DNA from: an uncultured Anaerolinea sp.
GTDB taxonomy: Bacteria; Chloroflexota; Anaerolineae; JAAEKA01
Assembly: GCA_964626845.1 (NCBI GenBank)
Contig: CAZVGR010000014.1
Location: 12,570-76,569, forward strand
Length of the DNA: 64,000 nucleotides
Direction: 5' to 3'
Shown here one piece after another: positions 1 through 64,000 of the stretch. How positions within the stretch are numbered: position 1 is the first letter of the stretch; each line of letters opens with the position of its first letter. Position numbers and translations under genes: made by a program. Under the pieces are notes generated by a model. It was not told where the DNA came from and did not search any database. It worked only from the letters and a program-made list of their open reading frames with translations.

Positions 1-239
1 TCGATGGTGCCGCAGGATGTCCTTGGATGGGTCGAAGAGGGATTTGATCAGCATGGTGGGTGGTCCGGGGAGGGTTGGTGGGAACTGATGGGCGTTTGGA
101 GGAACTCAAGAAACTCGGATCACGACGGCAAGCTCAACGGCTTTTTGACAATGCCTACATCGGAGTGCGTCAGGAAATCGTAATCATCACATTAATCGTA
201 ACATATTTCGGCTAATCATAACATTCTGGCAGGCTTTGG

Positions 240-905
240 CTAAGCGCAATACCGGCTAGTTCTACCGGAGCCGATCAACTTAGCTTGACCTGTTTCGACC
301 AGCGCATTCAGGTCGCGAAATGCCGTCATATGGCTTACGCCAAAAAGCTCCTGATACTCTCGATTGGTCAGCTCCCGACCCTCGTTCACCATCAACGCCA
401 ACGCCTGCACCTGTCGCTCGTTGAGGCCCAGCGTCCGCAGGTCGGTGACGCCCGCTTCAGGGATCAGATCCAGAATATTGTCGCCCGGACCCGGGAAGGT
501 GACGCGGAAGGTCTGGCCGATCTGCTGGAAGATCGGTTCCGGCAGGCCGTGCGCTCGCATCAGTTGGCGCATGCGCAGGATCCCGGTGTTCCAGCGCTCG
601 ATATAGCGGATGTTGAACAGCAGCTCGGCGATGACGCGGTTGCGCAGCGCGTATTCCTCACCCAGCGTATCCAGGGTCAGCGGCGCAGGCAGCCGTCCGG
701 GGCTCTGCACCTCGATACGATCGGCAAAGATAGAGACGCGCACCTCCACGTCCTCGCGATCGTAGTCGCGATGCGCCACGGCATTGGCAATCGCCTCGCG
801 CACCGCTGCGTAGGGATACTCGGTGATCTCGCGGCGCTCGAAGCCGGTCACCTTGGCCGCCACCCGGGTGTTACGCAGCACGAAGCGCTCGGCCTCGTCG
901 ATCAT
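240..905 (-). CDS. RecG-like putative transcriptional regulator fragment (HATPase_c_4-like + C-terminal HTH); lacks the usual AlbA_2 N-domain
   Basis: ORF 240..1067. Conserved part starts at internal Met (MIDEAERF) at 905; the upstream ORF extension looks non-coding. Motifs typical of 'ATP-dependent DNA helicase RecG C-terminal' regulators. Confidence 0.55.
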   Translation of the reverse strand: MIDEAERFVLRNTRVAAKVTGFERREITEYPYAAVREAIANAVAHRDYDREDVEVRVSIFADRIEVQSPGRLPAPLTLDTLGEEYALRNRVIAELLFNIRYIERWNTGILRMRQLMRAHGLPEPIFQQIGQTFRVTFPGPGDNILDLIPEAGVTDLRTLGLNERQVQALALMVNEGRELTNREYQELFGVSHMTAFRDLNALVETGQAKLIGSGRTSRYCA

Positions 906-1457
906 CTCCGGCAGCGTATTGGGCAAGGAATTGAGTGCGCGCGAACAACGGCGCCAAAAAAGCATCGCTGCCCGGCGCGAAGAAAGCGCTCGGCCACCAG
1001 CCGAACTGCTCCCGTTCGCCCAGGTATCCAACGGTGATGCGCAAGGTTGCCAAGAGACTGAGATCAAGAGTGTCCACGCTGCATTTCCTCAGGACAAAGA
1101 GACCGATCGTTGCACTCCTACCTGGCGCAGCGGTTAAGGCTGGGAGATACGTCGCACGGATGGGGCCGGGAGGCCGCAGCCGGCGCAGGCGATGAGGCAG
1201 ACGATGACACGAGGCCTATCCCTCCGTGATCTGCTCCATCCCGTCTGGGGTGGCACGGCGGCCGCTGCAAGCGTCACGTCTTGTGAAGGGATGCCGTGCA
1301 GCGGGATCGACACGGCAATCATAGCAGAAGATCGTTGTTTGTACAATGATCTGGATCAGGTTTTTGGCGCTTCCTGTCAGAAACTTCGGAACCGGGTTCC
1401 GGAACCAGACTCCGGCGCCGGAACCCGATTCCGCGCGCGCCCACCGCGATACATTGG

Positions 1458-1488
1458 TTTCGCAGCCTGGTTTCCGCGTGGTATAATG
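1458..1488 (+). promoter_or_regulatory. Sigma-70-like promoter TTCGCA-17bp-TGGTATAAT; ATG at 1497, so transcript is leaderless or nearly so
   Basis: Extended -10 'tggtataat' at 1480-1488. -35-like 'ttcgca' lies 17 bp upstream. Start codon 8 nt after the -10; no SD. Confidence 0.4.
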
Positions 1489-1496
1489 CCATTCCC

Positions 1497-2375
1497 ATGT
1501 CTTCCATGTCGATCCTTACCGCCTCCGCCTGGCAGGATTACGCCCTTTTGGACAGCGGTGACGGCCGCAAGCTAGAGCGCTTTGGACCAGTGACCTTGAT
1601 CCGGCCAGAGGCGCAGGCTGTGTGGGCGCCGGCTCTGCCGCGGGCTGACTGGGACTCGGCTCACGCAGTCTTCGATCTGAAGGACGAGTCGGGCGGCCGC
1701 TGGCGCCAACGCCGCGCCGCGCCGCGCCGTTGGGAGATGCACTACGGCGCGCTCCATTTCTGGGCGCAAGCCAGCCAATCGCGCCAGGTAGGCGTCTTCC
1801 CCGAGAACGCAGTTCACTGGGAGTGGACCGCTCTGCAGGTGAGGCGCGCCGCGCGCCCCCTGCGCGTGCTCAACCTCTTTGGCTACACCGGCCTGGCCAC
1901 GCTGGCCGCCGCCGAGGCTGGAGCCAGCGTTACCCATGTGGACGCGTCCAAGAAGGCGGTGGTCTGGGCGCGCGACAACCAGACGCTGTCCGGCTTGCAA
2001 GATCGCCCCATTCGTTGGATCGTCGAAGATGCGTTGACCTATCTGCGCCGCGAGGCGCGGCGCGGCGTGCGCTACGATGGCCTGGTGCTCGACCCGCCAG
2101 CCTTCGGCCGCGGCCCCGGCGGCGAGGTGTGGACCTTTCAACGCCTTTTTGACGAGCTGTGCCAGGCCTGCCGCGCCGTGCTAAGCCCTTCGCCCCGTTT
2201 CGTCGTCGCCACAATTTACACCAAGGGCGTCACAGAGCAATCCCTGCACGCAGCCATCGGCGGCATGGTGGGCGGCCTGTCTGGCCAGAGCGAAATCGGC
2301 AAGATGGCCACTGTGGAACGCAGCGCCGGCCGCGTCCTGCACAACGCCCTGTACGCGCGCTGGCAGGCAGACTGA
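1497..2375 (+). CDS. Class I SAM-dependent (rRNA) methyltransferase, RlmI/RlmK-like
   Basis: 292 aa. Rossmann-type methyltransferase motifs (LNLFGYTGLATLAAA; DPPAFGRG). Confidence 0.7.
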   Translation: MSSMSILTASAWQDYALLDSGDGRKLERFGPVTLIRPEAQAVWAPALPRADWDSAHAVFDLKDESGGRWRQRRAAPRRWEMHYGALHFWAQASQSRQVGVFPENAVHWEWTALQVRRAARPLRVLNLFGYTGLATLAAAEAGASVTHVDASKKAVVWARDNQTLSGLQDRPIRWIVEDALTYLRREARRGVRYDGLVLDPPAFGRGPGGEVWTFQRLFDELCQACRAVLSPSPRFVVATIYTKGVTEQSLHAAIGGMVGGLSGQSEIGKMATVERSAGRVLHNALYARWQAD

Positions 2376-2426
2376 AGTCTTGCTGCGCTCTGAACCAACT
2401 CAACCAACCAACAAATCTCACCTCCT

Positions 2427-3815
2427 ATGCACGTGCAACCTATCCACATTGACCCCGCCGTTCTCCAGGCCGACCCCGAACGACGCCAACGTATCCTGCC
2501 GGTGCTTGAGGCGGCGTTGCACGCCGTCGCGCCCGGGCCCGCCGTTCGCCGCGCGCTGCAGCGCACAGGCAGCCGGCTGGCCGTCGGCGCCGCTGTCCAT
2601 GACTTGAGCCAGTTCGAGCACATCTATCTGCTGGGCATCGGCAAAGCGGCTGTGGCTATGGGCCTGGCAGCGGCGGACACGCTGGGCGAATGGCTGACAG
2701 CCGGCGCGCTGCTGACCAAACACGGCCACGCGGCCGGCGCTGAGGCGCTGCCAGCCAGCGTCGCCGTCTTGGAGGCAGGCCATCCCGTGCCCGACGCGGC
2801 CGGCGTCCAGGCAGCCCAAGGCATCGCCATGTTAATGCAGCAGACCACAGCGCATGACCTGGTGCTGTGCCTGGTCTCTGGCGGCGGCTCGGCCCTGCTG
2901 ACCCTGCCGGCCCGCGGGCTGAATCTGAGCGACCTGCAAGCCACCACCGAGGCGCTGCTGCACTGCGGCGCTGCTATCGACGAGATCAACACGCTGCGCA
3001 AGCACCTGGAACAGCTCAAAGGGGGGCAACTGGCGCGGCTGGCCAGTCCCGCCGCGCTGGAGAGTCTGGTGCTTTCTGACGTGGTCGGCAGCCCGCTCGA
3101 CGTGATTGCCTCTGGCCCGACGATGCCCGACCACTCCACCTGGAACGAGGCGTGGCAGATCGTGCAGCGCTATGCTCTGGAGACAACACTGCCAGACGCT
3201 GTGGTGCAGCGCCTGCGCGCTGGGCTGAGCGGCGATCTGCCCGACACACCCAAGCCAGGCGATCCGGCCTTCGCTCGCAGCCAGACCATCGTCGTGGCCG
3301 ACAATGCCCTGGCTGTGCAGGCTGCTCAGGCCGCGGCCCGCCAGCAGGGCTTCAACCCGCTGACGCTGACAACTTTCATCGAGGGCGAGGCGCGCGAGGT
3401 GGCCAGGATGGCCGTGGCTTTGGGCCGCGAGGTGGTCGCGCATGGCCAGCCTGTTGCACCGCCGGCCTGTCTCCTGTTGGGCGGCGAAACCACTGTTACC
3501 GTGCGCGGCCCAGGCCGCGGTGGGCGCAATCAGGAGCTGGCGCTGGCGGCTGCGCTGGAGCTGGCGCGCGTGCCGGAAGGAGAACGCATGGTCCTCGCCG
3601 CTCTGGCTACTGACGGCGGCGATGGTCCAACCGATGCGGCCGGCGGGCTGGCAGACGCCAGCGCTGTCGCGCGCGGCCATGCCCTGGGCCTGGACGCAGC
3701 CGAGTTCCTGGCCCGCAACGACGCCTACCCTTTTCTGCAGAGCGTTGGCGACCTGCTGCATACCGGTCCCACTCAGACCAACGTTAACGACCTGATCGCC
3801 GTCTTTGTGTTTTGA
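2427..3815 (+). CDS. Glycerate kinase (MOFRL/DUF4147 family)
   Basis: 462 aa. LCLVSGGGSALL and GGETTVTVRG..GRGGRNQE motifs typical of the MOFRL glycerate 2-kinase family. Confidence 0.8.
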   Translation: MHVQPIHIDPAVLQADPERRQRILPVLEAALHAVAPGPAVRRALQRTGSRLAVGAAVHDLSQFEHIYLLGIGKAAVAMGLAAADTLGEWLTAGALLTKHGHAAGAEALPASVAVLEAGHPVPDAAGVQAAQGIAMLMQQTTAHDLVLCLVSGGGSALLTLPARGLNLSDLQATTEALLHCGAAIDEINTLRKHLEQLKGGQLARLASPAALESLVLSDVVGSPLDVIASGPTMPDHSTWNEAWQIVQRYALETTLPDAVVQRLRAGLSGDLPDTPKPGDPAFARSQTIVVADNALAVQAAQAAARQQGFNPLTLTTFIEGEAREVARMAVALGREVVAHGQPVAPPACLLLGGETTVTVRGPGRGGRNQELALAAALELARVPEGERMVLAALATDGGDGPTDAAGGLADASAVARGHALGLDAAEFLARNDAYPFLQSVGDLLHTGPTQTNVNDLIAVFVF

Positions 3816-3824
3816 GCCAGCCCT

Positions 3825-4763
3825 ATGTCCAGTGAAGCCGGATCACCTACTATTGCAGAGCGACTCGAAGCAAGGTTTGCGCAAGCTGACAGCGCCAGCC
3901 GCGGGTGGCTGGGCGTGCTGCGCCGCACAATTGATCGCTTCACCGCAACGCGCGGCCCGCAGGCGGCTGCGGCTCTGTCCTACTACAGCTTGTTCTCTTT
4001 GTTTCCCCTTGCCGTCTTACTGATCACTGCGCTGGGCTTTTTGATTGATCCAGAGGCTGCCCGGCAGTTGACCGGTGTCGTGATACAGCGCATTCTGCCC
4101 GATGCTGAGGGTATCGAGGAGTTTGTGTTCGACGTCCTGGACAGCATCTTCGCCTCTCGCGGCCAGGTGACGCTGATCAGCCTGGTAGCGTTGCTTTGGG
4201 CTGCATCTGGCGTTTTCACCAACCTGACCTTCAACATCGACCTGGCTTGGTCTGAGAATGGCCGGCCGAATCTGTTCACAGCGCGCTTGATAGGCCTGTT
4301 GATGGTGGTGGTGGTCTATGTGGGATTGATCGTTCTCCTGCTGTCGTCAGCCACGCTGGGTATGCTGTCCATGCTGCCAGTGGCTTTGATGCGCTGGTTG
4401 GGCTTCAGCGGCCAGATCGCGCAGGTGTGGAGCGTGCGCTCGATTCCTCTTATCATCTCGGTGATTGTTTTCTTTGGGCTGTATAAGTGGGTGCCCCGCG
4501 TGCAGGTGCCTTGGCGCATTGCCCTGGGCGGCGCGCTGTTTGCTGCCCTGGCGACTCAGGTGCTGAATCTGGGCTTCACCTGGTATCTGAGCAGCGGTCT
4601 GGCGCGTTATGAGCGTCTTTATGGCCCGCTTACCACCATCATCGTCTTGCTATTCTGGTTCTACCTGACGGTCCTGATTATCTTGATCGGCGCACATTTT
4701 TGTGCAGCGATGACGCATCGGCGCAAAATCCGAGCTGAGGCGCGCGTGCTGCCCACGACGTAA
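3825..4763 (+). CDS. YihY/BrkB family membrane protein
   Basis: 312 aa, multi-TM. N-terminal LSYYSLFSLFPL motif typical of YihY/virulence factor BrkB. Confidence 0.8.
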   Translation: MSSEAGSPTIAERLEARFAQADSASRGWLGVLRRTIDRFTATRGPQAAAALSYYSLFSLFPLAVLLITALGFLIDPEAARQLTGVVIQRILPDAEGIEEFVFDVLDSIFASRGQVTLISLVALLWAASGVFTNLTFNIDLAWSENGRPNLFTARLIGLLMVVVVYVGLIVLLLSSATLGMLSMLPVALMRWLGFSGQIAQVWSVRSIPLIISVIVFFGLYKWVPRVQVPWRIALGGALFAALATQVLNLGFTWYLSSGLARYERLYGPLTTIIVLLFWFYLTVLIILIGAHFCAAMTHRRKIRAEARVLPTT

Positions 4764-4809
4764 CGCGCGCCTGTTGAGCTTCCCCCGGACGCTGCCAACC
4801 GCTGATGAC

Positions 4810-5475
4810 CTACTCTGTGACGGTGATCAGCGGCTTGATCTTCTCCAGCGTGGCAGGCCCGATTCCCCTGACCTTAACGATATCTTCAACCGAGGCAAAA
4901 GGGCCATTAGCCGTGCGATAATCGATGATGGCCTGGGCCGTAACTGGCCCGATGGACGGCAATGCCTCTAGCTCCTGGGCGCTGGCCGTATTGATGTTGA
5001 TCAGAGAGGCGTTGCCCAACTCCAGGCCAACGCTGCGCACAGCAACGGCTGGATCAGGGGCGGAGGCTGCAGCCGCAGGCCGGACGGTCGGGGCCACAAA
5101 TTTCTCCCCATCCTGCAAAGGCTGGGCCAGGTTGAGCGCGTTTTGGTCGGCGTTTGACGCCAGCCCACCGGCCGCAGCAATCGCATCGCCCACGCGCGCG
5201 CCGGCTGGCAAGACATAGACACCCGGCCGCTGCACTGCGCCATCTACATCGACCTGAATGGGTGCAGGGGTTGGCGTGGGCGCCGGGGTAGCAGTAGCTG
5301 GCGGCGGCTGAATTGCAAAAGCCACCGGTTGCGGCTGCCGCCAGGCCAGTGCTGCGCCGCCGGCCACAACCAGCCAGACCAACGAGGTCAGCAGCACCGC
5401 CAGCAGGATGGGCCGGCCGCCGGGTTCAGTCACAGATCCTTCAGCTTTGCTCTCCGCTCGTGGTTCTTGTCCCAT
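4810..5475 (-). CDS. comEA: ComEA family DNA-binding protein (SLBB + helix-hairpin-helix)
   Basis: 221 aa. N-terminal TM, Pro/Thr linker, and C-terminal 'NINTASAQELEALPSIGPVTAQAIIDYR...' HhH motif. Confidence 0.8.
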   Translation of the reverse strand: MGQEPRAESKAEGSVTEPGGRPILLAVLLTSLVWLVVAGGAALAWRQPQPVAFAIQPPPATATPAPTPTPAPIQVDVDGAVQRPGVYVLPAGARVGDAIAAAGGLASNADQNALNLAQPLQDGEKFVAPTVRPAAAASAPDPAVAVRSVGLELGNASLININTASAQELEALPSIGPVTAQAIIDYRTANGPFASVEDIVKVRGIGPATLEKIKPLITVTE

Positions 5476-5864
5476 GTTGGCTTTCCCTCCGCTTCCGGGC
5501 TCAGTAGGGCGGTCTCTTGCTGCGCCAGTTGAGTCAGCTCTGCCAGCAGATCAGCCAGTTCATCCTGGCTGGACAGGCGGCCAGCAACCGTTAACACCTG
5601 CTGCTTCTCCTTCAACAGACGCCAGGTTTGGTCGCCGCGAATCAACTCACGCCCATCGGCTGCGCAGATCGCACAGGTAGCTGTGAACCGCCAACGCCCA
5701 CTACGGTCGATCGCCAGACTCCATGCGCCGCGGTTAGGCAGATTGTCCTGGCGCGCTGCCACTTCGCCGGTCAGGTCGCTGGCGTAGGCATCCCAGCCAG
5801 CCTGCAACAACTGCTTACATAGACGAAAAAGGTCCAGCTCGTTGAATGGATCAGGTTGGCTCAT
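5430..5864 (-). CDS. Hypothetical protein
   Basis: ORF 5430..5915. Likely start is the ATG at 5864 preceded by GGGAG. No recognisable family. Confidence 0.4.
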   Translation of the reverse strand: MSQPDPFNELDLFRLCKQLLQAGWDAYASDLTGEVAARQDNLPNRGAWSLAIDRSGRWRFTATCAICAADGRELIRGDQTWRLLKEKQQVLTVAGRLSSQDELADLLAELTQLAQQETALLSPEAEGKPTWDKNHERRAKLKDL

Positions 5865-5951
5865 GAGCATACTCCCTGGGGTTTGGTAGGCGCTCGTTCG
5901 TCCCGATTTGAACAAATGGTAACACGTCCAGATGTAGCTGTCAAGCTTGCG

Positions 5952-7091
5952 CTAGGCACGCCTGCGCGCGCGGCGCCCCTCTGTCTTGCGCTCGCCGCCG
6001 CCGATCTGATAACGGCCAAGCAGCTCGTACCAATCGGTCAGAGGCTGGTCTGGCGGGCCGGGTTGCCAGGCGCGAGCCGCCTCAACCAGGGCATCCAGAC
6101 TGGCGGCGGGCGTGTCCGGCGAGACGCCGCCGCCCACCGAGAGGATCATGCCGCCGCCGGGCGCGCCGCGATCCAGGCAGGCTGTGGCGAACTCGGCCAC
6201 CACCGCGGGCGGCTGGCGCACGGCCACGTGCAGCGGCGGCACGTTGCCCATCAACGCCACCCGATGCCCCATAGCCGCCTTGGCCTGCGCGATATCTACT
6301 TCGTGGGTCCAGTTGAAGACGTCGAAGCCGGCCTCGGCTAGCGCGGGGTAGAGATGCGGGCAGGGCATGTCATTGTGGTAAACCCGCACCAGCCCGTCGA
6401 AGTGGGCAAAAATGCGCTGCAGGCGGGGGGCCACGAACTCCTGGTAATGCTCCAGCGACACCATGCCCACGATGTCGTCCAGCAGCAGGATGCCCTCAGG
6501 GTTGCGCAACAGCTCTAGCTGGGCGTCGAGCCAATCGATCAACGTGGCAGTAATCTTGTCCAGGCAGCGGTGGATCACGTCGGGCTGCTCCACCAGCCCC
6601 ATCATCAAGCTGGTCAGGCCCATGATCCAGCCGGCCGTGACCATCGGCCCGCGCGCGGCCACCATGTGCATGCCCAGCCCCTCGGCCTGCAAACGCGCCT
6701 CGCTGCGTTCGGTCAGGCGCAGCGCCAGCGGCATCAGCCCATCCTCACGCACGTTGGGCAGCGGCGCGGCCGCCCAATGGGCCGCATCTTCGACCACCGG
6801 TTCGATAGAAGGGGGGCGATCGTGGTGCCAGTGCATTCGGCAGCCAAAGGCCGATGGCTCGGTGGCCATGCCGTACTCCACCCAGAAGCCGGGGATCCAG
6901 GCCACATCCGGCCAGCGCTCCAGCAGGCTGCGGTGGATGCCGAACCAGCGCTCAAAGTCCAAAAAATAGTCCAGCGTGTGGACGCCCGCATAGCCTGGCA
7001 GCCACGGGCTGTCGACAATGAAGGCCACCGGCGGCTGGTCGGTCTCTTCCAGCCGCGCCGCCTGCTTGAACCGCTGCCATGCTGTGGTCAT
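5952..7091 (-). CDS. Uroporphyrinogen decarboxylase (URO-D) family protein, paralog 1
   Basis: The ORF extends to 7238, but that part only translates the tandem repeat. Real start is MTTAWQ at 7091 with an AAGGA SD. URO-D-like C-terminal motifs. Confidence 0.7.
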   Translation of the reverse strand: MTTAWQRFKQAARLEETDQPPVAFIVDSPWLPGYAGVHTLDYFLDFERWFGIHRSLLERWPDVAWIPGFWVEYGMATEPSAFGCRMHWHHDRPPSIEPVVEDAAHWAAAPLPNVREDGLMPLALRLTERSEARLQAEGLGMHMVAARGPMVTAGWIMGLTSLMMGLVEQPDVIHRCLDKITATLIDWLDAQLELLRNPEGILLLDDIVGMVSLEHYQEFVAPRLQRIFAHFDGLVRVYHNDMPCPHLYPALAEAGFDVFNWTHEVDIAQAKAAMGHRVALMGNVPPLHVAVRQPPAVVAEFATACLDRGAPGGGMILSVGGGVSPDTPAASLDALVEAARAWQPGPPDQPLTDWYELLGRYQIGGGERKTEGRRARRRA

Positions 7092-7110
7092 GAGGAGTCC
7101 TTTCGGGGAG

Positions 7111-7216
7111 GGGGAGTTGCAAGTTGCAGGTGGCAAGTTGCAGGTGGCAAGTTGCAGGTGGCAAGTTGCAGGTTGCAGGTGGCAAGTTGCAAGTTGCAGG
7201 TGGCAAGTTGCAGGTA
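7111..7216. repeat. Tandem ~14-bp (two heptamer) repeat (GCAAGTTGCAGGTG)n
   Basis: About 7.5 direct units visible in sequence. Confidence 0.9.
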
Positions 7217-7242
7217 GATGCATAAACAGCACAGACAAACGC

Positions 7243-7382
7243 CCTTGTCTACTTGCCTACTTGCCTACTTGCCTACTTGCCTACTTGTCTACTTGTCTAC
7301 TTGCCTACTTGCCTACTTGTCTACTTGCCTACTTGCCTACTTGCCTACTTGCCTACTTGCCTACTTGCCTACTTGCCTACTG
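7243..7382. repeat. Tandem octamer repeat (CTACTTGC/CTACTTGT) x17; reverse complement of the GGCAAGTAG family
   Basis: Direct inspection. Partially complementary to the 7111-7216 array. Confidence 0.9.
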
Positions 7383-7417
7383 ATCTGCCCTCCCAGTGTA
7401 CGCTATGACAATGGCGA

Positions 7418-7446
7418 TTGACAAATCATCTATCGTCCATTATAAT
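7418..7446 (+). promoter_or_regulatory. Consensus sigma-70 promoter TTGACA-17bp-TATAAT upstream of the LacI-family gene
   Basis: 'ttgaca' 7418-7423 and 'tataat' 7441-7446 with exact 17-bp spacing. Confidence 0.55.
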
Positions 7447-7450
7447 CTTT

Positions 7451-7467
7451 GTTAGCGTTAACGAAAC
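7451..7467 (+). promoter_or_regulatory. Candidate operator (palindromic core CGTTAACG) overlapping the predicted transcription start
   Basis: 'gttagcgttaacgaaac' sits immediately downstream of the -10. CG-centred palindrome typical of LacI-family sites. Confidence 0.3.
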
Positions 7468-7499
7468 CCCTCAATGCTGTCGCAATGGAGCGACTCCTC

Positions 7500-8501
7500 A
7501 TGAGTGTTCGCACCACCATGGCTGATGTAGCCCGCGAGAGCGGCGTCTCCCTGATGACCGTCTCACGCGTAATCAACGGCAAGACCGACGTCAGCGAAGA
7601 TACCCGCCAGCGCGTGCTGGAGGTAATCGACCGGCTGAACTACCGGCCCAGCGGCATTGCGCGCAGCCTGGCCACCCGCCGGACGGGTACGCTGGGTCTG
7701 GTGGTGCCTGATATCTCCAATCCCTTTTTTGCCGATGTCGCCCGCGGCGTGGCCGCAGCAGCCTACCGCGAGGACTACACCGTCTTTCTTTGCAGCAGCG
7801 AAGAAGATGGGCAGCGCGAGCTGGACCTGCTCCATTCGTTAGAAGAGAAGCGCATCGATGGCCTGATCCTGTGCAGCTCGCGCCTGGCTGACGACCAGTT
7901 GGCGGCCACGCTGGCCCGCTTTCCCTCGGCGGTGCTGGTCAATCGCAGCTCACGCGATCCCCAGTTCGGAACCGTACTCGCTGACGATGAGGCCGGCGCC
8001 CGCATGTTGATGACGCATCTGCTGCGCAGCGGACGCCGCCAGATCGGTTTCCTGGCCGGACCCCCCATGTCCCACAGCGGTTTGGCCCGCATGCGCGGCT
8101 ACCAGACAGCCCTGACTGTGGCAGACCAGCGCTGTGAAGCTGCGCTGATGGAGCCATGTGCGCCGGTGGTGAAAGGCGGCGTCGAAGCAGCTCTGACGCT
8201 GTTGGCCGCACAGCCCCAGATCGATGCCTTGTTCTGCTACAACGACCTGGTGGCTGTCGGCGCGCTGCAAGCCTGCGCCCGGCTGGGACGGCGCGTGCCT
8301 GACGACGTGGCCGTGACCGGTTTCGATGACGTCCCCCTGGCCGCGCTGGTAACGCCGGCGCTGACCACCTGTCGCGTGCCCCGCCACGAGTTGGGCGTTC
8401 AGGCCACGCAGCGGCTGCTAACGCAGATCGATAGCCGGCCCAACAGATGCTGCGAGACGGTCGTGCCGGTTGCCATGGTTGTCCGGGCCAGCGCACCTTA
8501 G
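7500..8501 (+). CDS. LacI family transcriptional regulator
   Basis: N-terminal HTH (MADVARESGVSLMTVSRVING) and periplasmic-binding-like sugar domain. Start taken at ATG 7500 with a GGAG SD; ORF begins at 7449. Confidence 0.85.
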   Translation: MSVRTTMADVARESGVSLMTVSRVINGKTDVSEDTRQRVLEVIDRLNYRPSGIARSLATRRTGTLGLVVPDISNPFFADVARGVAAAAYREDYTVFLCSSEEDGQRELDLLHSLEEKRIDGLILCSSRLADDQLAATLARFPSAVLVNRSSRDPQFGTVLADDEAGARMLMTHLLRSGRRQIGFLAGPPMSHSGLARMRGYQTALTVADQRCEAALMEPCAPVVKGGVEAALTLLAAQPQIDALFCYNDLVAVGALQACARLGRRVPDDVAVTGFDDVPLAALVTPALTTCRVPRHELGVQATQRLLTQIDSRPNRCCETVVPVAMVVRASAP

Positions 8502-8643
8502 CGCAAGCGATCAAGGAGGAGAAGAAAGGAGGTGCTGTCGCCCATTTGTCTGCTGCCCATCGATCCACGGCGCAACGACGCCCGTGATGCGGACCCTATG
8601 CCGGTTCCCTGTTGCCCCAAAGATGTCGCTTAGGAGGTTCTCT

Positions 8644-10689
8644 ATGTTTCGCTCGCTGCTTGTCCTGCTTCTGTTAGCCTCGCTGTTGGTAGCTGCCTGT
8701 GGCTCCCCGGCCCCGGCCCAACCCGCTCCGACCGAACCTGCCCCCGCCCAGCCTGCCCCGGCTGAGCCTGCCCCCGCTCAACCTGCTCCGGCTGAGCCCG
8801 AGCCTACTCAACCAGCGCCCGCCGAGCCGGTGTCTGCGCCATCCAAATACAACGAAGCGCCCATGTTGGCGGCGCTGGTGGCCAGCGGCGACCTGCCGCC
8901 GGTGGACGAGCGCTTGCCCGAAGAGCCGCTGGTGCATCCAGTCGCCGAGATCGGCAAATACGGCGGCACGCTGCGCCGCGGCTTCACCGGGCCCGGCGAC
9001 CACAACAACTACACGCGCCTGTCCTACGACGCGCTGGTGCGCTTCTCGCCCGACGGCGCCGAGGTCATCCCCCATATCGCCAAGGGGTGGGAGTCCAACG
9101 AAGACTTCTCAGTGTGGCGGGTTTTCCTGCGCGAGGGCATGAAGTGGTCGGACGGCGCGCCCTTCACGGCTGACGACATCCTGTTCTGGTACGAGCACAT
9201 CCTGCTCAACACCGACTTGATGCCCAGCGTGCCTGGCTGGATGATGAACAGCGACGGCACAGTGGCCAGGGTCGAGAAGTTGGATGATTACACCGTCCAA
9301 TGGACTTACGCCCAACCCAACACGGCCTTCCTGCTGGACCTGGCTAACAAAGACGGCGCCGACAGGTCGATCACCAACCTGGCCTTCGTGCCGGCCCATT
9401 ACCTCCAGGACTTCCATCCTGCGTTCACCGAACAGGCTGCGCTGGATGCCGTGGTCAAGGAGCGAGGCTTCGACACCTGGACCGAGCTGTTTGCCGTGGA
9501 GGCCATGCCGCACCTGAGCGGCAAGCGGCCCAGCACGGCAGCTTGGGTGCCGGACAACTCGACGGTGGCCGACCCGGTCTTCCGGCTCAAGCGCAATCCC
9601 TATTACTTCGCCGTGGACCAGGCTGGCAACCAGTTGCCCTACCTGGACGATGTGCGCTACACCTTCTTCGCGGACGTTGCAGCCCTGAACCTGGCTGCAG
9701 TGGGCGGCGAGATCGACATGCAGGGCCGCCACATCCAGATGAGCAACTACCCGGTGCTGGTGGAAAACGCCGAGAAGGGCGGCTACAACGTATTGACCTG
9801 GCCTACGTTCGGCGGTTCGGATGCGGTGCTGATGTTCAACCAGACCTTCAACGCCGACCCTGGCATCGCCGCGCTGTTGCAGAGCAAGGACTTCCGCATC
9901 GCCATGTCGCACTCCATTGACCGCGAGTCGATCAAGGAGCTGGCCTTCCTGGGCATCGGCGAGGCGCGCCAGGGTGTGCCCGCGCCCAACCACCCCTACT
10001 ACCCCGGCGATGAGTACGCCTTCAAGTACACCGAGTACGACACCGCTAAGGCCAACGAAATCCTGGATGGGCTGGGCTTGACCGGCCGCGACGGTGAGGG
10101 TTTCCGCACCCTGCCCGACGGCGGCCGGCTGGATATCGAGATCCAGGTCATCCCCGCCTTTGCCAACTGGCCCGACATTGGCCAGATCATCGTGCAAAAC
10201 TGGGCCGACGTGGGCGTGCGCGCCCACATCGAGACCCGCGAGCGCGCCTTGGGCTTCCAGATGCGCAACACCAACGACCTGATGGTGGAGATCTGGAACG
10301 AGGACACCACCGCCTTCCCCTTCAGCGGCCAGCCTAAGATGGACCCGCGCAGCGATCCGGCCCTAACCCTGGCGCCGCTGGTGCGCCAGTGGTACCTGAG
10401 CGGCGGCGCTGAGGGTGTCGAGCCGACGCCAGAGCTGGCCCGGCTGGTGGAGATCATCGACGAGGCCAAGCTGTCCGGCCGCGAGCGCCAGATCGAGCTG
10501 GCCCAGGAGTTGTTCCGTCTCTGGGCTGACAACATCTGGGAGATCGGCACCGTCGGCCTGACCCCCATGGTGCAGGGTGTGGTCGTGGTCAACCAGGACC
10601 TGCGCAACGTGCCTGAGACGGCCGGCAACGACTGGCCGCTGCGCACGCCCGGCAACACCCGGCCGGAGACGTTCTTCTTCGACCGGTAG
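8644..10689 (+). CDS. ABC transporter substrate-binding lipoprotein, family 5 (Opp/Dpp-like)
   Basis: Start ATG 8644 after AGGAGG. Lipoprotein signal (LLVAAC). PAPAQPAPAEP tandem linker, then SBP_bac_5 domain. Confidence 0.85.
   Translation: MFRSLLVLLLLASLLVAACGSPAPAQPAPTEPAPAQPAPAEPAPAQPAPAEPEPTQPAPAEPVSAPSKYNEAPMLAALVASGDLPPVDERLPEEPLVHPVAEIGKYGGTLRRGFTGPGDHNNYTRLSYDALVRFSPDGAEVIPHIAKGWESNEDFSVWRVFLREGMKWSDGAPFTADDILFWYEHILLNTDLMPSVPGWMMNSDGTVARVEKLDDYTVQWTYAQPNTAFLLDLANKDGADRSITNLAFVPAHYLQDFHPAFTEQAALDAVVKERGFDTWTELFAVEAMPHLSGKRPSTAAWVPDNSTVADPVFRLKRNPYYFAVDQAGNQLPYLDDVRYTFFADVAALNLAAVGGEIDMQGRHIQMSNYPVLVENAEKGGYNVLTWPTFGGSDAVLMFNQTFNADPGIAALLQSKDFRIAMSHSIDRESIKELAFLGIGEARQGVPAPNHPYYPGDEYAFKYTEYDTAKANEILDGLGLTGRDGEGFRTLPDGGRLDIEIQVIPAFANWPDIGQIIVQNWADVGVRAHIETRERALGFQMRNTNDLMVEIWNEDTTAFPFSGQPKMDPRSDPALTLAPLVRQWYLSGGAEGVEPTPELARLVEIIDEAKLSGRERQIELAQELFRLWADNIWEIGTVGLTPMVQGVVVVNQDLRNVPETAGNDWPLRTPGNTRPETFFFDR
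8701..8830 (+). repeat. In-frame tandem DNA repeat encoding the Pro/Ala-rich linker (PAPAQPAPAEP)n of the binding protein
   Basis: ~33-bp period visible in sequence. Confidence 0.7.
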
Positions 10690-11044
10690 ACCATGGCAGA
10701 GGAACTCAGAGGATCTGAGGAAACTCTCGCCGCAACGTGATCAGACATCTGACCCGCTCAGTGTGGCTCGAATATGTCATGCTGAGGCCGCCGAAGCATC
10801 TCCGCCCACAGCGCCGGAGACCCTTCGCCGAGCCTCAGGGTGACAGGACTGAGATGTCATGCTGAGCGGGTCGGACGGCCAAGGTTGTTGACGCACGCAA
10901 CGTCGCTGGCGGCCAACTGCCTTTGACGCACGCAACGCCAGCGAAGCATCCCCACACCTCATGCCGCAAGGGACGCTTCGCTGGCGAGTCGCCGCATGGT
11001 GTGTTGCGTGCCAGACCCGCTCAGCGTGACATCGGACCATCCCC
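10690..11044 (+). other. 356-bp intra-operon spacer dense in direct and inverted sub-repeats (GACCCGCTCAGC, GTCATGCTGAG, GACGCACGCAACG, CCAGCGAAGCATCC)
   Basis: Each motif occurs 2-3 times in both orientations. No ORF. Confidence 0.6.
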
Positions 11045-12031
11045 ATGATCCAACACATCATCAAACGCCTGCTGTTGCTGCCGGTGCTGCTCTTCATCTT
11101 CTCGGTCTTCGCCTTCGTCATCATCCAGGCCCCGCCGGGCGACTTTGTCACCAGCTACATCGCCGAGCTGGCTGCGTCTGGCTCGTCTATGGACCGGGTG
11201 CAGATCGACGCGCTGCGCGAGCAGTATGGCCTGGACCAGCCGGCCTACGTGCAATATAGCAAGTGGATCAGCCGCATCGTGCGCGGCGACCTGGGGGTGT
11301 CGCTGGACTGGCAGCGGCCCATCCGCCAGTTAATTGGCGAGCGGCTGGCGTTGACGGTGATCCTGGGCTTGATGACCTTCTTCTTTAGCTGGGTGCTGGC
11401 CGTGCCCATCGGCATCATCTCCGCGGTCAAGAAGTACTCACTGATCGACTACTTCCTGACCGTCTTCAACTATATCGGCGTCGCCACGCCGAGCTTCATG
11501 GTGGCGCTGATCGCCATGTGGCTGGCCTTCTCCTGGTTCGGCGTCAGCGTCACCGGCCTCTTCTCGCCAGAGTTCGTCGATGCTCCATGGAGCCTGGCGC
11601 GGGTGGCGGACATGCTCAAACACATGTGGCTACCCGTCCTGATCCTGACCCTGGGCGGCACGGCGCGCCTGGCCCGCATCATGCGCGCCAACCTGCTGGA
11701 CGAGCTGAACAAGCCCTACGTCGAAATGGCGCGCGCCAAGGGCATGTCGGAGTGGAAGCTGATCATGAAGTACCCGGTGCGGGTGGCCATCAACCCGCTG
11801 GTCAGCACCATCGGCTGGTTCCTGCCGCTGATCTTCTCCGGCAGCCTGGTGGTGGCCACGGTACTCAACCTGCCCACCATCGGCCCCATGTTCCTGCGCT
11901 CGCTGACCAACCAGGACATGTTCCTGGCCGGCGCCATCGTGCTGATCTACTGTATGCTGGCCATCATCGGCACGCTGATCTCCGACATCCTGCTGGCCTG
12001 GCTGGACCCGCGCATCCGGATGGAGGGCTGA
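11045..12031 (+). CDS. ABC transporter permease (DppB/OppB-like)
   Basis: 328 aa, multi-TM. ABC TM permease signature region. Confidence 0.85.
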   Translation: MIQHIIKRLLLLPVLLFIFSVFAFVIIQAPPGDFVTSYIAELAASGSSMDRVQIDALREQYGLDQPAYVQYSKWISRIVRGDLGVSLDWQRPIRQLIGERLALTVILGLMTFFFSWVLAVPIGIISAVKKYSLIDYFLTVFNYIGVATPSFMVALIAMWLAFSWFGVSVTGLFSPEFVDAPWSLARVADMLKHMWLPVLILTLGGTARLARIMRANLLDELNKPYVEMARAKGMSEWKLIMKYPVRVAINPLVSTIGWFLPLIFSGSLVVATVLNLPTIGPMFLRSLTNQDMFLAGAIVLIYCMLAIIGTLISDILLAWLDPRIRMEG

Positions 12032-12034
12032 CCC

Positions 12035-13309
12035 ATGACTGAACACCCAGAGCCTCAGTCCTCCTTCGGCCGCAGGCTAGTCGACAATCTGCAAGAGGCA
12101 TCCTCGGTCTCCTACCAGCCCATGGTGCGGCAAGACGAGGAAGCCGCGCTGGCGCCGATGGGCGCAACGACCCAGGGCGCCGAGGCATTCTACGTAGCGC
12201 CCAACTGGAAACTGGTCTGGTGGCGCTTCAAAAAGCATCGCCTGGCCATGATCAGCGGCGTGGTCATGATCTTTATCACGATCATTGCGCTGGTCCCCGA
12301 CTTCTTCGCCACCCAGGACCCCAACGCCACCGCCGCCCTGGAGTCGTTCATCCCGGTACAGCGGGTGCATTTCTTCGATGAGCGCCGGCTCAGCCCCTTT
12401 GTCTTCGGCGCAGTCGGTCAGCGCAACCCCAAGTCGCTGCGGGTCGAATGGACGATCGACGAAGAGGTCAAGATACCGGTACAATTCTTCACGCGCGGCT
12501 ATCCCTACAAGATATTGGGCGTGATCTCCACCGACATCCATTTGATTGGCGTCGCGCCCACCGAAGAGCAGGCAGCAATCCGCCAGGCCGCGGCCAGCGG
12601 CGAGCGCATCAGCCAGGGCATCCATCTGCTGGGCACCGACCGCCTGGGACGCGACCAGTGGTCGCGGCTGATGTTCGGCACGCGCGTCTCGCTGTCCATC
12701 GGCCTGTTTGCGGTGGCTGTCAGCACGGTGCTGGGCATCTTTCTGGGCGGCATCTCCGGCTATTTCGGCGGCACGATCGATATGATCGTACAGCGCACCA
12801 TCGAGATCCTGCAGTCGCTGCCGGCCATTCCGATCTGGCTGGCCCTGACGGCCGCGCTGCCCCGCACCTGGTCAGTGGAGCAGACCTACTTCGCTATCAC
12901 TATCATCCTGGCGCTGCTGGGCTGGACGACGCTGGCGCGCGAGATTCGCGGGCGCTTTCTGACGCTACGCGAGGAAGACTTCATCGTGGCAGCCAAACTG
13001 TCGGGCTGCAGCCAGCAGCGCGTCATCTTCCGCCACATGGCGCCCACCATGTCCAGCCACATCATCGCCGCCGTCACCCTGGCCATCCCGGTTATGATCA
13101 TCAACGAGACCTTTCTCAGCTTCCTGGGCCTGGGCCTGCGGCCGCCGGCCATCAGTTGGGGCGTGCTGCTGCAAGAGGCGCAGAACCTGCAATCTATCGC
13201 CCTGGCTCCGTGGCTCTTGTTGCCCGGCCTGGTGGTCATCATCACCGTGCTGGCCCTCAACATCTTGGGCGATGGCCTGCGCGACGCGGCCGACCCGTAT
13301 ACGAGCTGA
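12035..13309 (+). CDS. ABC transporter permease (DppC/OppC-like) with N-terminal extension
   Basis: 424 aa. OppC_N-like extension then permease domain. Confidence 0.85.
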   Translation: MTEHPEPQSSFGRRLVDNLQEASSVSYQPMVRQDEEAALAPMGATTQGAEAFYVAPNWKLVWWRFKKHRLAMISGVVMIFITIIALVPDFFATQDPNATAALESFIPVQRVHFFDERRLSPFVFGAVGQRNPKSLRVEWTIDEEVKIPVQFFTRGYPYKILGVISTDIHLIGVAPTEEQAAIRQAAASGERISQGIHLLGTDRLGRDQWSRLMFGTRVSLSIGLFAVAVSTVLGIFLGGISGYFGGTIDMIVQRTIEILQSLPAIPIWLALTAALPRTWSVEQTYFAITIILALLGWTTLAREIRGRFLTLREEDFIVAAKLSGCSQQRVIFRHMAPTMSSHIIAAVTLAIPVMIINETFLSFLGLGLRPPAISWGVLLQEAQNLQSIALAPWLLLPGLVVIITVLALNILGDGLRDAADPYTS

Positions 13310-13377
13310 TGATTGGGTGACTGGGTGATTGACTGCCACCCTTGCCACCTGCCACCTGCATCCTGCAACCTGCAACC
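13310..13377. repeat. Heptamer tandem repeats (TGGGTGA, then TGCCACC/TGCAACC)
   Basis: Direct inspection. Occupies the junction between the permease and ATPase genes. Confidence 0.8.
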
Positions 13378-14412
13378 ATGAACCAACCTTTGCTTTCGGT
13401 GCGCAACCTAAAGACCTACTTCTTCCTGGACGAAGGCATCGTCAAGGCCGTAGATGGCCTGAGTTTCGACGTCTACCCCGGCCAGGTGGTGGGCATCGTC
13501 GGCGAGAGCGGCTGCGGCAAGAGCGTGGCCATCAAGTCGGTACTGCGCATCGTGCCGCCACCCGGCCGCACGGCCCAAGGGCAGATCCTCTACCGGCCAC
13601 AGAAGCAGGCCAGCTATGAAGGCGTCGGGCCTGAAGGCGCCATCGACCTGGTGCAGTTGAACGAGCGCGGCAAGCAGATGCGGGCGCTGCGCGGGGCCGA
13701 GATCGCCCTCATCCCGCAGGAGCCGATGGCCTCCTTCAGCCCGGTACACACCATCGGCAACCAGCTCATCGAGGCCATCCGCCTGCACCAGCCGGTCGGC
13801 AAGAAGGAGGCCTGGCAGATCGCCGTGGAACGCATGCGCGAGGTGGGGGTGCCCAGCCCCGAACAGCGCATGAACGCCTACTCCTGGGAGCTGAGCGGCG
13901 GGCTGCGCCAGCGGGCCATGATCGCCATGGCGCTGTCGTGCAACCCCAGCCTGCTGATCGCCGACGAGCCGACCACAGCCATCGACGTGACCACCCAGGC
14001 CCAGGTGCTGACCTTGCTCAAAGGCCTACAGGCCGAGCGCCAGATGGCTATCATCTTCATCACCCACGACCTGGGCGTGATCGCGCAAATGGCCGATTGG
14101 GTGGTAGTGATGTACCTGGGGCGGGTGATGGAGCAGGGGCCGGCCGACGACATCTTCCACAGCCCGCAGCATCCCTACACCCGGGCGCTGCTGGAGTCGA
14201 TTCCCACCGTCCATTCAGCCGCGCGCACCTTCCTGCCCACCATTGCGGGCTCGATCCCGCATCCCTTCAACCGGCCGCCTGGCTGCCCTTACTACCCGCG
14301 CTGCGCCGAGTTCATGCCCGGCGTCTGCGACCAGCGCACCCCGGCCGCGCAGCCCATCGGCGAACGCCAATTGGTGAGCTGCTTCCTGCACCACGATGTG
14401 GCGGATGAGTGA
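13378..14412 (+). CDS. ABC transporter ATP-binding protein (DppD/OppD-like)
   Basis: Walker A GESGCGKS, signature LSGGLRQR, Walker B LLIADEPTTAIDV. Start ATG 13378 (MNQPLL). Confidence 0.85.
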   Translation: MNQPLLSVRNLKTYFFLDEGIVKAVDGLSFDVYPGQVVGIVGESGCGKSVAIKSVLRIVPPPGRTAQGQILYRPQKQASYEGVGPEGAIDLVQLNERGKQMRALRGAEIALIPQEPMASFSPVHTIGNQLIEAIRLHQPVGKKEAWQIAVERMREVGVPSPEQRMNAYSWELSGGLRQRAMIAMALSCNPSLLIADEPTTAIDVTTQAQVLTLLKGLQAERQMAIIFITHDLGVIAQMADWVVVMYLGRVMEQGPADDIFHSPQHPYTRALLESIPTVHSAARTFLPTIAGSIPHPFNRPPGCPYYPRCAEFMPGVCDQRTPAAQPIGERQLVSCFLHHDVADE

Positions 14413-14425
14413 GGCGTGAAACGTG

Positions 14426-15547
14426 ATGCGTGAAGAAGACCTGCCGCCCATGACTAACTCCCAGTTCCCTCCAGTTCCTCTGAGTTCCGCCGTTGCTGCC
14501 CAAAACGGCCGCAACCTGCTGCTGGAGGTCAACGATCTCAAGAAGTACTTCCCCATCAAGGAAGGCTTCGTCAAGAAGATCGTCGGCTTCGTGCGCGCCG
14601 TGGACCAGGTCAGCTTTCACATCTACGAGGGCGAAACGCTGGGGCTGGTGGGCGAGAGCGGCTGCGGCAAGACCACCACAGCTCGCTGCATCCTGCGCGC
14701 CATCGATCCCACCTCCGGCCAGATCCGCTTTCGCCTTGGCTCCGGCGAGATGGTCGATGTGGCGGCGCTGTCGGCTGGCCAGATGCGGCCGCTGCGCCGC
14801 GAGATGCAGATGATCTTTCAAGATCCCTACGCCTCGCTCAACCCGCGCATGACCCTGCTGGACATCGTGGGGGAGCCGCTACTGGTGGTAGATGGCATGA
14901 AAAGCCGGCAAGAGCGGCAGGCTCGGGTGGAGGAACTGCTCAAGCTGGTGGGGCTGCGGCCGGAGTACATGCAGCGCTATCCCCACGCCTTCAGCGGCGG
15001 CCAGCGCCAGCGCATCGTCATCGCCCGCGCCCTGGCTCTCAACCCGCGCTTCGTGGTGGCCGACGAGCCGGTCTCGGCCCTGGATGTGTCGGTGCAGGCC
15101 CAGGTGCTGAACCTGCTGCTCAAGCTGCAACAAGAGCTGCACCTGACCTACCTCTTCGTGGCCCACGACCTGAGCGTGGTCAAGCACATCTGCGACCGGG
15201 TGGCGGTGATGTACGTGGGCAAGATCGTGGAGACCGCGCCGACGCGCGAGCTGTTTTTCGCTCCCAAGCATCCCTACACGGCTGCGCTGATGTCGGCCGT
15301 GCCGGTGGCCAACCCGCGCATTCGCGCCCGCATGACCCCGCTGGAAGGGGACGTGCCCAGCCCGGCCAAGCCGCCATCAGGCTGCTATTTCCACCCCCGC
15401 TGCCGCTTCGCCGTCGATGTCTGCAAGAGCGACGCGCCGCCGCTGCACGAGTTCCAGCCGGGCCACTTCGTCGCCTGCCATCGAGCAAGCGAGCTGGAGC
15501 TGATCGGCATCGGCGATGCGCCAATCATCGGGGAGTTACAACCGTGA
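14426..15547 (+). CDS. ABC transporter ATP-binding protein (DppF/OppF-like)
   Basis: Walker [10 protein letters not shown], signature FSGGQRQR, Walker [13 protein letters not shown]. Confidence 0.85.
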
Positions 15548-16551
15548 CCACCATCCGCTGGGGTATCATCGGCTGCGGCGACGTGACCGAGGTCAAAAGC
15601 GGGCCTGGGTTCCAGAAGGCAGACGGCTCGGCGCTGGTGGCCGTGATGCGGCGCAACGCTGCGCTGGCCGAGGACTACGCACGCCGCCACGGCGTGCCCC
15701 GCTGGTACGCCGACGCGCAGTCGCTGATCGACGATCCGCAGGTGGATGCGGTCTACGTGGCCACGCCGCCCTCGACACACAAGCACTACACGCTGCTGGC
15801 CGCCCAGGCGGGCAAGCCGGTCTACGTCGAGAAGCCCATGGCGCTGAACCACGCCGAGTGCCAGGCGATGATCGACGCCTGCCGGGTCGCAGGCGTGCCG
15901 CTGTTCGTGGCCTATTACCGCCGCGCGCTGCCCCGCTTCGTCAAGATCAAGCAACTGTTGGACAGCGGCGCCATCGGCGCGGTACGTTTCGTCACTATCA
16001 CCCTTTACCAGCCGGCGCGGCCTGCTGAGCTGGAGCCGGCCAGCCTGCCCTGGCGCGTCCAGCCGGAGATCGCGGGCGGCGGCCACTTCGTCGACCTGGC
16101 CTCGCACACGCTGGACTTCCTGGACTACGTGCTGGGGCCGGTCCGAGCGGTGCAGGGCTTCGCCGGCAACCAGGCTAATCACTACCCAGCCGAGGATATC
16201 GTCACCGGCAGCTTCGTCTTTCAGTCAGGCGTGCAGGGTGCAGGCGTCTGGTGTTTCAGCGCCTACGACGCCCGCGACTCGGTGGAGATCGTCGGCGAGC
16301 AGGGCAAGATCAGCTTCTCTACCTTCGGCGCCGACGACTCGATGCGCCTGGTCACGCCCGACGGCGAGTGTGAGTTCTTCATCCCTCACCCGCCCCACGT
16401 GCAGCAGCCGCTGATCCAGACCGTGGTCGACGAACTGCTGGGACGCGGCCGCTGCCCCAGCACCGGCGACAGCGCCGCGCGCACAAGCTGGGTGATGGAT
16501 CGGATGCTATCAGTTCGGTTGATCGCCGATGCACAGAACAAGCCGACTTGA
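15544..16551 (+). CDS. Gfo/Idh/MocA family oxidoreductase
   Basis: GTG start overlapping the upstream stop (GTGA). N-terminal Rossmann motif '[11 protein letters not shown]' and EKP motif. Confidence 0.85.
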
Positions 16552-16593
16552 CGAGCGATCATCGAATGCGGAGCTTATCTTCCATGTGAGGTC

Positions 16594-16710
16594 GCCGGGG
16601 GATAAATCCCACCGGCTATAGAACTGCGCCGGATCAATCCGGCTACATCTGCGCACACCTTAGCCCCGTTGACGGGGCGCTGCTGGATAGCCGGTGGGAT
16701 TCATCCCCCG
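16594..16710. mobile_element. MITE-like element with 27-bp terminal inverted repeats (CGCCGGGGGATAAATCCCACCGGCTAT / ATAGCCGGTGGGATTCATCCCCCGGCG) and internal hairpins
   Basis: Arms match at 26 of 27 positions. Core contains hairpins gccgga-tcaa-tccggc and ccccg-ttga-cgggg. Confidence 0.5.
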
Positions 16711-16830
16711 GCGGCTGCCGCTCACGCACAAGGTGCATGTCAGCCGCGATCTACACCAGTATGTACGGATCGCCAATCCACCGGTCAAAGCTAATACCAA
16801 CCGCCCAGTAGCTAAACGTATCCGCGCACC

Positions 16831-17259
16831 ATGAACTACGTCTTTCCCACCACCAACCCACGCCGCTACCGCTTCCCCACCCACGCCAACGACCTGGTGA
16901 TGGACCGCGCCGAGGCGGCCACCAGCGAGGTCTTCATCGTCGAGATGGCGCCGGGCGAGGCGCCGCCGCGCCACCACCACGACGACATGGAGCAGATCTT
17001 CTACGTGCTGGCCGGCCAGGGCCGGCTGGAGATCGGCGACCCCACCGAGAGCGCGACGATCCATCCCGGCGACGTGGTGCGTATCCCCGTCTCCACCTGG
17101 CACACCGTCCACTGCCTGGGCGACGAGCCCTTACGCTACCTGGCCGTGGACTGCTTCATCGCTGGCCGTCCCGCCGCCGAGCCCACCTGGGACGACCACG
17201 TGCGCGTGGTGTGCCAGGAGCAAGGCTGGGACTACGATACCATCAGAAATGGTCAATGA
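16831..17259 (+). CDS. Cupin domain protein
   Basis: 142 aa. Cupin motifs (PPRHHHDDMEQIFYVLAG ... PVSTWHTV). Confidence 0.7.
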   Translation: MNYVFPTTNPRRYRFPTHANDLVMDRAEAATSEVFIVEMAPGEAPPRHHHDDMEQIFYVLAGQGRLEIGDPTESATIHPGDVVRIPVSTWHTVHCLGDEPLRYLAVDCFIAGRPAAEPTWDDHVRVVCQEQGWDYDTIRNGQ

Positions 17260-17345
17260 TCAATGGTCACTTGCCAATTGTCAATACTCAGAGCTTGCCA
17301 GCCATTGACAATTGACCATTGGACATTGAGATTTGGACATTAATC

Positions 17346-18530
17346 ATGCGCATCACCCCCCGCTTCCCCGACCTCCTCGCGATTTACCGCGCCGAGCTGC
17401 TGGAGCGCGTCGTGCCCTTCTGGCTGCGCCACGCCATCGACCGCCAGCACGGCGGCCTGTTGACCTGCATCGCCGACGACGGGGCCGTGCTGAGCACCGA
17501 CAAGTATCTCTGGTCGCAACTGCGCGCCGTCTGGACCTTCTCCGCGCTCTACAACCGCATCGAGCCGCGGCCGGAGTGGCTGGACGTCGCCCGCCACGTC
17601 TACGACTTTGCCAGCCGCTATGGCCGCGACGACGAGGGGCGCTGGGCCTTCGCCGTGGATCAGGACGGCCGCGTGCTGCAAGGCGCGGACAGCATTTTTG
17701 CCGACGGCTTTGCCATCTACGGCCTGACCGAGCTGGCCCGCGCCACCGGCGACCAGGCTGTCATCGACCTGGCGCTGGCGACCTACGCCAACGTGCAGCG
17801 GCGGCTGGCTGCGCCTGGATCCTACGGCATCGGCCCCTTCACCCTGCCTCCTGACGCCAAGGCCCACGCCGTCTCCATGATCTTTGCCCTGGTCTTCGAC
17901 GAGCTGGGCCAGTTGCTGGGCGACCAGGCCATCATCGCGGCCGGCCGCGCCCATGCCGATGAGGTGATGGACGCCTTCCTACGGCCCGACCGGCGCGTGC
18001 TCTACGAGTATGTCCACCTGGATAACACACTGATCGACACCCCGCAGGGCCGCGCAATCGTGCCCGGCCACGCCATCGAGTCCATGTGGTTCATGATTGA
18101 GATCTACCAGCGGGCCGGCCAGCCTGAGCGCGTCTGCCAGGCCGTGGAGGCGATCCGCTGGCACCTGGAGCTGGGCTGGGACGACGAGTACGGCGGCATC
18201 GTCCACGCCCGCGACGCGGCCGGCGGGCAGCCCTGGTGGCGCTTCGCCGACGCCAAGCTGTGGTGGCCGCAGACCGAGGCGCTGACCGCCCTGCTACTGG
18301 CCTGGGAGCACAGCCGCGAGCCGTGGTGCCTGGACTGGTTCGCCCGCGTCCACGACTATGCTTTCCACCACTACCCGGTGCCGCAGCATGGCGAATGGAC
18401 CCAGCGCCTGGACCGCCAGGGCCGCCCCTTCAACGCGACCGTGGCCCTGCCCGTCAAGGACCCGTTCCACCTGCCGCGCGCGCTGATCTACTGTGTTGGC
18501 GCGTTGCAGCGGCTGGCGGGGCAGGCGTAA
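17346..18530 (+). CDS. N-acylglucosamine 2-epimerase (AGE) family protein
   Basis: Start ATG 17346 (MRITPRF). (alpha/alpha)6-barrel AGE-family motifs. Confidence 0.8.
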   Translation: MRITPRFPDLLAIYRAELLERVVPFWLRHAIDRQHGGLLTCIADDGAVLSTDKYLWSQLRAVWTFSALYNRIEPRPEWLDVARHVYDFASRYGRDDEGRWAFAVDQDGRVLQGADSIFADGFAIYGLTELARATGDQAVIDLALATYANVQRRLAAPGSYGIGPFTLPPDAKAHAVSMIFALVFDELGQLLGDQAIIAAGRAHADEVMDAFLRPDRRVLYEYVHLDNTLIDTPQGRAIVPGHAIESMWFMIEIYQRAGQPERVCQAVEAIRWHLELGWDDEYGGIVHARDAAGGQPWWRFADAKLWWPQTEALTALLLAWEHSREPWCLDWFARVHDYAFHHYPVPQHGEWTQRLDRQGRPFNATVALPVKDPFHLPRALIYCVGALQRLAGQA

Positions 18531-18640
18531 TGCGTAATGCGTAACCCGTAACCCGGAAAGGCTCGCCGACGAGATCTCTGGTTACGGATTACGAGTTACG
18601 TGTTACGAGTTACGAGTTACGAGTTACGTGTTACAAGCAA
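18529..18640. repeat. Inverted heptamer arrays (TAATGCG/TAACCCG ... GTTACGA/GTTACGT) flanking hairpin core CGTAACCCGG...GGTTACG
   Basis: Direct inspection. Confidence 0.85.
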
Positions 18641-18663
18641 ACACCCGCCATCGAAAGGCGCCT

Positions 18664-20067
18664 GTGAGCTATCCCAACCTGCTCTTCCTCATCACCGACC
18701 AGCAACAGGCCGCGACCGTGGCGCCGGGCTCGCCTTGCCTGACGTCGAACCTGGACGCGCTGGCGGCGCGCGGGACGCAGTTCAATCGCTGTTATGCGCC
18801 CAACCCGATCTGCTCGCCCAGCCGCGCCAGCCTGTTCACCGGCCTGCTGCCCCACAGCCACGGCATGGTCGATGTGACCCACGCGGTGCCGCCCTACCGG
18901 GCCGAGCTGCAAGCAGGGCTGTCCTTCTGGCCGCAGGCTTTGCAGGCTGCCGGCTATCGCACAGGCTACTTCGGCAAGTGGCATGTGGAACGCACAAACC
19001 GGCTGGAGCGGTTCGGCTTCGACCAGTACGACGTGGCCCGCTACCACCAACTGCATGGGCTGGTGGAACGGCCCGAGCCCATGCAGCCCAGGGGCGTCGT
19101 GCGCCAACCGGGCTACCGCGACTTTCTGCTCTACGGCGTGGTGGACGAGCCGGTCGAGGCGACGCCGGAATGGGCGCTCTACCAGGACGGCGTGCGTTTC
19201 CTGCGCGACGCCGCCAGCCGGCCGGAACAACCGTGGGCGCTGTTCCTGAGCAGCGAGGCGCCGCACGATCCCTACGTGGCGCCGCGCAGCTACTACGAGC
19301 GCTACGATCCGGCCGACCTGCCGCGGCCGACCAGCTTCGGCGATGACCTTGCGGGCCGGCCCGCCCTCTACCGCCGCATACAGCGCGTCTGGCAGGAGCT
19401 GGACTGGGCGCAGGCCGCCGAGGCCACGGCCTGTTACTATGCGCTGTGCTCGCTGCTGGACGATCTGATCGGCGGCCTGCTGGCGGAGCTGGAGGCGCTG
19501 GGACTGGCCGAGAACACGATAGTGGTCTTCACGTCCGACCACGGCGACTACCTGGGCGCGCACGGACTTTTTCTGAAGGGAATACCGGCCTTCGAGGAGG
19601 CCTACCGCGTGCCGCTGATCCTGGCCGGGCGGGGCGTACCGGCCGGCAAGCAGGTGGAGGAGGTCGCCAGCCTGCTGGACCTGGCGCCGACGCTCCTGGA
19701 CCTGCTGCTGCGCCAGCCGTGGGGCGGCCATGGCCGGTCGCTGGCGCCGCTGCTGGCCGGCCAGACGGCTGATTGGCCCGACGAGGCCTACGCCGAGATG
19801 CAGGGCCAGCGCTTCGCCTACCAGCAGCGCATCGTGTGGCGTGAAAACTGGAAGTACGTCTTCAACACCTTCGACGAGGACGAGCTCTACGACCTGGCCG
19901 CGGACCCGCATGAGCTGCGCAACCTGGCCGTTGACCCCGGTCATCGAGACGCGCTGGAGGCCATGGCCCGGCGCATGTGGCGCTGGGTGGCCGACACCGG
20001 CGACGAGAACATGCTCAAGGCGCAGTACGGCATGTTTCGCTTTGCGCCGGTTGGGCCGGAACTGTGA
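18664..20067 (+). CDS. Sulfatase (formylglycine-dependent arylsulfatase family)
   Basis: Signature CSPSRASLFTG (C-x-P-x-R). Start probably GTG 18664 after AAAGG; ORF from 18628. Confidence 0.85.
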   Translation: MSYPNLLFLITDQQQAATVAPGSPCLTSNLDALAARGTQFNRCYAPNPICSPSRASLFTGLLPHSHGMVDVTHAVPPYRAELQAGLSFWPQALQAAGYRTGYFGKWHVERTNRLERFGFDQYDVARYHQLHGLVERPEPMQPRGVVRQPGYRDFLLYGVVDEPVEATPEWALYQDGVRFLRDAASRPEQPWALFLSSEAPHDPYVAPRSYYERYDPADLPRPTSFGDDLAGRPALYRRIQRVWQELDWAQAAEATACYYALCSLLDDLIGGLLAELEALGLAENTIVVFTSDHGDYLGAHGLFLKGIPAFEEAYRVPLILAGRGVPAGKQVEEVASLLDLAPTLLDLLLRQPWGGHGRSLAPLLAGQTADWPDEAYAEMQGQRFAYQQRIVWRENWKYVFNTFDEDELYDLAADPHELRNLAVDPGHRDALEAMARRMWRWVADTGDENMLKAQYGMFRFAPVGPEL

Positions 20068-20077
20068 GGCGTGAAAC

Positions 20078-21250
20078 GTGAAACGTGATGAAGCGGCGCC
20101 GCTGGCGCTGGTCAACGGGCGCATCGTGCTGCCCGACCGGGTGGTGGATGGCCGGGCGCTGTTGGTTGCGGATAGCAAAATTGTGGCTGTGGTCGCGCTG
20201 GACGAGCTGGCCGCGGACACAGCCCGCCTGGACGTGGGCGGCCGGCTCGTCACACCCGGCCTGATCGACATCCACACCCACGGCGCGCTGGGCCACACCT
20301 TCAACGAGCCCACGGCTGAGGCATTCGCGACGATCACGGCCGAGAACCTGCGCCGCGGGGTCACGTCGCTGCTGGCCACCACCGCCACCGCGCCCATCGA
20401 CGACCTGGTGGCCTGCCTGGAGTTCGCCCGCGGCTGGATGGCTGCGCCCCAGGCCGGCAGCCAGGTGCTGGGCGTCCACCTGGAAGGCCCGTACTTCCAT
20501 CCCGCCAAGGCCGGCGCGCAGGACCCGGCTGCGCTGCGCACCCCCGACGACGGCTCGGTGGATCACCTGCTGGCCCACGCGGACGTGGTGCGCATGATGA
20601 GCTACGCGCCGGAGCTGCCGGGCGCGCTGGCGCTGACCGAGCGGCTGGCGAAGCTGGGCATCGTCCCGGCCGCCGGCCACAGCAATGCCCGCGACACGGA
20701 CTTGGAGGCCGCCATGCAAGCCGGTCTGCGCCACATCATCCACGTCTGGAGCGCGCAATCGACCACCGTGTACGAGGGCGCATGGCGCAAACCGGGCCTG
20801 CTGGAGGCGTCGTTGGCCTTCGACGGCCTGACGGTGGAGATGATCGCCGACCACAAGCACCTGCCGCGCACCCTGATGCGGCTGGCCTACAAGGCCATTG
20901 GCCCCGACCGGCTGTGCATCGTCTCCGACGCCACCAGCGGCGCGGGCCTGCCTGAGGGCAGCCGCTTCCGCATGGGCGCGCTGGAGTACGTGGTCGAGGA
21001 CGGCGTGGGCATGATGCTGGACCGCTCCTCCTTTGCCGGCAGCAGCACGCTGCTGAACCAGATGCTGCCCGTGCTCGTCGACGTGGTGGGCATCCCGCTG
21101 GCCGAGGCCGTGCGCATAGCCACCCTCAATCCGGCGCGCGTCATCGGCGCGGATAATCGCAAGGGCAGCCTGGAGCCGGGCAAGGATGCCGACATCGCCA
21201 TCTTCGACGCTGACTTCACCGCCTGGCACGTGCTGGTCGGCGGACGGTAA
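20078..21250 (+). CDS. nagA: N-acetylglucosamine-6-phosphate deacetylase (amidohydrolase)
   Basis: GTG start. Metal-binding HTHG, NagA-like EGPYF and AAGHSNA motifs. Confidence 0.8.
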   Translation: MKRDEAAPLALVNGRIVLPDRVVDGRALLVADSKIVAVVALDELAADTARLDVGGRLVTPGLIDIHTHGALGHTFNEPTAEAFATITAENLRRGVTSLLATTATAPIDDLVACLEFARGWMAAPQAGSQVLGVHLEGPYFHPAKAGAQDPAALRTPDDGSVDHLLAHADVVRMMSYAPELPGALALTERLAKLGIVPAAGHSNARDTDLEAAMQAGLRHIIHVWSAQSTTVYEGAWRKPGLLEASLAFDGLTVEMIADHKHLPRTLMRLAYKAIGPDRLCIVSDATSGAGLPEGSRFRMGALEYVVEDGVGMMLDRSSFAGSSTLLNQMLPVLVDVVGIPLAEAVRIATLNPARVIGADNRKGSLEPGKDADIAIFDADFTAWHVLVGGR

Positions 21251-21310
21251 TCGGTGATCAGTAACCGGTCACCGGTCACGGATTACCGATCACCAAATCT
21301 GGAGCCAACC

Positions 21311-22087
21311 ATGTCATCCCCCATCCACCAAATCACCATCGACCAACTTCCCGTGCGCGTCTATGCCAGCAACGAGGCCATGGGCCAGGCTGCGGCAGTG
21401 GAGGCTGCGGCGGTAATCCAGCGGGCCATCGCCCAGCGCGGCGCAGCCAACGTCATCCTGGCCACGGGCAACTCGCAGCTCACCTTCTTGCGCAGCCTAC
21501 GCGAAAACCAGGATATCGAATGGCGGCATGTGCGCGTTTTCCACATGGACGAGTACGTGGGCCTCGACCCGCAGCACCCTGCCAGCTTTCCGCTCTTCCT
21601 GCGCCGCCATTTCCTGGACTACGTGGACGTGGGCGCGTTCTTCCCCGTGGCCGCGCCGGTCGAGGACACCGAGGCCGCCTGCCGGGCCTACGAGTCGTTG
21701 TTGCGCCATCACCCGGCCGACCTGTGCGCCTGCGGCATCGGCGAGAACGGCCACCTGGCCTTCAACGATCCGCCCTACGCCGACTTCGACGATCCCGTTT
21801 GGGTCAAGGTGGTGCAGTTGGACGAGCGATCGCGGCGCCAGCAGGTAGGCGAGGCCCATTTTACCACCCTGGACGAGGTACCCACCCACGCCGTCACCCT
21901 GACCATCCCCGCGCTGCTGGCCGCCGGGACCGTGCTGTGTATCGTCCCAGAAGCCCGCAAAGCCGAGGCCGTCCAGGCCAGCCTGCGCGGCCCGATTACC
22001 GAGGACTGCCCCGCGTCGATCCTGCGCACGCAGGCCCACGTCCGGCTGTATCTGGATCCGGAGTCGGGTAAATTGGTAAATTGGTAG
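21311..22087 (+). CDS. nagB: Glucosamine-6-phosphate deaminase (NagB/6-phosphogluconolactonase family)
   Basis: Start ATG 21311 (MSSPIHQ). Motifs ILATGNSQ and FHMDEYVGL. Confidence 0.8.
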   Translation: MSSPIHQITIDQLPVRVYASNEAMGQAAAVEAAAVIQRAIAQRGAANVILATGNSQLTFLRSLRENQDIEWRHVRVFHMDEYVGLDPQHPASFPLFLRRHFLDYVDVGAFFPVAAPVEDTEAACRAYESLLRHHPADLCACGIGENGHLAFNDPPYADFDDPVWVKVVQLDERSRRQQVGEAHFTTLDEVPTHAVTLTIPALLAAGTVLCIVPEARKAEAVQASLRGPITEDCPASILRTQAHVRLYLDPESGKLVNW

Positions 22088-22178
22088 ATTGGTAGATTGG
22101 TCATGACTCGCCGCGCGACAACATCACCAATCTACCAATCTACCAATCACCAATCTACCAATCTACCATTCACCAACC
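22075..22178. repeat. Inverted arrays of (TTGGTAAA / TTGGTAGA) and complementary (CAATCTAC / CAATCAC) hepta/octamer repeats
   Basis: Direct inspection. Forms a long imperfect palindrome between nagB and the downstream URO-D gene. Confidence 0.85.
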
Positions 22179-23327
22179 ATGAACCCACGAATCCGCCTCC
22201 TCACCGCCCTTTCCCACCGCGAGCCGGACCGCGTGCCCTTCGACCTGGGCAGCACGCAGGTGACCGGCATCCACGAGGTCGCCTACCGCGCCCTGCGCGC
22301 CGCGCTGGGGCTGCCGGCCGTGGAGCCGGTGCTTTGCGACGCGATCCAGCGCCTGGCCCTGCCTGACGAGGACCTGCTGCAAGCGCTGGGCGTGGACACG
22401 CGCGGCCTCTACCCGCTCAACAGCCACAACCTGCCCTTCGACGAAGCGGACGGCGGCGACTACTGGCTGTATCAAGACGAGTGGGGCATCACGCACCGTC
22501 GGCCCAAGGACGAGGGCCTCTACTACAGCATCTGGCAGGTCCCGCTGCCCCGCGACAACGTGAGCGTGCAGGAGATCGAGCGCTATCCCTGGCCCGACAT
22601 GGGCGCGGTCTGGCGCTTTGCCGGGCTGCGGGAGCAGGCTGAGCGCTGCCGCGCGGCCGGCTATGCCGTGGTGCTCAAGGATGGCTTTGCTGGCATCTTC
22701 GAGTTCGCCCAGCGTATGGTGGGCATGGAGAACCTGCTGGTGATGATGGCGCTACGGCCGGAGGCGGCCGAGGCGCTGTTCGACCAACTGCTGGCGCTGA
22801 AACTGGCCTACTGGCAGACCGCGCTGGCTGAGCTTGGCGACCTGGTGGACGTTGTTACCTACGCCGACGACTACGGCAGCCAGGTGTCGCAGATCATCTC
22901 GCCGCGCATGTTCCGCCGCCTGCTCAAGCCGCGCGTGCAGCAGGTCTTGGCGTTGCAAGCCAGGCTGGCGCCGCACGCTTACCGCTTTTTCCACTCCGAC
23001 GGCAACGTGCGGTCGCTCCTCCCCGACTTCATCGAGATCGGCGTGCAGATCCTCAACCCGATCCACATCCGCGCCACCGGCATGGATCCGGCCGCGCTGA
23101 AGCGTGACTTCGGCCGCGACCTGGCCTTCTGGGGCGGAGGCGTGGACACCCAGGGCGTGCTGCCCACCGGCACGCCGCAGCAGGTCAAGGAAGACGTGCA
23201 GCGCAACGTCGCGGCTTTGGCATCCGGCGGCGGCTACGTCTTCAACACCATCCACAACATCCAGGCCGACGTGCCGGCGGAGAATGTGTTGGCGATGGTG
23301 GAGGCATTGCGAGAGGTATCCCCATGA
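22179..23327 (+). CDS. Uroporphyrinogen decarboxylase (URO-D) family protein, paralog 2
   Basis: 382 aa. URO-D family N- and C-terminal motifs (DRVPFDLGS; FHSDGN; FNTIHNIQADVPAENV). Confidence 0.75.
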   Translation: MNPRIRLLTALSHREPDRVPFDLGSTQVTGIHEVAYRALRAALGLPAVEPVLCDAIQRLALPDEDLLQALGVDTRGLYPLNSHNLPFDEADGGDYWLYQDEWGITHRRPKDEGLYYSIWQVPLPRDNVSVQEIERYPWPDMGAVWRFAGLREQAERCRAAGYAVVLKDGFAGIFEFAQRMVGMENLLVMMALRPEAAEALFDQLLALKLAYWQTALAELGDLVDVVTYADDYGSQVSQIISPRMFRRLLKPRVQQVLALQARLAPHAYRFFHSDGNVRSLLPDFIEIGVQILNPIHIRATGMDPAALKRDFGRDLAFWGGGVDTQGVLPTGTPQQVKEDVQRNVAALASGGGYVFNTIHNIQADVPAENVLAMVEALREVSP

Positions 23328-24325
23328 AAGTTCTCTTTATCGGCGGCACCGGCGTGATCAGCTCGGCCTGCACAGAGTTGGCCGTGCAGCAGCACATCGA
23401 CCTGTATCTGCTCAACCGCGGGCAGAGCACGGCGCGGCCGGCGCCCATCGGCGCAACGGTGCTGCACGGCGACATCCGCGACCCGGCCAGCGTCGAAGCC
23501 GCTCTGCGCGGCCACAGCTTCGACGTGGTGGTGGACTGGATCGCCTTCACGCCCCAGCATGTGCAGACTGACATCGACCTGTTCCGGGGCCGCGTGGGCC
23601 AGGTCATCTTCATCAGCTCGGCCTCGGCCTATCAGACCCCGCCGGCCAGCCTGCCCGTCACCGAGTCGACGCTGCTGGACAACCCTTTCTGGGAGTACTC
23701 GCGCCAGAAGATCGCCTGCGAGGAGCTGCTGGTGCGGGCTTACCGCGACGAAAAGTTTCCCATGACCATCGTGCGCCCCTCGCACACCTACGACGCCACC
23801 AAGATACCGCTGTTGGGCGGCTACACCAGCCTCAAGCGCATGAAAGAGGGCCGGCCGGTGCTGGTCTACGGCGACGGCACATCCTTGTGGACGCTGACCC
23901 ATACGCGCGACTTCGCCACCGGCTTCGTCCCGCTGCTGGGCAACGCCCGCGCCATCGGCGAGGCGGTGCATATCACCTCCGACGAATGGCTGACCTGGAA
24001 CCAGATCTACCAGACCATGGCCGCGGCGCTGGGCGTGGAGGCCAGGCTGGTCCACGTGCCCAGCGAGCTGATCAACGCTTACGACCCGCACCACGGCGAG
24101 GGCCTGCTGGGCGACAAAAGCCACAGCATGATTTTCGACAACAGCAAGATCAAGCGTCTGGCCCCCGGCTTTGCCTGCACCACCCCCTTCGCCTGGGGCG
24201 CCCGCGAGATCGTCGCCTGGCACGAGGCCGACCCGGCCCGGCAGGGGATCGACCCGTACGTGGAGACGTTGATCGAGCGGGTGCTGGCGGCGTATGAGAA
24301 GTGCTGGCCGGGCAGTAATGCGTAA
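23324..24325 (+). CDS. NAD-dependent epimerase/dehydratase (SDR family)
   Basis: ATGA overlap with the upstream stop. Rossmann motif LFIGGTGVISS. Confidence 0.8.
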   Translation: MKVLFIGGTGVISSACTELAVQQHIDLYLLNRGQSTARPAPIGATVLHGDIRDPASVEAALRGHSFDVVVDWIAFTPQHVQTDIDLFRGRVGQVIFISSASAYQTPPASLPVTESTLLDNPFWEYSRQKIACEELLVRAYRDEKFPMTIVRPSHTYDATKIPLLGGYTSLKRMKEGRPVLVYGDGTSLWTLTHTRDFATGFVPLLGNARAIGEAVHITSDEWLTWNQIYQTMAAALGVEARLVHVPSELINAYDPHHGEGLLGDKSHSMIFDNSKIKRLAPGFACTTPFAWGAREIVAWHEADPARQGIDPYVETLIERVLAAYEKCWPGSNA

Positions 24326-24412
24326 CTCGTAACTCGTAACCCGGAATTCGGAGACTCGTGCAGGCCGACTCCGGGTTACGCATTACGAGTTACGGGTTAC
24401 GGGCGCATCCAA
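24307..24412. repeat. Heptamer arrays (TAACTCG/TAACCCG ... TTACGAG/TTACGGG) around hairpin CGTAACCCGGAA...TCCGGGTTACG
   Basis: Same family as 18529-18640 and 63195-63268. Confidence 0.85.
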
Positions 24413-24417
24413 CTCCC

Positions 24418-25476
24418 ATGAACCACCCATTTCTCCCGTTCGAGCTCGTCTTCAACCCCAACTGGTGGTTCCAGACGGCCGGCATCAGCTTCGATGAAAG
24501 TTTCTACCTGGACCCTGCGACGCGCATCCGCAACGACGTGACTATGCGTCGCGTGCTGTGGCAGCGCTACGGCGACCTGGGGCTGGGCGAGGCCGACCCG
24601 CAGCCGCGGCCGGTGATCGGCTCGCTGCACGTGGCCGGCGGCTTCGTCATCCCGGCCCTGCTGGGCGCCGAGATTCGCTTTGCGCCCGACGCCGCGCCCC
24701 AGCCGCTGCCGCGCCGGCTGACGGCTGAACAGATCGACGCGCTGGAGAAGCCTGACTTGCGCTCGCTGTGGCCGATGAACGCGCTGCTGGCCCAGATGGA
24801 CACGCTGGAGGCCGAGTACGGCTATGTGGTCGGCGACCTGAACACCGACGGCCTGCTCAACGCAGCCTACCACTTCTACGGCGAGGACTTGTTCGCCGAC
24901 TTCCACCTGGCCCCGCAGCGGGTGACGCGCCTGTTGTCGCTGATCGGCGAGTTGATCGTGGACGTGGCGCTGGCCGTGCGCAGCCGCACCGGTTCCTGTT
25001 CGATCAGCGTCAACCGCATGGTGGAGCGGGTGGACCCGGCCATTTTCTTCCACGCCAACTGCTCGGTGCAGATGATCTCGCCCAAGAGCTATCGCGCGCT
25101 GCACCTGCCCGTGGAGCAGGCCATGGCCCGCCGCATCCGGCCCTTCGGCATCCACCACTGCGGCAGCAATCTGCATAAAGTTGCAGCCGCCTACGCCGAG
25201 TTGCAGCCGGCGATGGTCGACGTGGGGTGGGGCTCGGACGTGGCCGCGGTGGCGGCGACGCTGCCCGCCACGTTTCTCAACCTGCGCCTCAGTCCGGTGC
25301 GCATGTTGCACAACACGCCGCAGGAGGTCGCTGCCGACGCCGAATATCTGTTGCAGGCCGCCGGCGACCTGACGCGCGCTGGCCTGTGCTGCATCAACAT
25401 GGACTACGGCACGCCCGACGACAACATCTGGGCCGTGGCCGAGGTCGTGGAGCGCTATCGACGCTACGGCGGTTGA
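24418..25476 (+). CDS. URO-D-like family protein (divergent), paralog 3
   Basis: Start ATG 24418 (MNHPFLPF). Weak URO-D-like C-terminal motifs (IHHCGSN; GTPDDNIWAV). Assignment tentative. Confidence 0.5.
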   Translation: MNHPFLPFELVFNPNWWFQTAGISFDESFYLDPATRIRNDVTMRRVLWQRYGDLGLGEADPQPRPVIGSLHVAGGFVIPALLGAEIRFAPDAAPQPLPRRLTAEQIDALEKPDLRSLWPMNALLAQMDTLEAEYGYVVGDLNTDGLLNAAYHFYGEDLFADFHLAPQRVTRLLSLIGELIVDVALAVRSRTGSCSISVNRMVERVDPAIFFHANCSVQMISPKSYRALHLPVEQAMARRIRPFGIHHCGSNLHKVAAAYAELQPAMVDVGWGSDVAAVAATLPATFLNLRLSPVRMLHNTPQEVAADAEYLLQAAGDLTRAGLCCINMDYGTPDDNIWAVAEVVERYRRYGG

Positions 25477-25609
25477 CAGAGACCCGGTGAATAGAATTCA
25501 CCGTCTGACAACACCAAGGCCCCTCAGGGCCTGCCTCCCCAGCGGCTGAGGCCGCTTCGTCCTGTTCAGCCAGGGATTTCCAATCCCTGACGTTTGTACC
25601 GAGCAAACC

Positions 25610-27022
<1,413 letters not shown>

Positions 27023-27039
27023 AGCTTTCCCTCACCCCA

Positions 27040-27125
27040 GCCCTCTCCCAGAGGGAGAGGGAGTCCGGAATCCGGAATCCGGAGTCCGGTCCCCTCTCCC
27101 TCTGGGAGAGGGTTAGGGTGAGGGC
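27040..27125. terminator. Long near-perfect palindrome (~33-bp arms) with a (TCCGGAA)n heptamer loop; candidate terminator after uxaC
   Basis: ccctcaccccagccctctcccagagggagaggg ... ccctctccctctgggagagggttagggtgaggg. Confidence 0.5.
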
Positions 27126-27134
27126 GAACCCACC

Positions 27135-28613
27135 GTGTATCAGAAAGCACCACCCATGACTATCGATAGCTTGACACATCTACCCATTTACCCCGCCTCG
27201 GTCATCCAGGCCGGCGAGACGACTTACTGCCTGCTGCGCGACCAGGGGCAGGGCAAGCATCTGGCCATCGCCGGCACGGCTGCCGGCTTCGAGGGGGAGC
27301 GCGCAGGCGACCTGCTGCTTTGTCCGTTGACGCCAGCCAACGCGGCTGTTCTGCGGGCAGTGTTGCCTCGGCTGCAGCCGCAGCCGCTGGGACTGCAAAC
27401 ATCGGCCGGCTTTGGCGATCGGCTGGGGCTGGCAACGCCCGGCCATGTGCGGGCCATGTGCAAGGCGGCCGGCGTGGCGCCGATCTTTGCGCAGCAGTCG
27501 ATTCGCGAGAACGCCCGCACCGGCCGCACGCCGCAGCAGGTACTGGACGACGCCATGTGGGGCGTGTTTCAGGAGGGCTGGCAGGCTGGCTACGGCGCCG
27601 ACGCCGATCACCTCAAGACCCCGGCCGACGCCGACAGCACCGCCGCGGCCGGCTACACCTTCTTCACCATCGACCCCGGCGAGCACGTGGACGACTCGGC
27701 CCACAGCGCTGCGCCGGCTGAGTTGACGGCCAAAGTAGCCGCGCTGCCCTGGGCCGCGCTGGAGATGCAGCCGGACGATCTGCCCCACCGTTACCTGGGC
27801 CAGGCCTTCGAGCTGGCGCGCGGCCGGCTAATTTTTGACGAACAAAGCCTGCTGCGGGCAGCCGCCAAGTATGGCCGCGCCGTGGCCCACGTGGCCCGCA
27901 TGTACCGCCACCTGGAAGCTGTCATGACCGACCGGGCCTGGGAGCTAGAGGTGTCGGTGGACGAGACCGAGACGCCCACGTCGCATCTGGAGCATCTCTA
28001 CATTGCCCTGGAGTTGAAACGGCTGGGCGTGCGCTGGGTCAGCCTGGCCCCGCGCTACGTGGGTCGTTTCGAGAAGGGCGTAGACTACATTGGCGATCTG
28101 GACGCGCTGCAGGCCGACCTGGCCGGGCACGCGGCTATTGCCGGCGCGTTCGGCCCTTACAAGCTCAGCCTGCACAGCGGCTCCGACAAGTTCAGCGTCT
28201 ACCCGCTGATCGTCGAGGCGACCGGCGGCCTGGTGCATCTCAAGACGGCCGGCACCAGCTACCTGGAGGCGCTGCGGGCCATTGCCCAGGTGGAGCCGGC
28301 CCTGTTGCGCGCAGTCTATGCGCTGGCCTTCGAGCGCTACGGCGAGGACCGCAAGACCTACCACGTGTCGGCCCAGCCTGGCCGCGCGCCGCAGCCTGAC
28401 AGCCTGACCGACGCTGCTCTGCCGGCCGTGCTGGACCAGTTCGACGCGCGCGAGATGCTGCACGTCACCTTCGGCTCGGCGCTGGCCCGCTACGGCGACG
28501 CCATCAAGGCCACCCTGCGCGCCCACGAGGAGGCCCACTATGCCGCCCTGGAGGCGCACTTCGACCGGCATCTGGCGGCGTTTGCAACCCCGGGACGGCA
28601 GCGCATGCCATGA
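27135..28613 (+). CDS. uxaE: Tagaturonate/fructuronate epimerase
   Basis: Motif blocks FGDRLGLATPGHVRA, FAQQSIRENARTGRT, VSVDETETPTS, SLHSGSDKFSVYP and KTAGTSYLEA match the characterised Thermotoga UxaE family, as recalled. Confidence 0.7.
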   Translation: MYQKAPPMTIDSLTHLPIYPASVIQAGETTYCLLRDQGQGKHLAIAGTAAGFEGERAGDLLLCPLTPANAAVLRAVLPRLQPQPLGLQTSAGFGDRLGLATPGHVRAMCKAAGVAPIFAQQSIRENARTGRTPQQVLDDAMWGVFQEGWQAGYGADADHLKTPADADSTAAAGYTFFTIDPGEHVDDSAHSAAPAELTAKVAALPWAALEMQPDDLPHRYLGQAFELARGRLIFDEQSLLRAAAKYGRAVAHVARMYRHLEAVMTDRAWELEVSVDETETPTSHLEHLYIALELKRLGVRWVSLAPRYVGRFEKGVDYIGDLDALQADLAGHAAIAGAFGPYKLSLHSGSDKFSVYPLIVEATGGLVHLKTAGTSYLEALRAIAQVEPALLRAVYALAFERYGEDRKTYHVSAQPGRAPQPDSLTDAALPAVLDQFDAREMLHVTFGSALARYGDAIKATLRAHEEAHYAALEAHFDRHLAAFATPGRQRMP

Positions 28614-28665
28614 TCTGGCTGGCCAGCAGTTTGTGTGACACTGTATACGGGGCTATAATGGCGCC

Positions 28666-28974
28666 ATGCTGGCAGTCATCGATACCAATGACATCTCCCT
28701 CAATCAGTATCTGGTCTATGCATTGACGCGCCAGGTTGCTTCGGATTACACCGTGGTGGCATGGCCGCCTGAAGCAGTCCAGCAGCAAAGGCAGCAATTC
28801 GAAGCCTTGTTGCAGCGCATCCGAGCAGCTTCACCGGAGGAGATCGCAGACGCGATGGCAGAACGGGAGATCGTTCCGCCCGAGCCAGACCTCGACCCCG
28901 ATCTGGTCCAACGCTTGCGTCTGCGCATCAACGAGGCGCGTGCGAGCTATGATCCCGTTAGCAGCGAAGCATGA
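28666..28974 (+). CDS. Hypothetical protein
   Basis: 102 aa in a locally AT-richer block. TATAAT 12 nt upstream of the ATG. Confidence 0.35.
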
Positions 28975-29011
28975 GCGGGGCAACCAACACGTAAACAGAA
29001 AGGATAAACCC

Positions 29012-29206
29012 ATGATCAACACCAAAGCACAGCCCGACCGCCACAGCGAGACCGTCGCCGAAGGCAAGACGGTCGCCTACTGCCGCTGCTGGCAGTCAGG
29101 CAAGTTCCCTTACTGCGACGGCACCCACCGCAAAGTGAACGCCGAGACCGGCGACAGCGTCGGCCCGGTGATCGTCAAAGGCGGCGCGGTCGAAGACGCC
29201 AGCTAG
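29012..29206 (+). CDS. CDGSH-type iron-sulfur domain protein
   Basis: 64 aa. [16 protein letters not shown] motif. AAAGGA SD. Confidence 0.75.
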
Positions 29207-29221
29207 GTATGCAGAGCGCCA

Positions 29222-29255
29222 AAGATGACATGTCTCGGAAGACATGTCATCTTTC
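29222..29255. repeat. Perfect 14-bp-arm palindrome AAAGATGACATGTC-tcggaa-GACATGTCATCTTT (member of the GAGATGACATTTCT family)
   Basis: Direct inspection. Related copies at 47303 and 54355. Confidence 0.8.
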
Positions 29256-29279
29256 ACCCTACACCCCCGGAGGATAATC

Positions 29280-30659
29280 ATGGCCGCTGACACGCTGTTG
29301 ATCCACAACGGCGCCGTCTGCACCTTTGGCGATGCCAACCAGGTGATCGACGACGGCGCGGTGCTGGTCGAGAATGGGCAGATTGCTGCCGTTGGCAGGG
29401 GCGACGAGCTGAAGCGCGCCTATCCGGACGCGCGGCGCGAGGACGCGGGCGGCAAAGTGCTGATGCCCGGCAACATCTGCTCGCACACCCACTTCTACGG
29501 CGCGTTCGCGCGCGGCCTGTACATCCCCGGCCCGGCGCCCAAGGATTTCCCCGAGATCCTGCGCCGGCTGTGGTGGACGCTGGACATGGCGCTGGACGAC
29601 GACGGCGTGCTGTACAGCGCGTTAGTCTGCCTGGTGGACGCGATCCGCAACGGCACGACCACCCTGTTCGACCACCATGCCAGCCCCAACGAGATCGACG
29701 GCAGCCTGGACATCATCGCCGGCGCGGTGGAGGCGGCCGGGCTGCGGGCGGTGTTGTGCTACGAGGTAACCGACCGCAACGGGCCAGAGGGCACGGCGGC
29801 CGGGATTGCTGAGAACGTGCGCTTTATCAAGGGGCAGCGGGCTCGATCAGGAGACCGGCCCGAGCAGGTGATGCTGTCAGGGCTGTTTGGGCTGCACGCA
29901 TCGCTGAGCCTGAGCGACGAGACCCTGGCGCAGTGCGTGGCCGAGGCCGAAGCGTTGGGCGATGTCGGCTTTCATGTCCACGCGGCCGAGGGGCCGGCCG
30001 ATCAGGAGGACAGCCTGGCCAGATACGGTCTGCGCACCATCGACCGCCTGCGCGCCCGGGGCGTGCTCAACCCGCGCAGCATCGTGGCCCACGTGACGGC
30101 CATTGACGGCTGGGAGATGGCCGCGCTGCGCAAGAGCGGCGCCTGGGTGACGCATCAGCCGAGGAGCAACATGAACAACGCGGTGGGGGTGGCCGACGTG
30201 CCGGCCATGCTGCGCGGCGGCATGCCGGTGCTGCTGGGCAACGATGGCTTCTCCAACGACATGTTCACGGAGATGAAGACCGCCTACTTATTACACAAGG
30301 CCTGGCGCAACGACCCGCGCGCCATGCCCGGCAACCAGGTGATCGACATGGCCTACCGCCACAACGCCCGCCTGGCGGCGCAACACTTCCCGCTGCCGCT
30401 GGGCGAGATCAGCGTGGGCGCGGCGGCCGACCTGATCCTGCTGGACTACTACCCCACCACCCCCATGACGGCCGACAACCTGCCCTGGCACATCCTCTTC
30501 GGCGTCAGCGGCAGCCACGTGACGCATACCATGGTCGCCGGCAAATGGCTGATGAAAGAGCGCGCGCTGTTGACCCTGGACGAGGCTGCGATCACCGCGC
30601 AGAGCCGCACAGTGGCCAAGGCAACCTGGGAGCGATTCTGGGAGTTGAGTGGGAAGTAG
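29280..30659 (+). CDS. Amidohydrolase family protein (chlorohydrolase/SsnA/aminodeaminase-like)
   Basis: Start ATG 29280 after GGAGG. Metal-binding HTH and later His motifs. Confidence 0.7.
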   Translation: MAADTLLIHNGAVCTFGDANQVIDDGAVLVENGQIAAVGRGDELKRAYPDARREDAGGKVLMPGNICSHTHFYGAFARGLYIPGPAPKDFPEILRRLWWTLDMALDDDGVLYSALVCLVDAIRNGTTTLFDHHASPNEIDGSLDIIAGAVEAAGLRAVLCYEVTDRNGPEGTAAGIAENVRFIKGQRARSGDRPEQVMLSGLFGLHASLSLSDETLAQCVAEAEALGDVGFHVHAAEGPADQEDSLARYGLRTIDRLRARGVLNPRSIVAHVTAIDGWEMAALRKSGAWVTHQPRSNMNNAVGVADVPAMLRGGMPVLLGNDGFSNDMFTEMKTAYLLHKAWRNDPRAMPGNQVIDMAYRHNARLAAQHFPLPLGEISVGAAADLILLDYYPTTPMTADNLPWHILFGVSGSHVTHTMVAGKWLMKERALLTLDEAAITAQSRTVAKATWERFWELSGK

Positions 30660-30720
30660 GGAAGTAGGCAAGTGGCAAGTGGCAAGTAGGCAAGTGGCAA
30701 GTAGGCAAGTGGCGAGTGGT
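30650..30720. repeat. Tandem GGCAAGT(A/G) hepta/octamer repeat x9
   Basis: Same unit family as the reverse-complement array at 7243-7382. Confidence 0.85.
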
Positions 30721-30811
30721 ATGGAATCACAAGGTGTCCTCGCCGGGTCTGGCTGCGCTGGGCCGGGCGGGGCGCCCTGGAGATCAAAAACGCGGAGAAA
30801 GCAGAACAACA

Positions 30812-31762
30812 GTGCAAACACAAGATGGTTTTGAGCGCGTTAATTTGGGCGCGACTGGCATCCAGGTCAGCCCGCTGGGTATCGGCACGTGGGCCTGGGG
30901 CGACAAGGTTTTCTGGCAGTACGGCCAGGATCACTCTGACGCCGACATCGAAGCGGCCTACCAGACCAGCCTGGCCTATGGCATCAACTTCTTCGACACG
31001 GCCGAGGTCTACGGCCTGGGTCGCTCCGAGCGGCTCTTGGGCCAGTACGCCCGCCAGGCCGGTTGGCCGGTGGTCATTGCCAGCAAGTTCTTCCCCTTCC
31101 CTTGGCGCTTGAGCAAGGTCCAGCAGCAGCGGGCGCTGCGCAAGAGCCTGGAGCGGCTGGGCGTGGACAGCATCGACCTCTACCAGATCCATTGGCCCTT
31201 TCCGCCGCGAAGTATCGACACCTGGATGGATGGGCTGGCCGACGTCGTCGAGGCCGGGCTGGTCAAGGCCGTGGGCGTGTCCAACTACAACGTAGCGCAG
31301 ACCCAGCGCGCCCACACGGCGTTGGCCCGCCGCGGCATCCCCCTGGCGTCCAACCAGGTCGAGTACAGCCTGTGGCAGCGCAAGCCGGAAACCAGTGGTC
31401 TGCTGGAGGTCTGCCGTCAGCTTGACGTGACGTTAATCGCCTACAGCCCGCTGGCGCAGGGGCTGCTGACCGGCAAGTACACGCCGCAGAACCCGCCCCC
31501 CGGCGTGCGCGGCCGGCGCTATGGCCGCGTCCTCGCTAAAGTTCAGCCGCTGGTAGGTCTGCTGCGCGAGCTGGGTGCGGCCCACAGCGGCAAGACCCCT
31601 GCCCAGGTAGCGCTGAACTGGGCCATCTGCAAAGGCGCGGTTCCTATCCCCGGCGCCAAGAACGCGCGCCAGGCCATGGACAACGCCGGTGCGCTGGGCT
31701 GGCGGCTCAGCCCCGACCAGGTGCAGGCTTTAGATCGCGCCAGCGAGCAGGCCAAGGGATAG
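30812..31762 (+). CDS. Aldo/keto reductase
   Basis: AKR motifs (LGIGTWAWG; IDLYQIHWP). Start uncertain: GTG 30812 proposed; ORF opens at 30716 inside the repeat. Confidence 0.7.
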   Translation: MQTQDGFERVNLGATGIQVSPLGIGTWAWGDKVFWQYGQDHSDADIEAAYQTSLAYGINFFDTAEVYGLGRSERLLGQYARQAGWPVVIASKFFPFPWRLSKVQQQRALRKSLERLGVDSIDLYQIHWPFPPRSIDTWMDGLADVVEAGLVKAVGVSNYNVAQTQRAHTALARRGIPLASNQVEYSLWQRKPETSGLLEVCRQLDVTLIAYSPLAQGLLTGKYTPQNPPPGVRGRRYGRVLAKVQPLVGLLRELGAAHSGKTPAQVALNWAICKGAVPIPGAKNARQAMDNAGALGWRLSPDQVQALDRASEQAKG

Positions 31763-31770
31763 CTACGTCC

Positions 31771-32823
31771 ATGCCAACCCCCCGCCCCGGTCCGGTGGTT
31801 TTGTTTGGTTCTGGCGAGACCTCGGCCAACGGCCAAAAAGCCTTCGATTGGGTCTTTCGCAGGCAGGACCAGCCTTTGCGAGTGGCGATTCTGGAGACGC
31901 CGGCCGGCTTCGAGTTGAACTCGCAGCAGGTAGCACAGCGCATCGCCGACTTCCTGCGCCAGCGCTTGCAGAACTACGCGCCGCAGGTGACGTTGGTTCC
32001 GGCCCGCCGCCGCAACACGCCATGGAGCCCGGAAGAGCCAGATGTGGTTGCGCCGCTGCTGCACAGCAACGTGATCTTCCTCGGTCCTGGCAGCCCCAGC
32101 TATGCCGTTCGACAACTGCACGATAGCCTGGCCTGGCACATGCTGCGCAGCCGGCAGCGCTTGGGCGCAGCCGCGGCGCTGGCCAGCGCTGCTACTGTGG
32201 CCGCTGGCGCCTACGCGCTGCCGGTCTACGAGATCTATAAAGTCGGCGAGGACCTGCACTGGAAGCCGGGGCTGGACCTGTTTGCCGACTTCGGTCTGAA
32301 GCTGGCAATCGTGCCGCACTGGAACAACACCGACGGCGGCGCAGAACTGGATACCAGCCGCTGTTTCATGGGGCGGGCGCGCTTTGAGCCGCTGCTGGCT
32401 ATGCTGCCCCCCGACGTGGTCGTTCTGGGCGTGGACGAGCAGACGGCGCTGGCCATGGACCTGGTAAATGGAACCGGCCATGTGTTGGGCGCGGGCAGTG
32501 TAACAGTGCTGGCTGCAGGCGCGAGCCAGGTTTTCAGCCGCGGCGAGAGCCTGCCTTTGGCCGCGCTAGGGCCTTTTTGCCTGCCGGAGGCAGGGTACGG
32601 CATTCCTGCGCCGGTCTGGCAGCAGGCGATGGAAGCAGCGGCAACGAGCCCGCAGGCAGTAGAGCCGCCGCCAGAAATCCTTGAGCTGGCCAGCCGACGC
32701 CAGCAGGCGCGCGAGCGGCGTGATTGGGCTACGGCCGACGCGCTGCGCAGCGAGATCGAAGCGCTAGGCTGGCTCGTACAGGACACGGCGGAGGGGCCGC
32801 GAGTGTCCGGGAAAAATGGTTAA
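31771..32823 (+). CDS. Hypothetical two-domain protein: peptidase S51/cyanophycinase-like (class I glutamine-amidotransferase-like) N-domain + CysRS C-terminal-like motif
   Basis: C-terminal 'RRQQARERRDWATADALRSEIEALGWLVQDT' resembles the cysteinyl-tRNA synthetase C-terminal domain. N-domain assignment weak. Confidence 0.4.
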   Translation: MPTPRPGPVVLFGSGETSANGQKAFDWVFRRQDQPLRVAILETPAGFELNSQQVAQRIADFLRQRLQNYAPQVTLVPARRRNTPWSPEEPDVVAPLLHSNVIFLGPGSPSYAVRQLHDSLAWHMLRSRQRLGAAAALASAATVAAGAYALPVYEIYKVGEDLHWKPGLDLFADFGLKLAIVPHWNNTDGGAELDTSRCFMGRARFEPLLAMLPPDVVVLGVDEQTALAMDLVNGTGHVLGAGSVTVLAAGASQVFSRGESLPLAALGPFCLPEAGYGIPAPVWQQAMEAAATSPQAVEPPPEILELASRRQQARERRDWATADALRSEIEALGWLVQDTAEGPRVSGKNG

Positions 32824-32868
32824 TGGGTGAATTGGTGAATGGTGAATTGTTAACAAGGAGTGTGTGGC

Positions 32869-33363
32869 ATGACGAGAGAGCGCGTTGAGCCTGGACCGGG
32901 GCAAGAGTCGGTCTGGGATTATCCGCGGCCGCCGCGTGTGGAGCGGACTGAGAAACAGGTTCAGGTGGTGTTCAACGGCGTGATGATTGCCGACACGCGG
33001 CGCGCCTGGCGGGTGCTGGAGACCAGCCATCCGCCGGTGTACTATATCCCACCTGAGGATATTCGCGTGGACTGCCTTGTGCCCACCAGGGGCAGTTCGT
33101 TCTGCGAGTGGAAGGGCCAAGCGGGCTACTATGACGTTGCTGTAGGCGGCAAAACCGCAGCCAGCGCAGCCTGGTATTATGCCAAGCCAAGGCCAGCCTT
33201 TGCCGCCATCCAAGATCACGTAGCCTTTTATGCCGGCCTGATGGACGCCTGCACGGTGGATGGCGAGTTGGTGCAGCCTCAGCCAGGCGGATTCTACGGC
33301 GGCTGGATCACCAGCGACATCGTGGGTCCTTTCAAAGGCAAGCCAGGCACGTGGGGCTGGTAG
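32869..33363 (+). CDS. DUF427 domain protein
   Basis: Start ATG 32869 after AAGGAG. 'WDYPRPP...YYIPPED' motifs. Confidence 0.65.
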   Translation: MTRERVEPGPGQESVWDYPRPPRVERTEKQVQVVFNGVMIADTRRAWRVLETSHPPVYYIPPEDIRVDCLVPTRGSSFCEWKGQAGYYDVAVGGKTAASAAWYYAKPRPAFAAIQDHVAFYAGLMDACTVDGELVQPQPGGFYGGWITSDIVGPFKGKPGTWGW

Positions 33364-33480
33364 ACGAAAATTCCAGGTGCCGGGCACTAAGGCTCACGTT
33401 TGCCAAGTCGTCCCCAAGACAAAGCTGCTCCGCCAATCGGCGTCAAGTGCCCGGCACCGTGGCAATCGAAAGCAGAGACT

Positions 33481-34236
33481 ATGAAAAACTATCTTATCGA
33501 CATGGACGGCGTGCTGGTCAGCGGACGCACCATCATTCCTGGCGCTGACCAGTTCATCGCGCGCTTGCAGGCCAGCGGCACGCAGTTCCTGGTGCTGACC
33601 AACAACCCGCTCTACACCCCTGGCGATCTGGCCCACCGCTTCAAACTGATCGGCCTGGACATCCCGGCCGAGCGCATCTTCACCTCGGCCATGGCCACAG
33701 CACGCTTTCTGCGCTCGCAGAAGGCCAACGCCACAGCTTTTGTGATCGGCGAGAGCGGCCTGACCTCGCCGATCCATGAGGTGGGCTACGTCATCACCGA
33801 CATCGAGCCGGACTATGTGGTGCTGGGCGAGACGCACAGCTACAACCTGGAGCAGATCACCAAGGCTATCCGACTGGTAGCGGCTGGCGCGCACTTCATC
33901 GCCACCAACCCCGATCCCTCCGGCCCCAGCGAGGGCGGCATCGTGCCAGCCTGCGGCGCGATGGCTGCGCTGATCGAGCGCGCCACCGGGGTCGCCCCCT
34001 TCTTCGTCGGCAAGCCCAACCCGCTGATGATGCGCATGGCGCTGAACTACCTGGATGTCCACTCCGAGGACACAGTGATGGTGGGCGACCGCATGGACAC
34101 CGACATCATCGGCGGCGTGCAGGCCGGCCTGGAGACGATCCTGGTGCTGACCGGCGTCACGGCCGAGGCCGACGTGCGCCGCTTCCCTTACCAGCCGACG
34201 CGCATCACGCCGTCGGTGGCCGCGATCGAGTTATAG
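33481..34236 (+). CDS. HAD-IIA family hydrolase (NagD-like sugar phosphatase)
   Basis: DMDGVL motif I, LTNN motif [10 protein letters not shown] motif IV. Confidence 0.8.
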
Positions 34237-36162
34237 GGCGTCTACTTCTTTGTTCTCGCCGCCGTTCTCTGCCTCCAACTCCATGATCTTCTGCGCCACC
34301 TGCTCGATAGCCACGCGCTGCTTGCGGTAGAGGTCAGACTCGCTCATGGCCAGCCGGTCGGCAATCTCGCGCACCCGCTTGCCCTGGATGAACTTCAACT
34401 CCAGGATGTTGTAGAGCAGCCACTCAGAGGCGGTCATCTGGCGCTGGCCTTCGGGCCGCAGCCCCTCGATGGCTTGAGCCAGCACCGACCGCAGCCCCTT
34501 GGTGGGACTGCCCTCCTCCTCGGCGGCCCTATTCACCACCTTCAGGCGCAGCAGCGGGCTATCGGTCAGCTTCGGGCCGCCCCAATAGTGGCTGAGCGCG
34601 TCCTTGACCCACTTGGTGAACTCTAACTGATAGACGATGCTGTCGGTCTCGGCTGGCTGCTGCAAGGGAGGCGTGCCGGGATAGGGCACCACACTGCGCC
34701 AGCGCTGCACCCGTTCGATCTGGGGCATGATCTCCATCACGGCCATGAAGACGCCCTGCTGCAAGAGCCGGTCCTCCAGCGCGGTTTCGGCGCGCTGCAC
34801 CAGCTCATCCACCACGTCGTACTCGGCAGGGGACGGGCCTGGTTGGCCGGGCCGGGCGGCCACGCCCAACAGGCCCAGGGCGTTTTCCCGCCCGCTGGTG
34901 CGCAGCGACCACACCCAATAGCCGTTGTATTGCACGCTGTCACCTGCGCTGTGGCTGCGATCGCGGTTGGTAGCCTCTTCCAGGACCTCCTGCCAGCCGG
35001 GATAGCGGCGGAATTCGTTTATCAGGTCGGCCGGGCCACAGGCAGCCTCAACCAACAGTTCCTCTCCCGCCTGAACGGCCACAAAGCCGCCCGGCACGCG
35101 CAGATATTCGCACATAGCCACCAGCACGTTCTCCAGAAACTGGCGCAGGTCGCTGGAGGTCAACAGCCGGCGGTCCAGCTCGCGGATGGCCATCAACTCC
35201 TGCTGGTCGTGGCTGTAGATCATGCGGTCGATGGTGGGCTTGACCAGCTCGATCAGCAGTTGCAGCAACACAATCAACGCCACCACCGTCAGCAATACAA
35301 CCGACTCGCGCGGCAGGCCCAGGATGCTCTCCACCTTGGGGACGGTCAGGATGGCGCCCACCACCAGGATGCCCAGCAGCGGCCCGCGGATCAAAAAGAC
35401 GATCAAGCCCCGCTTGACAACGCGGTCGGGGCTGAGCACGCCGTAGTAGGCCACGCTGTAGGTCATCACGATCAACATAACCGCCACGCCGATGTTGCCG
35501 ATCAGCGTCAGGAGCGAAACAAAGGCTCGCCCCGGATCCACGGTAAAGCCAGCCAACACCAGATAAGGAAAGACCCCCAGGCCAGGAGCGATGAAGGACA
35601 CCACCAGATAGGTCATGCGGCGCCGTGAGGCGGGGGTCAGGCAGCGTTGGCGCACCCGGTAGGTGTTGTACAGGCCATAGCCTGACGCCAGGAAGAAATA
35701 GATGACGAAGACCGGAAAGAAGCGCCCAGGGTCGAGATAGTAGAGGTTGTTCTCGCCGCTGGCCGATTGCACGATCAAATCGGTGAACAGAGCGAGCAGG
35801 GCGATGACGCCGCTGATAATGTAGCTGAACATCACCAGGCGAGTACGCCGCCGCGAGACAGCGTTGGTAGTTTGCAGCAGCGCATCGGACAGATCAAAGT
35901 ATGCGGCTGGCACAAAAGGGATGCCCAGCCACTGCAGGCGCAGCCACAGCTCAGTCTGCTCCGGCGCCACCAGATAGAGCAGCACGTCTCCGGTGTAGAC
36001 CACCATCACGCAGGCCAGCAGAATGGCAAAGGCCCTGCCCACCCGGTTGCGCACATTGTAGGCCACCACATAAGCCAACAGCGAAAAGGCCAGAATGGCA
36101 ACTGTGACTGACAGCAGCAGATTGGCCAGGTCGAGGATGGCTGACCAAGAAGGGAGTACCAT
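34231..36162 (-). CDS. Membrane-bound one-component regulator: N-terminal 7TM module + GAF-like domain + C-terminal sigma-70 region-4/LuxR-like HTH
   Basis: Multi-TM N-half. C-terminal '[33 protein letters not shown]'. Start taken at ATG 36162; ORF extends to 36243. Confidence 0.55.
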
Positions 36163-36166
36163 CTTC

Positions 36167-36703
36167 CTACCGCAACTCACGCCCAAAGAACAGCGCGACA
36201 CTGCCGTTGTTGAAATAGCGGTCGTTGAAGCCGCAAAAGGCAAAGCCGTGCCGCTGGAGGAAACGGACGCCAGGATCGTTCTGGGTCTGCAAGGGGGACA
36301 TCAAACGCCGTAGCTGATGGTCGGCGCTCCATTGTAGCGCTGCACGCAGCAGCATGCTGCCCACCCCCTGGCGTCGATGGCTGCGGTCGACGACTATGTG
36401 CCACAGCCAGCCGGTCTGTAGGTCTGGCTCTGGCCCAAGGTCCACATAGCCGACCACACCATCGCCCATCCAGTCTTCAGCCACCAGGATGCAATAGCCC
36501 CGCTGCCAGTGCATCAGCATGGCATTGTTGGGCGCCGGATAGTCCAAACGCATCTCGCGCGGCAGGGCGGTGGTGCGCAGTTGCGCCGACACCTGCTCGC
36601 GACCTTCGCGCAGGTCAAGCTGCCAGACGCGCCGGGTGTCAAACGAGGAGTCTAGCTGCAAACAGGTTTCAATGTCGTTCGGGGTGGCAAATCGCACGTG
36701 CAT
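36167..36703 (-). CDS. GNAT family N-acetyltransferase
   Basis: 178 aa. Acetyl-CoA binding motif RRQGVGSMLL. Confidence 0.75.
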   Translation of the reverse strand: MHVRFATPNDIETCLQLDSSFDTRRVWQLDLREGREQVSAQLRTTALPREMRLDYPAPNNAMLMHWQRGYCILVAEDWMGDGVVGYVDLGPEPDLQTGWLWHIVVDRSHRRQGVGSMLLRAALQWSADHQLRRLMSPLQTQNDPGVRFLQRHGFAFCGFNDRYFNNGSVALFFGRELR

Positions 36704-36848
36704 GGGCAGATTGTAGCATTGCGCCAGTGAAAAGGCAAAGGATATTTGGGCTTTGCTGCAAGCCGGCCCCTGGACTTCAGCTTTGGCTGCTGGCCTGGCT
36801 GAGCCAACCTGCGGCCGGCAGCCGCTGCGCCTGGTACGCGCGCGCAGA

Positions 36849-37793
36849 TCACGTCGCCCACAACACCAGGCTCAGCACGGGCACGGCCAGCAGCGTCGAA
36901 ATGGCCACAATGCTGCTGGCCAGCGTGCCGTCGGCCCCCATGCGCTCAGCCATGACAAAAGAGACGGCTGCGGTGGGCATGGCCAGGTAGAGCAGGACGA
37001 TCTGCAAGTCCTGGCCGGTCAAGCCCAGCGCCGAAGCCAGGGCCAGGCCAGCCAGCGGCGCAACAGCAACCTTGATCAGCGCTGCGGCTGTGGCTATCAG
37101 CCCCCCGGCGCGTATGTCGCGCAGGTGTAGCGTGGCCCCGATACCCAGCAGCGCCAGCGGCAGCGCCATCTGCCCCAAAGCCGACAGAGTACGCTGCACC
37201 GCAGTAGGCAGCGGCAGCGGCGAGTAGGCATAGATTACCCCTACGACGCAGGCGATAATCAACGGGTTGCTGGCCACGCCGCGCAGCAGCTTGCCGCTTT
37301 GCTGCATCAAGCTGGCCTGGCCGCTGCCAGCAGCGCCCAGCAGCACCAGCACGGCCAGCACATTATACAGGGCAATCATCGGGGTGACAGACAGCAGCGC
37401 CAACGATTGGTAGCCGGCTGAACCAGCGCCGTCGACAGCCTGCATGGCGTAGAGCACCACCGGCAGCCCCACATAGGTCAGGTTGCCCCGGTAGGCGCCC
37501 TGCACAAACGAGGCCAGAGCGGGTCGGGAAAGCCCCAGCCGCCAGCCAGCCAGGTAGCCTGTTGCCACGCATATCCCTGCGACCAGGGTTAAGACGGCCA
37601 CAATGCGAGCCGCCGCGCTGAACTCCGGCTCGGCAACAGCCATCTCGACAAAGAGCAAGGCTGGCAGGCCAAACCAGTAGACCAGCGTGTTGGCCTGCTT
37701 AAAGAAAACGCCGGGCAGAAAGCCGCTGCGCCGCAGAACAAAGCCCAGTGCGATCAGGACGACAATCGGGGTCAGGACGTTGATGACAACCAT
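36849..37793 (-). CDS. AEC (auxin efflux carrier) family transporter
   Basis: 314 aa, ~10 TM. AEC-type N- and C-terminal motifs. Confidence 0.8.
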   Translation of the reverse strand: MVVINVLTPIVVLIALGFVLRRSGFLPGVFFKQANTLVYWFGLPALLFVEMAVAEPEFSAAARIVAVLTLVAGICVATGYLAGWRLGLSRPALASFVQGAYRGNLTYVGLPVVLYAMQAVDGAGSAGYQSLALLSVTPMIALYNVLAVLVLLGAAGSGQASLMQQSGKLLRGVASNPLIIACVVGVIYAYSPLPLPTAVQRTLSALGQMALPLALLGIGATLHLRDIRAGGLIATAAALIKVAVAPLAGLALASALGLTGQDLQIVLLYLAMPTAAVSFVMAERMGADGTLASSIVAISTLLAVPVLSLVLWAT

Positions 37794-37803
37794 GTCGTTT
37801 TAC

Positions 37804-38694
37804 TCAGGTGGCGGGCGGGCGAGAAGGCAGCGAATCCGCTTTGGGCAGAGCCTCAGGGGCATCTTGCTGCACCGTGATGCTTGCCAACTCCAGCCACTGC
37901 TCGTTGCGCTTTTCGATCAGACCATGCCACAGCCGGCCCTGCGGCGTGACGATCATCGCCTGGTTGTCCAGCCAGATGACCAGCCCCAGCGGCCCGCGCG
38001 GCGGGGTGGCGCAGTCCAGGACAAGCGCGCCGTCCACCCAAAAGCGCGCCCGGTGTCGTCCCCATTCGATCACATAGGTGTGCCAATCGACCAGCGGGAC
38101 ATCCACAGACGCCTCGCTGACGCCCACAGCCCGCTGAATGCCAGGCCACAGCCGGGAATAGACCGCGGGCAGGCGCAACAAGGGCACAGCCAGCGGCGCA
38201 GTGGGCGCCAGCAGCAGCGCTGGACCGCGACTGGCATCGATGGTGGCAGCCTTCCAGCCGCAGCCCGGTGTGCCCAGGTCCAGCTTCATATTGGAGGGCG
38301 GCGAGGCATAGAAGAACCAGAGCGCGCGCGGCAGGGCGGGCAGGCGGCGTCCCGGCGTCCACGGATCGTTCCAGAAGCCGAAGCCGGCCGTGCCGCTGAT
38401 GATCGGCCCACTATCGGCGGGATAGACCAAGCCGCAGGGATGCTGCGGACGCGCGCCAGGGTGCGAGAAGCGCGCTCGCACCGTCAAGGTCAACGGCGGC
38501 GACCAGAGCAGGCGCCGTCGCGACAGCCCCTGATAGTCGTCGATCTGGGCGTTGCTGTAGCGCTGCGCCGATGTGGGGCCGTTGACCAGCCGCAGCGCGC
38601 CGTTGTTCAGCGCCAATCGGCCGCTGCCGCATTCGATGCGCTGCCAGCGGCTGGGCAGGCCGGCAGCAAAACCTTCGCTGCTATGCTGTACCAT
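37804..38694 (-). CDS. Hypothetical secreted protein, possibly concanavalin-like / GH16-like fold
   Basis: Start ATG 38694 (MVQHSS). 'WHTYVIEW' resembles a GH16 beta-sandwich motif, but the catalytic ExDxxE motif is absent. Confidence 0.4.
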   Translation of the reverse strand: MVQHSSEGFAAGLPSRWQRIECGSGRLALNNGALRLVNGPTSAQRYSNAQIDDYQGLSRRRLLWSPPLTLTVRARFSHPGARPQHPCGLVYPADSGPIISGTAGFGFWNDPWTPGRRLPALPRALWFFYASPPSNMKLDLGTPGCGWKAATIDASRGPALLLAPTAPLAVPLLRLPAVYSRLWPGIQRAVGVSEASVDVPLVDWHTYVIEWGRHRARFWVDGALVLDCATPPRGPLGLVIWLDNQAMIVTPQGRLWHGLIEKRNEQWLELASITVQQDAPEALPKADSLPSRPPAT

Positions 38695-38852
38695 GAGTGA
38701 GTACGTCGTAAACAAAGTTGTTGAGGTGCCCGGCACTTGACACGAGTTTCTGATCATGTATGAATCGTCGCCAAAGTGCCGGGCGCCGATACGCAGTTAA
38801 TTTGTTTACGGTGTAGTGAGTGGCAGGAATAACCAACAAACAACAGGGGCAC

Positions 38853-38897
38853 AGCCAGCGAGCTTGCCAGCTATGCCCCTGTTTGATCATGCATCCA
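38853..38897 (-). terminator. Rho-independent-like terminator (stem ACAGGGGCA/TGCCCCTGT followed by a T-rich run on the minus strand)
   Basis: Hairpin plus 'tgtttgttggtt' downstream of the 38942 stop. Confidence 0.5.
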
Positions 38898-38941
38898 GTT
38901 GAGGGTCAGAAGACAAGGGATTGGTCATGCGACCGCAGGTA

Positions 38942-39358
38942 TCAGGCGGCAGCAGGCCCCTTGTAGCGGGCGTCGCCAAAGCCCAGGATCAGGTAGCCAA
39001 TTGCACTGAGCAGGAAGAGGAGAATCACGCCCCAAGCCGCGCTCTTGTCAAAAGACTTGGCCAGATCGATGGACACGATCAAGGCGGCGAAGAAGTTGAC
39101 GAACGGGATGAAGAACAGGATCAGCCACCAGCCGGGCCGGCCGATGATCTGCAGCAGCACATAGATGTTGTAAATCGGGATGATGGCTGCCCAGCCAGGC
39201 TTGCCCGCCTTGGTGTACACGCGCCACAGCCCTGCGATAATCAGGATAGCAAAGATCAGACCACAGACGGACGCGAAGCCGCTGGTGAGCAGGGCAAAGA
39301 TTCCGGTATCGTCTTGCTGCAACACAGCCATCGACAAAATAGAAAGCAGATACGACAT
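38942..39358 (-). CDS. Small membrane protein (DUF5684-like)
   Basis: Start ATG 39358 after GGAGGAAA. Motif AGKPGWAAIIPIYNIYVLLQIIGRPGWW. Confidence 0.55.
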   Translation of the reverse strand: MSYLLSILSMAVLQQDDTGIFALLTSGFASVCGLIFAILIIAGLWRVYTKAGKPGWAAIIPIYNIYVLLQIIGRPGWWLILFFIPFVNFFAALIVSIDLAKSFDKSAAWGVILLFLLSAIGYLILGFGDARYKGPAAA

Positions 39359-39658
39359 AGAAATTTCCTCCGTAAGATCAAGAACAAGGGTGGCGCCGTG
39401 CCGCTTTTGGGATGACAGCGGCATCAACGCGCCGATACAACGAAAAAAACTGGATGCAAGACAGCTACAAGTATACTGCAATTCGATTACAATACAACTC
39501 TGGCAAGCCAGCGCACTGCGCCTCGCTGCTCCACAGTTTTCTTGCCCAGGTTACTCGTCAGGCGCCGGGCACTTGCAACCCATGCACCGCTTAAAGAGGA
39601 TCGGCGGACATCCTTGCAGGCGCAGATTCAAGCGCCCGGCGCCTATCGGCGCCTGGGG

Positions 39659-40354
39659 TTACTCGCTCAGGATGATCGGCACACGCCAAGGCGGATCATC
39701 GCGCCACACCACCCGCAGCATCAGTCCGGCTTCGGCTGCGCGCTGCTCCATGCGCGCCAACAGGCTGGCCGACTCAGCGCCAGAAATCTGCTGACTCAGC
39801 CTGCCCAAGGCGGGCCAGTCCACGTTGCAGGTCACGAACAAGCCGGCAATAATCAACCGGCCGCCCGGCCGCAGCACGCGACGAAACTCAGCCAGGCTGG
39901 CAGGGTCGACGATGTACTCGGCCGGGAAGGTGGCGACAACGCTGCCAAAGCTGGCTTGGGCCAGAGGCAACTGCTGGGCGCGGCCTCGCAGACGGGGGGT
40001 ATGAAGGCCGCGGCGGCGCAGCGTGGCGGCGGCCTGGCGCTGCATAGCCGGCGACAGGTCGATGCCCACGGCCGGCCAGCCGCGCTCGGCCATGGCCGCC
40101 AGCAGGTGGCCGGTGCCGAAGCCCACTTCCAGCACTGGCCAGCTTTCGACGTAATCCAGCGCCATGCGCCGCCAGCGGTCCCATCGGCCTGCGCTGACGA
40201 TCCACGCGGCCAGGTCATAGCTCCAGGCGAACTCGTTGTACAGCCGGCGCGTCGCCCAGAGGTAGAGCCGGGCTGGCAGCGGCAAGGGGTGGGCAGCTTG
40301 ATCCATGCGCTCAGTGTATCCCAGCCCATACCGATTGTCCAAAAGCGCCAGCAC
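39659..40354 (-). CDS. Class I SAM-dependent methyltransferase
   Basis: Motif I 'VLEVGFGTG'. GTG start 40354 after an AAAGGG SD. Confidence 0.7.
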   Translation of the reverse strand: MLALLDNRYGLGYTERMDQAAHPLPLPARLYLWATRRLYNEFAWSYDLAAWIVSAGRWDRWRRMALDYVESWPVLEVGFGTGHLLAAMAERGWPAVGIDLSPAMQRQAAATLRRRGLHTPRLRGRAQQLPLAQASFGSVVATFPAEYIVDPASLAEFRRVLRPGGRLIIAGLFVTCNVDWPALGRLSQQISGAESASLLARMEQRAAEAGLMLRVVWRDDPPWRVPIILSE

Positions 40355-40455
40355 GATTGCGCCCTTTCACTGATTGCCAAACCCTCCCCTTTCTGGTACA
40401 ATACCGCCCATCGATTGCCCAGTTCAACTATCGCCATCCCACAGGAGCGGGGCGC

Positions 40456-41997
40456 ATGCTGGCAAAAGTCATCAGTTGTTCAGTTGTCGGACTGGAAGGC
40501 ACGGCTGTTGAGGTGGAGGTGGATATCTATGCCAACTCGCTGCCGTCGATCACGCTGGTAGGGCTGCCCGATGCGGCAGTCAAGGAGTCGACAGAACGGG
40601 TGCGCGCGGCGCTGTTCAACTCGGCGCTGTACTATCCGCGCGGCCGGGTGACGGTCAACCTGGCGCCGGCCGACCTGCGCAAGGTGGGGCCGGTCTACGA
40701 CTTGCCCATCGCGGTCGGGCTGCTGGCGGCCAGCGAGCAGGTGCCGCTGGACCGGCTGGAAAACACGCTGTTCATCGGCGAGCTGAGCCTGGACGGCAGT
40801 CTGCGCCACATCGACGGCGTGCTGCCTATGGCCCACATGGCGCAGCAGCAGGGCATCCAGACCGTCTACCTGCCCGAGGTCGACGCGCCCGAGGCCGCGC
40901 TGATCCGCGGGCTGGAGGTCATCCCCGTGCCCTCCATGTCGGCGCTGGTCTCCCACCTGCGCGACTTCGATCCGATCCCCCCGTTCGAGCACAGCGAGAG
41001 CCTCGCCGAGGTAGAGGATCTGCCCTACACCGTCGATTTTGCCGATATAAAGGGTCAGGAACACATCAAAAGGGCGCTGGAAGTCGCCGCCGCCGGTGGT
41101 CATAATTGTCTGATGACTGGCTCTCCAGGAGCTGGCAAGACGCTGATGGCCCGCTCGCTGCCGTCGATTCTGCCCAAGCTGAGCCTGGACGAGGCGCTGG
41201 ACATCACCCGCATCTACTCGGTGACGGGGCAGTTGCCGCCTGGCACGCCGTTGGTCAACCAACGCCCCTTCCGCTCGCCGCATCACACCATCAGCAACGC
41301 CGGGCTGGTGGGCGGGGGCCGGCTGCCGCGGCCGGGTGAGATCAGCCTGGCCCACCGCGGCGTGCTCTTCCTGGATGAGCTGCCGGAGTTTGGGCCGCAT
41401 AACCTGGAAACCCTGCGCCAGCCGCTGGAGGACAAAGTGGTCACCATCAGCCGCGCGCAGGGATCGCTGAGCTTCCCGGCCAATTTCATGCTGGTCGGGG
41501 CCATGAACCCATGCCCTTGCGGCTGGTACGGCGACACGCAGCACGAATGCACCTGCTCGCCAGCCGTGGTCAGCCGCTACCAGAAGCGCCTCTCTGGACC
41601 GCTGCTGGACCGCATCGACATCCACGTGGAGGTGCCGCGCGTGGACTTCGACAAGCTGAGCGACGCACGCCGCGGCGAGACATCCAAGACGATCCGTGAG
41701 CGGGTTGAGGCGGCCAGGGAGCGGCAGCGGCAGCGTTTTGCCAGCTACGCCGATGGGCACAGCCAGCTACTGACCAACGCTGACATGGGACCGGGGGAGA
41801 TTCGCGAGTTCTGCGCAGTGGACGAGGCCGGCCACAGCCTGTTGCGCGCGGCCATGCGCCAACTGCACATGAGCGCCCGCGCCTATCACCGCACCCTCAA
41901 GCTGGCTCGCACCATCGCCGACCTGATCGGCGCCGAGCGCATCGAGACCGCCCACCTGGCTGAGGCGATTCAGTACCGGCCGCGCTGGCAAGTGTAA
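40456..41997 (+). CDS. comM: YifB/ComM family Mg-chelatase-like AAA+ ATPase
   Basis: Start ATG 40456 after AGGAG. ChlI-like AAA+ motifs (GSPGAGKT; LFLDELPEF). Confidence 0.85.
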   Translation: MLAKVISCSVVGLEGTAVEVEVDIYANSLPSITLVGLPDAAVKESTERVRAALFNSALYYPRGRVTVNLAPADLRKVGPVYDLPIAVGLLAASEQVPLDRLENTLFIGELSLDGSLRHIDGVLPMAHMAQQQGIQTVYLPEVDAPEAALIRGLEVIPVPSMSALVSHLRDFDPIPPFEHSESLAEVEDLPYTVDFADIKGQEHIKRALEVAAAGGHNCLMTGSPGAGKTLMARSLPSILPKLSLDEALDITRIYSVTGQLPPGTPLVNQRPFRSPHHTISNAGLVGGGRLPRPGEISLAHRGVLFLDELPEFGPHNLETLRQPLEDKVVTISRAQGSLSFPANFMLVGAMNPCPCGWYGDTQHECTCSPAVVSRYQKRLSGPLLDRIDIHVEVPRVDFDKLSDARRGETSKTIRERVEAARERQRQRFASYADGHSQLLTNADMGPGEIREFCAVDEAGHSLLRAAMRQLHMSARAYHRTLKLARTIADLIGAERIETAHLAEAIQYRPRWQV

Positions 41998-42023
41998 ACG
42001 GTCTGGCAGCGCCCGAAACCAGC

Positions 42024-42071
42024 GGCGGCCAGGATGCTTGGAGATGAGAATCCAAGCATCCTGGCCGCCGC
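42024..42071. terminator. Perfect 20-bp-stem palindrome (cggcggccaggatgcttgga-gatgagaa-tccaagcatcctggccgccg) between convergent genes
   Basis: Direct inspection. Likely bidirectional terminator. Confidence 0.55.
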
Positions 42072-42086
42072 TCCCTTTGCACAGTT

Positions 42087-45000
42087 TTACTGCACCAGAA
42101 TGGTCGTCTGCTGCGTGTCCAGCGTGCTATCCCCCGAGACGATAAAGGCGATGGTTTGCAGCCCCGCGCTAACAGCCTGCACGCGGGCGGTGACTGCAAC
42201 GACCTCATTGGCCGGTATCACCAGCGACTGAGCGCTCAAATCAACCCGCAGCCCAGCGCTGGTTTGCGCGGCCAGCCGCACAGCTTGCGCCTGCCGGCTG
42301 TAGTTGAAGATCTGCACGCGCACATCGACCTGCTCGCCGACCATCATCTGCCCTGGCACGTTGGACGACAAGAACACAGGCTGGAAAACCACCAACCGCG
42401 CCACAGCGCTGCCCAGCCGGCCGCTGCGATCCACGGCCAGCGCCGTGATGCGCCAGGTTGTGATGGCATCGCCGGTAGGGATCGAGACGCTCAGCCGGCC
42501 GCCTGGGTCGGTGATCGCTTCAGGGTTCCAGTAGAGCGTCTGGGGGAAGCGCTCCCGGATGATGGGCAGCGATTCCACAGGTATCTCAGCGGGCGCAACT
42601 GCCGCCTTGGCGGCAGCAGGAGCGGCCAGAGCGTCGGCGGCTGGCGCTTCGACCGTAGCTGGCGGCTGCGGGGTCGCAGTCGCTGCGGGCTGCGGGGTCG
42701 CAGTCGCTGCGGGCTGCGGGGTGGGCGTAGCTGGCGGCTGCGCCGTTGGCTCCGGCTGCGGCGTCGCAGTGGGTTCAGCGGTCGGCGATGCCGTCGGCTC
42801 TGGCGATGCCGTCGGCTCTGGCGATGCCGTCGGCGTTGCCTCCGGCGTCCAGGTGAACGTGGGGCTGGGCGTCGGGCTGGGCGTTGCCGTGGCGGTTGGG
42901 GTGCCAGCGGCATCTGCGCTCTGCGCGCGCACGGCTGCGTCCACTTCAGCAGGGGTCAGTGTCGGGGTCACGGTCGGCGTGATGGTAATCGTCGCCGTGG
43001 CCGTGATCGTCGCTGTGGGCGTGATCGTCGCCGTCTCAGACAGCACAACCGTGGCCGTAATCGGCGCCTGGGCAGCGAAAACCGAGGTCTCAGCCTCGAC
43101 CGTGCCGCTCATCGAACGCAGAGCGTCTGGCTCGATCGTCGGCGTCGCCAGGTCGGGTTCAGTTGTCGCCGTTGCCTCTGGCGCGACTTCAGCCACAACG
43201 GTGGCCTCAGGTTCGGCAGGCTGAAGCATAAACCCAGACGCTTCCTGCGCGCTGACTGCCTCAGTGGGGCCAGGTTCACCCTGCCCACCAAGTGTTTCTT
43301 CCACCATTGGCTGCGCCTCTGCGGCCAGCTCAGCCGGCGCGGCGGCAGATTCAAAGACGGGCGGCGGGGCAGGAGCAGCAGCCGGCGCGGCCATATCACC
43401 GGCGGCCGGCTGCGCTGCCAACCCCTGGCTCTGGGGAGCTGCCGGCGGCGCGGCGCAGGCCGTCAACAGACCGTTGCCCAGCCCATAGACCATTGGCGCA
43501 GTGACCCGCTGAATCAGCTCTGCGCCGCGGAAATCGACCGTGTTGAGGGCCGCCGTCAGCGGCATAACCAGCAAGGCCAGCAGCAGCATGCCCAGCCCGG
43601 CCCGCTTCTGGCCCTCCATGCGCAAGCCCCAGCCGAAGAGCAGCATAGTCGCCAGCAGCACGCCAAAGCTCAACGCCAGCGCCACCAGCCAGGCCGGCGA
43701 CAGCGTGGCGCCCTGGCCGGCTGCAAAGGCCAACAGCGCCAACAACGCCATATAGGCCAGCAGCAACAGGGCCACGTATTGCAGGCGCTGATCACGCTGC
43801 CGCCAGCCGTAGACCAGAAGGGCGATCAGCAGAGCCAGCCATAGCCCGCCAGCCGCAGCCAGCAGCAGCCAGTCACCCTGGCTCGACAGGTTGTCCAGCA
43901 GCATTTGGGTCAGGGCGATCAGCCCTGCGCCCAGCACCGCCAACACCAGCAGGGTCAGCAACAGACGGCCCAGCGCCCCGCCCAGCACACCGCTGCGCCG
44001 CAGTCCTAGCAGCACAATGGCGGCAGCCAGCAGCGCAGCCAGCACCAGCGCCAGGCTGAGGCCGCGGCTGATCTGGCTGAAGGCCTGCTGGCGGGCAGCG
44101 TTGGACGCGCTGTCGCTGGCCTGATCGATGGACTGGGCCGACAGGCTATACTGCCGGCCAGCATAGTTGGCCCAACTGGCCTGGGCTGTCAATTGCTGCG
44201 CCGCCCGTAGCTGCCTGAGCTCCTCGGCCGCAACATCGTCGCCCTCTGGCAGAGCTATACCGCTGTCTGACAGCTCCTGATCCAGCAAGAAGAAGGCGCG
44301 GGTAAAGCCGGGTTGATAAGCGCGCTGGCCGTAAACTGCCTCGTTGACCACCGCCAGCCCGACAGCCGTCTGCACGCCCTCTCCATCGGCCGTCGTCCTG
44401 ACGCTAAGCTCGGCTTGCTGGCCGGGGCGATACTCTACCCGGTCGGTGGCAAGCTGCACCTGCACGTCTTCGGGCGCATCCACCAAAGCCACGCGGGTGT
44501 CCCGCAGGACGTTGTTCTCGCCCGTAAGCTGGTAGGCGTTCAGCTCCAGCGCGCCGACCAACGCCGGCGTCAGGTCGATAGCCAGCGTCGCCTTGCCGTC
44601 CTGGATCAGCGCCGACTGGGTGAGCAGCGTCTGGCCGCCCTTGATCACGTCCACGTAGACCGCCGGGCCGCTGCCGGTGGCGATGGCCTCCACAGCCAGG
44701 GTGTCGCCCACCTGATACAGCGCGCGATCGGTGCGCAGCAGCAGCGTTTCCTGAGCTTCGTCCAGGGGCAGGACCAGCGAGGTCGAGCCGGTGCGGCCGG
44801 CCGCGTCCGTGGCGGTGACGACGACCGCGCGGTCGCCTTCTGCGCCGGCCCGCGGGGTATAGCGCACCTGGGCCACGCCGAAGTCGTTGGTGTCTTCCGT
44901 GATCAGCGCGCCGGAGCCGATCTGCACCTGGAGCGCTGTGGGGGCCGGCCGGCCGTCAGGATAGCTGGTCAGCACGTAGAGGATGTTCTCGACGCCCGCG

Positions 45001-46379
45001 CGCAGCGTGCCATCCTCCGGCGTCACGTCGATCAGGATCGGCTCGCGCGCCAGGGTCAGCGCCTGCCAGCCAAACTGGGCATCGCCGGTAACGTCGACCA
45101 CGGTGGCCTCCAGCGCCAAATCGATGACGCCGCCAGGGCCAAACGCGTCCTCTGCCAGGTCAGGCAACTGGAACTGGAAGGCGAACAGGCCGTCAGCGTT
45201 GCTCTCCCCCAGCAATTCCTCAGTAAACAGCAACACTTCGCCGGCAGTGGGGTCTTGCTCCAGGCGTATGCCCACCAGGCGCAAGGCGACCTGGCCGCCG
45301 GCCACGGGCTTGCCGAAGAAATAGCTGGCGCTAACCTGGCCGGTCAGCAGGTCGCCAGGCAGGTAGTACGGGGCGTCGGTCTTCACATCGACCAGGAAGG
45401 TGGGCAGCGGCGCCTGGCCCAGGGTCACGCTCAGCTCCGACACCGTATCGCCCAGCGTGGCGCGCAGTTGGTACTGGCCTAACGGGGTGTCGACGGCCAG
45501 GGGCAGGCTGGTGGCGGCGATGCCAAACTCCGACGACATCTGCTGCTGCGACAGGATCTGCCGGCCGGCCGCGTCGAAGACCTCGAAGCGCGTGACCGCG
45601 CCAGAGGCCGGGGTCTCGTCCACCGTGCCCAGGGCCAGCGTGCGCAGATGGATGGTCTCACCCGGCTGGTAAACCGGCTTGTCGCTGCTCAGCAGCAGGC
45701 GGTAAGAGCGCTGCAACAGCACGGGCGCGACGACTTCGTCCTGGCCCAGATCGCTCTGGGTGGACACGATCAACTCGGCGTTGCCCTCCCAGTCGGCCGG
45801 CACGTCGAACTGCACCGGCGCCGAGCCGGTGGCGTCGGTGCGGCCCTGGAAGACGGTGCGGGCCAGGCCGGCCTGGCGCATCTGCACGGCCACGCTGGCA
45901 TCGGCGACTGGTTGGTTATCGGCTGGGTTATTGACCACCACGCGCAGCGCGGCCTGGCTGCCGGGCGCCAGGGTGTCCTGGCCCAGCACCAGGGTCTGCT
46001 GGGCGCTGTTCTGCGCCGGGAGCCGGGTTGCGCTGAGCACCATGCCAAAGAAGAAAACGGCCACCAGCGGGATAGCTGCCTTGCTCAGGGGGCGCAACCC
46101 GGCCAGCAGCGCGGCCCACAGGCCGGCCAGGCTGCTCTCTTTACGGTTGCGTTGAGCCAGCAAAGCGCTGCGCATGCGCGCTTCCGCGGCCGCAGACAGA
46201 TGGACCGAGTTATAGACCACCGGCACAACTGTGCTCAGGCCCACCCGCAGCCGCTGGAGGTCCACCAGCTCAGCCGCGCAGGCCGGGCAGTCAGCGATAT
46301 GCGCCTCGGCGGCCTGCATCTCCGCCGGGCTCAGCTCACCATCCAGGTAAGCCAGCAGGTCTAGTTCGATGTGAGTCAT
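42087..46379 (-). CDS. Giant anti-sigma factor: N-terminal zf-HC2 anti-sigma domain, TM, alpha-2-macroglobulin-like (MG) domains, internal multi-TM block, Thr/Pro/Ala-rich linker, A2M-like C-terminal domain
   Basis: 1430 aa. 'HIADCPACAAEL' zinc-finger anti-sigma motif. Repeated 'Y(Q/R)PGE(T/Q)' MG-domain signatures. Directly downstream of the ECF sigma gene. Confidence 0.7.
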   Translation of the reverse strand: MTHIELDLLAYLDGELSPAEMQAAEAHIADCPACAAELVDLQRLRVGLSTVVPVVYNSVHLSAAAEARMRSALLAQRNRKESSLAGLWAALLAGLRPLSKAAIPLVAVFFFGMVLSATRLPAQNSAQQTLVLGQDTLAPGSQAALRVVVNNPADNQPVADASVAVQMRQAGLARTVFQGRTDATGSAPVQFDVPADWEGNAELIVSTQSDLGQDEVVAPVLLQRSYRLLLSSDKPVYQPGETIHLRTLALGTVDETPASGAVTRFEVFDAAGRQILSQQQMSSEFGIAATSLPLAVDTPLGQYQLRATLGDTVSELSVTLGQAPLPTFLVDVKTDAPYYLPGDLLTGQVSASYFFGKPVAGGQVALRLVGIRLEQDPTAGEVLLFTEELLGESNADGLFAFQFQLPDLAEDAFGPGGVIDLALEATVVDVTGDAQFGWQALTLAREPILIDVTPEDGTLRAGVENILYVLTSYPDGRPAPTALQVQIGSGALITEDTNDFGVAQVRYTPRAGAEGDRAVVVTATDAAGRTGSTSLVLPLDEAQETLLLRTDRALYQVGDTLAVEAIATGSGPAVYVDVIKGGQTLLTQSALIQDGKATLAIDLTPALVGALELNAYQLTGENNVLRDTRVALVDAPEDVQVQLATDRVEYRPGQQAELSVRTTADGEGVQTAVGLAVVNEAVYGQRAYQPGFTRAFFLLDQELSDSGIALPEGDDVAAEELRQLRAAQQLTAQASWANYAGRQYSLSAQSIDQASDSASNAARQQAFSQISRGLSLALVLAALLAAAIVLLGLRRSGVLGGALGRLLLTLLVLAVLGAGLIALTQMLLDNLSSQGDWLLLAAAGGLWLALLIALLVYGWRQRDQRLQYVALLLLAYMALLALLAFAAGQGATLSPAWLVALALSFGVLLATMLLFGWGLRMEGQKRAGLGMLLLALLVMPLTAALNTVDFRGAELIQRVTAPMVYGLGNGLLTACAAPPAAPQSQGLAAQPAAGDMAAPAAAPAPPPVFESAAAPAELAAEAQPMVEETLGGQGEPGPTEAVSAQEASGFMLQPAEPEATVVAEVAPEATATTEPDLATPTIEPDALRSMSGTVEAETSVFAAQAPITATVVLSETATITPTATITATATITITPTVTPTLTPAEVDAAVRAQSADAAGTPTATATPSPTPSPTFTWTPEATPTASPEPTASPEPTASPTAEPTATPQPEPTAQPPATPTPQPAATATPQPAATATPQPPATVEAPAADALAAPAAAKAAVAPAEIPVESLPIIRERFPQTLYWNPEAITDPGGRLSVSIPTGDAITTWRITALAVDRSGRLGSAVARLVVFQPVFLSSNVPGQMMVGEQVDVRVQIFNYSRQAQAVRLAAQTSAGLRVDLSAQSLVIPANEVVAVTARVQAVSAGLQTIAFIVSGDSTLDTQQTTILVQ
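42620..42900 (-). repeat. In-frame tandem DNA repeats (18-bp units, e.g. ggcgatgccgtcggctct x3) encoding the TASPEP/TPTATA linker
   Basis: Direct inspection. Confidence 0.7.
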
Positions 46380-46419
46380 AAATGAATGTATCGCTCGGGC
46401 CGGTCTCCGACCGAGCCCG

Positions 46420-47136
46420 TCAGCGCAGTGTCAGCAAAAGCATCATCATCTGCGCTGCCGAACGACGCCGGCCCAGGTCGGGTGCTTGCGTTGTCAGAAT
46501 CTCCTGTAACTTCTTGTGCGCATTGAAGAGCCGCGACTTGACGGTGCCGATGTTGATCTGCAAGGCGTCTGCGATCTCCTCATACGAAAACTCCTGGCCG
46601 TAGCGCATCAGCACCACTTCACGATGCACGTCGCTCAACTGGTTGACCGCGGCCCACAGGCGGACTTTGTCCTCCTGACGCAGGGCCAGGTCCTCTGGAT
46701 TGCCAGCCACGTGGCCGGTCATCGAGCCGTCAGACGGCTCAGCCTCGGCCGGCATGCGCTCCAGGCGCTCTTCCATCTCGTCCCAGTCGGCCGAGGGCAG
46801 GCGTTTTTTGCGCAGCCGCGTCTTGCAGCGGTTGACCGTCACCCGGTAGACCCAGGTCTCGAAGCGGGCCGCGCCGTCCACGTCATAGCTTCTCAGGCCG
46901 CGCAGCACGTCCATGAAAGTCTCCTGCGTGGCCTCTTCGGCGTCGTCGCTGTTGCGCAACGTCATGTAGGCCACGCGGTACACATAGTCCTTGTAGCGCT
47001 CGAACAGCGCGTCAAAGGCCGCTGGCTGGCCGGCCTGGTGACGCCTGATCAATTCCTCGGTGGACACACCGTAGGTTGGGGTCCTGCTGCGCCCAGCCGG
47101 GACTGCGCTGGCAGGGTTCGCTACATCGGAAGGCAC
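46420..47136 (-). CDS. RNA polymerase ECF-type sigma-70 factor
   Basis: Region 2 (FDALFERYKDYVYRVAYMTL...ETFM) and region 4 (FSYEEIADALQINIGTVKSRL). GTG start with AAGGA SD. Confidence 0.8.
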   Translation of the reverse strand: MPSDVANPASAVPAGRSRTPTYGVSTEELIRRHQAGQPAAFDALFERYKDYVYRVAYMTLRNSDDAEEATQETFMDVLRGLRSYDVDGAARFETWVYRVTVNRCKTRLRKKRLPSADWDEMEERLERMPAEAEPSDGSMTGHVAGNPEDLALRQEDKVRLWAAVNQLSDVHREVVLMRYGQEFSYEEIADALQINIGTVKSRLFNAHKKLQEILTTQAPDLGRRRSAAQMMMLLLTLR

Positions 47137-47302
47137 GTCGTATTCCTTGACGCCTGCGGGTTACATGCAGGGCGAGTGGGATTTGTTCGCAGGAGGAGAC
47201 GGCCTGCGAAGATGGGATGGTTCCCGTTGTTGGCTTGCAGTGTAGCCGGGGAGATAGAAGGAGTCAAACTGCGGGGAATGGGTTTGCCGGGGATGAGAGT
47301 GA

Positions 47303-47338
47303 GAGATGACATTTCTTCCGCAGAAATGTCATCTCTGA
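47303..47338. repeat. Palindrome AGAGATGACATTTCT-tccgcag-AGAAATGTCATCTCT (GAGATGACATTTCT family)
   Basis: Direct inspection. Lies between the dinB-like operon end and the sigma gene. Confidence 0.8.
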
Positions 47339-47356
47339 AGGATGGAGGGCAGGCCC

Positions 47357-47845
47357 TTAACGCTCTAGCTCATCGAAGTACGCCCAACTATCCAGCTCCG
47401 GCGGCTCGATGCCCAGTTGCGTCAGAATGGCCATGACCTGGGCGCGGTGCTCGGTGGCATGGTTGATGGCCTGGGTGAGCAGGATTGTCTTGGGCACGTC
47501 GCGCAGCACGCCGTCCCAGTCGATCTCTACCACGTCGCCGGCCTGCACCTGGGGCGCCCAGTCGACCAGGCCGGCGCCGCTGGCGCGCGTCCATGCGAGC
47601 ATCTCGGCCAGGGTCAGCGGCGGCGCATCGGCGGGATGGCGGTACGGCCGGCCGGTGCTGATGCGGGAGAAATAGGAGCGCTCGGCGCTGACGATATGCT
47701 GCAAGGTGTCGCGGATCGAGCCGAACGTGCCCAGCAGCGTGGCGTCCAGTTGTTCGTCGCTCAGCCCGGCGCACAGCTCGATGAGGCGCTCGTTGGCCCA
47801 CAGGTTGTGACGGAAGAGGGTGGTGAGGGTGTCGGTAGGGTTCAT
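47357..47845 (-). CDS. DinB/YfiT-like (DinB_2) family protein
   Basis: Start ATG 47845 (MNPTDT) after GGAG. The ORF extension to 48346 is spurious. His-rich DinB-fold motifs. Confidence 0.65.
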   Translation of the reverse strand: MNPTDTLTTLFRHNLWANERLIELCAGLSDEQLDATLLGTFGSIRDTLQHIVSAERSYFSRISTGRPYRHPADAPPLTLAEMLAWTRASGAGLVDWAPQVQAGDVVEIDWDGVLRDVPKTILLTQAINHATEHRAQVMAILTQLGIEPPELDSWAYFDELER

Positions 47846-48420
47846 GGGAGCACTCCGTTGGTGGCAGCGAAATCGACTTCCTCGGCCGTGGCGATGCGGT
47901 TGGCGCGGCCAGGGTAGCTTAGCCAGGTCATGGCAACGTTGAGGTCGCGGATGATGCTCTCCGCCTCGATGCGCATGCCGTCGTCGAACTCCATGGCGCC
48001 GGTGGTGTGGGCGTCCTTGAGGAGGGTCAGGTCGTAGCCGCGATCCAGCGCGCCGTAGGCTGTGGCGCGGATGCACCAGTTGGTGGCGGCGCCGGCCAGC
48101 ACCACGTGGGTTGCGCTGAGCCGGGCCAGCTCCTCTTCCAGGGTGGTCTGCTCGAACGAGGAGTTGAAGCGCTTGTGGATCACCGGCTCGTCCGCGGCCG
48201 GCGTGAGTTCCGGCGCCCACTGCCACGCCTCGCTGCCGTACACCAACTCCTCGTCCGAATGCTGCACCCAGATCACGGGCGCGCCACGAAGGCGCGCCCG
48301 CTGGACGGCGCGCGCCACATTCCTGACGATGCGGGGGGCATCCCACGCCTCGCTCACCACGCCGACCTGCACATCGACCACCAGCAGGACTGTCTTGTTG
48401 CCTGCGCGTATTGTTGCCAT
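47842..48420 (-). CDS. Isochorismatase family (cysteine hydrolase) protein
   Basis: Start ATG 48420 (MATIRAG) after GGAG. ATGA overlap with the downstream gene. Confidence 0.7.
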   Translation of the reverse strand: MATIRAGNKTVLLVVDVQVGVVSEAWDAPRIVRNVARAVQRARLRGAPVIWVQHSDEELVYGSEAWQWAPELTPAADEPVIHKRFNSSFEQTTLEEELARLSATHVVLAGAATNWCIRATAYGALDRGYDLTLLKDAHTTGAMEFDDGMRIEAESIIRDLNVAMTWLSYPGRANRIATAEEVDFAATNGVLP

Positions 48421-48510
48421 GCCATTATCTCCAATCGCCGTCAGCCAATGGTACGGCGCGATCATGGGTCTCGGCCCATCTGTCGAAAAGCTGAGTGCGC
48501 TCTGTTTGGT

Positions 48511-48699
48511 TCATAGCTGAGGAGTCTCTTCTTCTGTCTCCTCTGCCAACAATTCTTCGAGCACTTGAATGGCGCCGCTGATGCGCTGCAGGGTGGTTTG
48601 CAGATCGGCCTTTTTGGTCTCCAGATCAGCCAGCATTTTTTGGCCGGCTTCGTATTCGGACTTTAACTCGGCGATACGTCGTTCAAGCTGTGGGCGCAT
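48511..48699 (-). CDS. Small coiled-coil hypothetical protein (62 aa)
   Basis: AAAGGA SD 5 nt upstream. Heptad-like sequence. Confidence 0.4.
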   Translation of the reverse strand: MRPQLERRIAELKSEYEAGQKMLADLETKKADLQTTLQRISGAIQVLEELLAEETEEETPQL

Positions 48700-48720
48700 A
48701 TCAAATCCTTTCTGTATGCC

Positions 48721-49062
48721 TTATGACTGCGGGTCGAACTGGAAGACGCGCAACTCCTGGTCGCAGCGGCAGGCCCTGGCGATGCGCGCGGCCCACGCGA
48801 CCGCCTCCTCGCGCGAGGGCAGTTCGAGCACGGTGAAGCCGCCGTCGAGCGGGGGCGCCCACGGATAGCCGCCCTCGGCGACCGCGCCGTCGGCCGAGAC
48901 GAGCACAGGTGGCACGTCCGCGTCGATGCCGCCGCCGAAGACGTAGACGCCGGCAGCCTTTGCCTCATCGATCACGGCATGTGCGTCACGGCCCACCGCC
49001 TCCCACTCGCCGTCGGGCACGTCCATCGCCGCGCTGGGAAAGGAAATCAGGTACTTGGACAT
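48721..49062 (-). CDS. YciI-like (YCII-related) family protein
   Basis: 113 aa. DGPF-type domain pattern. Confidence 0.6.
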   Translation of the reverse strand: MSKYLISFPSAAMDVPDGEWEAVGRDAHAVIDEAKAAGVYVFGGGIDADVPPVLVSADGAVAEGGYPWAPPLDGGFTVLELPSREEAVAWAARIARACRCDQELRVFQFDPQS

Positions 49063-49117
49063 TGGTGCTCCTTCTGTTGGGGATTATGACCGCGAGTTCG
49101 TCGCCTGCAAGCACTCG

Positions 49118-49651
49118 TTAGCCCGGCCGATTGGACAATTGGTCATCTTCTCTGTGACCCGGACACCCCGCGGTTTGGAGTACCATTGTGACGACTTCCT
49201 GCAAAGCGATGCTGGCGTCAATCTCATGATCTGCAACCTTTCGCAACAAAGGCTCAATCTCGGAGATGTTGCTCAGGACAGCGGCTGCTTCTGCGGGGTC
49301 CTTCCCGTATGGATTCCCCGTTCGCGTGGTCAGCCGGTCGAGGAGTACTTCGGCAGGCGCACTTAGCAGGATCACATGATCGAACTGCGGCAGGAACTCT
49401 CCCATATTCGCTGCACAACCACTCACGAAGAGCCAGTCGGCAGCCTCGTCTGCGAGAAGATCCTGAACCGCGTCCTCCCTCCACACCCAGTCCTTGCCAA
49501 CACGGGATCCCGTCGGATTGCCGGCGATGTCGACCCAGTGCGACCACTCTTCTGAGTCGAGATCCACCGCCATGTACCCGAATTCACCGAGTTTCTGCGT
49601 GATCGATGATTTTCCGGTTCCGGACATGCCGGTCAGTAGAACTCGGATCAT
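49118..49651 (-). CDS. P-loop NTPase (small kinase-like AAA family ATPase)
   Basis: Walker A 'LTGMSGTGKSS'. 177 aa. Lower-GC context. Confidence 0.55.
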   Translation of the reverse strand: MIRVLLTGMSGTGKSSITQKLGEFGYMAVDLDSEEWSHWVDIAGNPTGSRVGKDWVWREDAVQDLLADEAADWLFVSGCAANMGEFLPQFDHVILLSAPAEVLLDRLTTRTGNPYGKDPAEAAAVLSNISEIEPLLRKVADHEIDASIALQEVVTMVLQTAGCPGHREDDQLSNRPG

Positions 49652-49855
49652 GAAGCCCTATCCTCCTTGTGATGTCGGTGCCCAAGCGCCTAAACCGGCT
49701 AACGGATCAAGAGATTCATGTGGTGCGCTGGCAGCCAAGAGACAACTCGATTGGCAAAGCCAGCCACCATCATGTACCGTCGTTCAGGGTGCAGAGCGCC
49801 GGTTCTCTTCCTAACATTAGCCGTCCTGTTCGGTTTACGGCTTCGTTCACCGGTG

Positions 49856-50287
49856 TTATTGGTTGGCGACGATTCCGTAGACGTAGATACCATCTTCAGG
49901 CCCGTTCTTGAACCGGTTAGCAACCCGTTGCACGGGCCACATGACCGCTCCGCTGGCCAAGACAACGGCGATGTTCATTTCGGCTTCTGGATCATTGTCG
50001 TCCCCTTGCCACTTCCCGTTGTAAGCACGAATGATGACCTCGCCAACGTATGAGCCGATTGCGAAGATGCGGGAGCCAAGCTGTTCCGCAAGCAGACCCC
50101 CGGGGATGGCTTGTCCGTTTTGCGCATGTTCATCGAAAAACCGATCGATTTCGCGAAGGCTCTCAATCGAAAAATCGGCGTGGTAGCCGGAACTGGAAAG
50201 CGCCTTGGCGATCCACTCTGCCCCTTTTCGGGCGTCATCGATAACCGCCGGCACTTGTGCATGTCGCTTCCGTAACCAGTCAAACAT
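49856..50287 (-). CDS. Hypothetical protein
   Basis: Start ATG 50287 (MFDWLRK); ORF to 50344. No family recognised. Confidence 0.35.
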   Translation of the reverse strand: MFDWLRKRHAQVPAVIDDARKGAEWIAKALSSSGYHADFSIESLREIDRFFDEHAQNGQAIPGGLLAEQLGSRIFAIGSYVGEVIIRAYNGKWQGDDNDPEAEMNIAVVLASGAVMWPVQRVANRFKNGPEDGIYVYGIVANQ

Positions 50288-50539
50288 GCGGGTACCTCTT
50301 ACCAGCGAACGGAATGAGAAATCTACGGGGCATGCTGTCACCAAGCAGGCGCCTCTTCATGCAAAGCCAGTCATCATTAAAGATCGGCGGTTGTTCAGAA
50401 TGAATACCGCCGCACGAAGGCAAGTGTAACATTGCGGGCCAAAAAGGTCAACAGCAATCCCGCCTGGCAAGCGCACAGGACGAGGTGTGATTTCCCAATC
50501 CGCCCGCCATGGGCAATCAGCCATCAACAAGCGCCGGCC

Positions 50540-51050
50540 TCACGGCTCACCTGACTCTTCTTCTGCCTGCAGCCAGGCCAGTGTCTCGGCCTGGGCTTGC
50601 TCAAACGAGACGACCGGTTGATAACCCAGCGCGCGCGCGGCCTTATCGTGCGAGAAGAAGAAGTCAACGCAGGTGGAAGCGACCACATAGCGCGTGAGCG
50701 TTGGGGTCGACGGGCCGATTCCCCGCCGGGCGGCCGTTTCCATCACGATCGCCAGCCAATAGGCCACACGGTAGGGGATGCGCCTCCTCGCCGGCGGGAA
50801 CCCGAACGCGGCCAGGTAAGGTGTGAAGAAATCGAAGAAGTTCCCTGCCGGGTGGTCGCCAATGAAGTACGCCTGCCCGGCGGCTGGGCCAGCCAGCGCC
50901 TCAGCGGCCAGGATGTGGGCATGCACTACGTTGGCCACGTACACAATTGTCAAAGGCGCGAACGCTCACGCCGCGGTTTTTCAGCTCCGAAGCCAGGGCA
51001 GCGCCAAGAAATCCCGCCCCACCTATGACCAGTGCGTTTTGCATCAAGTT
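50540..51050 (-). pseudogene. Disrupted NAD-dependent epimerase/3-beta-hydroxysteroid dehydrogenase gene (N-terminal Rossmann segment fused out of frame to a C-terminal fragment)
   Basis: Minus-strand 'MQNALVIGGAGFLGAALASELKNRGVSVRAFD' at 51046-50951 is in a different frame from the 137-aa C-terminal ORF 50540..50953. About 150 codons of the central domain are missing. Confidence 0.55.
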
Positions 51051-51051
51051 C

Positions 51052-51396
51052 CTATCGATTACCTTTGGCCCGGTTGTGGGTAGTGCAGAGCATCTGGCAG
51101 TTCCTGGCTGTACTTTCGCCGCCTTTGCTCCATGCCGAGACGTGGTCGGCGTCCATTTCGTTGAACTTGTAGATTCTGCTCTTGTTCGCGGTGTCCCCGA
51201 CCGCGCAGAGCGGGCAGTTGGACTTGCCCTTGCCCTGGGCTGCTTGCGTCTGCTGAGTGTAGGCGACTTGCTTTACCTTGTCATCGAATACCCGAACTGC
51301 CAATAACTTCTTGTTTGCCGACGCGGCGTGCAGGCCTTGGTTCAACGACTTGCTTTCCATGGCGTGATTGGCTTCCTTGGGTTTCTTTGATGGCAT
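51052..51396 (-). CDS. HNH endonuclease
   Basis: Motif 'CPLC...DHV.AWSKGG...NCQMLCTTHNRAKGN'. Confidence 0.75.
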   Translation of the reverse strand: MPSKKPKEANHAMESKSLNQGLHAASANKKLLAVRVFDDKVKQVAYTQQTQAAQGKGKSNCPLCAVGDTANKSRIYKFNEMDADHVSAWSKGGESTARNCQMLCTTHNRAKGNR

Positions 51397-51537
51397 TTCG
51401 GGCTAATGTTCCGCTTCAGCCGCGGCGCGCAGCGCCGTCCACTGCATGCTGTTGTTAGCCGGCCTTCCGAGGCCTGTAGTTGCTTTCCTAGTCTCTCCGG
51501 TCATTTGTTCCCATTTCAGAGCGTTGAGCGCGTAGCG

Positions 51538-52590
51538 TCAGTCAGAAACATCATCGGGCATGTCTTCTTGATCGGCATCGACAAGCTCGTCGGTACGCTC
51601 AATTCGGAGCTTATCGTTGCCAACCTCAAACTCGACGTGCCCCCCGTCGGCCATCCGCACCGTCATCGGCGGCAAAGGGTCGGACGCGTCATTCAGTAGC
51701 GCCGCAAGCGGTTCTCGGACGTATCGTTCCAGAAACACGCTCATCACAGGTCCGGCCTTGGACTCAAGGTGCTGCCAAGCTGAGTCGCCAACGAACGCAT
51801 GCCCGCCCACGTCGTGGAACGCCTTAACCAAATCTGTAAGCTTAGGGTTGGGGGTTGGATCAAGTACAACAAGCACGGGAGTGAACCCCGACCCAACACA
51901 GTCAATTGGGAACTGAAGCTCTTCCCCCCACCGGCCTTGGCCCGATGCTGCGATTGTCACACGAATCTTGAATTCGTAAGCCAACTTCTGCTTCACGCAA
52001 TCGACCTGGCGGCCCTTCCCTCGGTCGCCCTGCCGTTTCACGGGGCTTCTCTTCGCACTTACCGGCGTGCCGCCGATGGCATTTGCGAGAATCGGCTCGA
52101 ACAGGTATCCAGTCTCCTGAGCCGCGCGATTGTCCAAGTCGTAAAGCCACTTGCGCCAGTACAGCATTCCGGCGAGTGCCGGGGATGGCAGGCTACCGAA
52201 CTGAAGCAATCCGCGCGGACCCACCTGGTCGAAGGTTGGGAAGGCTTGTCGCTGCAGGATTTGTTCGTACTTTAGGCGGCTCTTGTGCAGTGTTGCGAGG
52301 CAGGAGAAGTACGTGTCTGAGTCCGGCTTGAGGGAGAACAACTTTGCTGCCAAGTCCTCAAATGGAATCCTCGCCAACGTGAGAGAGGAAACCGGCCAAG
52401 TTTCGAAGAACGGCGGCAGGTCTTGAGGTACCTCGGGGACTTGCGAGATGAGATTAAGGTCTTTGACTACGACGCCGCAGAGATAGGCGCAGACCTCTTC
52501 AGAAAGAGGCACTGCCATCTCGCTGTTGCCAACGTTGCGTGCCTTTTCAATAAGCGTCTTCTGAGATAGTGTGAGTTCGTAGTTTGTCAT
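51538..52590 (-). CDS. Putative type II restriction endonuclease (partner of the adjacent C5-methyltransferase)
   Basis: 350 aa, no family recognised. Start codon overlaps the methyltransferase stop. Low-GC island. Confidence 0.45.
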   Translation of the reverse strand: MTNYELTLSQKTLIEKARNVGNSEMAVPLSEEVCAYLCGVVVKDLNLISQVPEVPQDLPPFFETWPVSSLTLARIPFEDLAAKLFSLKPDSDTYFSCLATLHKSRLKYEQILQRQAFPTFDQVGPRGLLQFGSLPSPALAGMLYWRKWLYDLDNRAAQETGYLFEPILANAIGGTPVSAKRSPVKRQGDRGKGRQVDCVKQKLAYEFKIRVTIAASGQGRWGEELQFPIDCVGSGFTPVLVVLDPTPNPKLTDLVKAFHDVGGHAFVGDSAWQHLESKAGPVMSVFLERYVREPLAALLNDASDPLPPMTVRMADGGHVEFEVGNDKLRIERTDELVDADQEDMPDDVSD

Positions 52591-53843
52591 TAGTCCCGTC
52601 CTACTTGCGCGGTCTCGGTGTCCGCGAACAGCGTGAGCTGTTGGGACCGAATGATGGCGCGGTAGCTGCTCTCGACCGCATCGACGGTCTTCTGAAGCGC
52701 TGGGCTCATGCCGTTTGAGTTCGTGGGCACAAAACTCTTAAGCCCTGCGTCCGATCTCCGATCTGTAATCTCGCGGAAGGCATGTGCAAGATGAGCGGCA
52801 ATTGCATTTGCAAAACGAGGCGGTACGGCATTGCCAATAAGCAGGGCTCGCTGCGCCTGAGTACCAGCAAATTCAAAGTCATCGGGAAACGTCTGGAGTC
52901 GCGCACACTCCCGAAGTGTCAGATTGCGATGTGCAGTCGGATGTACGAACTCGGAAGTGGCCCCGCTGGTGATCGCCTTTGACGGCAGGTCCGGATCTAG
53001 TCGCCGTAGTCCTGAAGGTGCGCCCCCCCTGCGTTCTGTTGGGGTCCCATCCATCACCCTCCTGAAGGCGCGGCGGCGGTAGGTTTCGTGCCAGAGTTCC
53101 TCTGGAATGTCCTTCATGGTCTTGCCGATGCCGAGTGCCTCGAAACGAAGACGGTCCATCTCATTCGGCGGACGAGAGAAATGATCGGTAACGACCGCGC
53201 TTTCTGGATCGCATGCTGCATTTGGAAGGCCATCGAGAGCCTTGGCGACGCTGTCGCACAATGGAAGCTTACCCGCCACGAGATCTGCCCCTGGCGCGCC
53301 TGTGGCGCAGTGGGTCGGCTCCGGAAACCCGGGGTCCCATCCTAAACCTGCAATTGCCAACACCCGTTTGCGATGTTGTGGAACCCCGTAGTTAGCGGCG
53401 TTCACTTTGCGAAGGTGAATGCAGTAGCCAGCACTTACAAGAGGATCGAGCAGATCGGTAACCCAACGGCCTCCCTCACCAGTCAGGAAGCCTTCCACGT
53501 TTTCAAAAACAAACGCTTTTGGGCGATGTCTTGCCACGAGGTGAGCGAAGACCGCCACCAGCGTGTTGCGGGCATCACCAGGCTTCCGCAGGCCTGCTGA
53601 CGAGAACCCCTGACAGGGAGGACCACCGATGATGATGTCGCATGGGGGCAGCACCGTGTCCCAGTTGAGCTTCACATTTTCTACATGGTCCCCGATGTTC
53701 CTCCGGTACGTTTCTACCGCAGGCAAGAACGCATCGGCAGCCCAGACGATACTGAAGCCCTGAGCACGAAATCCTAACCCCAGCCCGCCTGCACCGCAGA
53801 AGAGGTCAGCGACTGTGATTGCTGGCCGCATTTCGAAATCCAA
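52590..53843 (-). CDS. DNA (cytosine-5)-methyltransferase
   Basis: Motifs I FCGAGG, IV GGPPCQGFS, VI ENV, VIII QHRKRV, IX/X RLQTFPDDF and GNAVPP. TTG start after a GGAG SD. Confidence 0.85.
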   Translation of the reverse strand: MDFEMRPAITVADLFCGAGGLGLGFRAQGFSIVWAADAFLPAVETYRRNIGDHVENVKLNWDTVLPPCDIIIGGPPCQGFSSAGLRKPGDARNTLVAVFAHLVARHRPKAFVFENVEGFLTGEGGRWVTDLLDPLVSAGYCIHLRKVNAANYGVPQHRKRVLAIAGLGWDPGFPEPTHCATGAPGADLVAGKLPLCDSVAKALDGLPNAACDPESAVVTDHFSRPPNEMDRLRFEALGIGKTMKDIPEELWHETYRRRAFRRVMDGTPTERRGGAPSGLRRLDPDLPSKAITSGATSEFVHPTAHRNLTLRECARLQTFPDDFEFAGTQAQRALLIGNAVPPRFANAIAAHLAHAFREITDRRSDAGLKSFVPTNSNGMSPALQKTVDAVESSYRAIIRSQQLTLFADTETAQVGRD

Positions 53844-53902
53844 CTTTTACTCCATCACGCTAAGTTAGGCAGAAACGCCATCTCAGTTGAGTTCCGGCTA
53901 CC

Positions 53903-54207
53903 GTAACTGCTCAGCCGGCCGGTCAGAAACCGGGTTTTTCTCGTTGGGCAATGATTTCTGAGTTTGCAAACGCATTGCTCGGGGCTATGATAGCCGCTTC
54001 CGCAGCAAAAACCCGGTTTCTCTAAGGAGCTGTTTAAAAAGCCCGGCAGCGTCGGAATCAGAGGTTGAAACCATCTGGCTGAAAGTACGAAGCGGCCTCA
54101 GCCGCTGGATTCCAGGCCCTGAGGGGCCTTCGTGCTGTCAGCCGGTGGGTTTCCAACCACCGATCCGGGGCTTTTCAAACAGCCTCTAAGCCCAGCCTGA
54201 GCAGTAA
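53903..54207. mobile_element. Left copy of a ~140-bp MITE (TIR TAACTGCTCAG.../...CTGAGCAGTAA), interrupted by a nested MITE
   Basis: Reverse-complement match (1 mismatch) to 60237-60376, split by the 54026-54183 insertion. Confidence 0.7.
54026..54183. mobile_element. Nested 158-bp MITE with ~16-bp TIRs (GCTGTTTAAAAAGCCC / GGGGCTTTTCAAACAGC) and 7-bp target-site duplication CTCTAAG
   Basis: CTCTAAG at 54019-54025 and 54184-54190. The right MITE copy at 60237-60376 has a single uninterrupted CTCTAAG. Confidence 0.7.
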
Positions 54208-54354
54208 CCAGCTACCTAATAATTCGCGGGAATGCCGGCCGTCATATCCCGCTATTGCTCCATCGCCTACCGCTGACGGCCAGTCCATAGTGGCCGCCAT
54301 TGTACCATTTCACCCGTGGGAGGGCAAAAGGGCGCGTTCCGGGCTGCCCAGGGC

Positions 54355-54390
54355 GCGAGAGATGCCATTTCTGCGGAAGAAATGGCATCT
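54355..54390. repeat. Palindrome GAGATGCCATTTCT-gcggaag-AGAAATGGCATCTC (GAGATGACATTTCT family) just downstream of the LTD gene stop
   Basis: Direct inspection. Confidence 0.8.
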
Positions 54391-54410
54391 CTTCGCGTCA
54401 CGCCACCACC

Positions 54411-57400
54411 CTACCGGATTGACAACCACGCATCCCACAGAGTCGCCAGCGCCGGCGGCCGCACGGTCAGCACCGCACCAGTGAGGGGCAGGAAGACGGG
54501 CGCGCGGTTCCAGGCCGTGTCGTCCTGCACGCCGTTGCTGTAGGCTGTCCCGTTGGCGCGGCCGGCCGCGGCAGCCCGGCCGCGCTGCAAGTCGGCCTCG
54601 CGGCGCGGCAGCAGGCGATAGCCGCTCTCGGTCTGGCTGACCACGCCCACCACCGTCCACACCTCGCCGATGTTGACGTAGGGCCGGCGGATGCCGGTCG
54701 CAGGCCGGATGGTGATGCGCGCCTCGCCGCTGCCGTCGTCCAGATAGAGGGTGGTTTCCTTCCAGAAGCCGGTGATGGGGCCGCTGAGCTGCACCAGCCG
54801 GCCCTCGTTGGCCTCGGCCACCTCGCCCGTGCGGATAGGCAGCGGCGCAGGCGGCGCGGCCGGCTGCATGGTCTTGATGTCGTCGATGCGCACCAGGCTG
54901 ATCTGCCGCTCCTCGTAGAAGGTGCCCAGCCGGCCGTTGACTCGCACCCACTGCCCCTCGCTGAGCGGCGGCCACTGGGCCGAACGCAGGAAGACCCGCA
55001 TGCCGCCCGTGGCATCCTGGATGTAGATCTCCTGGTCGTCAAAGACGTTGGGCAGCGCCGTCACCTGGCCCTCCAGCGTCAGCCGCGTGCCGTCGGGCAG
55101 GCTGCGGGCGTGGGCGATGGTCGCCAGGTCGAAGTTGAAGCGGTCGTAGGGCTGTCCACTGCCCGACCCGCCGCCGCTACTGCTTCCACCGCCGCCGCCC
55201 GATCCGCCGCCGCTGTTGGGGTCGGCCGCGTTGGCCTGGCCTGGCGTTTCGATGCAGTCGCGGGACCACTCGCCCACGCCATCGGGCAGTCGGCACCAGG
55301 ATTGGTCATAGCCGGAGAAGACATTGTAGCTCATGCTGTCGGCCAGACTATTGTCCGGGTAGAGCAAGCGCACCTGTTCGCTGCTGGCGTCCAGCGCCAA
55401 GCCGCTCTGAGCGCGGTAGATCACCAGATAGCCCTGGGCCGGCAGCACAAGACCAGAGGGCAGGATGTAGGTCCGGTCTGGCTCATGGCTGGCTGGCTGG
55501 CCATCAGCCAGCTTCCAACCGGCCAGATCGACTGGCTCCTCGCCCAGATTTGTCAACTCGATCCACTCGTCCAGATAGCTTGGGACGCCGTTGCCGTCCC
55601 AGTCCACGTTCTGCGGCGAGGGCAGCACCTCGTTCAGCCGCACGGTGGTGGCCACCGGCGTCGGCGTCAGTTGCGGCGTCGCGGTGGGCGTCGGCGTGGG
55701 CGTGCCGCCGGGCGTGTTGCTGCCGCCGGGCGTGGGCGGGTAGCTGCGCGTCCACTCTGCGCCGCCGTCCACCGTCTTACTGGCGGCCTGATCGTCGCGG
55801 CTGCTGCTGTACTGGGTCTCCTCCACCACCAGGCCATCGGGCCGCAGCAGCCGCACCCAGTCGCCGTCGTTGTTCAGGGCGATGCCGGTCTGGCTGCGGA
55901 AGAAGAGCAGGAAGCCGCGGGCCGGGATGGTCGCGCCGGGCGGCAGGGTGTAGGGCGCTGAGCCGCCGCTCGCCACGTCGTCCAACTGCCAGCCGCTCAG
56001 ATCGACCGCGAAGTCGTTGGCGTTGTATAGCTCGATGTACTCATCGTCCTGGTTGGCTGCGCCGTCGCCGTTCCAATCGGAGGCGGGGTCGGGCATGTAC
56101 TCGTTCAGGCCGACGCCATCAGGATAGACGCCGGGCGTAGCCGTCAGCGTGGCAGTCGGTGTTGGCGTCGGGGTCGCGGCCTGGTTGGACGCGCCGGGCG
56201 AGGGCGGGTAGGCCATCGTCCACTGGTCGCCGCCGTCCACCGTCTTGCTGTAACTGACGTCGGCCGGCGCGGCCGTGTAGCTGTGGTTCTCCACCTCCAC
56301 GCCGTCGGGCCGCAGCAGCCGCACGCTGTCGCCGCCGCTGTTGTTGAGGGCGATGGCCGTGTCCCGGCTCCACAGGGTTAGGAAGCCTTGCGCCTCGATC
56401 ACCGCGCCGGCCGGCAAGGTGTAGGGCGACGACCCACCGCCCGCCACATCGTCCACCTGCCAACCGCTTAAGTCGACGGCGAAGTCGTTGGCGTTGTAGA
56501 GCTCGATGTACTCGTCGTTGGCGTCGCCCACGATGCCATCGCCGTTCCAGTCGGCCTCGGGGTTGGGCATGAACTCGTTGAGCACAATGCCATCAGGGTA
56601 GACCACGGGCGTACCGGTGGGCGTGGCGGTCGGGGTAGGCGTGGCCGTAGGGGTGTTGGCAGCCTGGTTGGACGCGCCGGGCGAGGGTGGGTAGCTCATC
56701 GTCCATTCGTCGCCGCCATCTGTGGTCTTGCTGTAGCTGACGTCGGCCGGCGCGGCTGTGTAGGGGTGGTTCTCCACCTCCACACCGTCGGGCCGCAGCA
56801 GCCGCACGCTGTCGCCGCCGCTGTTGTTGAGGGCGATGTTCGTGTCGCGGCTCCAGAACACCAGGAAACCTTGCGCCTCGATCACCGCGCCAGCCGGCAA
56901 GGTATAGGGGGACGAGCCGCCGCCGGCGACGTCGTCTACCTGCCAGCCGCTCAGGTCGACGGCAAAATCGTTGGCGTTGTAGAGCTCAATGTACTCGTCG
57001 TTGGCGTCGCCCCGGATGCCGTCTTCGTTCCAGTCAGCCTCGGGATTGGGCATGAACTCGTTGAGCACGATGCCTTCGGGATAGTCTACCGGCAGCGGGG
57101 TTGGCGTGGGCGTCGGCGTGCCGGCCGGCTGGTTGGATGCGCCAGGCGAGGGCGGATAGTCCGTCGTCCACTGGTCGCCGCCGTCCACGGTCTTGCTGTA
57201 GCTCACATCGGCCGGCGCGGCCGTGTAGCTGTGGCTCTCCACCTCCACACCGTCGGGGCGCAGCAAGCGCACGCTGTCGCCGCCGCTGTTGTTGAGAGCG
57301 ATGTTTGTGTCCCGGCTCCAGAACACCAGGAAGCCTTGCGCCTCGATCACCGCGCCAGCAGGCAAGGTATAGGGGGACGAGCCGCCGTTGGCGATGTCAT

Positions 57401-60173
57401 CCAACCGCCAGCCGCTCAGGTTGACGGGGAAGTCGTTGGCGTTGTACAGCTCGATGTACTCGTCGTTGGCGTCGCCAATGATGCCATCTTCGTTCCAGTC
57501 GGCCTCCGGGTTGGGCATGAACTCGTTGAGCACGATGCCGTCAGGGTAGACCACGGGCGTGCCGGTGGGCGTGGCCGTCGGGGTAGGCGCGGCCGTGGGA
57601 GTGTTGGCGGGCCGGTTGGGCGCGCCGGGCGAAGGCGGATAACTGCGCGTCCACTGGCTACCGCCGTCCACAGTCTTGCTGTAAGCCTCATCGTCGCGGC
57701 TGCTGGGATATTCGACCTGCTCGACGACTGCCCCATCAGGCCGCAGCAGGCGCACCCAGTCGCCGTCGTTGTTGAGCGCAATGCCGCTCTGGCTGCGAAA
57801 AACCAGCAGAAAGCCGCGCGCCTCAATGATTGTGCCGGTGGGCAGGATGTAAGGCGGGCTGCCGCTGGGCGTGAAGGGCGAGCGAAGCTGGCCAAAGCCA
57901 TCGTCTACGTCGTCCAGGCGCCAGCCGCTGAGATCGACGGCAAAGTCGTTGGCGTTGTACAGCTCGATATATTCGTCGTTCAGATCAGCCGTGCCGTTGC
58001 CGTCCCAATCGGAGGCGGGGTCGGGCATGAATTCGTTGAGGCTGATGCCATCAGGATAGACGCCGGGGGTGGCTGTTGGCGTCGCAGTCGGCGTTGGGGC
58101 CGGTTGGTTGGATGCGCCAGGCGAGGGCGGGTGGGTCATCGTCCACTGGTCGCCGCCATCCTCTGTTTTGCTGTAGGCCACGTCAGCCGGCGCGGCGGTG
58201 TAGCTGTGGCTCTCCACCTCCACGCCGTCGGGCGTCAGCAGACGCGCTGCATCGCCGCCGCTGTTGTTGAGGGCGATGCGCGTGTCCCGGCTCCAGAACA
58301 CCAGGAAGCCCTGCGCTTCGATCACTGTGCCGGCCGGCAGGGTGTAGGGGGACGAGCCGCCGCTGGCGATGTCGTCCAGTTGCCAGCCGCTCAGGTCCAC
58401 AGCGAAGTCGTTGGCGTTGTACAGCTCGATGTACTCGTCGTTAGTGTCCCCCAGGATGCCGTCGTCGTTCCAGTCGGCCTCCGGGTTAGGCATAAACTCG
58501 TTCAGGCTGACGCCTTCCGGGTAGGGCGTAGGCGAGGCGGCGGGCGTCGTTGCAGATGTGGGCGATGGCGTCGCCGTTGGCGTGGGCGTAGGTGTGGCCG
58601 TTGGCGTAATCGTGGGCGTGGCTGTCCAGGCCGGCGGCTGGTTGGATGCGCCAGGCGACGGCGGGTAGGCCATGGTCCATTCTGCGCCGCCGTCCACGGT
58701 CTTACTGTAACTCACGTCAGCCGGCGCAGCCGTGTAGAAGTGGCTTTCGACCTCCACCCCGTCCGGCCGCAGCAGCCGCGCCCAGTCGCCGCCGCTGTTG
58801 TTGAGCGCGATGCCGGTGTCCCGGCTCCACAGCACCAGATGGGACTGCGACTCGATCCAGGCGCCGGCCGGCAGGGTGTAGGGCGCTGATCCGCCGTTAG
58901 CCACGTCGTCCAGCATCCACCCACCGATGTCCACGGCAAAGTCGTTGGCGTTGTAGATCTCGATGTACTCGTCGTTGCCGTCGCCCAGAATGCCGTCGTT
59001 GTTCCAGTCGGCCTCCGGATTGGGCATGAACTCGTTCAGGCTGAGGCCGGTGGGATAGACGGCCGGGGTGGCCGTGTGGGTGGGGGTTGGGGGCGGCGCG
59101 GGTTGGTTGGAAGCGCCCGGCGAGGGCGGGTAGGTCATGGTCCAATCGCTGCCGCCATCCACCGTTTTGCTGTAGGCCACGTCAGCCGGCGCAGCGGTGT
59201 AGCTGTAGCTCTCGACCTCAACACCGTCGGGCCGCAGCAGACGCACCATGTCGCCGCCGCTGTTGTTGAGCGCAATGCGAGTATCCCGGCTCCACAGCGC
59301 CAGGAAGCCATGCGCCTGGATCGTCGTGCCAGCAGGCAAGGTGTAAGGCGACGAGCCGCCGTTGGGTATGTCATCCACGCGCCAGCCGCCCAAATCAACG
59401 GCAAAATCGTTGGGATTATACAGCTCGATGTACTCGTCGTTGGCGTCGCCGAAAATGCCGTCGTCGTTCCAGTCGGCCTCGGGGTTGGGCATGAACTCGT
59501 TGAGGTGGATGACAAGCGGCGCGGGGGTGGGCGAAGGAGTCGCAGTGGGCGTGGGCGTGGCGGTGGCTGGCCCTGGCGGCTGATTGGCGGCGCCTGGCGA
59601 GGGTGGGTAATCAGCCGTCCACTGGTTGCCGCCATCGACTGTTTTGCTGAAGGCCCCATCCGCTTGGGTCTGGGTGTAGCTGAAGCTCTCAACAGGGACA
59701 TCGTCCGGCGTCAACAGGCGCACCGCGCCGCTGCTGTCGTCCAACTCAAGGCCTGTTTGGACACCCCACAGCACCAAATGACGCTGCGCGCGCAGCACTG
59801 TACCAGGAGGCAGCGCATAGGGCGGCAAGCCGCTGCTCTCGCCAGCGTCCAGCTTCCACCCGCTGATGTCCACGTCGAAAGGGTTGGCGTTATAAAGCTC
59901 GATGTATTCGTCGTTGTTGCCGCCCGTCACCCCATCGCCGTTCCAGTCATACACCGGCTGTGGCATTAACTCGTTGAGGACAACGCCGCCAGGATAGCTG
60001 CTCTGAGCAGCCGCAGGCAGCACCCCTGCGCCACGCGCGATCTGTGGGCCGAGAACGAGCAGCAGAACACTGCCGGCTGTCAGCAGGCCGGCGATCCAGG
60101 AACGATACGATGCACGACAAGACGACATGATCCCACCTCCACAAAGCTGTCTGGCAGGCCGATCCCACGACAC
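54411..60173 (-). CDS. Secreted giant protein with ten tandem lamin-tail-domain (LTD) repeats, Thr/Pro linkers, a Gly/Ser-rich linker and a C-terminal OB-fold-like domain
   Basis: 1920 aa. Signal peptide. Ten copies of 'LNEFMPNPEADWN.DG..GD.NDEYIELYNANDFAVDLSGW.LDD...GGSSPYTLPAG' (LTD/PF00932-like), each followed by a PTPTATP linker. ~450-bp near-identical DNA periodicity. Confidence 0.8.
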   Translation of the reverse strand: MSWDRPARQLCGGGIMSSCRASYRSWIAGLLTAGSVLLLVLGPQIARGAGVLPAAAQSSYPGGVVLNELMPQPVYDWNGDGVTGGNNDEYIELYNANPFDVDISGWKLDAGESSGLPPYALPPGTVLRAQRHLVLWGVQTGLELDDSSGAVRLLTPDDVPVESFSYTQTQADGAFSKTVDGGNQWTADYPPSPGAANQPPGPATATPTPTATPSPTPAPLVIHLNEFMPNPEADWNDDGIFGDANDEYIELYNPNDFAVDLGGWRVDDIPNGGSSPYTLPAGTTIQAHGFLALWSRDTRIALNNSGGDMVRLLRPDGVEVESYSYTAAPADVAYSKTVDGGSDWTMTYPPSPGASNQPAPPPTPTHTATPAVYPTGLSLNEFMPNPEADWNNDGILGDGNDEYIEIYNANDFAVDIGGWMLDDVANGGSAPYTLPAGAWIESQSHLVLWSRDTGIALNNSGGDWARLLRPDGVEVESHFYTAAPADVSYSKTVDGGAEWTMAYPPSPGASNQPPAWTATPTITPTATPTPTPTATPSPTSATTPAASPTPYPEGVSLNEFMPNPEADWNDDGILGDTNDEYIELYNANDFAVDLSGWQLDDIASGGSSPYTLPAGTVIEAQGFLVFWSRDTRIALNNSGGDAARLLTPDGVEVESHSYTAAPADVAYSKTEDGGDQWTMTHPPSPGASNQPAPTPTATPTATPGVYPDGISLNEFMPDPASDWDGNGTADLNDEYIELYNANDFAVDLSGWRLDDVDDGFGQLRSPFTPSGSPPYILPTGTIIEARGFLLVFRSQSGIALNNDGDWVRLLRPDGAVVEQVEYPSSRDDEAYSKTVDGGSQWTRSYPPSPGAPNRPANTPTAAPTPTATPTGTPVVYPDGIVLNEFMPNPEADWNEDGIIGDANDEYIELYNANDFPVNLSGWRLDDIANGGSSPYTLPAGAVIEAQGFLVFWSRDTNIALNNSGGDSVRLLRPDGVEVESHSYTAAPADVSYSKTVDGGDQWTTDYPPSPGASNQPAGTPTPTPTPLPVDYPEGIVLNEFMPNPEADWNEDGIRGDANDEYIELYNANDFAVDLSGWQVDDVAGGGSSPYTLPAGAVIEAQGFLVFWSRDTNIALNNSGGDSVRLLRPDGVEVENHPYTAAPADVSYSKTTDGGDEWTMSYPPSPGASNQAANTPTATPTPTATPTGTPVVYPDGIVLNEFMPNPEADWNGDGIVGDANDEYIELYNANDFAVDLSGWQVDDVAGGGSSPYTLPAGAVIEAQGFLTLWSRDTAIALNNSGGDSVRLLRPDGVEVENHSYTAAPADVSYSKTVDGGDQWTMAYPPSPGASNQAATPTPTPTATLTATPGVYPDGVGLNEYMPDPASDWNGDGAANQDDEYIELYNANDFAVDLSGWQLDDVASGGSAPYTLPPGATIPARGFLLFFRSQTGIALNNDGDWVRLLRPDGLVVEETQYSSSRDDQAASKTVDGGAEWTRSYPPTPGGSNTPGGTPTPTPTATPQLTPTPVATTVRLNEVLPSPQNVDWDGNGVPSYLDEWIELTNLGEEPVDLAGWKLADGQPASHEPDRTYILPSGLVLPAQGYLVIYRAQSGLALDASSEQVRLLYPDNSLADSMSYNVFSGYDQSWCRLPDGVGEWSRDCIETPGQANAADPNSGGGSGGGGGSSSGGGSGSGQPYDRFNFDLATIAHARSLPDGTRLTLEGQVTALPNVFDDQEIYIQDATGGMRVFLRSAQWPPLSEGQWVRVNGRLGTFYEERQISLVRIDDIKTMQPAAPPAPLPIRTGEVAEANEGRLVQLSGPITGFWKETTLYLDDGSGEARITIRPATGIRRPYVNIGEVWTVVGVVSQTESGYRLLPRREADLQRGRAAAAGRANGTAYSNGVQDDTAWNRAPVFLPLTGAVLTVRPPALATLWDAWLSIR

Positions 60174-60236
60174 CGCTTCGCATCGGCTGGCCAGCTCGGT
60201 TGTTACGGAACCCCGCCGAGAAACATTCGGCGTTTG

Positions 60237-60376
60237 TTACTGCTCAGGCTGGGCTTAGAGAAACCGGGTTTTTGCTGCGGAAGCGGCTATCATAGCCCCG
60301 AGCAATGCGTTTGCAAGCTCAGAAATCATTGCCCAACGAGAAAAACCCGGTTTCTGACCGGCCGGCTGAGCAGTTA
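60237..60376. mobile_element. Right copy of the ~140-bp MITE in inverted orientation, with 9-bp target-site duplication CGGCGTTTG
   Basis: CGGCGTTTG directly flanks both ends (60228-60236 and 60378-60386). Internal hairpins (gcaatg...cattgc; gctatgatagc). Confidence 0.7.
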
Positions 60377-60439
60377 CCGGCGTTTGTTGTAATGGGGCTG
60401 ACGCCGGCGCTGCTATGGGGCGCCGATTCCAGCCTGAGC

Positions 60440-60485
60440 GGAGAAACAAAAACGGCTGCGGGCCTTCCAGGCCGCCCGCAGCCGT
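60440..60485 (-). terminator. Rho-independent terminator (stem CGGCTGCGGGCGGCC/GGCCCGCAGCCG followed by TTTTTGTTT on the minus strand)
   Basis: GC-rich hairpin plus U-tract immediately after the 60497 stop. Confidence 0.65.
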
Positions 60486-60496
60486 CTCACCAACCT

Positions 60497-61693
60497 CTAT
60501 GCTTGCTTGCCGTCCTTGGGCAGGTCGCCCAGGGCGCTTTCCAGGGAGCCCAGCCAGCGCTGCGCCTCTTGCAGGCGGTGCGCGGCGTAGGTCTCTTGCA
60601 GCCGCCAGAGCTGGCGGATCAGCCCACGCAATGTTTCGATGTCCTTACGCAGCGGCGGGAAGCCCACAGCCAGGTCGCGGTTGACCTTGTCCTGCTCGGC
60701 CCAGCGGTGATCCCACTCCAGGGTCTGCTTCTTCCAGCGCTTCTCGTCCTCGCTCAGGAACGCGTCCAGCTCCTTGCGCTGGCGCTCCTCGGCCAGGCGC
60801 TGCAGCTCGGCCACCTGGTGCTGGTCGCGGCGGATGCTCTCCTCGAAGCCTTGCAAGCTCTGCAAGATGCGCCGGCTGTCGTTGATGTGGGTATCAAAGC
60901 CCTGAACCCGCTTCTGCTGCTCGGCCATCAGATCGCGCTGTTGCTCAAACTCCTGCTGCCAGTTGGCCAGTTGGCGGGTGCGCTCTACGTCTGCCAGCTT
61001 CTGGCTCTCGACAAAGCTGGCCACCTCGTTGCGCATCTGATCGGGCACAGGCTGCACTGCGGCTACGGCCCGTTCCACCCGTTGAATGGCAGCTTCCAAA
61101 GGCGGCACCTTGCCAAACACGGCCTCGCTGCGCTTGAACAACTCCACGGTCTCCTGTTGCAACTGAGCAATCCGCTTGTTGTCCTGGGCGCGCTGCTCCA
61201 TGATAAAGGGCAGGCTGCGGGTACGCTCGTCGATGTCCTTGTTGATGTTGTTGACCTGCTGGCGCACCGCCATCACAATTTCACTCAGCCGTTGGTCTTC
61301 CGCCTTGCGCTGCTGCAGTTCCTCTTCGATGCGGCTGAAGCGCGGCAGCTCCTTGCGTACTTCTGACAGGCCGCGCGCGGCCGCCTCGCGCTCCGCGCCG
61401 CGCAGCCGCTCGCTCTCACGCTGGTCGGCCAGGCGCTGCTCCTCCTGGCGTTGCAGCATCAGTACCAGCTCATTCTTGAGCTGCTGCATGGCATCATCCA
61501 CCTGGCTGAAACGCACCAGTTGGGCCTGGGTGCTGGCCAACTGGCCCTCCAACTCCTGGATGCGCCGGGACTGCTCGACAATTTCAGTCGCCTGGCCCTC
61601 GATGCGCTGTTGCAGCTTGGCGATTTCCCCGCGGCCACGCCGATGTTCTTCGTCCAGCCAGGTAACCATCTGGCTCAGTTGATCTATATCCAT
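60497..61693 (-). CDS. Hypothetical coiled-coil protein
   Basis: 398 aa. Highly charged E/Q/R-rich heptad-like sequence. No family recognised. Confidence 0.5.
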   Translation of the reverse strand: MDIDQLSQMVTWLDEEHRRGRGEIAKLQQRIEGQATEIVEQSRRIQELEGQLASTQAQLVRFSQVDDAMQQLKNELVLMLQRQEEQRLADQRESERLRGAEREAAARGLSEVRKELPRFSRIEEELQQRKAEDQRLSEIVMAVRQQVNNINKDIDERTRSLPFIMEQRAQDNKRIAQLQQETVELFKRSEAVFGKVPPLEAAIQRVERAVAAVQPVPDQMRNEVASFVESQKLADVERTRQLANWQQEFEQQRDLMAEQQKRVQGFDTHINDSRRILQSLQGFEESIRRDQHQVAELQRLAEERQRKELDAFLSEDEKRWKKQTLEWDHRWAEQDKVNRDLAVGFPPLRKDIETLRGLIRQLWRLQETYAAHRLQEAQRWLGSLESALGDLPKDGKQA

Positions 61694-61855
61694 GCCTATC
61701 CTCGTCTGGTAATCTGGGGCGGCATTATAGCATGGCTCGCCGCAACGCGCAATGTGCAGATTCTAGCCCACGCAAAGGCGCAAAGACCGCAAAGCAGAGC
61801 CGATTTCTTGGCGCTCTTAGCGTCTTGGCGTGAGCATGGCGCCGTACTGCTGCGA

Positions 61856-63139
61856 TCAGTTGCTGCGCCGCTCGATGTGCGCGCCCAGGCCGAGCAGCTT
61901 CTTCTCCAACTGCTCATAGCCGCGATCGATCTGGCCGATGTTGCCGATCTCGCTGACCCCTTCGGCGCACAGCGCGGCGATGACCAGCGCCATGCCAGCG
62001 CGAATGTCGGGGCTGACCACGGTGCTGCCGCGCAGCGTGGCCGGCCCGACCACCACGGCGCGATGCGGGTCGCAGAGGATGATCTGCGCGCCCATGGTGA
62101 TCAACTTGTCGGTGAAGAACAGGCGACTCTCGAACATCTTGTCGTGGATCAGCACCGTGCCCTGGGCTTGGGTGGCCGTCACCAGGGCGATGCTCAACAC
62201 GTCGGCCGGGAAGGCCGGCCAGGGCGCGTTGTCGATGGTCGGCACCGCGCCGCCCACGTCGGGCTGAATGGCCAGATGCTGCTCATCCTCTACCACCAGG
62301 GTGTCGCCCTCGTAGTGCATGCGCACCCCCAGGCGCTGGCGAAAGACCATATCGACCATGCGCAGGTGCTCACGGTTGACGCCGCGAATGCGCACCTCGC
62401 CGCGCGTCACCGCGCCGAGGCCGATGTAGCTGCCGATCTCGATGTGGTCGGGGCAGATGGTCCACTGGCCGCCGTGCAGCTTGGGCACGCCCTCGACCAC
62501 CAGGATGTTGCTGCCGATGCCGCTGATCTTGCCGCCCATGCCGTTGATGCACAGGCACAGGTCCTGCACGTGCGGCTCCGACGCTGCGTTGCGGATGATG
62601 GTCGTCCCCTGAGCCAGGGCTGCGGCCATGACGGCGTTCTCGGTGGCGGTGACGCTGGCCTCGTCCAACAGGATATCGGCGCCATGCAGCCGGCTGGCTT
62701 GCAGCGCGAAGCCGCCGTTGTGGCTGGCCTCGGCGCCCATGGCCTCCAGGGCCAGCAGGTGGGTGTCGATGCGCCGCCGGCCGATCTTGTCGCCGCCCGG
62801 CAGGGGCAGATGGATCGAGCCGGCGCGCGCGATCATGGGTCCGATCAGGGTGATCGAGCCGCGGGTACGGCGGAACAGGTCGGGATCGGGGGTGGTGTGG
62901 CGCAAGGTGTGGGCGTGCAGGGTCAGCGTGTGCTGATCCTGCCACGAGGCGGCGACGCCCAGCTCGACCAGCAGCTCGATCTGGGTTTCGATGTCGCCGA
63001 TGCGCGGCACGTTGTGCAGGGTGAGAGGCTCGTCGGTGAGCAAACAGGCTGCCAGCAGCGGCAGAGCGGCGTTCTTGTTGCCGCTGGGGGTCACCTCGCC
63101 GTTGAGGGAATGGCCCCCTTCGATGATAAATTGTTCCAT
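61856..63139 (-). CDS. murA: UDP-N-acetylglucosamine 1-carboxyvinyltransferase
   Basis: 427 aa. Full-length MurA including active-site region '[15 protein letters not shown]'. Confidence 0.9.
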
Positions 63140-63194
63140 GGGGAGATCTCCGGGCTGTGGGTTGTGAGCTTGGTTGGTTGTCGATGGCGATCCG

Positions 63195-63268
63195 AAGTGA
63201 TGCGTAACGAGTACTGCGTAACCCGGAATCGCGCATGGCGTCTCCGATTACGTGTCACTCGTTACGTA
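63195..63268. repeat. GCGTAAC(C/G)... heptamer/hairpin element (GCGTAACCCGGAATCG ... CGATTACG ... CGTTACG)
   Basis: Same family as 18529-18640 and 24307-24412. Confidence 0.75.
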
Positions 63269-64000
63269 TTACACGTCACCTGCCATTCCATGCGGAGCCG
63301 CAACGATAGGTTCACCGGCCGCCACGCCCAGCCGCGCAGCGGCGCTGCCATCGCGCACGGCCACCTCCAGCGTGCCATCGCTGCTGACCAGCGACAGAAG
63401 CTGGCCCGGCGCGGCCTCGGCGTAGGTCAGGCTGGGGCCGACGACTTGCTGGCCGGCGATGCGCACGGTCCAGAACCGGCCGGCCAGCCAATCGCCAGGG
63501 ATGTTGCTGACCAGGTTGCCGAAGCGGTCGACGTGGACGATCTGGCCGCGCAGGCTGCCGCCCAGCTCGCGCTGCGGGGGCTGCACGGTGAAGCGAACAG
63601 GGTCGTCGATGGGCGCGCCCAGGGCCTGGAGCGGGGTTCCCAGCGCCAGATGGGCCGCCACCGGCGCGAAGATGTCGCGGCCGTGGAAGGTGCGGCTGAC
63701 GTGGGGCAGCCAGTAGGCCGGGTTGTCCAGATGGACGCAGGCCGCCGGCTGGCCGGCCGGCAGGGCATAGGTGAACACGCCGTTGTCGGGGCCGACCAGG
63801 GTATAGTTGCTTACCTGCGCCGCCATCGGCCGGCGCGCGCTGCCCACCCCAGGATCGACAATGGCGACGTGAACCGTGCCCGGCGGAAAGTAGGGCAGGG
63901 CTGTGGCCAGCACGTAGGCCGCCTCGCGCACGTTCTGCGGGGCAATCTGGTGGGTGATGTCGACCACCGTGGCCTGCGGCGCGATGCTCAGGAGCACGCC
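63269..64000 (-). CDS. SAM hydroxide adenosyltransferase / SAM-dependent halogenase family (DUF62) protein, 5' end beyond window
   Basis: C-terminal 242 aa with 'VDRFGNLVSNI' motif. ORF open to the window edge. Confidence 0.7.
   Translation of the reverse strand, partial: GVLLSIAPQATVVDITHQIAPQNVREAAYVLATALPYFPPGTVHVAIVDPGVGSARRPMAAQVSNYTLVGPDNGVFTYALPAGQPAACVHLDNPAYWLPHVSRTFHGRDIFAPVAAHLALGTPLQALGAPIDDPVRFTVQPPQRELGGSLRGQIVHVDRFGNLVSNIPGDWLAGRFWTVRIAGQQVVGPSLTYAEAAPGQLLSLVSSDGTLEVAVRDGSAAARLGVAAGEPIVAAPHGMAGDV

Follow-up and report, generated by a model that had tools for sequence, protein, structure and literature searches.

The question raised by this locus is what three members of the uroporphyrinogen-decarboxylase (URO-D) family are doing among genes for the uptake and breakdown of a carbohydrate. 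The island lies in the window analysed here (the whole 64-kb stretch of DNA) and is best explained as an operon under LacI repression in a Chloroflexota bacterium of the class Anaerolineae, with the three URO-D paralogs, UROD1, UROD2 and UROD3, as the conserved core of the system. The features of the island are as follows, with the strand and the basis of each assignment in brackets:

5952-7091 (-): UROD1, URO-D-family protein, 379 aa (Pfam PF01208, E=4.3e-38)
7119-7215 (no strand): tandem repeat, 14-nt unit x6.9 (Tandem Repeats Finder)
7244-7381 (no strand): tandem repeat, 8-nt unit x17 (Tandem Repeats Finder)
7418-7446 (+): operon promoter TTGACA-17-TATAAT (promoter scan, 12/12 match)
7450-7463 (+): candidate LacI-type near-palindromic operator TGTTAGCGTTAACG (pattern search)
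7500-8501 (+): LacI-family repressor (Pfam LacI HTH and Peripla_BP_1/3)
8623-10689 (+): family-5 (Dpp/Opp-type) solute-binding lipoprotein (SBP_bac_5, E=2.5e-54)
11045-12031 (+): Dpp/Opp-type importer permease 1 (permease pair: BPD_transp_1, OppC_N)
12035-13309 (+): Dpp/Opp-type importer permease 2 (same permease pair)
13342-14412 (+): Dpp/Opp-type importer ATPase 1 (ABC_tran and oligo_HPY)
14423-15547 (+): Dpp/Opp-type importer ATPase 2 (ABC_tran and oligo_HPY)
15544-16551 (+): GFO/IDH/MocA oxidoreductase, accessory module (Pfam)
16831-17259 (+): Cupin_2 protein, accessory module (Pfam)
17319-18530 (+): N-acylglucosamine 2-epimerase (AGE), accessory (PF07221, E=4e-40)
18628-20067 (+): cytoplasmic type-I sulfatase, accessory (Sulfatase and SGSH_C)
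20078-21250 (+): NagA, GlcNAc-6-P deacetylase (TIGR00221, 263.2 bits; cut-off 225.65)
21254-22087 (+): NagB-family deaminase/isomerase (nagB model, 123 bits; cut-off 236.9)
22179-23327 (+): UROD2, URO-D-family protein, 382 aa (PF01208, E=2.4e-22)
23324-24325 (+): SDR-type NAD-dependent epimerase/dehydratase, accessory (PF01370, E=1.3e-22)
24418-25476 (+): UROD3, URO-D-family protein, 352 aa (PF01208, E=5.7e-9)
25610-27022 (+): UxaC glucuronate/galacturonate isomerase (NF002794, 526.9 bits; cut-off 387)
27135-28613 (+): UxaE tagaturonate-fructuronate epimerase (PF16257, 473.9 bits)

The preliminary description had taken these genes for a LacI-associated catabolic island for uptake and breakdown of an amino-sugar/uronate oligosaccharide, and our analysis supports a single-strand, LacI-associated catabolic operon acting on an imported, acidic, amino-sugar-related carbohydrate. 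Every member of the gene set it listed was recovered by Pfam and NCBIfam except for a HAD phosphatase, for which there is neither a Pfam HAD match among the 18 genes nor an unassigned gap of sufficient size, and a tblastn search of the 64-kb window using a HAD-like protein from a related locus as the query gave no match. NagA and UxaC score above their NCBIfam cut-offs and the NagB-family protein falls below the nagB equivalog cut-off. The sulfatase has a CSPSR formylglycine motif and no signal peptide, and the solute-binding lipoprotein has a lipobox (LVAAC, after MSLRRF...) and a Pro/Ala-rich linker. Both tandem-repeat arrays (7119-7381) lie between the operon and UROD1, which is transcribed divergently from it, and by sequence reading the lacI start is the in-frame ATG at 7500. 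The candidate operator is located between the -10 box and this start codon, a placement which would be typical of LacI autoregulation, and it should be noted that this single site is not statistically significant alone in the pattern search. All three URO-D ORFs, matched to PF01208 as 5952-7238 (-), 22179-23327 (+) and 24358-25476 (+), exceed the Pfam-A gathering score of 23.9 bits, and the starts given for them earlier fit the Pfam match start and homologue length: in the long UROD1 ORF the match begins only at residue 56, which puts the UROD1 start at 7091, and for UROD3 the 352-aa length of its homologues, one of them a database protein with 100% identity, sets the start at 24418.

The arrangement is conserved in Chloroflexota of the class Anaerolineae, with a relative in 248 UROD3-bearing species genomes (loci inspected, n = 80; loci with full flanks, n = 29). 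Dozens of species show this gene order, so the co-location is not due to chance, and the URO-D genes, previously described as embedded in the island, prove to be integral and conserved parts of the operon. The conserved core consists of the URO-D genes, NagA/NagB, UxaC/UxaE and the importer, with UROD2 immediately preceded by NagA/NagB in nearly all relatives. The sulfatase (11/29 full loci), AGE (7/29) and SDR epimerase (7/29) are optional, and the GFO/IDH/MocA oxidoreductase and Cupin_2 protein, found in 12 and 11 of the 29 full loci respectively, form a single fused gene in a related locus (L005). UROD2 is the most widespread of the three, with more than 6300 database relatives, and is found together with UROD3 in 23 of the 29 full loci; UROD1 orthologues occur in 34 of the 80 loci, and most relatives have UROD1 within the operon, with UROD3 on one side and UxaC on the other. 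After UxaC/UxaE, related loci have genes for an SDR mannonate oxidoreductase, a LarA-type hexonate epimerase, gluconokinase and 6-phosphogluconate dehydrogenase, which together with the UxaC and UxaE of the window resemble the Thermotoga-type hexuronate pathway, but these downstream genes are not in the 64-kb window. The described Thermotoga pathway has, to our knowledge, no URO-D genes, NagA/NagB or family-5 binding protein. The function of its LarA-type epimerase, GntE, is documented (PMC7583248).

The three paralogs are as divergent from one another as had been claimed, with BLASTP identities of at most 25% (UROD1/UROD2, 25% over 203 aa; UROD2/UROD3, 24% over 175 aa; nothing significant for UROD1/UROD3). 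They had been proposed to be novel decarboxylases or methyltransferase-like enzymes, and our evidence favours the second half of this proposal: we consider them most likely to be MtaA/MtvB-like methyltransferases, and the decarboxylase half gains no support. MtaA/CmuA-type NCBIfam models outscore the hemE model in each case (87.5 vs 55 bits for UROD1, 47.2 vs 18.2 for UROD2, and 20.3 vs no match for UROD3), and all three fail both the hemE equivalog cut-off of 303 bits and the MtaA/CmuA-type cut-offs of 235–244 bits.

UROD3 represents a small and distinct URO-D subfamily, with no more than 593 matches among 1.84 billion cluster representatives, and carries an MtaA-like H246-x-C248 ... C324/C325 motif. 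It has no match in the PDB by sequence or by profile, and a Foldseek search with its AF2 model (pLDDT 90) found MtaA to be the best match (4AY8/4AY7, E=3e-14), followed by HemE and then MetE. All 82 family members have the motif G[IV]HHCG and 75 of the 82 have CC[IV]NMD, and in a weak alignment the H-H-C-G and C-C of UROD3 correspond to H-I-C-G and G-C-G in MtaA. We propose that UROD3 is a substrate- or corrinoid-facing methyltransferase. Its relatives consistently occur among genes for sugars or sugar acids, namely fucose isomerase and kinase, GH2, MFS sugar transporter, and LarA/aldolase/kinase genes. A fourth URO-D type, UROD4, also has the H-x-C-G motif. The paralogs share the URO-D TIM-barrel fold with the MtaA/MtbA/CmuA family, but its His/Cys/Cys ligands are missing from UROD1 and UROD2. 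The best NCBIfam matches of UROD1 are MtaA-type models (87.5 and 75.6 bits, far below cut-off), and when aligned with MtaA (4AY7), H-I-C-G is replaced by H239-N-D241 and G-C-G by G-G-G; across 36 orthologues, conservation of Y238, H239, N240, D241, P243 and C244 is 97% or higher. Conserved residues in UROD2 are H272, H359, N360 and Q362, and its AF2 model is poor (pLDDT 62). In a distant lineage (L095), UROD2-like and UROD3-like genes also form a pair, and the UROD2–UROD3 pair recurs at 30% identity. The context of the trio, unlike that of the MtaA/MtbA/CmuA family, is sugar catabolism and not C1 metabolism, and use of coenzyme M is not expected in a non-methanogenic Chloroflexota host.

Further evidence for methyl transfer comes from corrinoid proteins encoded with the orthologues. 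A stand-alone corrinoid protein is found inside the operon in 9 of the 80 orthologous loci (nine species; ~70% identity), with B12-binding_2 and B12-binding domains, the DxHxxG motif as DLHDIG, and 192–203 bits to methyltransferase-cognate corrinoid protein models. Its gene sits between URO-D genes, away from the cluster edge, and directly adjoins UROD3, UROD1 or UROD4, often UROD3 (as in L013, L023, L078 and L080). A UROD3-like domain is fused to Pterin_bind, B12-binding_2 and B12-binding domains in a Desulfobacteraceae MAG (P0382/P0511, 35% identity to UROD3), with a RACo activase gene following it, and another fusion (P0369) joins UROD3-like and UROD4-like barrels in one chain; as the fusion proteins are only 35–40% identical to UROD3, the reaction type may not transfer. 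These arrangements recall the three-component O-demethylases, in which an MtvB/MtoB-type MT1 acts with a corrinoid protein, an MT2 and a RACo-type activase, but these systems are known to act on aryl methyl ethers, and the genes around the trio encode enzymes for hexuronates and hexosamines. The 64-kb window has neither a corrinoid protein nor a pterin-binding methyltransferase (MT2), RACo or cobalamin riboswitch, no corrinoid protein lies within ±10 kb in 71 of the 80 orthologous loci, and only one locus (L041) has a RACo gene nearby, just downstream of the cluster. Cases are known in which the corrinoid protein and MT2 are encoded apart from MT1, and in which systems of this kind work in aerobes (PMC8604678, PMC12478193), and the MtaA/CmuA family has relatives in the ether-cleaving MT1 enzymes of the MtvB type (PMC8630106).

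Our preferred reading, to which we give somewhat less than an even chance, is that the URO-D trio are demethylases of methylated uronate or hexosamine sugars. The Dpp-type ABC system would import a decorated acidic carbohydrate as uronate- and N-acetylhexosamine-containing fragments, and the decorations would be taken off in the cytoplasm. UROD3, with its Zn-type H-x-C…C site, may act together with UROD2, its constant partner, and with either UROD1 or UROD4, the half-reactions being divided amongst the individual paralogs, and the substrate would be a sugar methyl ether, for instance a hexuronate or hexosamine in methylated form. Its methyl group would be transferred to a corrinoid protein, presumably supplied from elsewhere in this genome, and then to tetrahydrofolate, or else directly to an acceptor. 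The plain sugar left behind could then be used, the hexosamine by the NagA/NagB route and the hexuronate by UxaC/UxaE, continuing in relatives through the oxidoreductase, epimerase, kinase and dehydrogenase noted above. If true, relatives of cobalamin-type methyltransferases would here be demethylating sugars, a reaction so far undescribed for carbohydrates. Against it, no gene indicates a methylated substrate, alkyl methyl ethers donate their methyl groups far less readily than aryl ethers, and there is no glycoside hydrolase that would account for the splitting of an imported oligosaccharide. The literature we searched has no report of sugar (alkyl) methyl ethers as substrates of three-component O-demethylases. 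A functional analogue is the cytochrome P450 sugar O-demethylase of marine Bacteroidota, which takes the methyl ether off 6-O-methyl-galactose for central catabolism, but this is an oxygen-dependent enzyme which releases formaldehyde and belongs to a protein family unrelated to URO-D.

It is also possible, but unlikely, that the trio are cofactor-free or simple metal-dependent TIM-barrel enzymes which carry out non-methyl chemistry on a sugar acid, e.g. decarboxylation, isomerisation, β-elimination or cleavage of the imported oligosaccharide, with the corrinoid protein of some loci a separate optional module. The founding member of the URO-D family is a cofactor-free decarboxylase, and non-methyl chemistry would fit the many loci, including the window, which have no corrinoid protein, the missing Cys ligands of UROD1 and UROD2, and a distant UROD2-like/UROD3-like pair found with cupin and sugar-acid genes and no corrinoid protein within 7 kb. 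The operon also has no glycoside hydrolase by Pfam with which to cleave an imported oligosaccharide. However, UROD1 has another residue in place of the HemE catalytic Asp, MtaA-type profiles fit all three proteins better than hemE does, and the gene for the corrinoid protein lies in the midst of the URO-D genes. A UROD3-like domain also occurs in one chain with pterin-binding and B12 domains, with RACo beside it, and no URO-D-fold enzyme acting on sugars is known.

The oligosaccharide itself had been described as sulfated and glycosaminoglycan-like, and of this the acidic, amino-sugar-related part stands, but we regard a substrate of the chondroitin, heparan or hyaluronan type as quite improbable. 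The cytoplasmic type-I sulfatase with its SGSH_C domain, whose PDB relatives include a GlcNAc-6-sulfatase, and the presence of NagA, NagB, AGE and UxaC would suit such a substrate; polysaccharide lyase, GH88, KduI and KduD are all absent by Pfam, however, and most orthologous clusters do without the sulfatase and AGE. The PF16257 match of UxaE points instead to galacturonate, which this enzyme serves and which is not a glycosaminoglycan sugar. The binding protein has Thermotoga maritima 'OppA' (5IPW, E=2.7e-107) as its top PDB match, and its sole close structural relative with a known ligand, SPH1118 (7VER, E=5.8e-90), binds pectin. Rhamnosidase genes adjoin the cluster in two relatives, and the relatives are MAGs from sludge, sediment and groundwater.

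Methyl transfer might alternatively proceed without a corrinoid, with pairs of URO-D proteins (UROD3 with UROD2, UROD1 or UROD4) forming a MetE-like double barrel which passes the methyl group from the sugar directly to a Zn-activated acceptor (homocysteine or another thiol) or folate, and this we find highly doubtful. MetE, the cobalamin-independent methionine synthase, belongs to the same fold clan and has a Zn His/Cys/Cys(Glu) site in a two-barrel layout, which is mirrored by the UROD3–UROD4 fusion and by the constant URO-D pairing (UROD3 is almost always beside a second URO-D gene, in 24 of the 29 full loci); MetE structures are also significant Foldseek matches of the UROD3 model, and most loci have no corrinoid protein. 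Nonetheless, there is no detectable sequence similarity to MetE, the barrels here are separate genes in a context unrelated to methionine synthesis, and no acceptor-related gene is found in the operon. The corrinoid proteins inside the operon in nine species and the B12-domain fusion count against this route, and an alkyl methyl ether is a chemically demanding target for direct SN2 attack when no Co(I) supernucleophile is involved.

Finally, that at least one paralog is a genuine HemE for heme or chlorophyll synthesis can be dismissed with near certainty: the Pfam family name, the shared fold and the best PDB sequence matches of UROD1, which are HemE structures (E=2e-16), are outweighed by hemE equivalog scores which leave even UROD1 some 250 bits short of the cut-off, by 'PSA' in place of the 'PDA' motif and loss of the N-terminal substrate-binding motif in UROD1, and by the position of these genes within a sugar operon in dozens of species.

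The window has a G+C content of approximately 65%. Its proteins are 90–100% identical to those of Anaerolineae/Caldilineae MAGs, and we therefore assign the host to the Chloroflexota, class Anaerolineae. Pfam assignments for all 18 island genes bear out the gene list of the preliminary description and its three URO-D-family (PF01208) paralogs, referred to here as UROD1, UROD2 and UROD3, with the sole exception of a HAD phosphatase which was not found in the window by Pfam or tblastn. Every gene between 7418 and 28613 lies on the + strand with short gaps, and the features of the region are listed here in order:

5952–7091, − strand: UROD1, transcribed divergently from the operon
7119–7215, between UROD1 and the promoter: tandem-repeat array, 6.9 copies of the 14-nt unit GCAAGTTGCAGGTG (Tandem Repeats Finder)
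7244–7381, between UROD1 and the promoter: tandem-repeat array, 17 copies of the 8-nt unit CTTGCCTA (Tandem Repeats Finder)
7418–7446, + strand: sigma-70-type promoter, perfect consensus TTGACA-17-TATAAT (promoter scan)
7450–7463, + strand: candidate operator, LacI-type near-palindrome TGTTAGCGTTAACG (a lone site, not significant by itself on shuffling)
ATG at 7500, + strand: lacI
8623–10689, + strand: family-5 solute-binding lipoprotein with lipobox
After the binding protein, + strand: Dpp/Opp-type importer, two permeases and two ATPases
After the importer, + strand: GFO/IDH/MocA oxidoreductase, cupin and N-acylglucosamine 2-epimerase, in that order
After the N-acylglucosamine 2-epimerase, + strand: type-I sulfatase, cytoplasmic, with CSPSR motif
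3′ part of the operon, + strand, in order: NagA, NagB-family protein, UROD2 (22179–23327), SDR epimerase, UROD3 (24418–25476), UxaC and UxaE

Judged from sequence, the promoter, near-palindrome and lacI start codon look like an arrangement for autoregulation of the entire operon, and the repeat arrays at 7119–7381 could be spacers, could vary the promoter distance or could be assembly-prone repeats. The window continues 3′ of UxaE with a CDGSH protein followed by an amidohydrolase and an aldo-keto reductase.

UROD1, UROD2 and UROD3 match PF01208 with E-values of 4e-38, 2e-22 and 6e-9, respectively (Pfam), and pairwise identity among them is no higher than 25% over partial lengths. The possibility raised earlier that they might cluster with canonical HemE was rejected on the equivalog scores and the replacement of the catalytic Asp in UROD1. 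Against the TIGR01464 (HemE) whole-protein cut-off of 302.95 bits, UROD1 scored 55.0 and UROD2 18.2, with no match for UROD3, and comparison with three HemE structures shows that the catalytic Asp (human D86, in the ‘PDA’ motif) has become Ser in UROD1, which reads EPSAFG where HemE reads IPDAMG. The UROD1 N-terminus also lacks the RQAGR-type Arg-rich substrate motif of HemE, while UROD2 and UROD3 are not alignable to HemE across the region of the catalytic Asp and N-terminal motif. Each paralog scores higher against the MtaA/CmuA-type NCBIfam models than against the hemE model, with all scores for TIGR01463/NF004889 (UROD1 75.6/87.5, UROD2 47.2/41.9 and UROD3 none/20.3) far below the family cut-offs of 235–244 bits.

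The paralogs were also compared with MtaA at its Zn-ligand motifs, H-I-C and G-C-G. UROD1 aligns with H-N-D and G-G-G and UROD2 has H-S-(D) and H359, with Cys ligands absent from both; UROD3 carries H246-H-C248 and C324-C325, which are invariant within its family. The UROD3 family motifs, G-[IV]-H-H-C-G and C-C-[IV]-N-M-D, align with the MtaA Zn ligands in a weak profile alignment (hhalign E = 0.012). PDB sequence and profile searches with UROD3 returned no match and a structure model was therefore needed. The AF2 model (pLDDT 90) is a URO-D-type (βα)8 barrel closest to MtaA, with 4AY8/4AY7 as the best Foldseek matches (E = 3e-14, TM ~0.68–0.70), followed by HemE and then MetE; the UROD2 model (pLDDT 62) was too poor and was left out of the fold search. 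UROD3 represents a small subfamily matched by 593 of 1.84 billion cluster representatives, and UROD2 has more than 6,300 matching database proteins.

A scan with the UROD3 alignment using one genome per species identified relatives in 248 species, and we inspected the best 80 loci, clustering all ORFs and tabulating gene order. Nearly all of these are from Anaerolineae-class MAGs (Anaerolineales, Caldilineales, Promineifilaceae, Ardenticatenaceae, Thermoflexales and Bellilinea), with one labelled Planctomycetota and one Armatimonadota. The conservation of gene neighbourhood suggested as a check in the preliminary description is borne out among these best 80 loci, where the core arrangement recurs, and companions were counted in the 29 loci having full ±10 kb flanks.

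Companions of UROD3 in the 29 loci whose ±10 kb flanks are complete
UROD2: 23/29
NagA: 22/29
NagB: 21/29
UxaE: 19/29
UxaC: 18/29
UROD1: 14/29
GFO oxidoreductase: 12/29
Sulfatase: 11/29
Cupin: 11/29
AGE: 7/29
SDR epimerase: 7/29

On these counts the core consists of the URO-D genes, NagA/NagB, UxaC/UxaE and the importer, with the sulfatase, AGE, GFO/cupin and SDR as optional modules. Most relatives have UROD1 within the operon, arranged as UROD3–UROD1–UxaC. We note that a gene for an M20 peptidase/deacylase (L090:13474–14679) takes the place of UROD1 in the UROD3–UxaC gap of one cluster that is syntenic in other respects, and that in locus L094 a distant pair of UROD3-like and NagB-like genes also comes with an M20 gene. 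Another cluster includes a radical-SAM/Fer4_12 gene (L007:4311–5342) resembling an anaerobic sulfatase-maturating enzyme.

The sugar pathway is indicated by UxaC (526.9 bits against NF002794, above the cut-off of 387) and UxaE (473.9 bits against PF16257), which together make up the hexuronate isomerase pathway; we take UxaE to be a galacturonate-branch enzyme. The closest structural relatives of the binding protein are the T. maritima ‘OppA’ 5IPW (ligand unknown) and SPH1118, which binds pectin/oligogalacturonide, and rhamnosidase genes flank two related clusters. The glycosaminoglycan-like substrate proposed earlier retains its sulfatase, which has PF00884 and SGSH_C domains and the CSPSR formylglycine motif of a carbohydrate sulfatase, but is weakly supported because no polysaccharide lyase, GH88, KduI or KduD was found among the 18 island genes (Pfam) or the conserved families of the 80 loci, and because the sulfatase and AGE are optional. 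The substrate is better described as a fragment of an acidic heteropolysaccharide decorated with methyl, sulfate or N-acetyl groups.

The island has no gene for a glycoside hydrolase, and oxidative processing of glycosides may fall to the GFO oxidoreductase and the cupin. These two are fused into a single 485-aa protein in one related locus (L005:1161–2615), and another encodes a DmpA/S58 peptidase domain joined to a cupin of this kind (L052:6744–8687). These fusions suggest that the cupin uses as its substrate what the partner enzyme makes. Identification of the cupin as KdgF, acting in unsaturated-uronate metabolism, was rejected given the absence of a lyase, KduI and KduD and the fusion in L005.

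Many relatives (L010, L011, L018, L029, L038 and others) have four further genes 3′ of UxaE, encoding an SDR above the D-mannonate oxidoreductase cut-off (358 vs 281 bits), a LarA-family protein with a nickel-dependent hexonate epimerase model as its best match, a gluconokinase (193 bits vs a cut-off of 114) and a 6-phosphogluconate dehydrogenase. This set makes up the Thermotoga-type route from hexuronate through fructuronate, mannonate and gluconate to 6-phosphogluconate, for which biochemical work has established the LarA-type GntE step (PMC7583248). No mannonate oxidoreductase, LarA-type epimerase, gluconokinase or 6-phosphogluconate dehydrogenase was found in the window.

The best-supported reading of the paralogs is that they are MtaA/MtvB-like methyltransferases involved in methyl transfer or demethylation. 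In keeping with this, ether-cleaving enzymes of the MtvB type have a family relationship with MtaA/CmuA (PMC8630106). We hold this reading tentatively, a little short of even confidence, because no corrinoid protein is present in the window, or within 10 kb in 71 of the 80 loci, and UROD1 and UROD2 have no Cys ligands. The URO-D proteins would strip methyl groups off imported sugars, freeing these for UxaC/UxaE and NagA/NagB, with a corrinoid protein as the intermediate methyl carrier where one is available; the half-reaction belonging to each paralog and the identity of the methylated substrate we can only infer. Rather more doubtful is the fuller proposal that UROD2/UROD3, together with UROD1 or UROD4 (a fourth URO-D type met in related loci and in a fusion), form an unrecognised class of carbohydrate demethylases that would cleave methyl ethers of sugars such as methylated hexuronates or hexosamines independently of O2, the methyl group going first to a corrinoid protein and from there to folate. 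A pectin methyl-ester donor, prompted by the SPH1118-like binding protein, is less likely as simple esterases suffice for esters.

A stand-alone corrinoid protein (B12-binding_2 plus B12-binding) is encoded within the operon in 9/80 orthologous loci. It scores 192–203 bits against models of methyltransferase-cognate corrinoid proteins, has the DxHxxG motif in all nine cases (as DLHDIG or DMHDIG), and its gene directly adjoins UROD3 (L013, L023, L078 and L080), UROD1 (L026) or UROD4 (L073 and L080). A RACo gene 3′ of the cluster in L041 lends weak support, as it is the only one among the 80 loci (tblastn). Among UROD3-like database proteins, P0382 (35% identity) is a fusion with Pterin_bind, B12-binding_2 and B12-binding domains, laid out much as in MetH with the URO-D barrel taking the substrate position, and in its Desulfobacteraceae MAG a RACo corrinoid activase gene is next downstream; a second fusion, P0369, joins UROD3-like and UROD4-like domains.

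The main weakness of the methyl-transfer model is the absence of the corrinoid gene. The whole 64-kb window lacks a corrinoid protein, a pterin-binding methyltransferase, an activase and a cobalamin riboswitch, and 71/80 loci lack the corrinoid protein within 10 kb. Neither a cobalamin riboswitch nor any other Rfam family was found in the window or in eight related loci. The missing corrinoid gene is not decisive, since substrate-specific methyltransferases, the corrinoid protein and MT2/activase may sit in separate clusters (PMC8604678) and aerobes run corrinoid methyltransferase systems around a shared corrinoid protein (PMC12478193). We consider it unlikely that the URO-D proteins carry out some unrelated sugar chemistry, and a corrinoid-free, MetE-like variant of methyl transfer less likely still.

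UROD3 relatives outside the main cluster keep sugar-gene neighbours, and we conclude that the UROD2–UROD3 pair is ancient and tied to sugar and sugar-acid catabolism. The neighbours of stand-alone relatives include a fucose isomerase and kinase, GH2 and an MFS sugar transporter; another relative outside the main cluster lies beside a NagB-like gene, and one is found with a UROD2-like partner, a cupin, two LarA genes, an aldolase and a kinase. It should be noted that in loci L087–L089 a UROD3-like gene (P0370, 38% identical to UROD3) comes right after Dpp-type permeases, with an enolase-superfamily (MR_MLE) gene and an ornithine-cyclodeaminase/mu-crystallin gene upstream. Such surroundings recall clusters for the catabolism of betaine or imino acids, and a demethylase with a non-sugar substrate would be in keeping with them.

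Corrinoid methyltransferase systems are known for methanol, methylamines, betaines, methyl-thiols, chloromethane and aryl methyl ethers. Plant, algal and microbial polysaccharides commonly contain methylated sugars such as 4-O-methyl-glucuronate, and to our knowledge all described sugar demethylases are O2-requiring P450 enzymes. The literature searched (full text) contained nothing tying URO-D proteins to uronate, hexosamine or sugar clusters, nothing on corrinoid-dependent or corrinoid-type sugar demethylation, and no description of how anoxic communities handle sugar methyl groups. The mlp cluster, for methyl-sulfur or methyl-selenium compounds, is a different cluster (PMC10418091). While we infer the key chemistry of the URO-D trio, if true it would open methylated sugars to anaerobic and facultative Chloroflexota and to other organisms, add a new substrate class for corrinoid-type methyltransferases, provide a function for several uncharacterised ‘uroporphyrinogen decarboxylase family’ annotations, and link carbohydrate breakdown to C1/folate metabolism in the Anaerolineae, a class abundant in sludge, sediments and digesters. 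Should the chemistry prove different, a widespread sugar-acid operon still has three strongly conserved, uncharacterised enzymes as its core, and the system is directly testable with recombinant proteins.

Elsewhere in the window, a glycerate kinase (DUF4147 plus MOFRL; 2427–3815, + strand) is located upstream of the island and is not kept beside the cluster in relatives. The G+C content falls to 0.57–0.61 between 48000 and 54000, where a C5 cytosine DNA methylase (52590–53843, − strand) adjoins a 350-aa ORF having no assignment, and this is probably a restriction-modification or mobile island. Two large proteins are also encoded on the − strand: a 1430-aa protein resembling alpha-2-macroglobulin, with a zf-HC2 motif of the anti-sigma type at its N-terminus (42087–46379), and a 1920-aa protein with ten lamin-tail domains (54411–60173).

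Follow-up and report, generated by a model that had tools for sequence, protein, structure and literature searches.

Opposed tandem arrays of heptamer-scale units in the inferred leader of a URO-D-family gene of Caldilineales, and the intergenic repeat class around them

The locus and its flanking genes

The DNA analysed here, referred to as the window, is a continuous stretch of 64,000 nucleotides from an uncultured member of the Chloroflexota. Two opposed tandem arrays, A and B, lie in the window between a URO-D-family gene and a divergently transcribed gene for a LacI-family regulator (Table 1). A preliminary description of the window had named both gene families, and the Pfam assignments agree with it. 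The URO-D-family and LacI proteins both have exact matches on public contigs. Metagenome-assembled Chloroflexota of the Anaerolineae/Caldilineales are the nearest genomes; among them, 'Anaerolineae bacterium clx_CAG2' matches best, with 92% amino-acid identity. Downstream follows a long co-directional cluster that encodes an Opp-type ABC transporter, a sulfatase, NagA, NagB, a GlcNAc 2-epimerase, UxaC, UxaE, and two more URO-D paralogues; the cluster is a sugar-catabolic locus.

Table 1. Features of the focal locus and related arrays elsewhere in the window
Feature	Position	Strand	Sequence or description	Basis
URO-D-family gene	5952-7091	-	379 aa; inferred leader bears the arrays	Pfam PF01208, E = 2.7e-38
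Shine-Dalgarno-like AAAGGA	7098-7103	-	6 nt upstream of the URO-D ATG (7091)
Non-repeat flank	7105-7116	+ (letters)	GGGGAGGGGGAG; closes the hairpin through pairing with CCCTCCC (7388-7394)	DNA and + strand folds
Array A	7115-7216	+	(GCAAGTT GCAGGTG)n; 14-mer of two 7-mers, ~7 copies	by eye
Hairpin centre	7217-7243		mini-palindrome AGACAA (7233-7238)-acgccc-TTGTCT (7245-7250)	sequence, folds, alignment
Array B	7244-7382	-	(CTTGCCTA)17 on the + strand; 8-mer	by eye
Flank partner	7388-7394		CCCTCCC (+) / GGGAGGG (-); in the discriminator region of the URO-D promoter
Inferred URO-D promoter	7395-7424	-	-35 TTGTCA (7424-7419), 18-nt spacer, -10 TACACT (7400-7395)	consensus scan, 9/12
lacI promoter	7418-7446	+	TTGACA-17-TATAAT	12/12 consensus match
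LacI-type operator-like site	7450-7464		TGTTAGCGTTAACGA; directly after the lacI -10 box
LacI-family regulator gene	7500-8501	+	333 aa	Pfam PF00356, PF00532, PF13377
A-type array, reverse orientation	13343-13377	-	(GGTGGCA/GGTTGCA)n; runs up to the ABC ATPase ATG	TRF, probe matches
Opposed pair	17248/17302		fold z = -3.1
Opposed pair	18525/18581		fold z = -3.0
Opposed pair	22067/22126		fold z = -11.3
Opposed pair	24321/24372		fold z = -7.0
Array of the same unit family	30648-30719	+	(GGCAAGT[A])n; mixed GGCAAGT and GGCAAGTA (7-/8-mers)	TRF, probe matches
Opposed pair	61771/61806		fold z = -3.3

Anatomy of the two arrays

The preliminary description had set the limits of the arrays at 7111-7216 and 7243-7382, which hold to within a few bases when the sequence is read by eye. 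TRF places array A at 7119-7215, with a period of 14, 6.9 copies, 90% matches, and the unit GCAAGTTGCAGGTG, and array B at 7244-7381, with a period of 8, 17.2 copies, 96% matches, and a score of 248. The unit of array B is a rotation of CTACTTGC. In the sense of the URO-D gene—that is, on the minus strand—array A reads (CACCUGC AACUUGC)n and array B reads (UAGGCAAG)n with the variants UAGACAAG; the former constitutes the promoter-distal and the latter the promoter-proximal arm of the predicted hairpin. The arrays are convergent, sit on opposite strands, and are separated by a gap of approximately 27 to 28 nt. Their cores are reverse complementary (GCAAGT/ACTTGC), in line with the partial complementarity noticed earlier. 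Array A has drifted by taking up a 7-mer instead of an 8-mer register and by an A-to-G change in every second unit. The unit sequences of both arrays are free of G-tracts.

Probes of two units each, searched with at most two mismatches, recover the arrays far above expectation. The probe GGCAAGTRGGCAAGT finds 20 matches against 0.28 expected, a number that none of 100 shuffles reaches, and array B accounts for 16 of these 20. The probe GGTGGCAAGTTGCA finds 12 matches against 0.76 expected and is likewise matched by no shuffle. The recurrence of the unit family at 30650-30720, claimed in the preliminary description, was recovered by TRF and by the probes alike.

The hairpin centre carries a mini-palindrome, the right half of which overlaps the first unit of array B. 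Read in the sense direction, the centre is ACAAGGGCG; the corresponding position of L028, one of the related loci used for comparison, reads ACAAGGAGGCG and is the Shine-Dalgarno sequence of L028.

Occurrence in natural populations

The arrays did not arise as an artefact in the assembly of this one record—an outcome that the preliminary description had considered, and against which independent contigs speak on both sides. Short-read contigs encoding a protein identical to the URO-D-family protein (SRR136170xx, nine different runs shown) all end inside array A, 53 nt upstream of the ATG. Six short-read contigs encoding a protein identical to the LacI protein all break inside array B, 148 nt upstream of the ATG. 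The sequence at the array edges of these contigs is identical to that of the window. Breaks of independent contigs inside both arrays imply that the arrays occur in natural populations and that they interrupt short-read assembly. The contigs reach the array edges and not the full copy number: all Logan contigs with identical flanking proteins terminate inside the arrays, so array lengths are not readable there. A contig of the same species was not found in a scan of JGI metagenomes, in which the best match was 91%.

Promoters, operator, and position of the arrays

The lacI promoter follows array B directly, as had been noted before, and is a perfect match to the consensus. On the opposite strand, a putative URO-D promoter has its predicted transcription start at approximately 7388. 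The -35 boxes of the two promoters overlap back to back on opposite strands at 7418-7424. A URO-D promoter inside the spacer or the arrays was found neither by scan nor by eye. The reading of array A as a sigma-54 promoter (TGGCA...TTGCA) was rejected, as the GG-to-GC offset is 8 nt and not 12.

The region between the two start codons was aligned for seven orthologous loci with 76-92% protein identity: the window, L010, L028, L012, L013, L026, and L014. GATTTGTCAA and ATTATA are invariant in all seven. The URO-D -10 box is TACACT in six loci and TAAACT in L028, leaving five of its six positions invariant. In the operator-like site, five of the seven columns of the core CGCTAAC are invariant among the orthologues, the surrounding GTTAACGCTAAC-like site is conserved, and the site is duplicated in L012, L013, and L026; from what is known of the LacI family, it probably serves as an operator.

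The interval from TACACT to the ATG is unconserved. It measures approximately 45-150 nt in the relatives, which carry no arrays there beyond three octamers in L028. In the window it measures approximately 300 nt and is made up of array B, the 27-nt centre, and array A, which amounts to an insertion of approximately 270 nt compared with the relatives. The conserved back-to-back promoters and the divergent leader place the arrays outside the promoter region proper. Both would, hence, lie downstream of the URO-D -10 box, within the putative 5' leader of that gene and not between the promoters. This corrects the preliminary description, which had assigned the arrays to the divergent promoter region: the promoters stand back to back, and their core is invariant in the seven orthologous loci.

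Predicted folding

The region 7100-7395 is predicted to fold into a single hairpin of approximately 125 bp, interrupted and imperfect, as the preliminary description had anticipated. The fold reaches -160.4 kcal/mol (z = -10.8) as RNA of the plus strand, -133.2 kcal/mol (z = -7.0) as RNA of the minus strand, which is the sense of the URO-D gene, and -78.3 kcal/mol (z = -9.2) as DNA. No shuffle equals the native fold in any of the three. Pairing occurs in a register of 14 nt of array A against 16 nt of array B, yielding 6-bp helices with small internal loops in between. In the URO-D sense RNA, every second helix carries an A-C mismatch, and the fold is weaker than that of the antisense RNA. An ungapped inverted-repeat finder detects arms of 12 nt only because the 7-nt and 8-nt registers differ.

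In the DNA and plus-strand folds, the hairpin is closed by the non-repeat flanks. With a position downstream of the -10 box and upstream of the predicted transcription start, the CCCTCCC partner is probably not part of the mRNA. The predicted leader, folded from 7388 to 7062, reaches -127 kcal/mol (z = -4.0). Its hairpin spans from approximately nt 8 to approximately nt 283, and both the AAAGGA and the AUG remain outside; in this predicted fold, the AAAGGA is positioned just 3' of the hairpin and is unsequestered.

The preliminary description had also suggested a cruciform. Such a cruciform, or another DNA structure in the region of the divergent promoters, could control one or both genes via supercoiling-dependent extrusion or promoter spacing. 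The stability of the single-stranded DNA fold, the folding without strand bias, and the pairing of the non-transcribed flanks GGGAGGG/CCCTCCC—relevant at the DNA level only—are consistent with this. However, an interruption occurs every 6-7 bp along the arms and the centre spans approximately 28 nt, both of which disfavour cruciform extrusion. In addition, the promoters are intact and back to back with the arrays outside on the URO-D side, and the orthologues share the promoter architecture without the arrays. A promoter-controlling cruciform is therefore considered very unlikely.

History and origin of the opposed arrays

At the homologous place, L028 (91% identity) features ...CAAATGAG(TAGACAAG)x3 GAGGCG...ATG: three copies of the array B octamer lead into the Shine-Dalgarno sequence, and an opposed arm is missing. 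In L010 (92% identity), this place is free of arrays, and array A is absent from both loci. The octamer count of array B is 17 in the window, three in L028, and zero in L010 and, hence, varies between close relatives. As relatives at 91-92% protein identity carry three octamers or none and lack an opposed arm, the expansion is recent and lineage-specific. The preliminary description had allowed for arrays that are invariant and confined to this one gap; neither applies, for the copy number differs between relatives and similar intergenic arrays are common.

The ancestral leader may have resembled that of L028, with the promoter, (TAGACAAG)x3, the Shine-Dalgarno sequence, and the ATG in succession. 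Replication slippage would have raised the octamer to 17 copies, and an inverted duplication of the whole leader arm—by fold-back or template switch, centred on the old Shine-Dalgarno position—would have generated the opposed arm. Both arms would then have slipped and homogenised separately, one as an 8-mer and the other drifting to 7-mers that were re-amplified as a 14-mer. Hints of the inverted duplication are the central mini-palindrome AGACAA/TTGTCT and the paired unique flanks. In addition, the bases between the centre and array A, read by eye, seem to resemble decayed reverse-complement units, and it is from these that the duplication scenario is drawn. Slippage combined with inverted duplication is the likeliest origin of the opposed arrays as far as the sequence can tell. 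Anatomy, location, and origin, taken jointly, are proposed with good confidence.

A lineage-wide class of intergenic arrays

The preliminary description had called for a tally of arrays by unit and location. It was carried out on 415 kb of Caldilineales DNA, namely the window and 30 related loci, counting arrays of at least three copies; this is a sample of loci, not of whole genomes. Arrays with a period of 7 nt dominate (54), followed by those of 8 nt (12), 6 nt (12), 9 nt (six), 4 nt (five), 5 nt (three), and 10 nt (two). The location is strongly intergenic: 44 of 297 intergenic regions carry arrays, versus 18 arrays well inside 338 kb of coding sequence. By gap type, arrays are found in 39 of 236 co-directional, four of 29 divergent, and one of 32 convergent gaps. 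Among the 84 arrays with a period of 6-9 nt, 41 are accompanied by an inverted partner of two units at a distance of up to 160 nt, compared with four and five found by reversed and complement control probes. This fraction underestimates the paired arrays, given that array B itself was scored as unpaired in the two-unit test because its 8-nt register differs from the 7-nt register of array A.

The units are locus-specific; the two arms of a pair are nevertheless complementary to each other. In length, array B far exceeds every other member of the class, of which the runner-up has 9.7 copies. The focal arrays are the largest instance of a lineage-wide intergenic class that is dominated by 7-nt units and has about half of its arrays in inverted pairs. 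Many other 7-8-nt arrays are present in the window, nearly all at gene junctions of the plus-strand operon, and several of them are opposed pairs with strong hairpin folds (Table 1). The array of the same unit family at 30648-30719 overlaps the end of the upstream gene and reaches the start region of the next gene. It is unpaired and forms no hairpin, its fold being -7.9 kcal/mol with z = +0.8.

The orthologous junction between the permease and ATPase genes, where the window has the array at 13343-13377, carries arrays in five species (window, L010, L012, L013, and L026), and the unit sequence changes among them: TGCCACC/TGCAACC in the window and L010, and opposed TCAGTAA...TTACTGA in L012, L013, and L026.

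Known repeat classes as an explanation

Assignment to a mobile element or a known repeat class—REP/BIME, MITE, CRISPR array, intrinsic terminator, or known structured RNA—would fit the hairpin-forming, intergenic, and dispersed nature of the arrays, as well as the related units at three further positions of the window. No Rfam 15 family reached its gathering score anywhere in the window. CRISPR arrays consist of repeats of 23-55 nt with unique spacers, whereas these units measure 7-8 nt and follow each other head to tail without unique spacers, so that a CRISPR array is discarded. The stem is not followed by a T-run on either strand, and a terminator scan finds none in 7100-7400; without a U-run after the hairpin, an intrinsic terminator is discarded as well. 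The REP/BIME elements of enterobacteria are dispersed intergenic or intercistronic hairpins without a U-tract and can act as barriers to mRNA decay. They have one consensus of approximately 35 nt and no tandem units, whereas the units found here are specific to each locus and the tandem arrays themselves form the stems. Because the units differ between loci, there is no shared element consensus, neither of the REP/BIME nor of the MITE type. The octamer already present in situ in L028 indicates that the array grew in place and was not inserted. Membership in one of these classes is, hence, extremely improbable.

Comparison with described heptamer repeats

The GGGAATC heptamers of Xanthomonas are approximately 90% intergenic and occur in copy numbers that range from 2 to 26 and change between closely related species (Rehm et al. 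2015, PMC4692102). Each genome contains 70-75 convergent opposite-strand array pairs with the possibility of forming stem-loops or cruciforms (PMC4692102). The two systems share tandem units of approximately 7 nt, intergenic location, variable copy number, and inverted pairs, and the focal arrays are, like those pairs, convergent and close to each other. They differ in phylum and in the units: Xanthomonas employs one G-rich unit genome-wide with G-quadruplex potential, whereas the units here are locus-specific and not prone to form G-quadruplexes, and a GGGAATC/GGGANTN unit with such potential is absent from the focal arrays. The arrays of Xanthomonas are also nearer to the 3' end of the upstream open reading frame, whereas here they often fill the whole gap or, at the focal locus, the 5' leader.

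The cyanobacterial STRRs and the TAACTGA heptamer repeats of Beggiatoaceae and cyanobacteria are intergenic, often end beside start codons, and occur in filamentous bacteria (MacGregor 2015, PMC4679880). For the 'Maribeggiatoa' genome, only one inverted set was reported (PMC4679880). The resemblance extends to the units, as some Caldilineales arrays have nearly identical ones: TTACTGA/TAACTGA in L012, L013, and L026 and TGACCAA in L016. Those systems feature a few fixed units and mostly direct repeats, in contrast to the opposed focal units TAGGCAAG and CACCTGCAACTTGC. In the strict cyanobacterial sense, the focal arrays are not STRRs, given these units and a host that belongs to the Chloroflexota/Caldilineales and is not a heterocystous cyanobacterium. 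In the broad sense they belong to an STRR-like class, with units of approximately 7 nt in at least three copies, non-coding position, a mode of 7 nt, and variable copy number.

A description of such arrays for Chloroflexi, Caldilinea, or Caldilineales was not found in the literature. A period-14 satellite family has been described for Chloroflexus aurantiacus; its unit, GATAGaAgATAGGA, is a different one.

A functional precedent is the (ATCTTTC)n repeat in the 5' UTR of hmw1A of Haemophilus influenzae, which forms a hairpin of 122 nt that is cut by RNase III (Rapun-Araiz et al. 2025, PMC12721329). The repeat number modulates expression post-transcriptionally, and phase variation was demonstrated (PMC12721329). 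Both feature heptamer-scale repeats and a long hairpin, which for the focal locus is predicted from the sequence; there, the conserved promoter upstream of the arrays would place them in a transcribed 5' leader. In hmw, one arm is the repeat and the other a G-rich unique region, whereas both arms are repeats in the focal hairpin. The predicted hairpin is approximately twice as long as that of hmw and more interrupted.

Opposed heptamer arrays are, hence, already known in general. The present case differs in the host lineage, the locus-specific diversity of the units, and the size and putative leader position of the focal arrays.

Possible function and selection

Transcription from the conserved URO-D promoter (TTGTCA-18-TACACT) would run through both arrays, so that the mRNA would open with an interrupted hairpin of approximately 125 bp in a leader of approximately 275 nt. 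The hairpin would start approximately 8 nt from the 5' end and end just before the free Shine-Dalgarno sequence. A hairpin this close to the 5' end may alter 5'-end-dependent decay or offer an entry site for a double-strand RNase, and changes in array copy number would tune such an effect. The interrupted helix may be a poor substrate of RNase III. On single-stranded DNA, the same hairpin would favour further slippage. The likeliest effect would be a modest, length-tunable change in mRNA fate at the post-transcriptional level, which is the mode of action of the hmw leader hairpin. A slippage-born, transcribed leader hairpin of the URO-D-family gene—expanded in this lineage, with a length-dependent effect on mRNA fate—is proposed as the overall explanation with moderate confidence.

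A rival explanation is a phase-variable contingency switch like the simple-sequence-repeat loci of pathogens, in which frequent slippage would change the array length and thereby switch URO-D expression within a population. A long homogeneous array of 17 copies with 96% matches favours slippage, relatives differ in copy number, and the hmw leader repeat sets a precedent. However, neither the promoter spacing nor the reading frame is affected by the arrays, and the URO-D gene encodes a catabolic enzyme in a sugar-utilisation cluster and not a surface antigen. The short-read contigs, breaking at the arrays, give no view of population heterogeneity. Such a switch is considered distinctly unlikely.

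The main rival of the leader-hairpin explanation is a neutral by-product: a mutational bias of the lineage, consisting of heptamer-scale slippage and hairpin-templated inverted duplication, with no selected effect on the URO-D or lacI gene. In keeping with it, the arrays are shorter or missing in orthologues at 91-92% identity, the units vary by locus with fast turnover, one arm has already drifted in register and in every second unit, and the Shine-Dalgarno sequence and the start codon are intact. Furthermore, sense and antisense folding show no asymmetry: in 29 array-bearing co-directional gaps, the counts are 13 versus 15 (Wilcoxon p = 0.98). With no preference for the sense strand in these gaps, selection at the RNA level is unsupported. 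Against a purely neutral origin stand the lower frequency of arrays in convergent gaps (1/32) than upstream of genes (43/265) and the permease-to-ATPase arrays, whose retention in five species with changing units might be due to selection for having an array at all. An insertion of approximately 275 nt of structured leader is, moreover, unlikely to be strictly without effect. Neutrality is, hence, a serious possibility, although short of an even one. Close orthologues function without the arrays, which makes the arrays dispensable for regulating the URO-D gene; a selected regulatory role of any kind is doubtful.

A further reading concerns the class and not the single locus. Opposed-array hairpins with locus-specific units at operon junctions and leaders might form a distinct class that is maintained in Caldilineales and perhaps in other filamentous bacteria; near-identical heptamers (TTACTGA/TAACTGA and TTGGTCA) are common to both. 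This reading is regarded as rather improbable. If true, the presence of arrays would be conserved across species and their sequence would not, as at the permease-to-ATPase junction. Hairpins would then either be created and kept homogeneous by a mechanism of their own, with one arm templating the other, or serve a function that does not depend on sequence, for example in the processing or stability of intercistronic RNA or at the DNA level. The focal element of 17 x 7 copies would then be an extreme case.

Significance

Taken alone, the focal locus is a striking but ordinary repeat expansion, and its value is that of a marker of a wider pattern in Caldilineales. The genomes of this lineage appear to contain many intergenic arrays, with 7-nt units predominating and about half of the arrays in opposed pairs. 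These arrays break short-read assemblies at gene boundaries and, hence, affect the contiguity of metagenome-assembled genomes and the calling of start codons. They are also natural length-variable markers for strain typing. Finally, they provide a comparative system for asking whether selection acts on opposed repeat hairpins, as RNA or DNA elements, or whether they are no more than a mutational signature—a system that includes one junction with different units in five species and, between near relatives, an expansion from three to 17 copies with the gain of an opposed arm.

Arrays at gene junctions

The + strand operon of the window carries tandem arrays at seven of its gene junctions (Table). 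These arrays begin no later than the stop codon of the preceding gene, and their units include TAA or TGA, so that every reading frame is halted within three units. The arrays frequently abut the next ATG without a Shine–Dalgarno sequence, and in cases such as TGCAACC-ATG and CACCAACC-ATG the unit lies directly at the start codon. One of these junctions, between a permease and an ATPase gene, features heptamer arrays in five species, and the units are not the same in all of them. These arrays have kept their position, and their sequence has turned over.

Short-read metagenome contigs of many runs that encode a URO-D or LacI protein identical to that of the window (L001–L009 and L040–L045) end at an identical base inside arrays (position 1 of each contig). 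Such arrays fragment Caldilineales assemblies systematically, at gene boundaries.

Coordinates of arrays, hairpin, operator-like site, and URO-D paralogues
Feature	Coordinates	Strand	Remarks
Junction arrays of the + strand operon	window 13307–13377, 17248–17341, 18525–18634, 22067–22176, 24321–24403, 30648–30719, 32815–32849		
Permease-to-ATPase junction	window 13305–13380; orthologous loci L010 4040–4260, L012 4150–4330, L013 4080–4290, L026 4130–4330		
89-nt hairpin	window 27030–27118		between UxaC and UxaE genes; fold −77.7 kcal/mol, z about −15
LacI-type operator-like site TGTTAGCGTTAACGA	window 7450–7464		directly after lacI −10 box
URO-D-family paralogue 1	window 5952–7091	−	Pfam PF01208
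URO-D-family paralogue 2	window 22179–23327	+	Pfam PF01208
URO-D-family paralogue 3	window 24358–25476	+	Pfam PF01208

Hairpins and coding repeats

In the 89-nt hairpin, the palindrome CCCTCTCCCAGAGGGAGAGGG occurs twice, on either side of a (TCCGGAA)n array that is self-complementary. A near-perfect hairpin, with 9-mer arrays as its arms (GCGGATTGG.../...CCAATCCGC), lies upstream of a URO-D homologue in the more distant Chloroflexota MAG L020 (729–830), and a related 9-mer array follows 3′ of that gene (1959–1982). Repeats also occur inside coding sequence: a 483-nt unit is present in 5.8 copies with 73% matches (55724–58502) within a 1921-aa ORF (54411–60173, − strand), and repeats of 18 to 24 nt are found in a 1431-aa ORF (42087–46379). 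Both ORFs are predicted to encode large repetitive proteins.

The lacI gene and the sugar-catabolic cluster

All three URO-D-family paralogues are held in a single, putatively LacI-controlled sugar-catabolic cluster, together with a sulfatase, NagA, NagB, GlcNAc 2-epimerase, UxaC, UxaE, and an Opp-type ABC transporter. The core of the operator-like site at lacI is kept in all orthologues compared (five of the seven core columns are invariant), and the site is doubled (GTTAACGCTACCGTTAGCGCTAAC) in L012 (∼9881–9905) and at the equivalent places in L013 and L026. Position, conserved core, and duplication in three loci together suggest autoregulation of lacI.

Heptamers in common with other phyla

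Some heptamers of Caldilineales arrays are common to filamentous bacteria of different phyla, namely TTACTGA/TAACTGA and TGACCAA. The latter is the unit of one array (L016, 16303–16357), and its reverse complement, TTGGTCA, is a cyanobacterial STRR unit. TTACTGA/TAACTGA units are featured in some arrays of the orthologous loci (L012, ∼4190–4260; L013, ∼4130–4160; L026, 4243–4274), and this heptamer is known from Beggiatoaceae and cyanobacteria (PMC4679880).

Follow-up and report, generated by a model that had tools for sequence, protein, structure and literature searches.

In the window (the whole stretch of 64,000 nucleotides analysed here), three short spacers are occupied by hairpin-forming repeats built of tandem heptamers. 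Copy 1 follows the gene of an AGE-family epimerase and precedes that of a sulfatase, copy 2 separates an NAD-epimerase gene from a URO-D-like gene, and copy 3, on the minus strand, lies between a SAM hydroxide adenosyltransferase-like gene and a gene of the EPSP-synthase family. The two neighbours are co-directional in all three cases, as the preliminary description of this DNA had stated, and the core that it had placed at the three sites is confirmed by the exact 12-mer CGTAACCCGGAA, which occurs three times in the 64 kb (18547, 24335, and 63217). At each site, this 12-mer is the inner end of an array of CGTAAYN heptamers, positioned opposite a complementary NRTTACG array with 22–32 nt between the two. 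The element has an inner palindrome, CCGGAA and TTCCGG separated by 10–25 nt, from which the heptamer arrays run outward on both sides. The arms comprise two to eight heptamers, and their size differs between the two arms as well as between copies (Table 1).

Table 1. Heptamer elements and related inverted-array features of the window, with predicted folding energies (dG, kcal/mol) where given.
Feature	Position	Strand	Units or sequence	dG
Copy 1, 5′ arm	18526..18553	+	CGTAATG CGTAATG CGTAACC CGTAACC	
Copy 1, inner core and loop	18554..18579	+	CGGAA-AGGCTCGCCGACGAGATCTCT	
Copy 1, 3′ arm	18580..18635	+	eight NRTTACG units, including three identical adjacent AGTTACG	
Copy 2, 5′ arm	24314..24341	+	AGTAATG CGTAACT CGTAACT CGTAACC	
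Copy 2, core and loop	24342..24373	+	CGGAATTCGGAGACTCGTGCAGGCCGACTCCG	
Copy 2, 3′ arm	24374..24401	+	GGTTACG CATTACG AGTTACG GGTTACG	
Copy 3, left arm (plus strand), 3′ arm for the minus-strand genes	63196..63223	-	AGTGATG CGTAACG AGTACTG CGTAACC	
Copy 3, core and loop	63224..63245	-	CGGAATCGCGCATGGCGTCTCC	
Copy 3, right arm (plus strand), 5′ arm in gene sense	63246..63280	-	GATTACG TGTCACT CGTTACG TATTACA CGTCACC	
Sister-unit hairpin	21246..21294	+	GGTAATC GGTGATC AGTAACC facing GGTCACC GGTCACG GATTACC GATCACC	-27.9
Octamer-unit hairpin (z = -10.6)	22067..22176	+	(GGTAAATT/GGTAGATT)4 - loop - (ACCAATCT)n	-57
Hairpin of the same class	17247..17345	+	AATGGTC/AATGATC arm opposite CCATTGA/CAATTGA arm; stop TGA 17257-17259	
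CGTGA-type sister array	14410..14433	+	TGA GGCGTGA AACGTGA TGCGTGA	
CGTGA-type sister array	20065..20088	+	TGA GGCGTGA AACGTGA AACGTGA	

The loops of the three copies are dissimilar, that of copy 1 containing a small internal hairpin of its own (CTCG..CGAG), and copy 3 is the more degenerate element. The common downstream complement described earlier is present at each site as a complementary array, but its exact form, TCCGGGTTACG, is limited to copy 2, with TCTGGTTACG at the corresponding place in copy 1 and TCCGATTACG in copy 3. Similarly, copy 3 had been located correctly, although the repeat continues for about 12 nt beyond the end then assigned to it.

Period-7 arrays are detected at the three loci by TRF and by pattern searches. 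With up to two mismatches allowed, the 12-mer has 20 matches in the window versus 2.8 ± 1.6 in dinucleotide-preserving shuffles, and GTTACGNGTTACG has 21 versus 1.5 ± 1.3 expected. The predicted stems of the three hairpins are about 30–40 bp long, with folding energies of -45.4, -57.2, and -41.9 kcal/mol for copies 1, 2, and 3 (z = -3.3, -6.2, and -5.6, respectively), the sense strand of copy 3 folding less well (-35.4 versus -41.9 kcal/mol). No strand bias in folding was seen when the sense and antisense strands were compared (14 versus 14, Wilcoxon P = 0.77), and the counts of G-U pairs were equal, so that RNA, rather than DNA, is not singled out as the selected form. Mirror complementarity of the variable positions of the units is weakly above the null expectation (18/60 versus 12.6, P about 0.06), with P about 0.01 when the order of the units is shuffled. 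A candidate oriented signal in the loop, GCGCG/CGCGATT, was rejected, as the motif points either way with respect to the adjoining gene.

At all three copies, and as the preliminary description had overlooked, the stop codon of the upstream gene lies inside the array, and the last one or two codons of that gene are supplied by the element as well. The AGE-family epimerase gene takes its final codon (GCG) and its stop (TAA, 18528–18530) from the 5′ arm of copy 1, which contains TAA in all three frames, and the NAD-epimerase gene takes its final two codons and its stop (TAA, 24323–24325) from the 5′ arm of copy 2. In copy 3, the minus-strand TAA at 63269–63271 is the stop of the SAM hydroxide adenosyltransferase-like gene. 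Since each heptamer carries TAA and the period is seven nucleotides, stops appear in all three frames, and since the palindrome is identical on both strands, a reading frame entering from either side is stopped immediately; with stops facing both ways, the element can adjoin a coding end directly. When the two arms of inverted 6–8-mer array pairs are compared, stops occupy more frames in the 5′ arm in 36 cases and more in the 3′ arm in 8. The majority of elements in the relatives abut the stop of a coding-like ORF. In the orthologous epimerase genes of L110 and L128, the stop likewise lies inside the array, while about 35 more distant epimerase homologues end in AWPK and a stop, with no array. 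The downstream gene follows the element at a distance of 16–56 nt: the sulfatase starts with GTG at 18664, 28 nt past the 3′ arm of copy 1, and an ATG is found at 24418 downstream of copy 2, with no Shine-Dalgarno motif in between, such a motif being absent at several downstream starts, including those at 13378, 22179, and 24418. No promoter or terminator consensus was found at element spacers in a scan of 13–31 kb.

The CGTAAYN element is one of many inverted 6–8-mer array hairpins found in the spacers of the window, the others having escaped the preliminary description of the element. The hairpin made of sister units includes the stop TAA (21248–21250) of a NagA-like gene, and the octamer-unit hairpin contains the stop of a NagB-like gene and extends to the ATG at 22179; this octamer family is also present in L027, L036, L039, and L096. 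Arrays of the CGTGA type combine stops with starts. The one at 14410–14433 supplies the upstream stop together with the first in-frame GTG (14423) of the ORF that follows, and the one at 20065–20088 gives the stop of the sulfatase and the GTG (20078) of the NagA-like ORF.

Outside the window, the CGTAAYN hairpin architecture was found by a scan of species-representative genomes in about ten metagenome-assembled genomes (MAGs) of Chloroflexota (Anaerolineae/Caldilineales), with dozens of copies in 8-kb samples from about ten assemblies and with four main variants of the unit (CGTAACC, CGTAACT, CGTAACA, and CGTAATG). The homologues and syntenic relatives of the window are themselves Chloroflexota/Anaerolineae MAGs. 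Three elements from three different MAGs (L030, L040, and L058) have arms and loop in common at 77–84% identity, and three from a single MAG (L021, L044, and L060) have about 140 nt in common. Neither group has any flanking homology detectable by blastn, or by tblastx within 1.5 kb. Similar loops at some of these non-homologous sites mark a dispersed family, and this palindromic repeat family is thus dispersed in Chloroflexota (Anaerolineae/Caldilineales). Both the dispersed, structured nature of the repeat and the existence of further copies, on which the preliminary description had made its proposal depend, are therefore upheld, the former by the predicted hairpins and the non-homologous sites and the latter by the assemblies just mentioned. 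A scan of viral contigs gave ten matches, nine of them attributable to chance and one on a GC-rich contig with the left array alone; phages are not evident as vectors of the element.

The presence of the element varies between relatives. L069 carries an element in the place of what, in the window, is an ordinary GC-rich hairpin separating convergent genes. The core and loop of copy 2 are recognisably conserved in the orthologous element of L110, in which the right arm is lost and homology stops at 24373. In L190, the copy-1 spacer is replaced by a two-gene cassette, with homology breaking at 18518 and resuming at 18673, and the junctions in L195 (11 nt) and L193 (1 nt) are compact and free of arrays. 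The hairpin is thus dispensable in some lineages (L110, L190, L195, and L193). In other relatives, the hairpin is present but the unit is different. The copy-1 spacer, which carries the CGTAAYN hairpin in the window, carries a GGTGATC/GATCACC hairpin in L191, its unit being that of the hairpin at 21246–21294, and a TACTCG/CGAGTA hairpin in L192 and L194, both arms of which have the heptamer shortened by one A. At the cupin-to-AGE spacer, GGTTAAT stands in place of AATGGTC. Hairpins have been kept at these two spacers across about 10–20% nucleotide divergence despite the turnover of units. The AATGGTC hairpin at 17247–17345 is 94% identical in L190, with copy number unchanged and with conservation at least equal to that of the flanking genes.

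These comparisons suggest that whole units, including the loop, have been copied to new sites. The arms, which are unequal in length (for example, 4 versus 8 units) and in which about 20% of adjacent units are identical, would lengthen and shorten through replication slippage, and their complementarity would be upheld by template switching between the arms (quasi-palindrome correction), by selection for pairing, or by both. Slippage combined with upheld complementarity would allow the unit sequence to turn over while the hairpin stays, although template switching between the arms could alone keep them complementary without any selection. A hairpin kept at one spacer while its unit changed, in one case from a 7-mer to a 6-mer in both arms, offers a concrete way to tell structural function from mutational drive.

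The assignment to the REP/BIME class suggested earlier was not borne out. As with the REP, REPIN, and BIME elements of Proteobacteria, the repeat is extragenic, palindromic, multicopy, and dispersed in operon spacers, with inverted doublets that form a long hairpin in single-stranded DNA or mRNA, and with clusters and nests (PMC3116915). However, REPs are fixed sequences of about 20–35 nt tied to the gene of a RAYT, a Y1 transposase of the IS200/IS605 type that the repeats flank, whereas the arms here are variable in number of 7-nt units (two to eight, unequal). BIMEs are mosaics in which REP types alternate, with defined linker motifs, and are bound by IHF, gyrase, or Pol I; no alternating Y/Z-type arrangement was seen in the three window copies. 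No transposase or RAYT domain was found in the 20 window proteins scanned. No transposase family was present either among the Pfam families matched by at least two of 143 ORFs within 4.7 kb of the elements in relatives. Of the features of MITEs, the inverted arms are present, and internal sequence is conserved within subfamilies elsewhere but not among the window copies; repetitive arm ends that directly adjoin stop codons leave no target-site duplication to be defined. No Rfam 15 family matched anywhere in the window at the gathering threshold, and no tRNA or tmRNA was found in it by ARAGORN. CRISPR arrays consist of direct repeats of about 25–40 nt with unique spacers of similar length, and such an array is ruled out by the contiguous 7-nt units in inverted arrays. 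Readings as a tRNA-linked element or as an assembly artefact are ruled out from the sequence itself.

To our knowledge, no function is established for the heptamer repeats (STRR, TAACTGA, GGGGAYT) that were recognised decades ago in filamentous cyanobacteria, Beggiatoaceae, and Xanthomonas. Small dispersed repeats in Nostoc, the subject of work by Elhai et al. in 2008, are reportedly linked to heptamer arrays. Among known structures, the STRR heptamer hairpins found in filamentous cyanobacteria come closest, combined with REPIN-like dispersal, and the element described here is a real, widespread, and moderately new Chloroflexota counterpart of those hairpins. The canonical units of STRRs are CCCCAGT, TTGGTCA, and CAACAGT, while the unit here is CGTAAYN and the host belongs to Chloroflexota and not to the heterocystous cyanobacteria. 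The likeness to STRRs drawn in the preliminary description was apt: in both, tandem 7-nt units are scattered over several non-coding loci of a filamentous bacterium, frequently separate co-transcribed genes, and can form hairpins where the arrays are inverted. The inverted arrays, on the other hand, do not set the element apart as had been supposed: hairpin-forming STRRs between hupS and hupL, 'not unusual' among filamentous cyanobacteria, have already been described (PMC2670836), and the combination of inverted arrays and a predicted hairpin between co-directional genes is the same here. What differs from STRRs is the conserved inner palindrome CCGGAA..TTCCGG, the dispersal of the whole hairpin with its loop across species, and the systematic provision of the upstream stop codon by the arrays.

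Several other heptamers have part of this design. The TAACTGA repeats of marine Beggiatoaceae, some Cyanobacteria, and Bacteroidetes are intergenic direct repeats (MacGregor 2015, PMC4679880) that likewise place a stop in each frame when read in the forward direction, overlap upstream stop codons, lie just upstream of starts often devoid of a Shine-Dalgarno motif, and occur in filamentous hosts with suspected horizontal spread. They differ in being direct repeats, with only 1 of 170 sets indirect and with no predicted RNA structure found (PMC4679880), whereas the arrays here are inverted and have long stems. The GGGGA(C/T)T heptamers of Xanthomonas and Nostoc also prefer sites between co-directional ORFs, within 50 bp of stop codons or overlapping them, and most are transcribed (PMC4692102), but they are G-rich quadruplex formers, as opposed to a Watson-Crick hairpin made of two inverted arrays. 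Within the phylum, the satellite Fam_1_14_23, specific to the species Chloroflexus aurantiacus, has a 14-nt unit (2 × 7), is scattered over the genome, and is read as transposed; its host belongs to Chloroflexia and not to an Anaerolineae-like lineage, and the comparison is one of description, not of unit sequence (PMC6749651). A full-text literature search for the repeat sequences themselves gave no match, and one for Chloroflexi and heptamer gave nothing specific.

The explanation that we favour, with moderate confidence, is a dispersed family of stop-bearing palindromes that evolves by slippage and template switching and functions as a transcribed intercistronic hairpin. The element most likely serves, as we infer, in protection of mRNA 3′ ends, in processing, or in translational insulation. 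Transcribed within a polycistronic mRNA, it would form a stem of 30–40 bp with no U-tract, which could block 3′ exonucleases; alternatively, it might be a processing site of the RNase III type that sets the relative stability of operon segments, or it could insulate or couple the translation of the neighbouring cistrons. A role in mRNA stability, as the preliminary description had suggested, is plausible. The same roles have been proposed for REPs of the mal operon of E. coli, among them that of an mRNA stabiliser in malE-malF. STRR hairpins that separate co-transcribed genes of cyanobacteria have been proposed to affect the stability of the transcript or to couple translation (PMC2670836). 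In an unlikely extension, stop-bearing hairpins would be a built-in component of intercistronic junctions in an Anaerolineae clade, replacing Shine-Dalgarno-based initiation through termination and reinitiation. A ribosome that terminates at the array stop, within the outer stem, would open the hairpin and then re-initiate at the nearby downstream start devoid of a Shine-Dalgarno motif, and units such as CGTAATG (TAA and ATG) and CGTGA (GTG and TGA) would be amplified stop/start coupling motifs. If true, this logic might extend to the cyanobacterial STRR and the Beggiatoaceae TAACTGA heptamers.

As an alternative, a selfish or neutral palindrome of the REPIN/MITE type, spread by an enzyme acting in trans or by recombination and devoid of any host function, is possible, if doubtful. 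Its outward-facing stops would make it harmless beside genes and so allow it to persist, and template switching alone would keep its arms complementary. The common loops at non-homologous sites, the variable presence and dispensability among relatives, the position of elements at cassette indel and rearrangement boundaries (L110 at 24373, L190 at 18518/18673), and the lack of strand bias in folding are all consistent with such a palindrome, but no transposase was found among the 20 window proteins scanned or recurs among the 143 neighbouring ORFs, and the loops of the three window copies are dissimilar. The retention of hairpins at two spacers through unit turnover, and that of the AATGGTC hairpin in L190 with no change in copy number, also argue against such a palindrome. 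Independent local slippage at each spacer, with no copying between sites, would account for the unequal arms and frequent identical neighbours, heptamers being the commonest class of long simple-sequence repeats in bacteria according to the summary of Mrazek (2007) in PMC4679880. The identical 12-mer junction and inner palindrome recur, however, at three unrelated spacers and in about ten other MAG assemblies, and loops common to non-homologous sites already largely refute such an origin, to which we assign hardly any probability.

The remaining readings concern what the hairpin or its units would do. An intra-operon attenuator or terminator, with RNA polymerase pausing at the long hairpin between cistrons or being released there, had been proposed in the preliminary description as an attenuator and is in keeping with very stable hairpins that start at gene 3′ ends and with the element that replaces a GC-rich hairpin between convergent genes in L069. 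It was nevertheless not borne out, since the defining U-tract is missing after all three copies and the terminator scan of 13–31 kb was negative at the elements; stems of 30–40 bp with loops of 14–26 nt are unlike those of intrinsic terminators, and the downstream genes lie within 16–56 nt with no promoter of their own found by the consensus scan. We regard it as very unlikely. Only slightly less so is an array of sites for a protein that would bind the heptamer in RNA or in DNA and act as a regulator of translation or of chromosome structure, as S1, Csp, or CsrA-like proteins have been proposed to bind TAACTGA repeats (PMC4679880). Strong conservation of the unit, with four main variants in about ten MAG assemblies, would suit such recognition, as would the several downstream starts devoid of a Shine-Dalgarno motif, for which the TAACTGA proposal is comparable (PMC4679880). 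Orthologous spacers, though, swap in unrelated-looking units or a 6-mer while keeping the hairpin, which argues for structure over sequence recognition; many unit families are found together in one genome, and the 7-nt period does not match the helical repeat of DNA.

The features common to these systems are stop-bearing units flush with gene ends, inverted arrays with long stems, and dispersal between sites. Its occurrence in uncultured filamentous Chloroflexota argues that this design is no cyanobacterial oddity but a solution, or else a parasite, that recurs in operon spacers. In these MAGs, the elements mark the boundaries of cassette indels and rearrangements, and they define gene 3′ ends, for which annotation pipelines should expect them. 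They also break short-read assemblies: all five short-read (Logan) contigs with the exact epimerase gene end at 24341–24344, which is the repeat junction.

The 12-mer CGTAACCCGGAA is identical in all three copies of the repeat in the window and, with up to two mismatches, is matched 20 times there, compared with 2.8 ± 1.6 times in shuffled sequences; the dimer GTTACGNGTTACG gives 21 window matches, compared with 1.5. Folding predicts stems of 30–40 bp in each copy, with dG values of -45.4, -57.2, and -41.9 kcal/mol for copies 1, 2, and 3 (z-scores -3.3 to -6.2). The three-copy repeat of the preliminary description is borne out by the sequence at all three sites; the feature is real and its statistics are solid.

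Genes at the copies were assigned by GC3-based selection of open reading frames (ORFs) and Pfam. Copy 1 separates an AGE-family (GlcNAc 2-epimerase-like) gene from a sulfatase gene, and copy 2 an NAD-dependent epimerase gene from a URO-D-like gene. Copy 3 is on the minus strand, where its neighbours are a SAM hydroxide adenosyltransferase-like gene and an EPSP-synthase-family gene. The flanking genes are co-directional in all three cases, as had been proposed, and copies 1 and 2 are contained in a plus-strand cluster for amino-sugar and sulfated-glycan utilisation (about 7.4–34 kb). In each copy, the first heptamers encode the stop codon of the upstream gene together with its last one or two codons. 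Since the unit carries TAA at a 7-nt period, TAA is present in all three frames.

Coordinates of the repeat copies, related arrays, and satellites (window positions unless a locus is named)
Feature	Position	Strand	Description
Copy 1, 5' arm	18526-18553	+	four CGTAAYN heptamers
Copy 1, CGGAA and short loop	18554-18579	+	
Copy 1, 3' arm	18580-18635	+	eight NRTTACG heptamers
Copy 2	24314-24401	+	32-nt core/loop between arms of four units each
Copy 3	63196-63280	minus-strand genes	more degenerate than the other copies
Array-encoded upstream stop, copy 1	18528-18530	+	TAA
Array-encoded upstream stop, copy 2	24323-24325	+	TAA
Array-encoded upstream stop, copy 3	63269-63271	minus	TAA
Spacer array	13307-13377		TGATTGGG units, then TGCCACC/TGCAACC
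CGTGA sister unit	14410-14433; 20065-20088		TGA GGCGTGA AACGTGA, same junction at both spacers
Spacer array	17247-17345		AATGGTC facing CCATTGA
Spacer array	21246-21294		GGTAATC/GGTGATC facing GATTACC/GATCACC
Octamer hairpin	22067-22176		GGTAAATT facing ACCAATCT; dG -57 kcal/mol, z -10.6
Octamer hairpin in relatives	L027 8-86; L036 594-666; L039 7736-7832; L096 6048-6138		
Arrays with no inverted partner	30648-30719; 32815-32849		
Element-derived satellites	L069 1200-1420; L034 2823-3060; L045 6800-6950		

The CGTAAYN hairpin is one instance of a general pattern of stop-bearing spacer arrays in the window. About half of the plus-strand spacers, as surveyed directly and with TRF, open with a stop-carrying 7- or 8-nt array located at the upstream stop, and a complementary array often comes next. 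The density of period-7/8 arrays is 0.28 per kb in the window and 0.66–0.70 per kb in its close relatives L190 and L191; metagenome loci picked independently of repeats (555 kb in total) have 0.065 per kb. Among inverted pairs of 6–8-mer arrays in the window and compared loci, stops occur in more frames in the 5' arm in 36 and in the 3' arm in 8, although these pairs are not independent and split about 6 to 3 by unit family. Among all loci, period-7/8 arrays are densest (0.6–1.8 per kb) in two metagenome contigs of 37% GC (L159 and L160), unrelated low-GC loci reached via an epimerase homologue and probably derived from another heptamer-rich lineage.

The octamer hairpin family (GGTAGATT/ACCAATCT) occupies an entire stop-to-ATG spacer in the window and is also found in MFD10570, DTUCFX11, and P_ANAE, three further Chloroflexota MAGs, thus representing a second dispersed family. 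At both GGCGTGA AACGTGA junctions the upstream TGA stop is followed 10 nt later by the next ORF's first in-frame GTG (14423; 20078); stop and start motifs overlap in CGTGA (GTG+TGA) and in CGTAATG (TAA+ATG). Several of the gene starts at 13378, 21310, 22179, 16831, and 25610 share a AACCATGAAC or CCAACCATG context with no Shine-Dalgarno motif, and clear GGAG or AAGGAG motifs are present at other genes of the same cluster. Arrays also occur outside operon spacers, as in a divergent intergenic region (7119–7381 and 7418–7446) where (GCAAGTT/GCAGGTG)n faces (CTTGCCTA)17, the pairing being imperfect because a 7-mer faces an 8-mer. Just downstream lies a perfect sigma-70-like TTGACA-17-TATAAT.

The genome-wide search for copies suggested earlier was widened to one genome per species, and the pattern TAMYNCGTAACCCGGAA was found at 104 loci at least. 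Among the matches listed, the complete hairpin architecture is found in MAG assemblies labelled Chloroflexota, Anaerolineae, Anaerolineales, Caldilineales, or Chloroflexia (carriers are DTUCFX11, USDE_maxbin.019, MFD10570, PPR_0257, CH3, clx_CAG2, SSC4, which is a complete chromosome, MFD00032, H71_756, and P_ANAE), and matches in other phyla are chance, single occurrences within unrelated sequence. Only one carrier among them lies outside Chloroflexota, a 1.5-kb contig assigned to Chthoniobacterales by binning and originating from the study that also yielded DTUCFX11. In viral contigs, a scan turned up a single plausible left array, the other nine matches being due to chance. The units are nearly all CGTAACC, CGTAACT, CGTAACA, or CGTAATG, the innermost heptamers are 22–45 nt apart, and the right inner motif is mostly TTCCG-GGTTACG, although the pattern left it free. 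The window itself is syntenic with USDE_maxbin.019 at about 77–80% nucleotide identity, and the best homologues of its proteins come from Anaerolineae and Chloroflexota MAGs.

Loci L030, L040, and L058, from three different MAGs, have arms and loop (CGGAATCYCGSACACGACTYSC...) in common at 77–84% identity, and an element of about 140 nt is common to L021, L044, and L060, all within DTUCFX11. In neither set was homology of the flanks detected by blastn, or by tblastx within 1.5 kb. In L069, the element and a derived 62-nt satellite lie 3' of the orthologue of a 1430-aa gene; at the equivalent site of the window there is a GC-rich hairpin of the ordinary kind. All five short-read contigs encoding the exact window epimerase break off at 24341–24344, within the repeat, which is consistent with the repeat k-mer being multi-copy in the source genome. 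The elements, with stop-bearing heptamer arrays as their arms, lie flush against gene 3' ends within operons and constitute a dispersed palindromic repeat family confined, as far as sampled, to Chloroflexota. Of the REP/BIME-like dispersed structured repeat proposed initially, dispersal and hairpin stand; the fixed sequence of a REP is not seen. Relatives also carry tandem repeats of the element's left half together with about 35–45 nt, as a 62–74 nt satellite in 3–4 or more copies.

Comparison of orthologous spacers indicates that the arrays were gained within this clade and kept through 10–20% divergence, at indel or rearrangement boundaries, with concerted unit change in both arms. The copy-2 element is present 3' of the epimerase gene in the window, L110 (88% amino-acid identity), and L128 (90%), where TAA and the final codons (N-A, N-T, or N-P) come from the array, and the downstream gene is different in each. 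In L110 the right arm is lost exactly at the end of window homology (24373). No array follows the epimerase gene in L111 (85%) or in about 35 more distant homologues, the latter terminating in AWPK and the stop. In the copy-1 spacer, an 873-nt two-gene cassette substitutes exactly for 18519–18672 in L190 (92%; 90% nucleotide identity), L191 (88%) has a GGTGATC/GATCACC hairpin instead, and L192 and L194 (81–82%) have inverted TACTCG/CGAGTA arrays (dG -45.5 kcal/mol), equivalent to the heptamer TAACTCG/CGAGTTA less one A in both arms. The junction is 11 nt in L195 (76%), and L193 (78%) is without the sulfatase gene. In the cupin-to-AGE spacer, the AATGGTC hairpin is 94% identical between the window and L190, with the same copy number; L191 has a GGTTAAT/ATTAACC hairpin (dG -63 kcal/mol), and the spacer is 1 nt in L193. 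The L190 cassette (2881–3753) pairs a 112-aa ORF with an HNH endonuclease gene, and the AGE C terminus differs in this closest relative.

Copies would spread as whole units, with arms that may evolve via slippage and be homogenised between each other. The unequal arm lengths and the identity of about 20% of neighbouring units are as predicted by slippage. Mirrored variable dinucleotides are complementary in 18 of 60 cases, weakly above the 12.6 of the null (P about 0.06; P about 0.01 when unit order is shuffled within elements), so that pairing comes mainly from the constant part of the unit. The unit-length change in both arms of L192 and L194 requires either inter-arm information transfer, for which quasi-palindrome template switching is a known mechanism, or selection for pairing, and may fit either.

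The main rival explanation, a plausible one, is that the element is selfish but harmless and does nothing for its host. Sense and antisense folding is divided 14 versus 14 among 28 oriented elements, with equal G-U counts, and thus carries no RNA-specific signature; Rfam gives no match. No transposase was found in the 20 window proteins scanned, and none recurred among 143 ORFs close to elements in relatives, the genes there being ordinary metabolic ones. A terminator is unlikely, the hairpin having no U-tract, and the attenuator suggested earlier is not supported, with no T-run 3' of any of the three copies and no promoter or terminator consensus at spacers in a scan of 13–31 kb. The best-supported role would be that of an intercistronic stabiliser or processing site, or of a translational insulator or coupler, because the element as RNA would form a long hairpin with no U-tract inside polycistronic transcripts.

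The closest known match to the Chloroflexota heptamer hairpin is the cyanobacterial STRR, a resemblance already noted in the preliminary description. The TAACTGA repeats of Beggiatoaceae are direct repeats with no predicted structure, sharing all-frame stops, upstream-stop overlap, and downstream starts with no Shine-Dalgarno motif (PMC4679880). The GGGGAYT repeats of Xanthomonas and Nostoc, which are transcribed, are similarly located at stop codons between aligned ORFs (PMC4692102). REPINs are likewise dispersed hairpin doublets but are built from fixed REP sequences, with a RAYT (REP-associated transposase) as partner (PMC3116915), and Chloroflexus aurantiacus has a species-specific 14-nt satellite (PMC6749651). 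The window repeat sequences themselves were found in no paper in a full-text literature search. Heptamer-array hairpins are, as a kind of element, already known from the operon spacers of filamentous bacteria; new is the dispersed core-plus-arrays unit family, in a phylum with no earlier description of it.

Other palindromes are present nearby. The very stable CCCTCACCCC..CCCTCTCCCAGAGGGAGAGGG palindrome (27029–27124, dG -93 kcal/mol), with (TCCGGAA)3 in its loop, has the CCGGAA motif in common with the CGTAAC hairpin core and occurs in L190 (1017–1109) and L194 (1146–1233) in a different spacer (GFO oxidoreductase to cupin). The 279-nt spacer 16552–16830 contains a long imperfect palindrome, GCCGGGGGATAAATCCCACCGGCTAT ... 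ATAGCCGGTGGGATTCATCCCCCGGCG, replaced in the orthologous spacer of L190 and L194 by the GGGAGAGGG element. A 124-nt inverted repeat, 99% complementary (53903–54026 / 60254–60377), with related sequence of about 145 nt in L030 and L040, lies on either side of a 1920-aa gene (54411–60173, minus strand) that includes an internal 483-bp x 5.8 tandem repeat (55724–58502). A C-5 cytosine DNA methylase (E = 2.7e-60) and the adjoining 350-aa ORF, a weak match to ApaLI-like restriction endonuclease (E = 0.0024), form a probable restriction-modification pair (51538–53843, minus strand), and the GC content of the stretch around it (about 48–54 kb) is 57–61%, compared with about 65% elsewhere.

Follow-up and report, generated by a model that had tools for sequence, protein, structure and literature searches.

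Three hairpins of one family in a 64-kb window

The DNA analysed here, hereafter the window, is a 64-kb stretch of 65% G+C, a value that holds for the genome likewise, in which three genes are followed by a copy of one hairpin whose stem has about 40% G+C. The first copy (c1) follows a CDGSH gene (Pfam; stop TAG at 29204-29206) and precedes an ssnA-like amidohydrolase gene, whose ATG (29280) lies 25 nt past the hairpin and whose ribosome-binding site, GGAGGA, is directly 3' of it; homologues of this ssnA belong to Anaerolineae and Caldilineales MAGs, which makes the host a member of the Chloroflexota, of a kind represented by metagenome assemblies only. The second copy (c2) follows a DinB gene on the minus strand (stop TAA at 47357-47359), with the start of an ECF sigma gene (47136) 166 nt past the hairpin, and the third (c3) follows the minus-strand gene of a 1920-aa LTD (lamin-tail-domain) protein (stop TAG at 54411-54413). 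The three hairpins and two promoter-like sites are located as follows.

29221-29254, + strand: hairpin c1, AAAGATGACATGTCT-CGGA-AGACATGTCATCTTT; arms 29221-29235 and 29240-29254, loop CGGA
47302-47336, - strand: hairpin c2, AGAGATGACATTTCT-TCCGC-AGAAATGTCATCTCT; arms 47302-47316 and 47322-47336, loop TCCGC (+ strand)
54358-54392, - strand: hairpin c3, AGAGATGCCATTTCT-GCGGA-AGAAATGGCATCTCT; arms 54358-54372 and 54378-54392, loop GCGGA (+ strand)
47239-47267, - strand: promoter-like site TTGACT-17-TACACT, 35 nt past c2 and before the ECF sigma gene; consensus match only
54299-54327, - strand: promoter-like site TTGCCC-17-TACAAT with TG, 30 nt past c3; consensus match only

An initial annotation, made by reading the window alone, had described three palindromes with mutually complementary loops, close behind stop codons and without a U-tract. 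All three were found where it had placed them, with gaps of 14 nt (c1), 20 nt (c2) and 18 nt (c3) from the stop codon; no T-run follows any of them, and none was called terminator-like. The loops had been read as 6-7 nt but are 4, 5 and 5 nt long in c1, c2 and c3, and each stem is a perfect duplex of 15 bp. The complementarity of the loops is borne out by c2 and c3, as TCCGC is the exact reverse complement of GCGGA. The stems of c2 and c3 differ by a single compensatory pair, A:T to C:G, and that of c3 is extendable to ~54351-54399 via flanking GCGCG/CGCGT.

The full palindrome pattern had no match in 100 dinucleotide shuffles, and the 10-mer RAGATGMCAT occurs 6 times in the window, against 0.45 expected, all six occurrences being hairpin arms. 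A chance origin of the three hairpins is excluded. The RNA of the transcribed strand is predicted to fold at -21 to -31 kcal/mol (c1, -20.8, z -5.9; c2, -22.2; c3, -30.7), with z-scores of -5.9 to -7.0. No additional copy was found in the window with a covariance model; c1-c3 are solitary there, and BIME-like clustering is absent from it.

Other hairpins and repeats in the window

The window is rich in other intergenic repeats. Strong hairpins at the same post-stop position as the family are found at 17241-17348, 18525-18634, 21245-21294, 22067-22176, 24315-24403 and ~63190-63270; their arms consist of tandem 7-8 nt units (GTAATGC/GTAACCC, ATTGGTAG, CAATGGT), and their sequence differs at each site. 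Intergenic tandem arrays of 7-8 nt units with no obvious hairpin partner occupy 7119-7381, 13343-13377, 30648-30719 and 32815-32849, examples being CTTGCCTA (17 units), GCAAGTT/GCAGGTG (14 units) and AAGTAGGC/AGTGGCA (9 units). Past the gene that ends at 27022 there is a hairpin (27029-27124) with arms of 33 nt, 94% complementary, about -93 kcal/mol and GGAATCC tandem repeats at its tip, and a perfect 22-bp hairpin lies between convergent genes at 42021-42072. A canonical G+C-rich terminator hairpin followed by TTTTTGTTT is present on the minus strand at ~60443-60487, past gene 60497-61693, so this organism does use classical intrinsic terminators.

Longer repeats were also observed. Two 124-nt copies, 99% identical and inverted, stand on either side of the LTD gene and c3 (53903-54026 and 60254-60377); this unit has terminal inverted repeats of 15 nt (AGAAACCGGGTTTTT...AAAAACCCGGTTTCT) besides a promoter-like site and thus resembles a MITE. 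At 54075-54147 and 25499-25573 lie inverted copies, 87% identical, of an intergenic repeat some 75 nt long that contains many short G+C hairpins (GGCCCCTCAGGGCC, CAGCGGCTGAGGCCGC). Inside the LTD gene itself, a tandem repeat with a period of 483 nt (55724-58502; 5.8 copies, 73% matches) corresponds to the repeated lamin-tail domains.

Distribution and sequence conservation of the family

A scan of genomes, one per species, with the pattern AGATGNCATNTCT-N3-7-AGANATGNCATCT gave 87 matching stretches. They come from 44 assemblies, which represent at least seven phyla, and 18 of these assemblies carry two copies or more. The carriers, labelled as in their records, belong to Bacteroidota (Cytophagales, Chitinophagaceae, Saprospiraceae and the isolate Spirosoma terrae), Ignavibacteriota, Gemmatimonadota, Chloroflexota, Patescibacteria (Peregrinibacteria among them), Pseudomonadota (Thiomargarita and Chromatiales) and Bdellovibrionota; the MAGs CAXUKO01, JANMNW01 and CAZOSP01 are among the carriers. 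The family core was also present in more than 120 metagenome contigs, where one variant, AGAGATGCCATTTCT-TCA/TGA-AGAAATGGCATCTCT, makes up 65 of 148 copies among the matches listed; its arms are those of c3, and its contigs have 60-70% G+C. For the G+C-rich metagenome organism with high copy numbers, a hybrid histidine kinase was uninformative as to identity, its closest named matches being from Gammaproteobacteria. Up to eight exact copies per MAG were counted in 8-kb samples, and three are present in the 64 kb of the window. Thus, the copies are widespread instead of few and local.

The unit that emerges is a palindrome of 33-35 nt, in which A-N-AGATG-N-CAT-N-TCT is followed by a spacer of 3-5 nt and by its exact reverse complement. 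Several positions left free by the search pattern agree among the copies: the outer A..T pair is found in 84-90% of them, the pair next to it is complementary in nearly all, and the free position in CATNTCT is a C in about 70%. The same features hold in assemblies with a single hit (outer A..T in 20 of 26, next pair complementary in 22 of 26, CATCTCT in 19 of 26), which identifies these single hits as family members and not as products of chance. By estimate, with each genome taken to have about 100 perfect 13-bp hairpins and the match probability to be 4^-11, chance hits in the scan would be few. The proposal of the initial annotation that the stem sequence is conserved, and that the copies are a family and not three generic terminators, is therefore upheld by the presence of one core in 44 assemblies and by the agreement at positions that the search did not impose.

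The stem is exactly 15 bp long in 48 of 91 copies. Its three free pairs covary, with 98.4% of cells paired and 100 double-sided changes, a number reached by none of 500 shuffles, and no slid register came close. Few G-U pairs occur, and the copies show no strand asymmetry of the kind that would establish selection on RNA over DNA.

No Rfam model matched the window at its gathering score, and nothing relevant was obtained at E<=1 for eight loci from five phyla. The family was not found in viral contigs or, by blastn, in phage and plasmid collections. Six sequence strings searched in the full-text literature matched only unrelated primers or oligonucleotides, and a keyword search for palindromic repeats of Anaerolineae gave nothing relevant.

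Position and orientation of the copies relative to genes

Most copies in other genomes are intergenic, and their placement is not random. Stems mostly begin 0-40 nt past the stop codon (median about 18 nt). In the genome set (88 copies) we counted 22 convergent, 29 co-directional and 3 divergent contexts, and divergent contexts accounted for 2 of the 148 metagenome copies among the matches listed. In the isolate Spirosoma terrae KCTC 52035, convergent genes enclose each of two copies, one near position 6,500 of NZ_JAAFZH010000015 and one near position 35,400 of NZ_JAAFZH010000003. In the 77 upstream proteins, which range from housekeeping enzymes to transporters and secreted proteins, 108 Pfam families are represented; the 25 commonest include no transposase. 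When neighbouring ORFs were clustered all against all, only common families recurred, namely T9SS tails, ABC ATPases, ECF sigma factors and one unannotated cluster from 18 loci. Two arrangements involve paired copies: at locus L132 (2316-3518), from the G+C-rich metagenome organism with high copy numbers, copies are interspersed in a nif cluster, where they flank nifX-like and DUF269 genes, and at locus L126 the hairpin stands on both sides of a BrnT/BrnA toxin-antitoxin pair.

Over the 8 nt past the stem, T makes up 0.32 of the bases in low-GC loci (background 0.30) and, slightly raised, 0.30 in high-GC loci (background 0.20). Placement at the end of a transcription unit is seen for c2 and c3, where the promoter-like sites come next, but not for c1. 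Of 40 co-directional cases, 12 have a following ORF that begins 12-60 nt past the hairpin; for c1 and for this approximate third of the co-directional copies a start codon so near leaves no room for a promoter, and full termination there is unlikely.

The orientation of the loop with respect to the upstream gene is random (TCA 11 and TGA 10 times; TAA 3 and TTA 3 times), implying that the element is functionally symmetric. This accounts for the complementary loops of the initial annotation, which are those of a symmetric DNA palindrome read either way, or of a spacer flip.

Orthologous sites in related genomes

Two of the hairpins have counterparts at orthologous sites of the Anaerolineae MAG JBAQCH01. 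At locus L090 the c2 hairpin is identical in 35 of 35 nt, loop included, and the ECF sigma gene, its leader and the promoter-like TTGACT-17-TACACT are 95-98% identical, with 98% conservation around the promoter-like site, whereas the 28 nt directly past the hairpin are only ~68% identical. Homology stops at the upstream edge of the hairpin (47337, transcribed minus strand), and the preceding gene is DinB in the window and glyoxalase-like in L090. This break, together with the different preceding genes, indicates that the hairpin marks the boundary of a rearrangement or an insertion. At locus L015 of the same MAG the site of c3 is occupied by a family hairpin whose loop differs and whose stem carries two compensatory pair changes; the end of the LTD gene aligns, and the TACAAT -10-like element and flanks are conserved, as is part of the -35-like hexamer. 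Such identity and compensation argue that the hairpin is selected or homogenised where it is present.

The site of c1 is different. In a Caldilineales relative (L216; 82% ssnA identity) the gap between CDGSH and ssnA is 10 nt with no hairpin, and no copy was found with the covariance model in 56 kb from three relatives with 82-92% ssnA identity. In one of these three, a close relative (L215, 9660-9990), a different palindromic tandem array, with about six copies of GCTCGGGCCGGTCTCCGACCGAGC, lies upstream of ssnA, so related genomes occupy one niche with different repeats. Close relatives have thus acquired or lost the hairpin, and it can lie at the boundary of a rearrangement.

Arrays, half units and mosaics in other genomes

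Where copies are numerous, they form higher-order arrangements. Tandem pairs that include a few flanking bases have periods of 43-63 nt (46 nt in L096, 63 nt in L155), and three 15-mer units in tandem with an 18-nt period were also found. Permuted arms occur as well, as do half-unit arrays of AGAGATGCC plus 6 nt, which have no hairpin potential; these arrays give a hint that the word itself, and not the hairpin alone, may be recognised. The family also forms mosaics with other palindromes (GAAGACCTGTCAGGTCTTC, TTACCGTGAAAGTTCACGCCC), and companion palindromes such as AGACCTGTCAGGTCT share its layout, AGA-NNNG-N-CNNN-TCT. Among 58 oriented copies from the G+C-rich metagenome organism with high copy numbers, 56-58 have the paired AG...CT ends; the flank logo of these copies has no unpaired GTAG/CGTC head, positions -3, +3 and beyond being variable, and such a head is absent from the copies of the genome set too.

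Longer genome-specific repeats that contain the hairpin occur in a few MAGs. In a Saprospiraceae MAG (L013, 7672-8000; L076, 1-710, a contig end), nine or more units, 105-170 nt in length, follow one another in tandem; each combines the family hairpin with a conserved 70-nt segment, and partial units are scattered among them. Another MAG (L008, 7090-8000; L050, 1-130) has 113-nt tandem units in which the hairpin is accompanied by extra AAGATnnnATCTT mini-palindromes, and a Patescibacteria MAG has a repeat of about 135 nt around the family hairpin as well as a second hairpin family, AGAGACGCGAT...ATCGCGTCTCT. Further loci with these last two kinds of repeat are L019, L078, L055 and L062. Each copy in one Cytophagales MAG forms the tip of a longer stem, the outer 10-20 bp of which vary among copies.

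Comparison with known repeat systems

The tandems and mosaics of the high-copy genomes match the organisation described for REP/BIME elements, and the likeness extends to the single unit. In the broad sense, REPs are extragenic palindromes of 20-40 bp, dispersed beside unrelated genes and assembled in clusters, dimers and mosaics. The family has a unit of 33-35 nt, all of its window copies are intergenic, its dispersed copies stand beside unrelated genes, and in other genomes it forms clusters, dimers and mosaics. Like REP/BIME elements it is multi-copy and found in 3' UTRs, convergent gaps and operon interiors, positions for which mRNA stabilisation, termination and effects on supercoiling have been proposed as roles of the known elements. 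On the other hand, the narrower definition by a GTAG/CGTC tag does not apply, as there is no unpaired tetranucleotide head; the CCA tail is likewise missing, and weak tests of the loci examined revealed no RAYT gene. The stem is a perfect 15 bp, compared with 8-12 bp, usually imperfect, in REPs, and the fully symmetric unit lacks the intrinsic orientation that REPs have.

REP-like families without a tag exist but are under-described, with examples listed from M. tuberculosis, D. radiodurans, Bordetella, Brucella and cyanobacteria, and REP superfamilies that span several phyla are documented (PMC3733652, Di Nocera et al. 2013). The untagged families are, like the present one, intergenic palindromes with no conserved terminal tag and no known dedicated transposase; they are described at the level of species or genus, whereas here a sequence of about 30 nt is common to seven phyla. 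The family is thus a new untagged member of the REP-like elements, notable for its perfect 15-bp stem and for one sequence shared by at least seven phyla: the kind of element is ordinary, and its distribution is unusually wide.

Two other systems offer partial likenesses. Intrinsic terminators, including those that consist of a hairpin only, are also stable hairpins a few nucleotides past the stop codon and can act in both directions between convergent genes; unlike them, the family has no U-tract, is conserved in sequence besides structure and has copies inside operons. The DUS of Neisseria and the USS of Haemophilus likewise place a conserved word as an inverted pair past genes, in a terminator-like hairpin. 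Uptake words, however, also occur in very many single copies, within genes included, and with seven phyla involved no single uptake system would account for the family.

Several more specific identities were considered and rejected. A CRISPR, prompted by the 63-nt period in L155, does not fit, as the "spacers" are conserved repeats, the periods range from 18 to 170 nt and the window copies are solitary. MITEs of 100-400 bp have terminal inverted repeats and a target-site duplication; here the unit is 33-35 nt, the flanks differ and no duplication is seen. A transcription-factor operator is contradicted by the rarity of divergent contexts (only 3 of 88 copies, and 2 of 148 among the matches listed), and a DNA uptake sequence by the confinement of AGAGATGMC and RAGATGMCAT in the window to the inside of the hairpins. 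A canonical intrinsic terminator was discarded on the negative U-tract test. The target hairpins of diversity-generating retroelements are not conserved in sequence, and the genes upstream of the family are unrelated housekeeping genes. Carry-over of Illumina adapters, suggested by CTCTTCCGA in some loops, was dismissed: the match is a coincidence over 9 nt, the loops are free to vary, and the element is present in genomes of isolates. The T7 class II terminator word ATCTGTT, seen in the Cytophagales variant, is coincidental and belongs to that one variant only.

Interpretation and alternatives

We consider it probable that the three hairpins are copies of a dispersed, untagged REP-like element and that, to judge from its position, the hairpin in the transcript marks and insulates the 3' ends of mRNAs. 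Three other explanations were weighed against this one. That the copies are plain transcription terminators, hairpin-only or factor-dependent, whose similarity is incidental or convergent and involves no repeat biology, is very unlikely. Their place directly behind stop codons and the promoter-like sites after c2 and c3 would suit such terminators, as would the unrelated strong hairpins at many other gene ends of the window. Yet the same sequence recurs in 44 assemblies with conservation at positions free of the search, tandem clusters, mosaics and half-units exist, and presence or absence differs between close relatives. The U-tract is missing in an organism that has a canonical T-run terminator at ~60443-60487, and 25 nt separate c1 from the following start codon.

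A non-autonomous mobile element, moved by an HUH/Y1 enzyme (RAYT, IS200/IS605) or by another transposase and affecting RNA only as a side effect, is a doubtful alternative, although it would agree with the patchy distribution among close relatives, the apparent insertion in the tight CDGSH-ssnA junction, the synteny break at the edge of c2, the sharp unit ends, the occurrence across phyla and the REP/RAYT precedent (PMC3733652). The unit is, however, perfectly symmetric, with no asymmetric GTAG/CGTC cleavage tag; target-site duplications are not visible; and the family is absent from viral contigs, phages and plasmids. No RAYT or Y1 transposase is encoded by the ORFs between paired copies, which are BrnT/BrnA, nifX-/DUF269-type and ZIP transporter genes, and none was found in 1.4 Mb of loci by tblastn, a weak test with an IS608 TnpA query. 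HUH-type mobilisation is possible but unsupported.

It is also rather unlikely, in our judgement, that the conserved word is first of all a protein-binding site in DNA or RNA, the hairpin being two inverted copies of AGAGATG-N-CATCTCT read by a factor for nucleoid structure or topology, termination or spreading. Several features speak for a word of this kind: the arms of the commonest variant are themselves palindromic (7-1-7; 56 of 81), three 15-mers can stand in tandem at an 18-nt period, some half-unit arrays are unable to form hairpins, companion palindromes match the layout (AGACCTGTCAGGTCT), the sequence is identical across phyla, and the AG...CT ends are invariant next to variable bases. 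But the high-copy CATTTCT/AGAAATG variants lose the palindrome within the arm and keep the complementarity between arms, no candidate protein recurs beside the copies, and in the window the word is confined to the hairpins. The data allow a binding site, and such a site and the REP-like explanation could both hold.

For the REP-like element, we propose the following mode of action. Either strand, once transcribed, would fold directly after a stop codon into a 15-bp hairpin (about -21 to -31 kcal/mol). With no U-tract, this hairpin is probably not a canonical intrinsic terminator; it would most likely set the 3' end of the upstream mRNA and shield it from 3'-5' exonucleases. At c2 and c3, partial or factor-assisted termination may insulate the next promoter, and at c1, inside an operon, the hairpin may separate the stabilities of two cistrons. 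This mode of action is consistent with the promoter-like sites 30-35 nt past c2 and c3 and with the retention of the hairpin-promoter-sigma block behind different upstream genes. At the DNA level, the element may multiply through local duplication, template switching at the palindrome or the action of a putative enzyme in trans; local duplication and palindrome-mediated template switching seem visible in the arrangement of the clusters. A purely structural role does not explain an identity of 30 nt across phyla. A putative sequence-specific factor, either a non-RAYT nuclease or transposase or a DNA- or RNA-binding protein at transcript ends, might read AGAGATG-N-CATCTCT, maintain and spread the element and have moved among at least seven phyla; we put this forward tentatively, as an improbable reading.

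REP-like repeats influence operon expression, mRNA decay and genome rearrangement, and to our knowledge they are known almost only from cultured Proteobacteria. The present family provides a defined 33-nt sequence common to uncultured Chloroflexota, Bacteroidota, Ignavibacteriota, Patescibacteria, giant sulfur bacteria and others, and its presence in at least one cultured species, Spirosoma terrae, makes it experimentally testable. Even if there is no cognate factor, the family would still be a useful marker for the annotation of 3' ends in MAGs without canonical terminators. If such a factor does read the word, the hairpin would be the visible half of a new repeat-plus-enzyme system, and very different bacteria would have had a route to gain one and the same transcript-end module.
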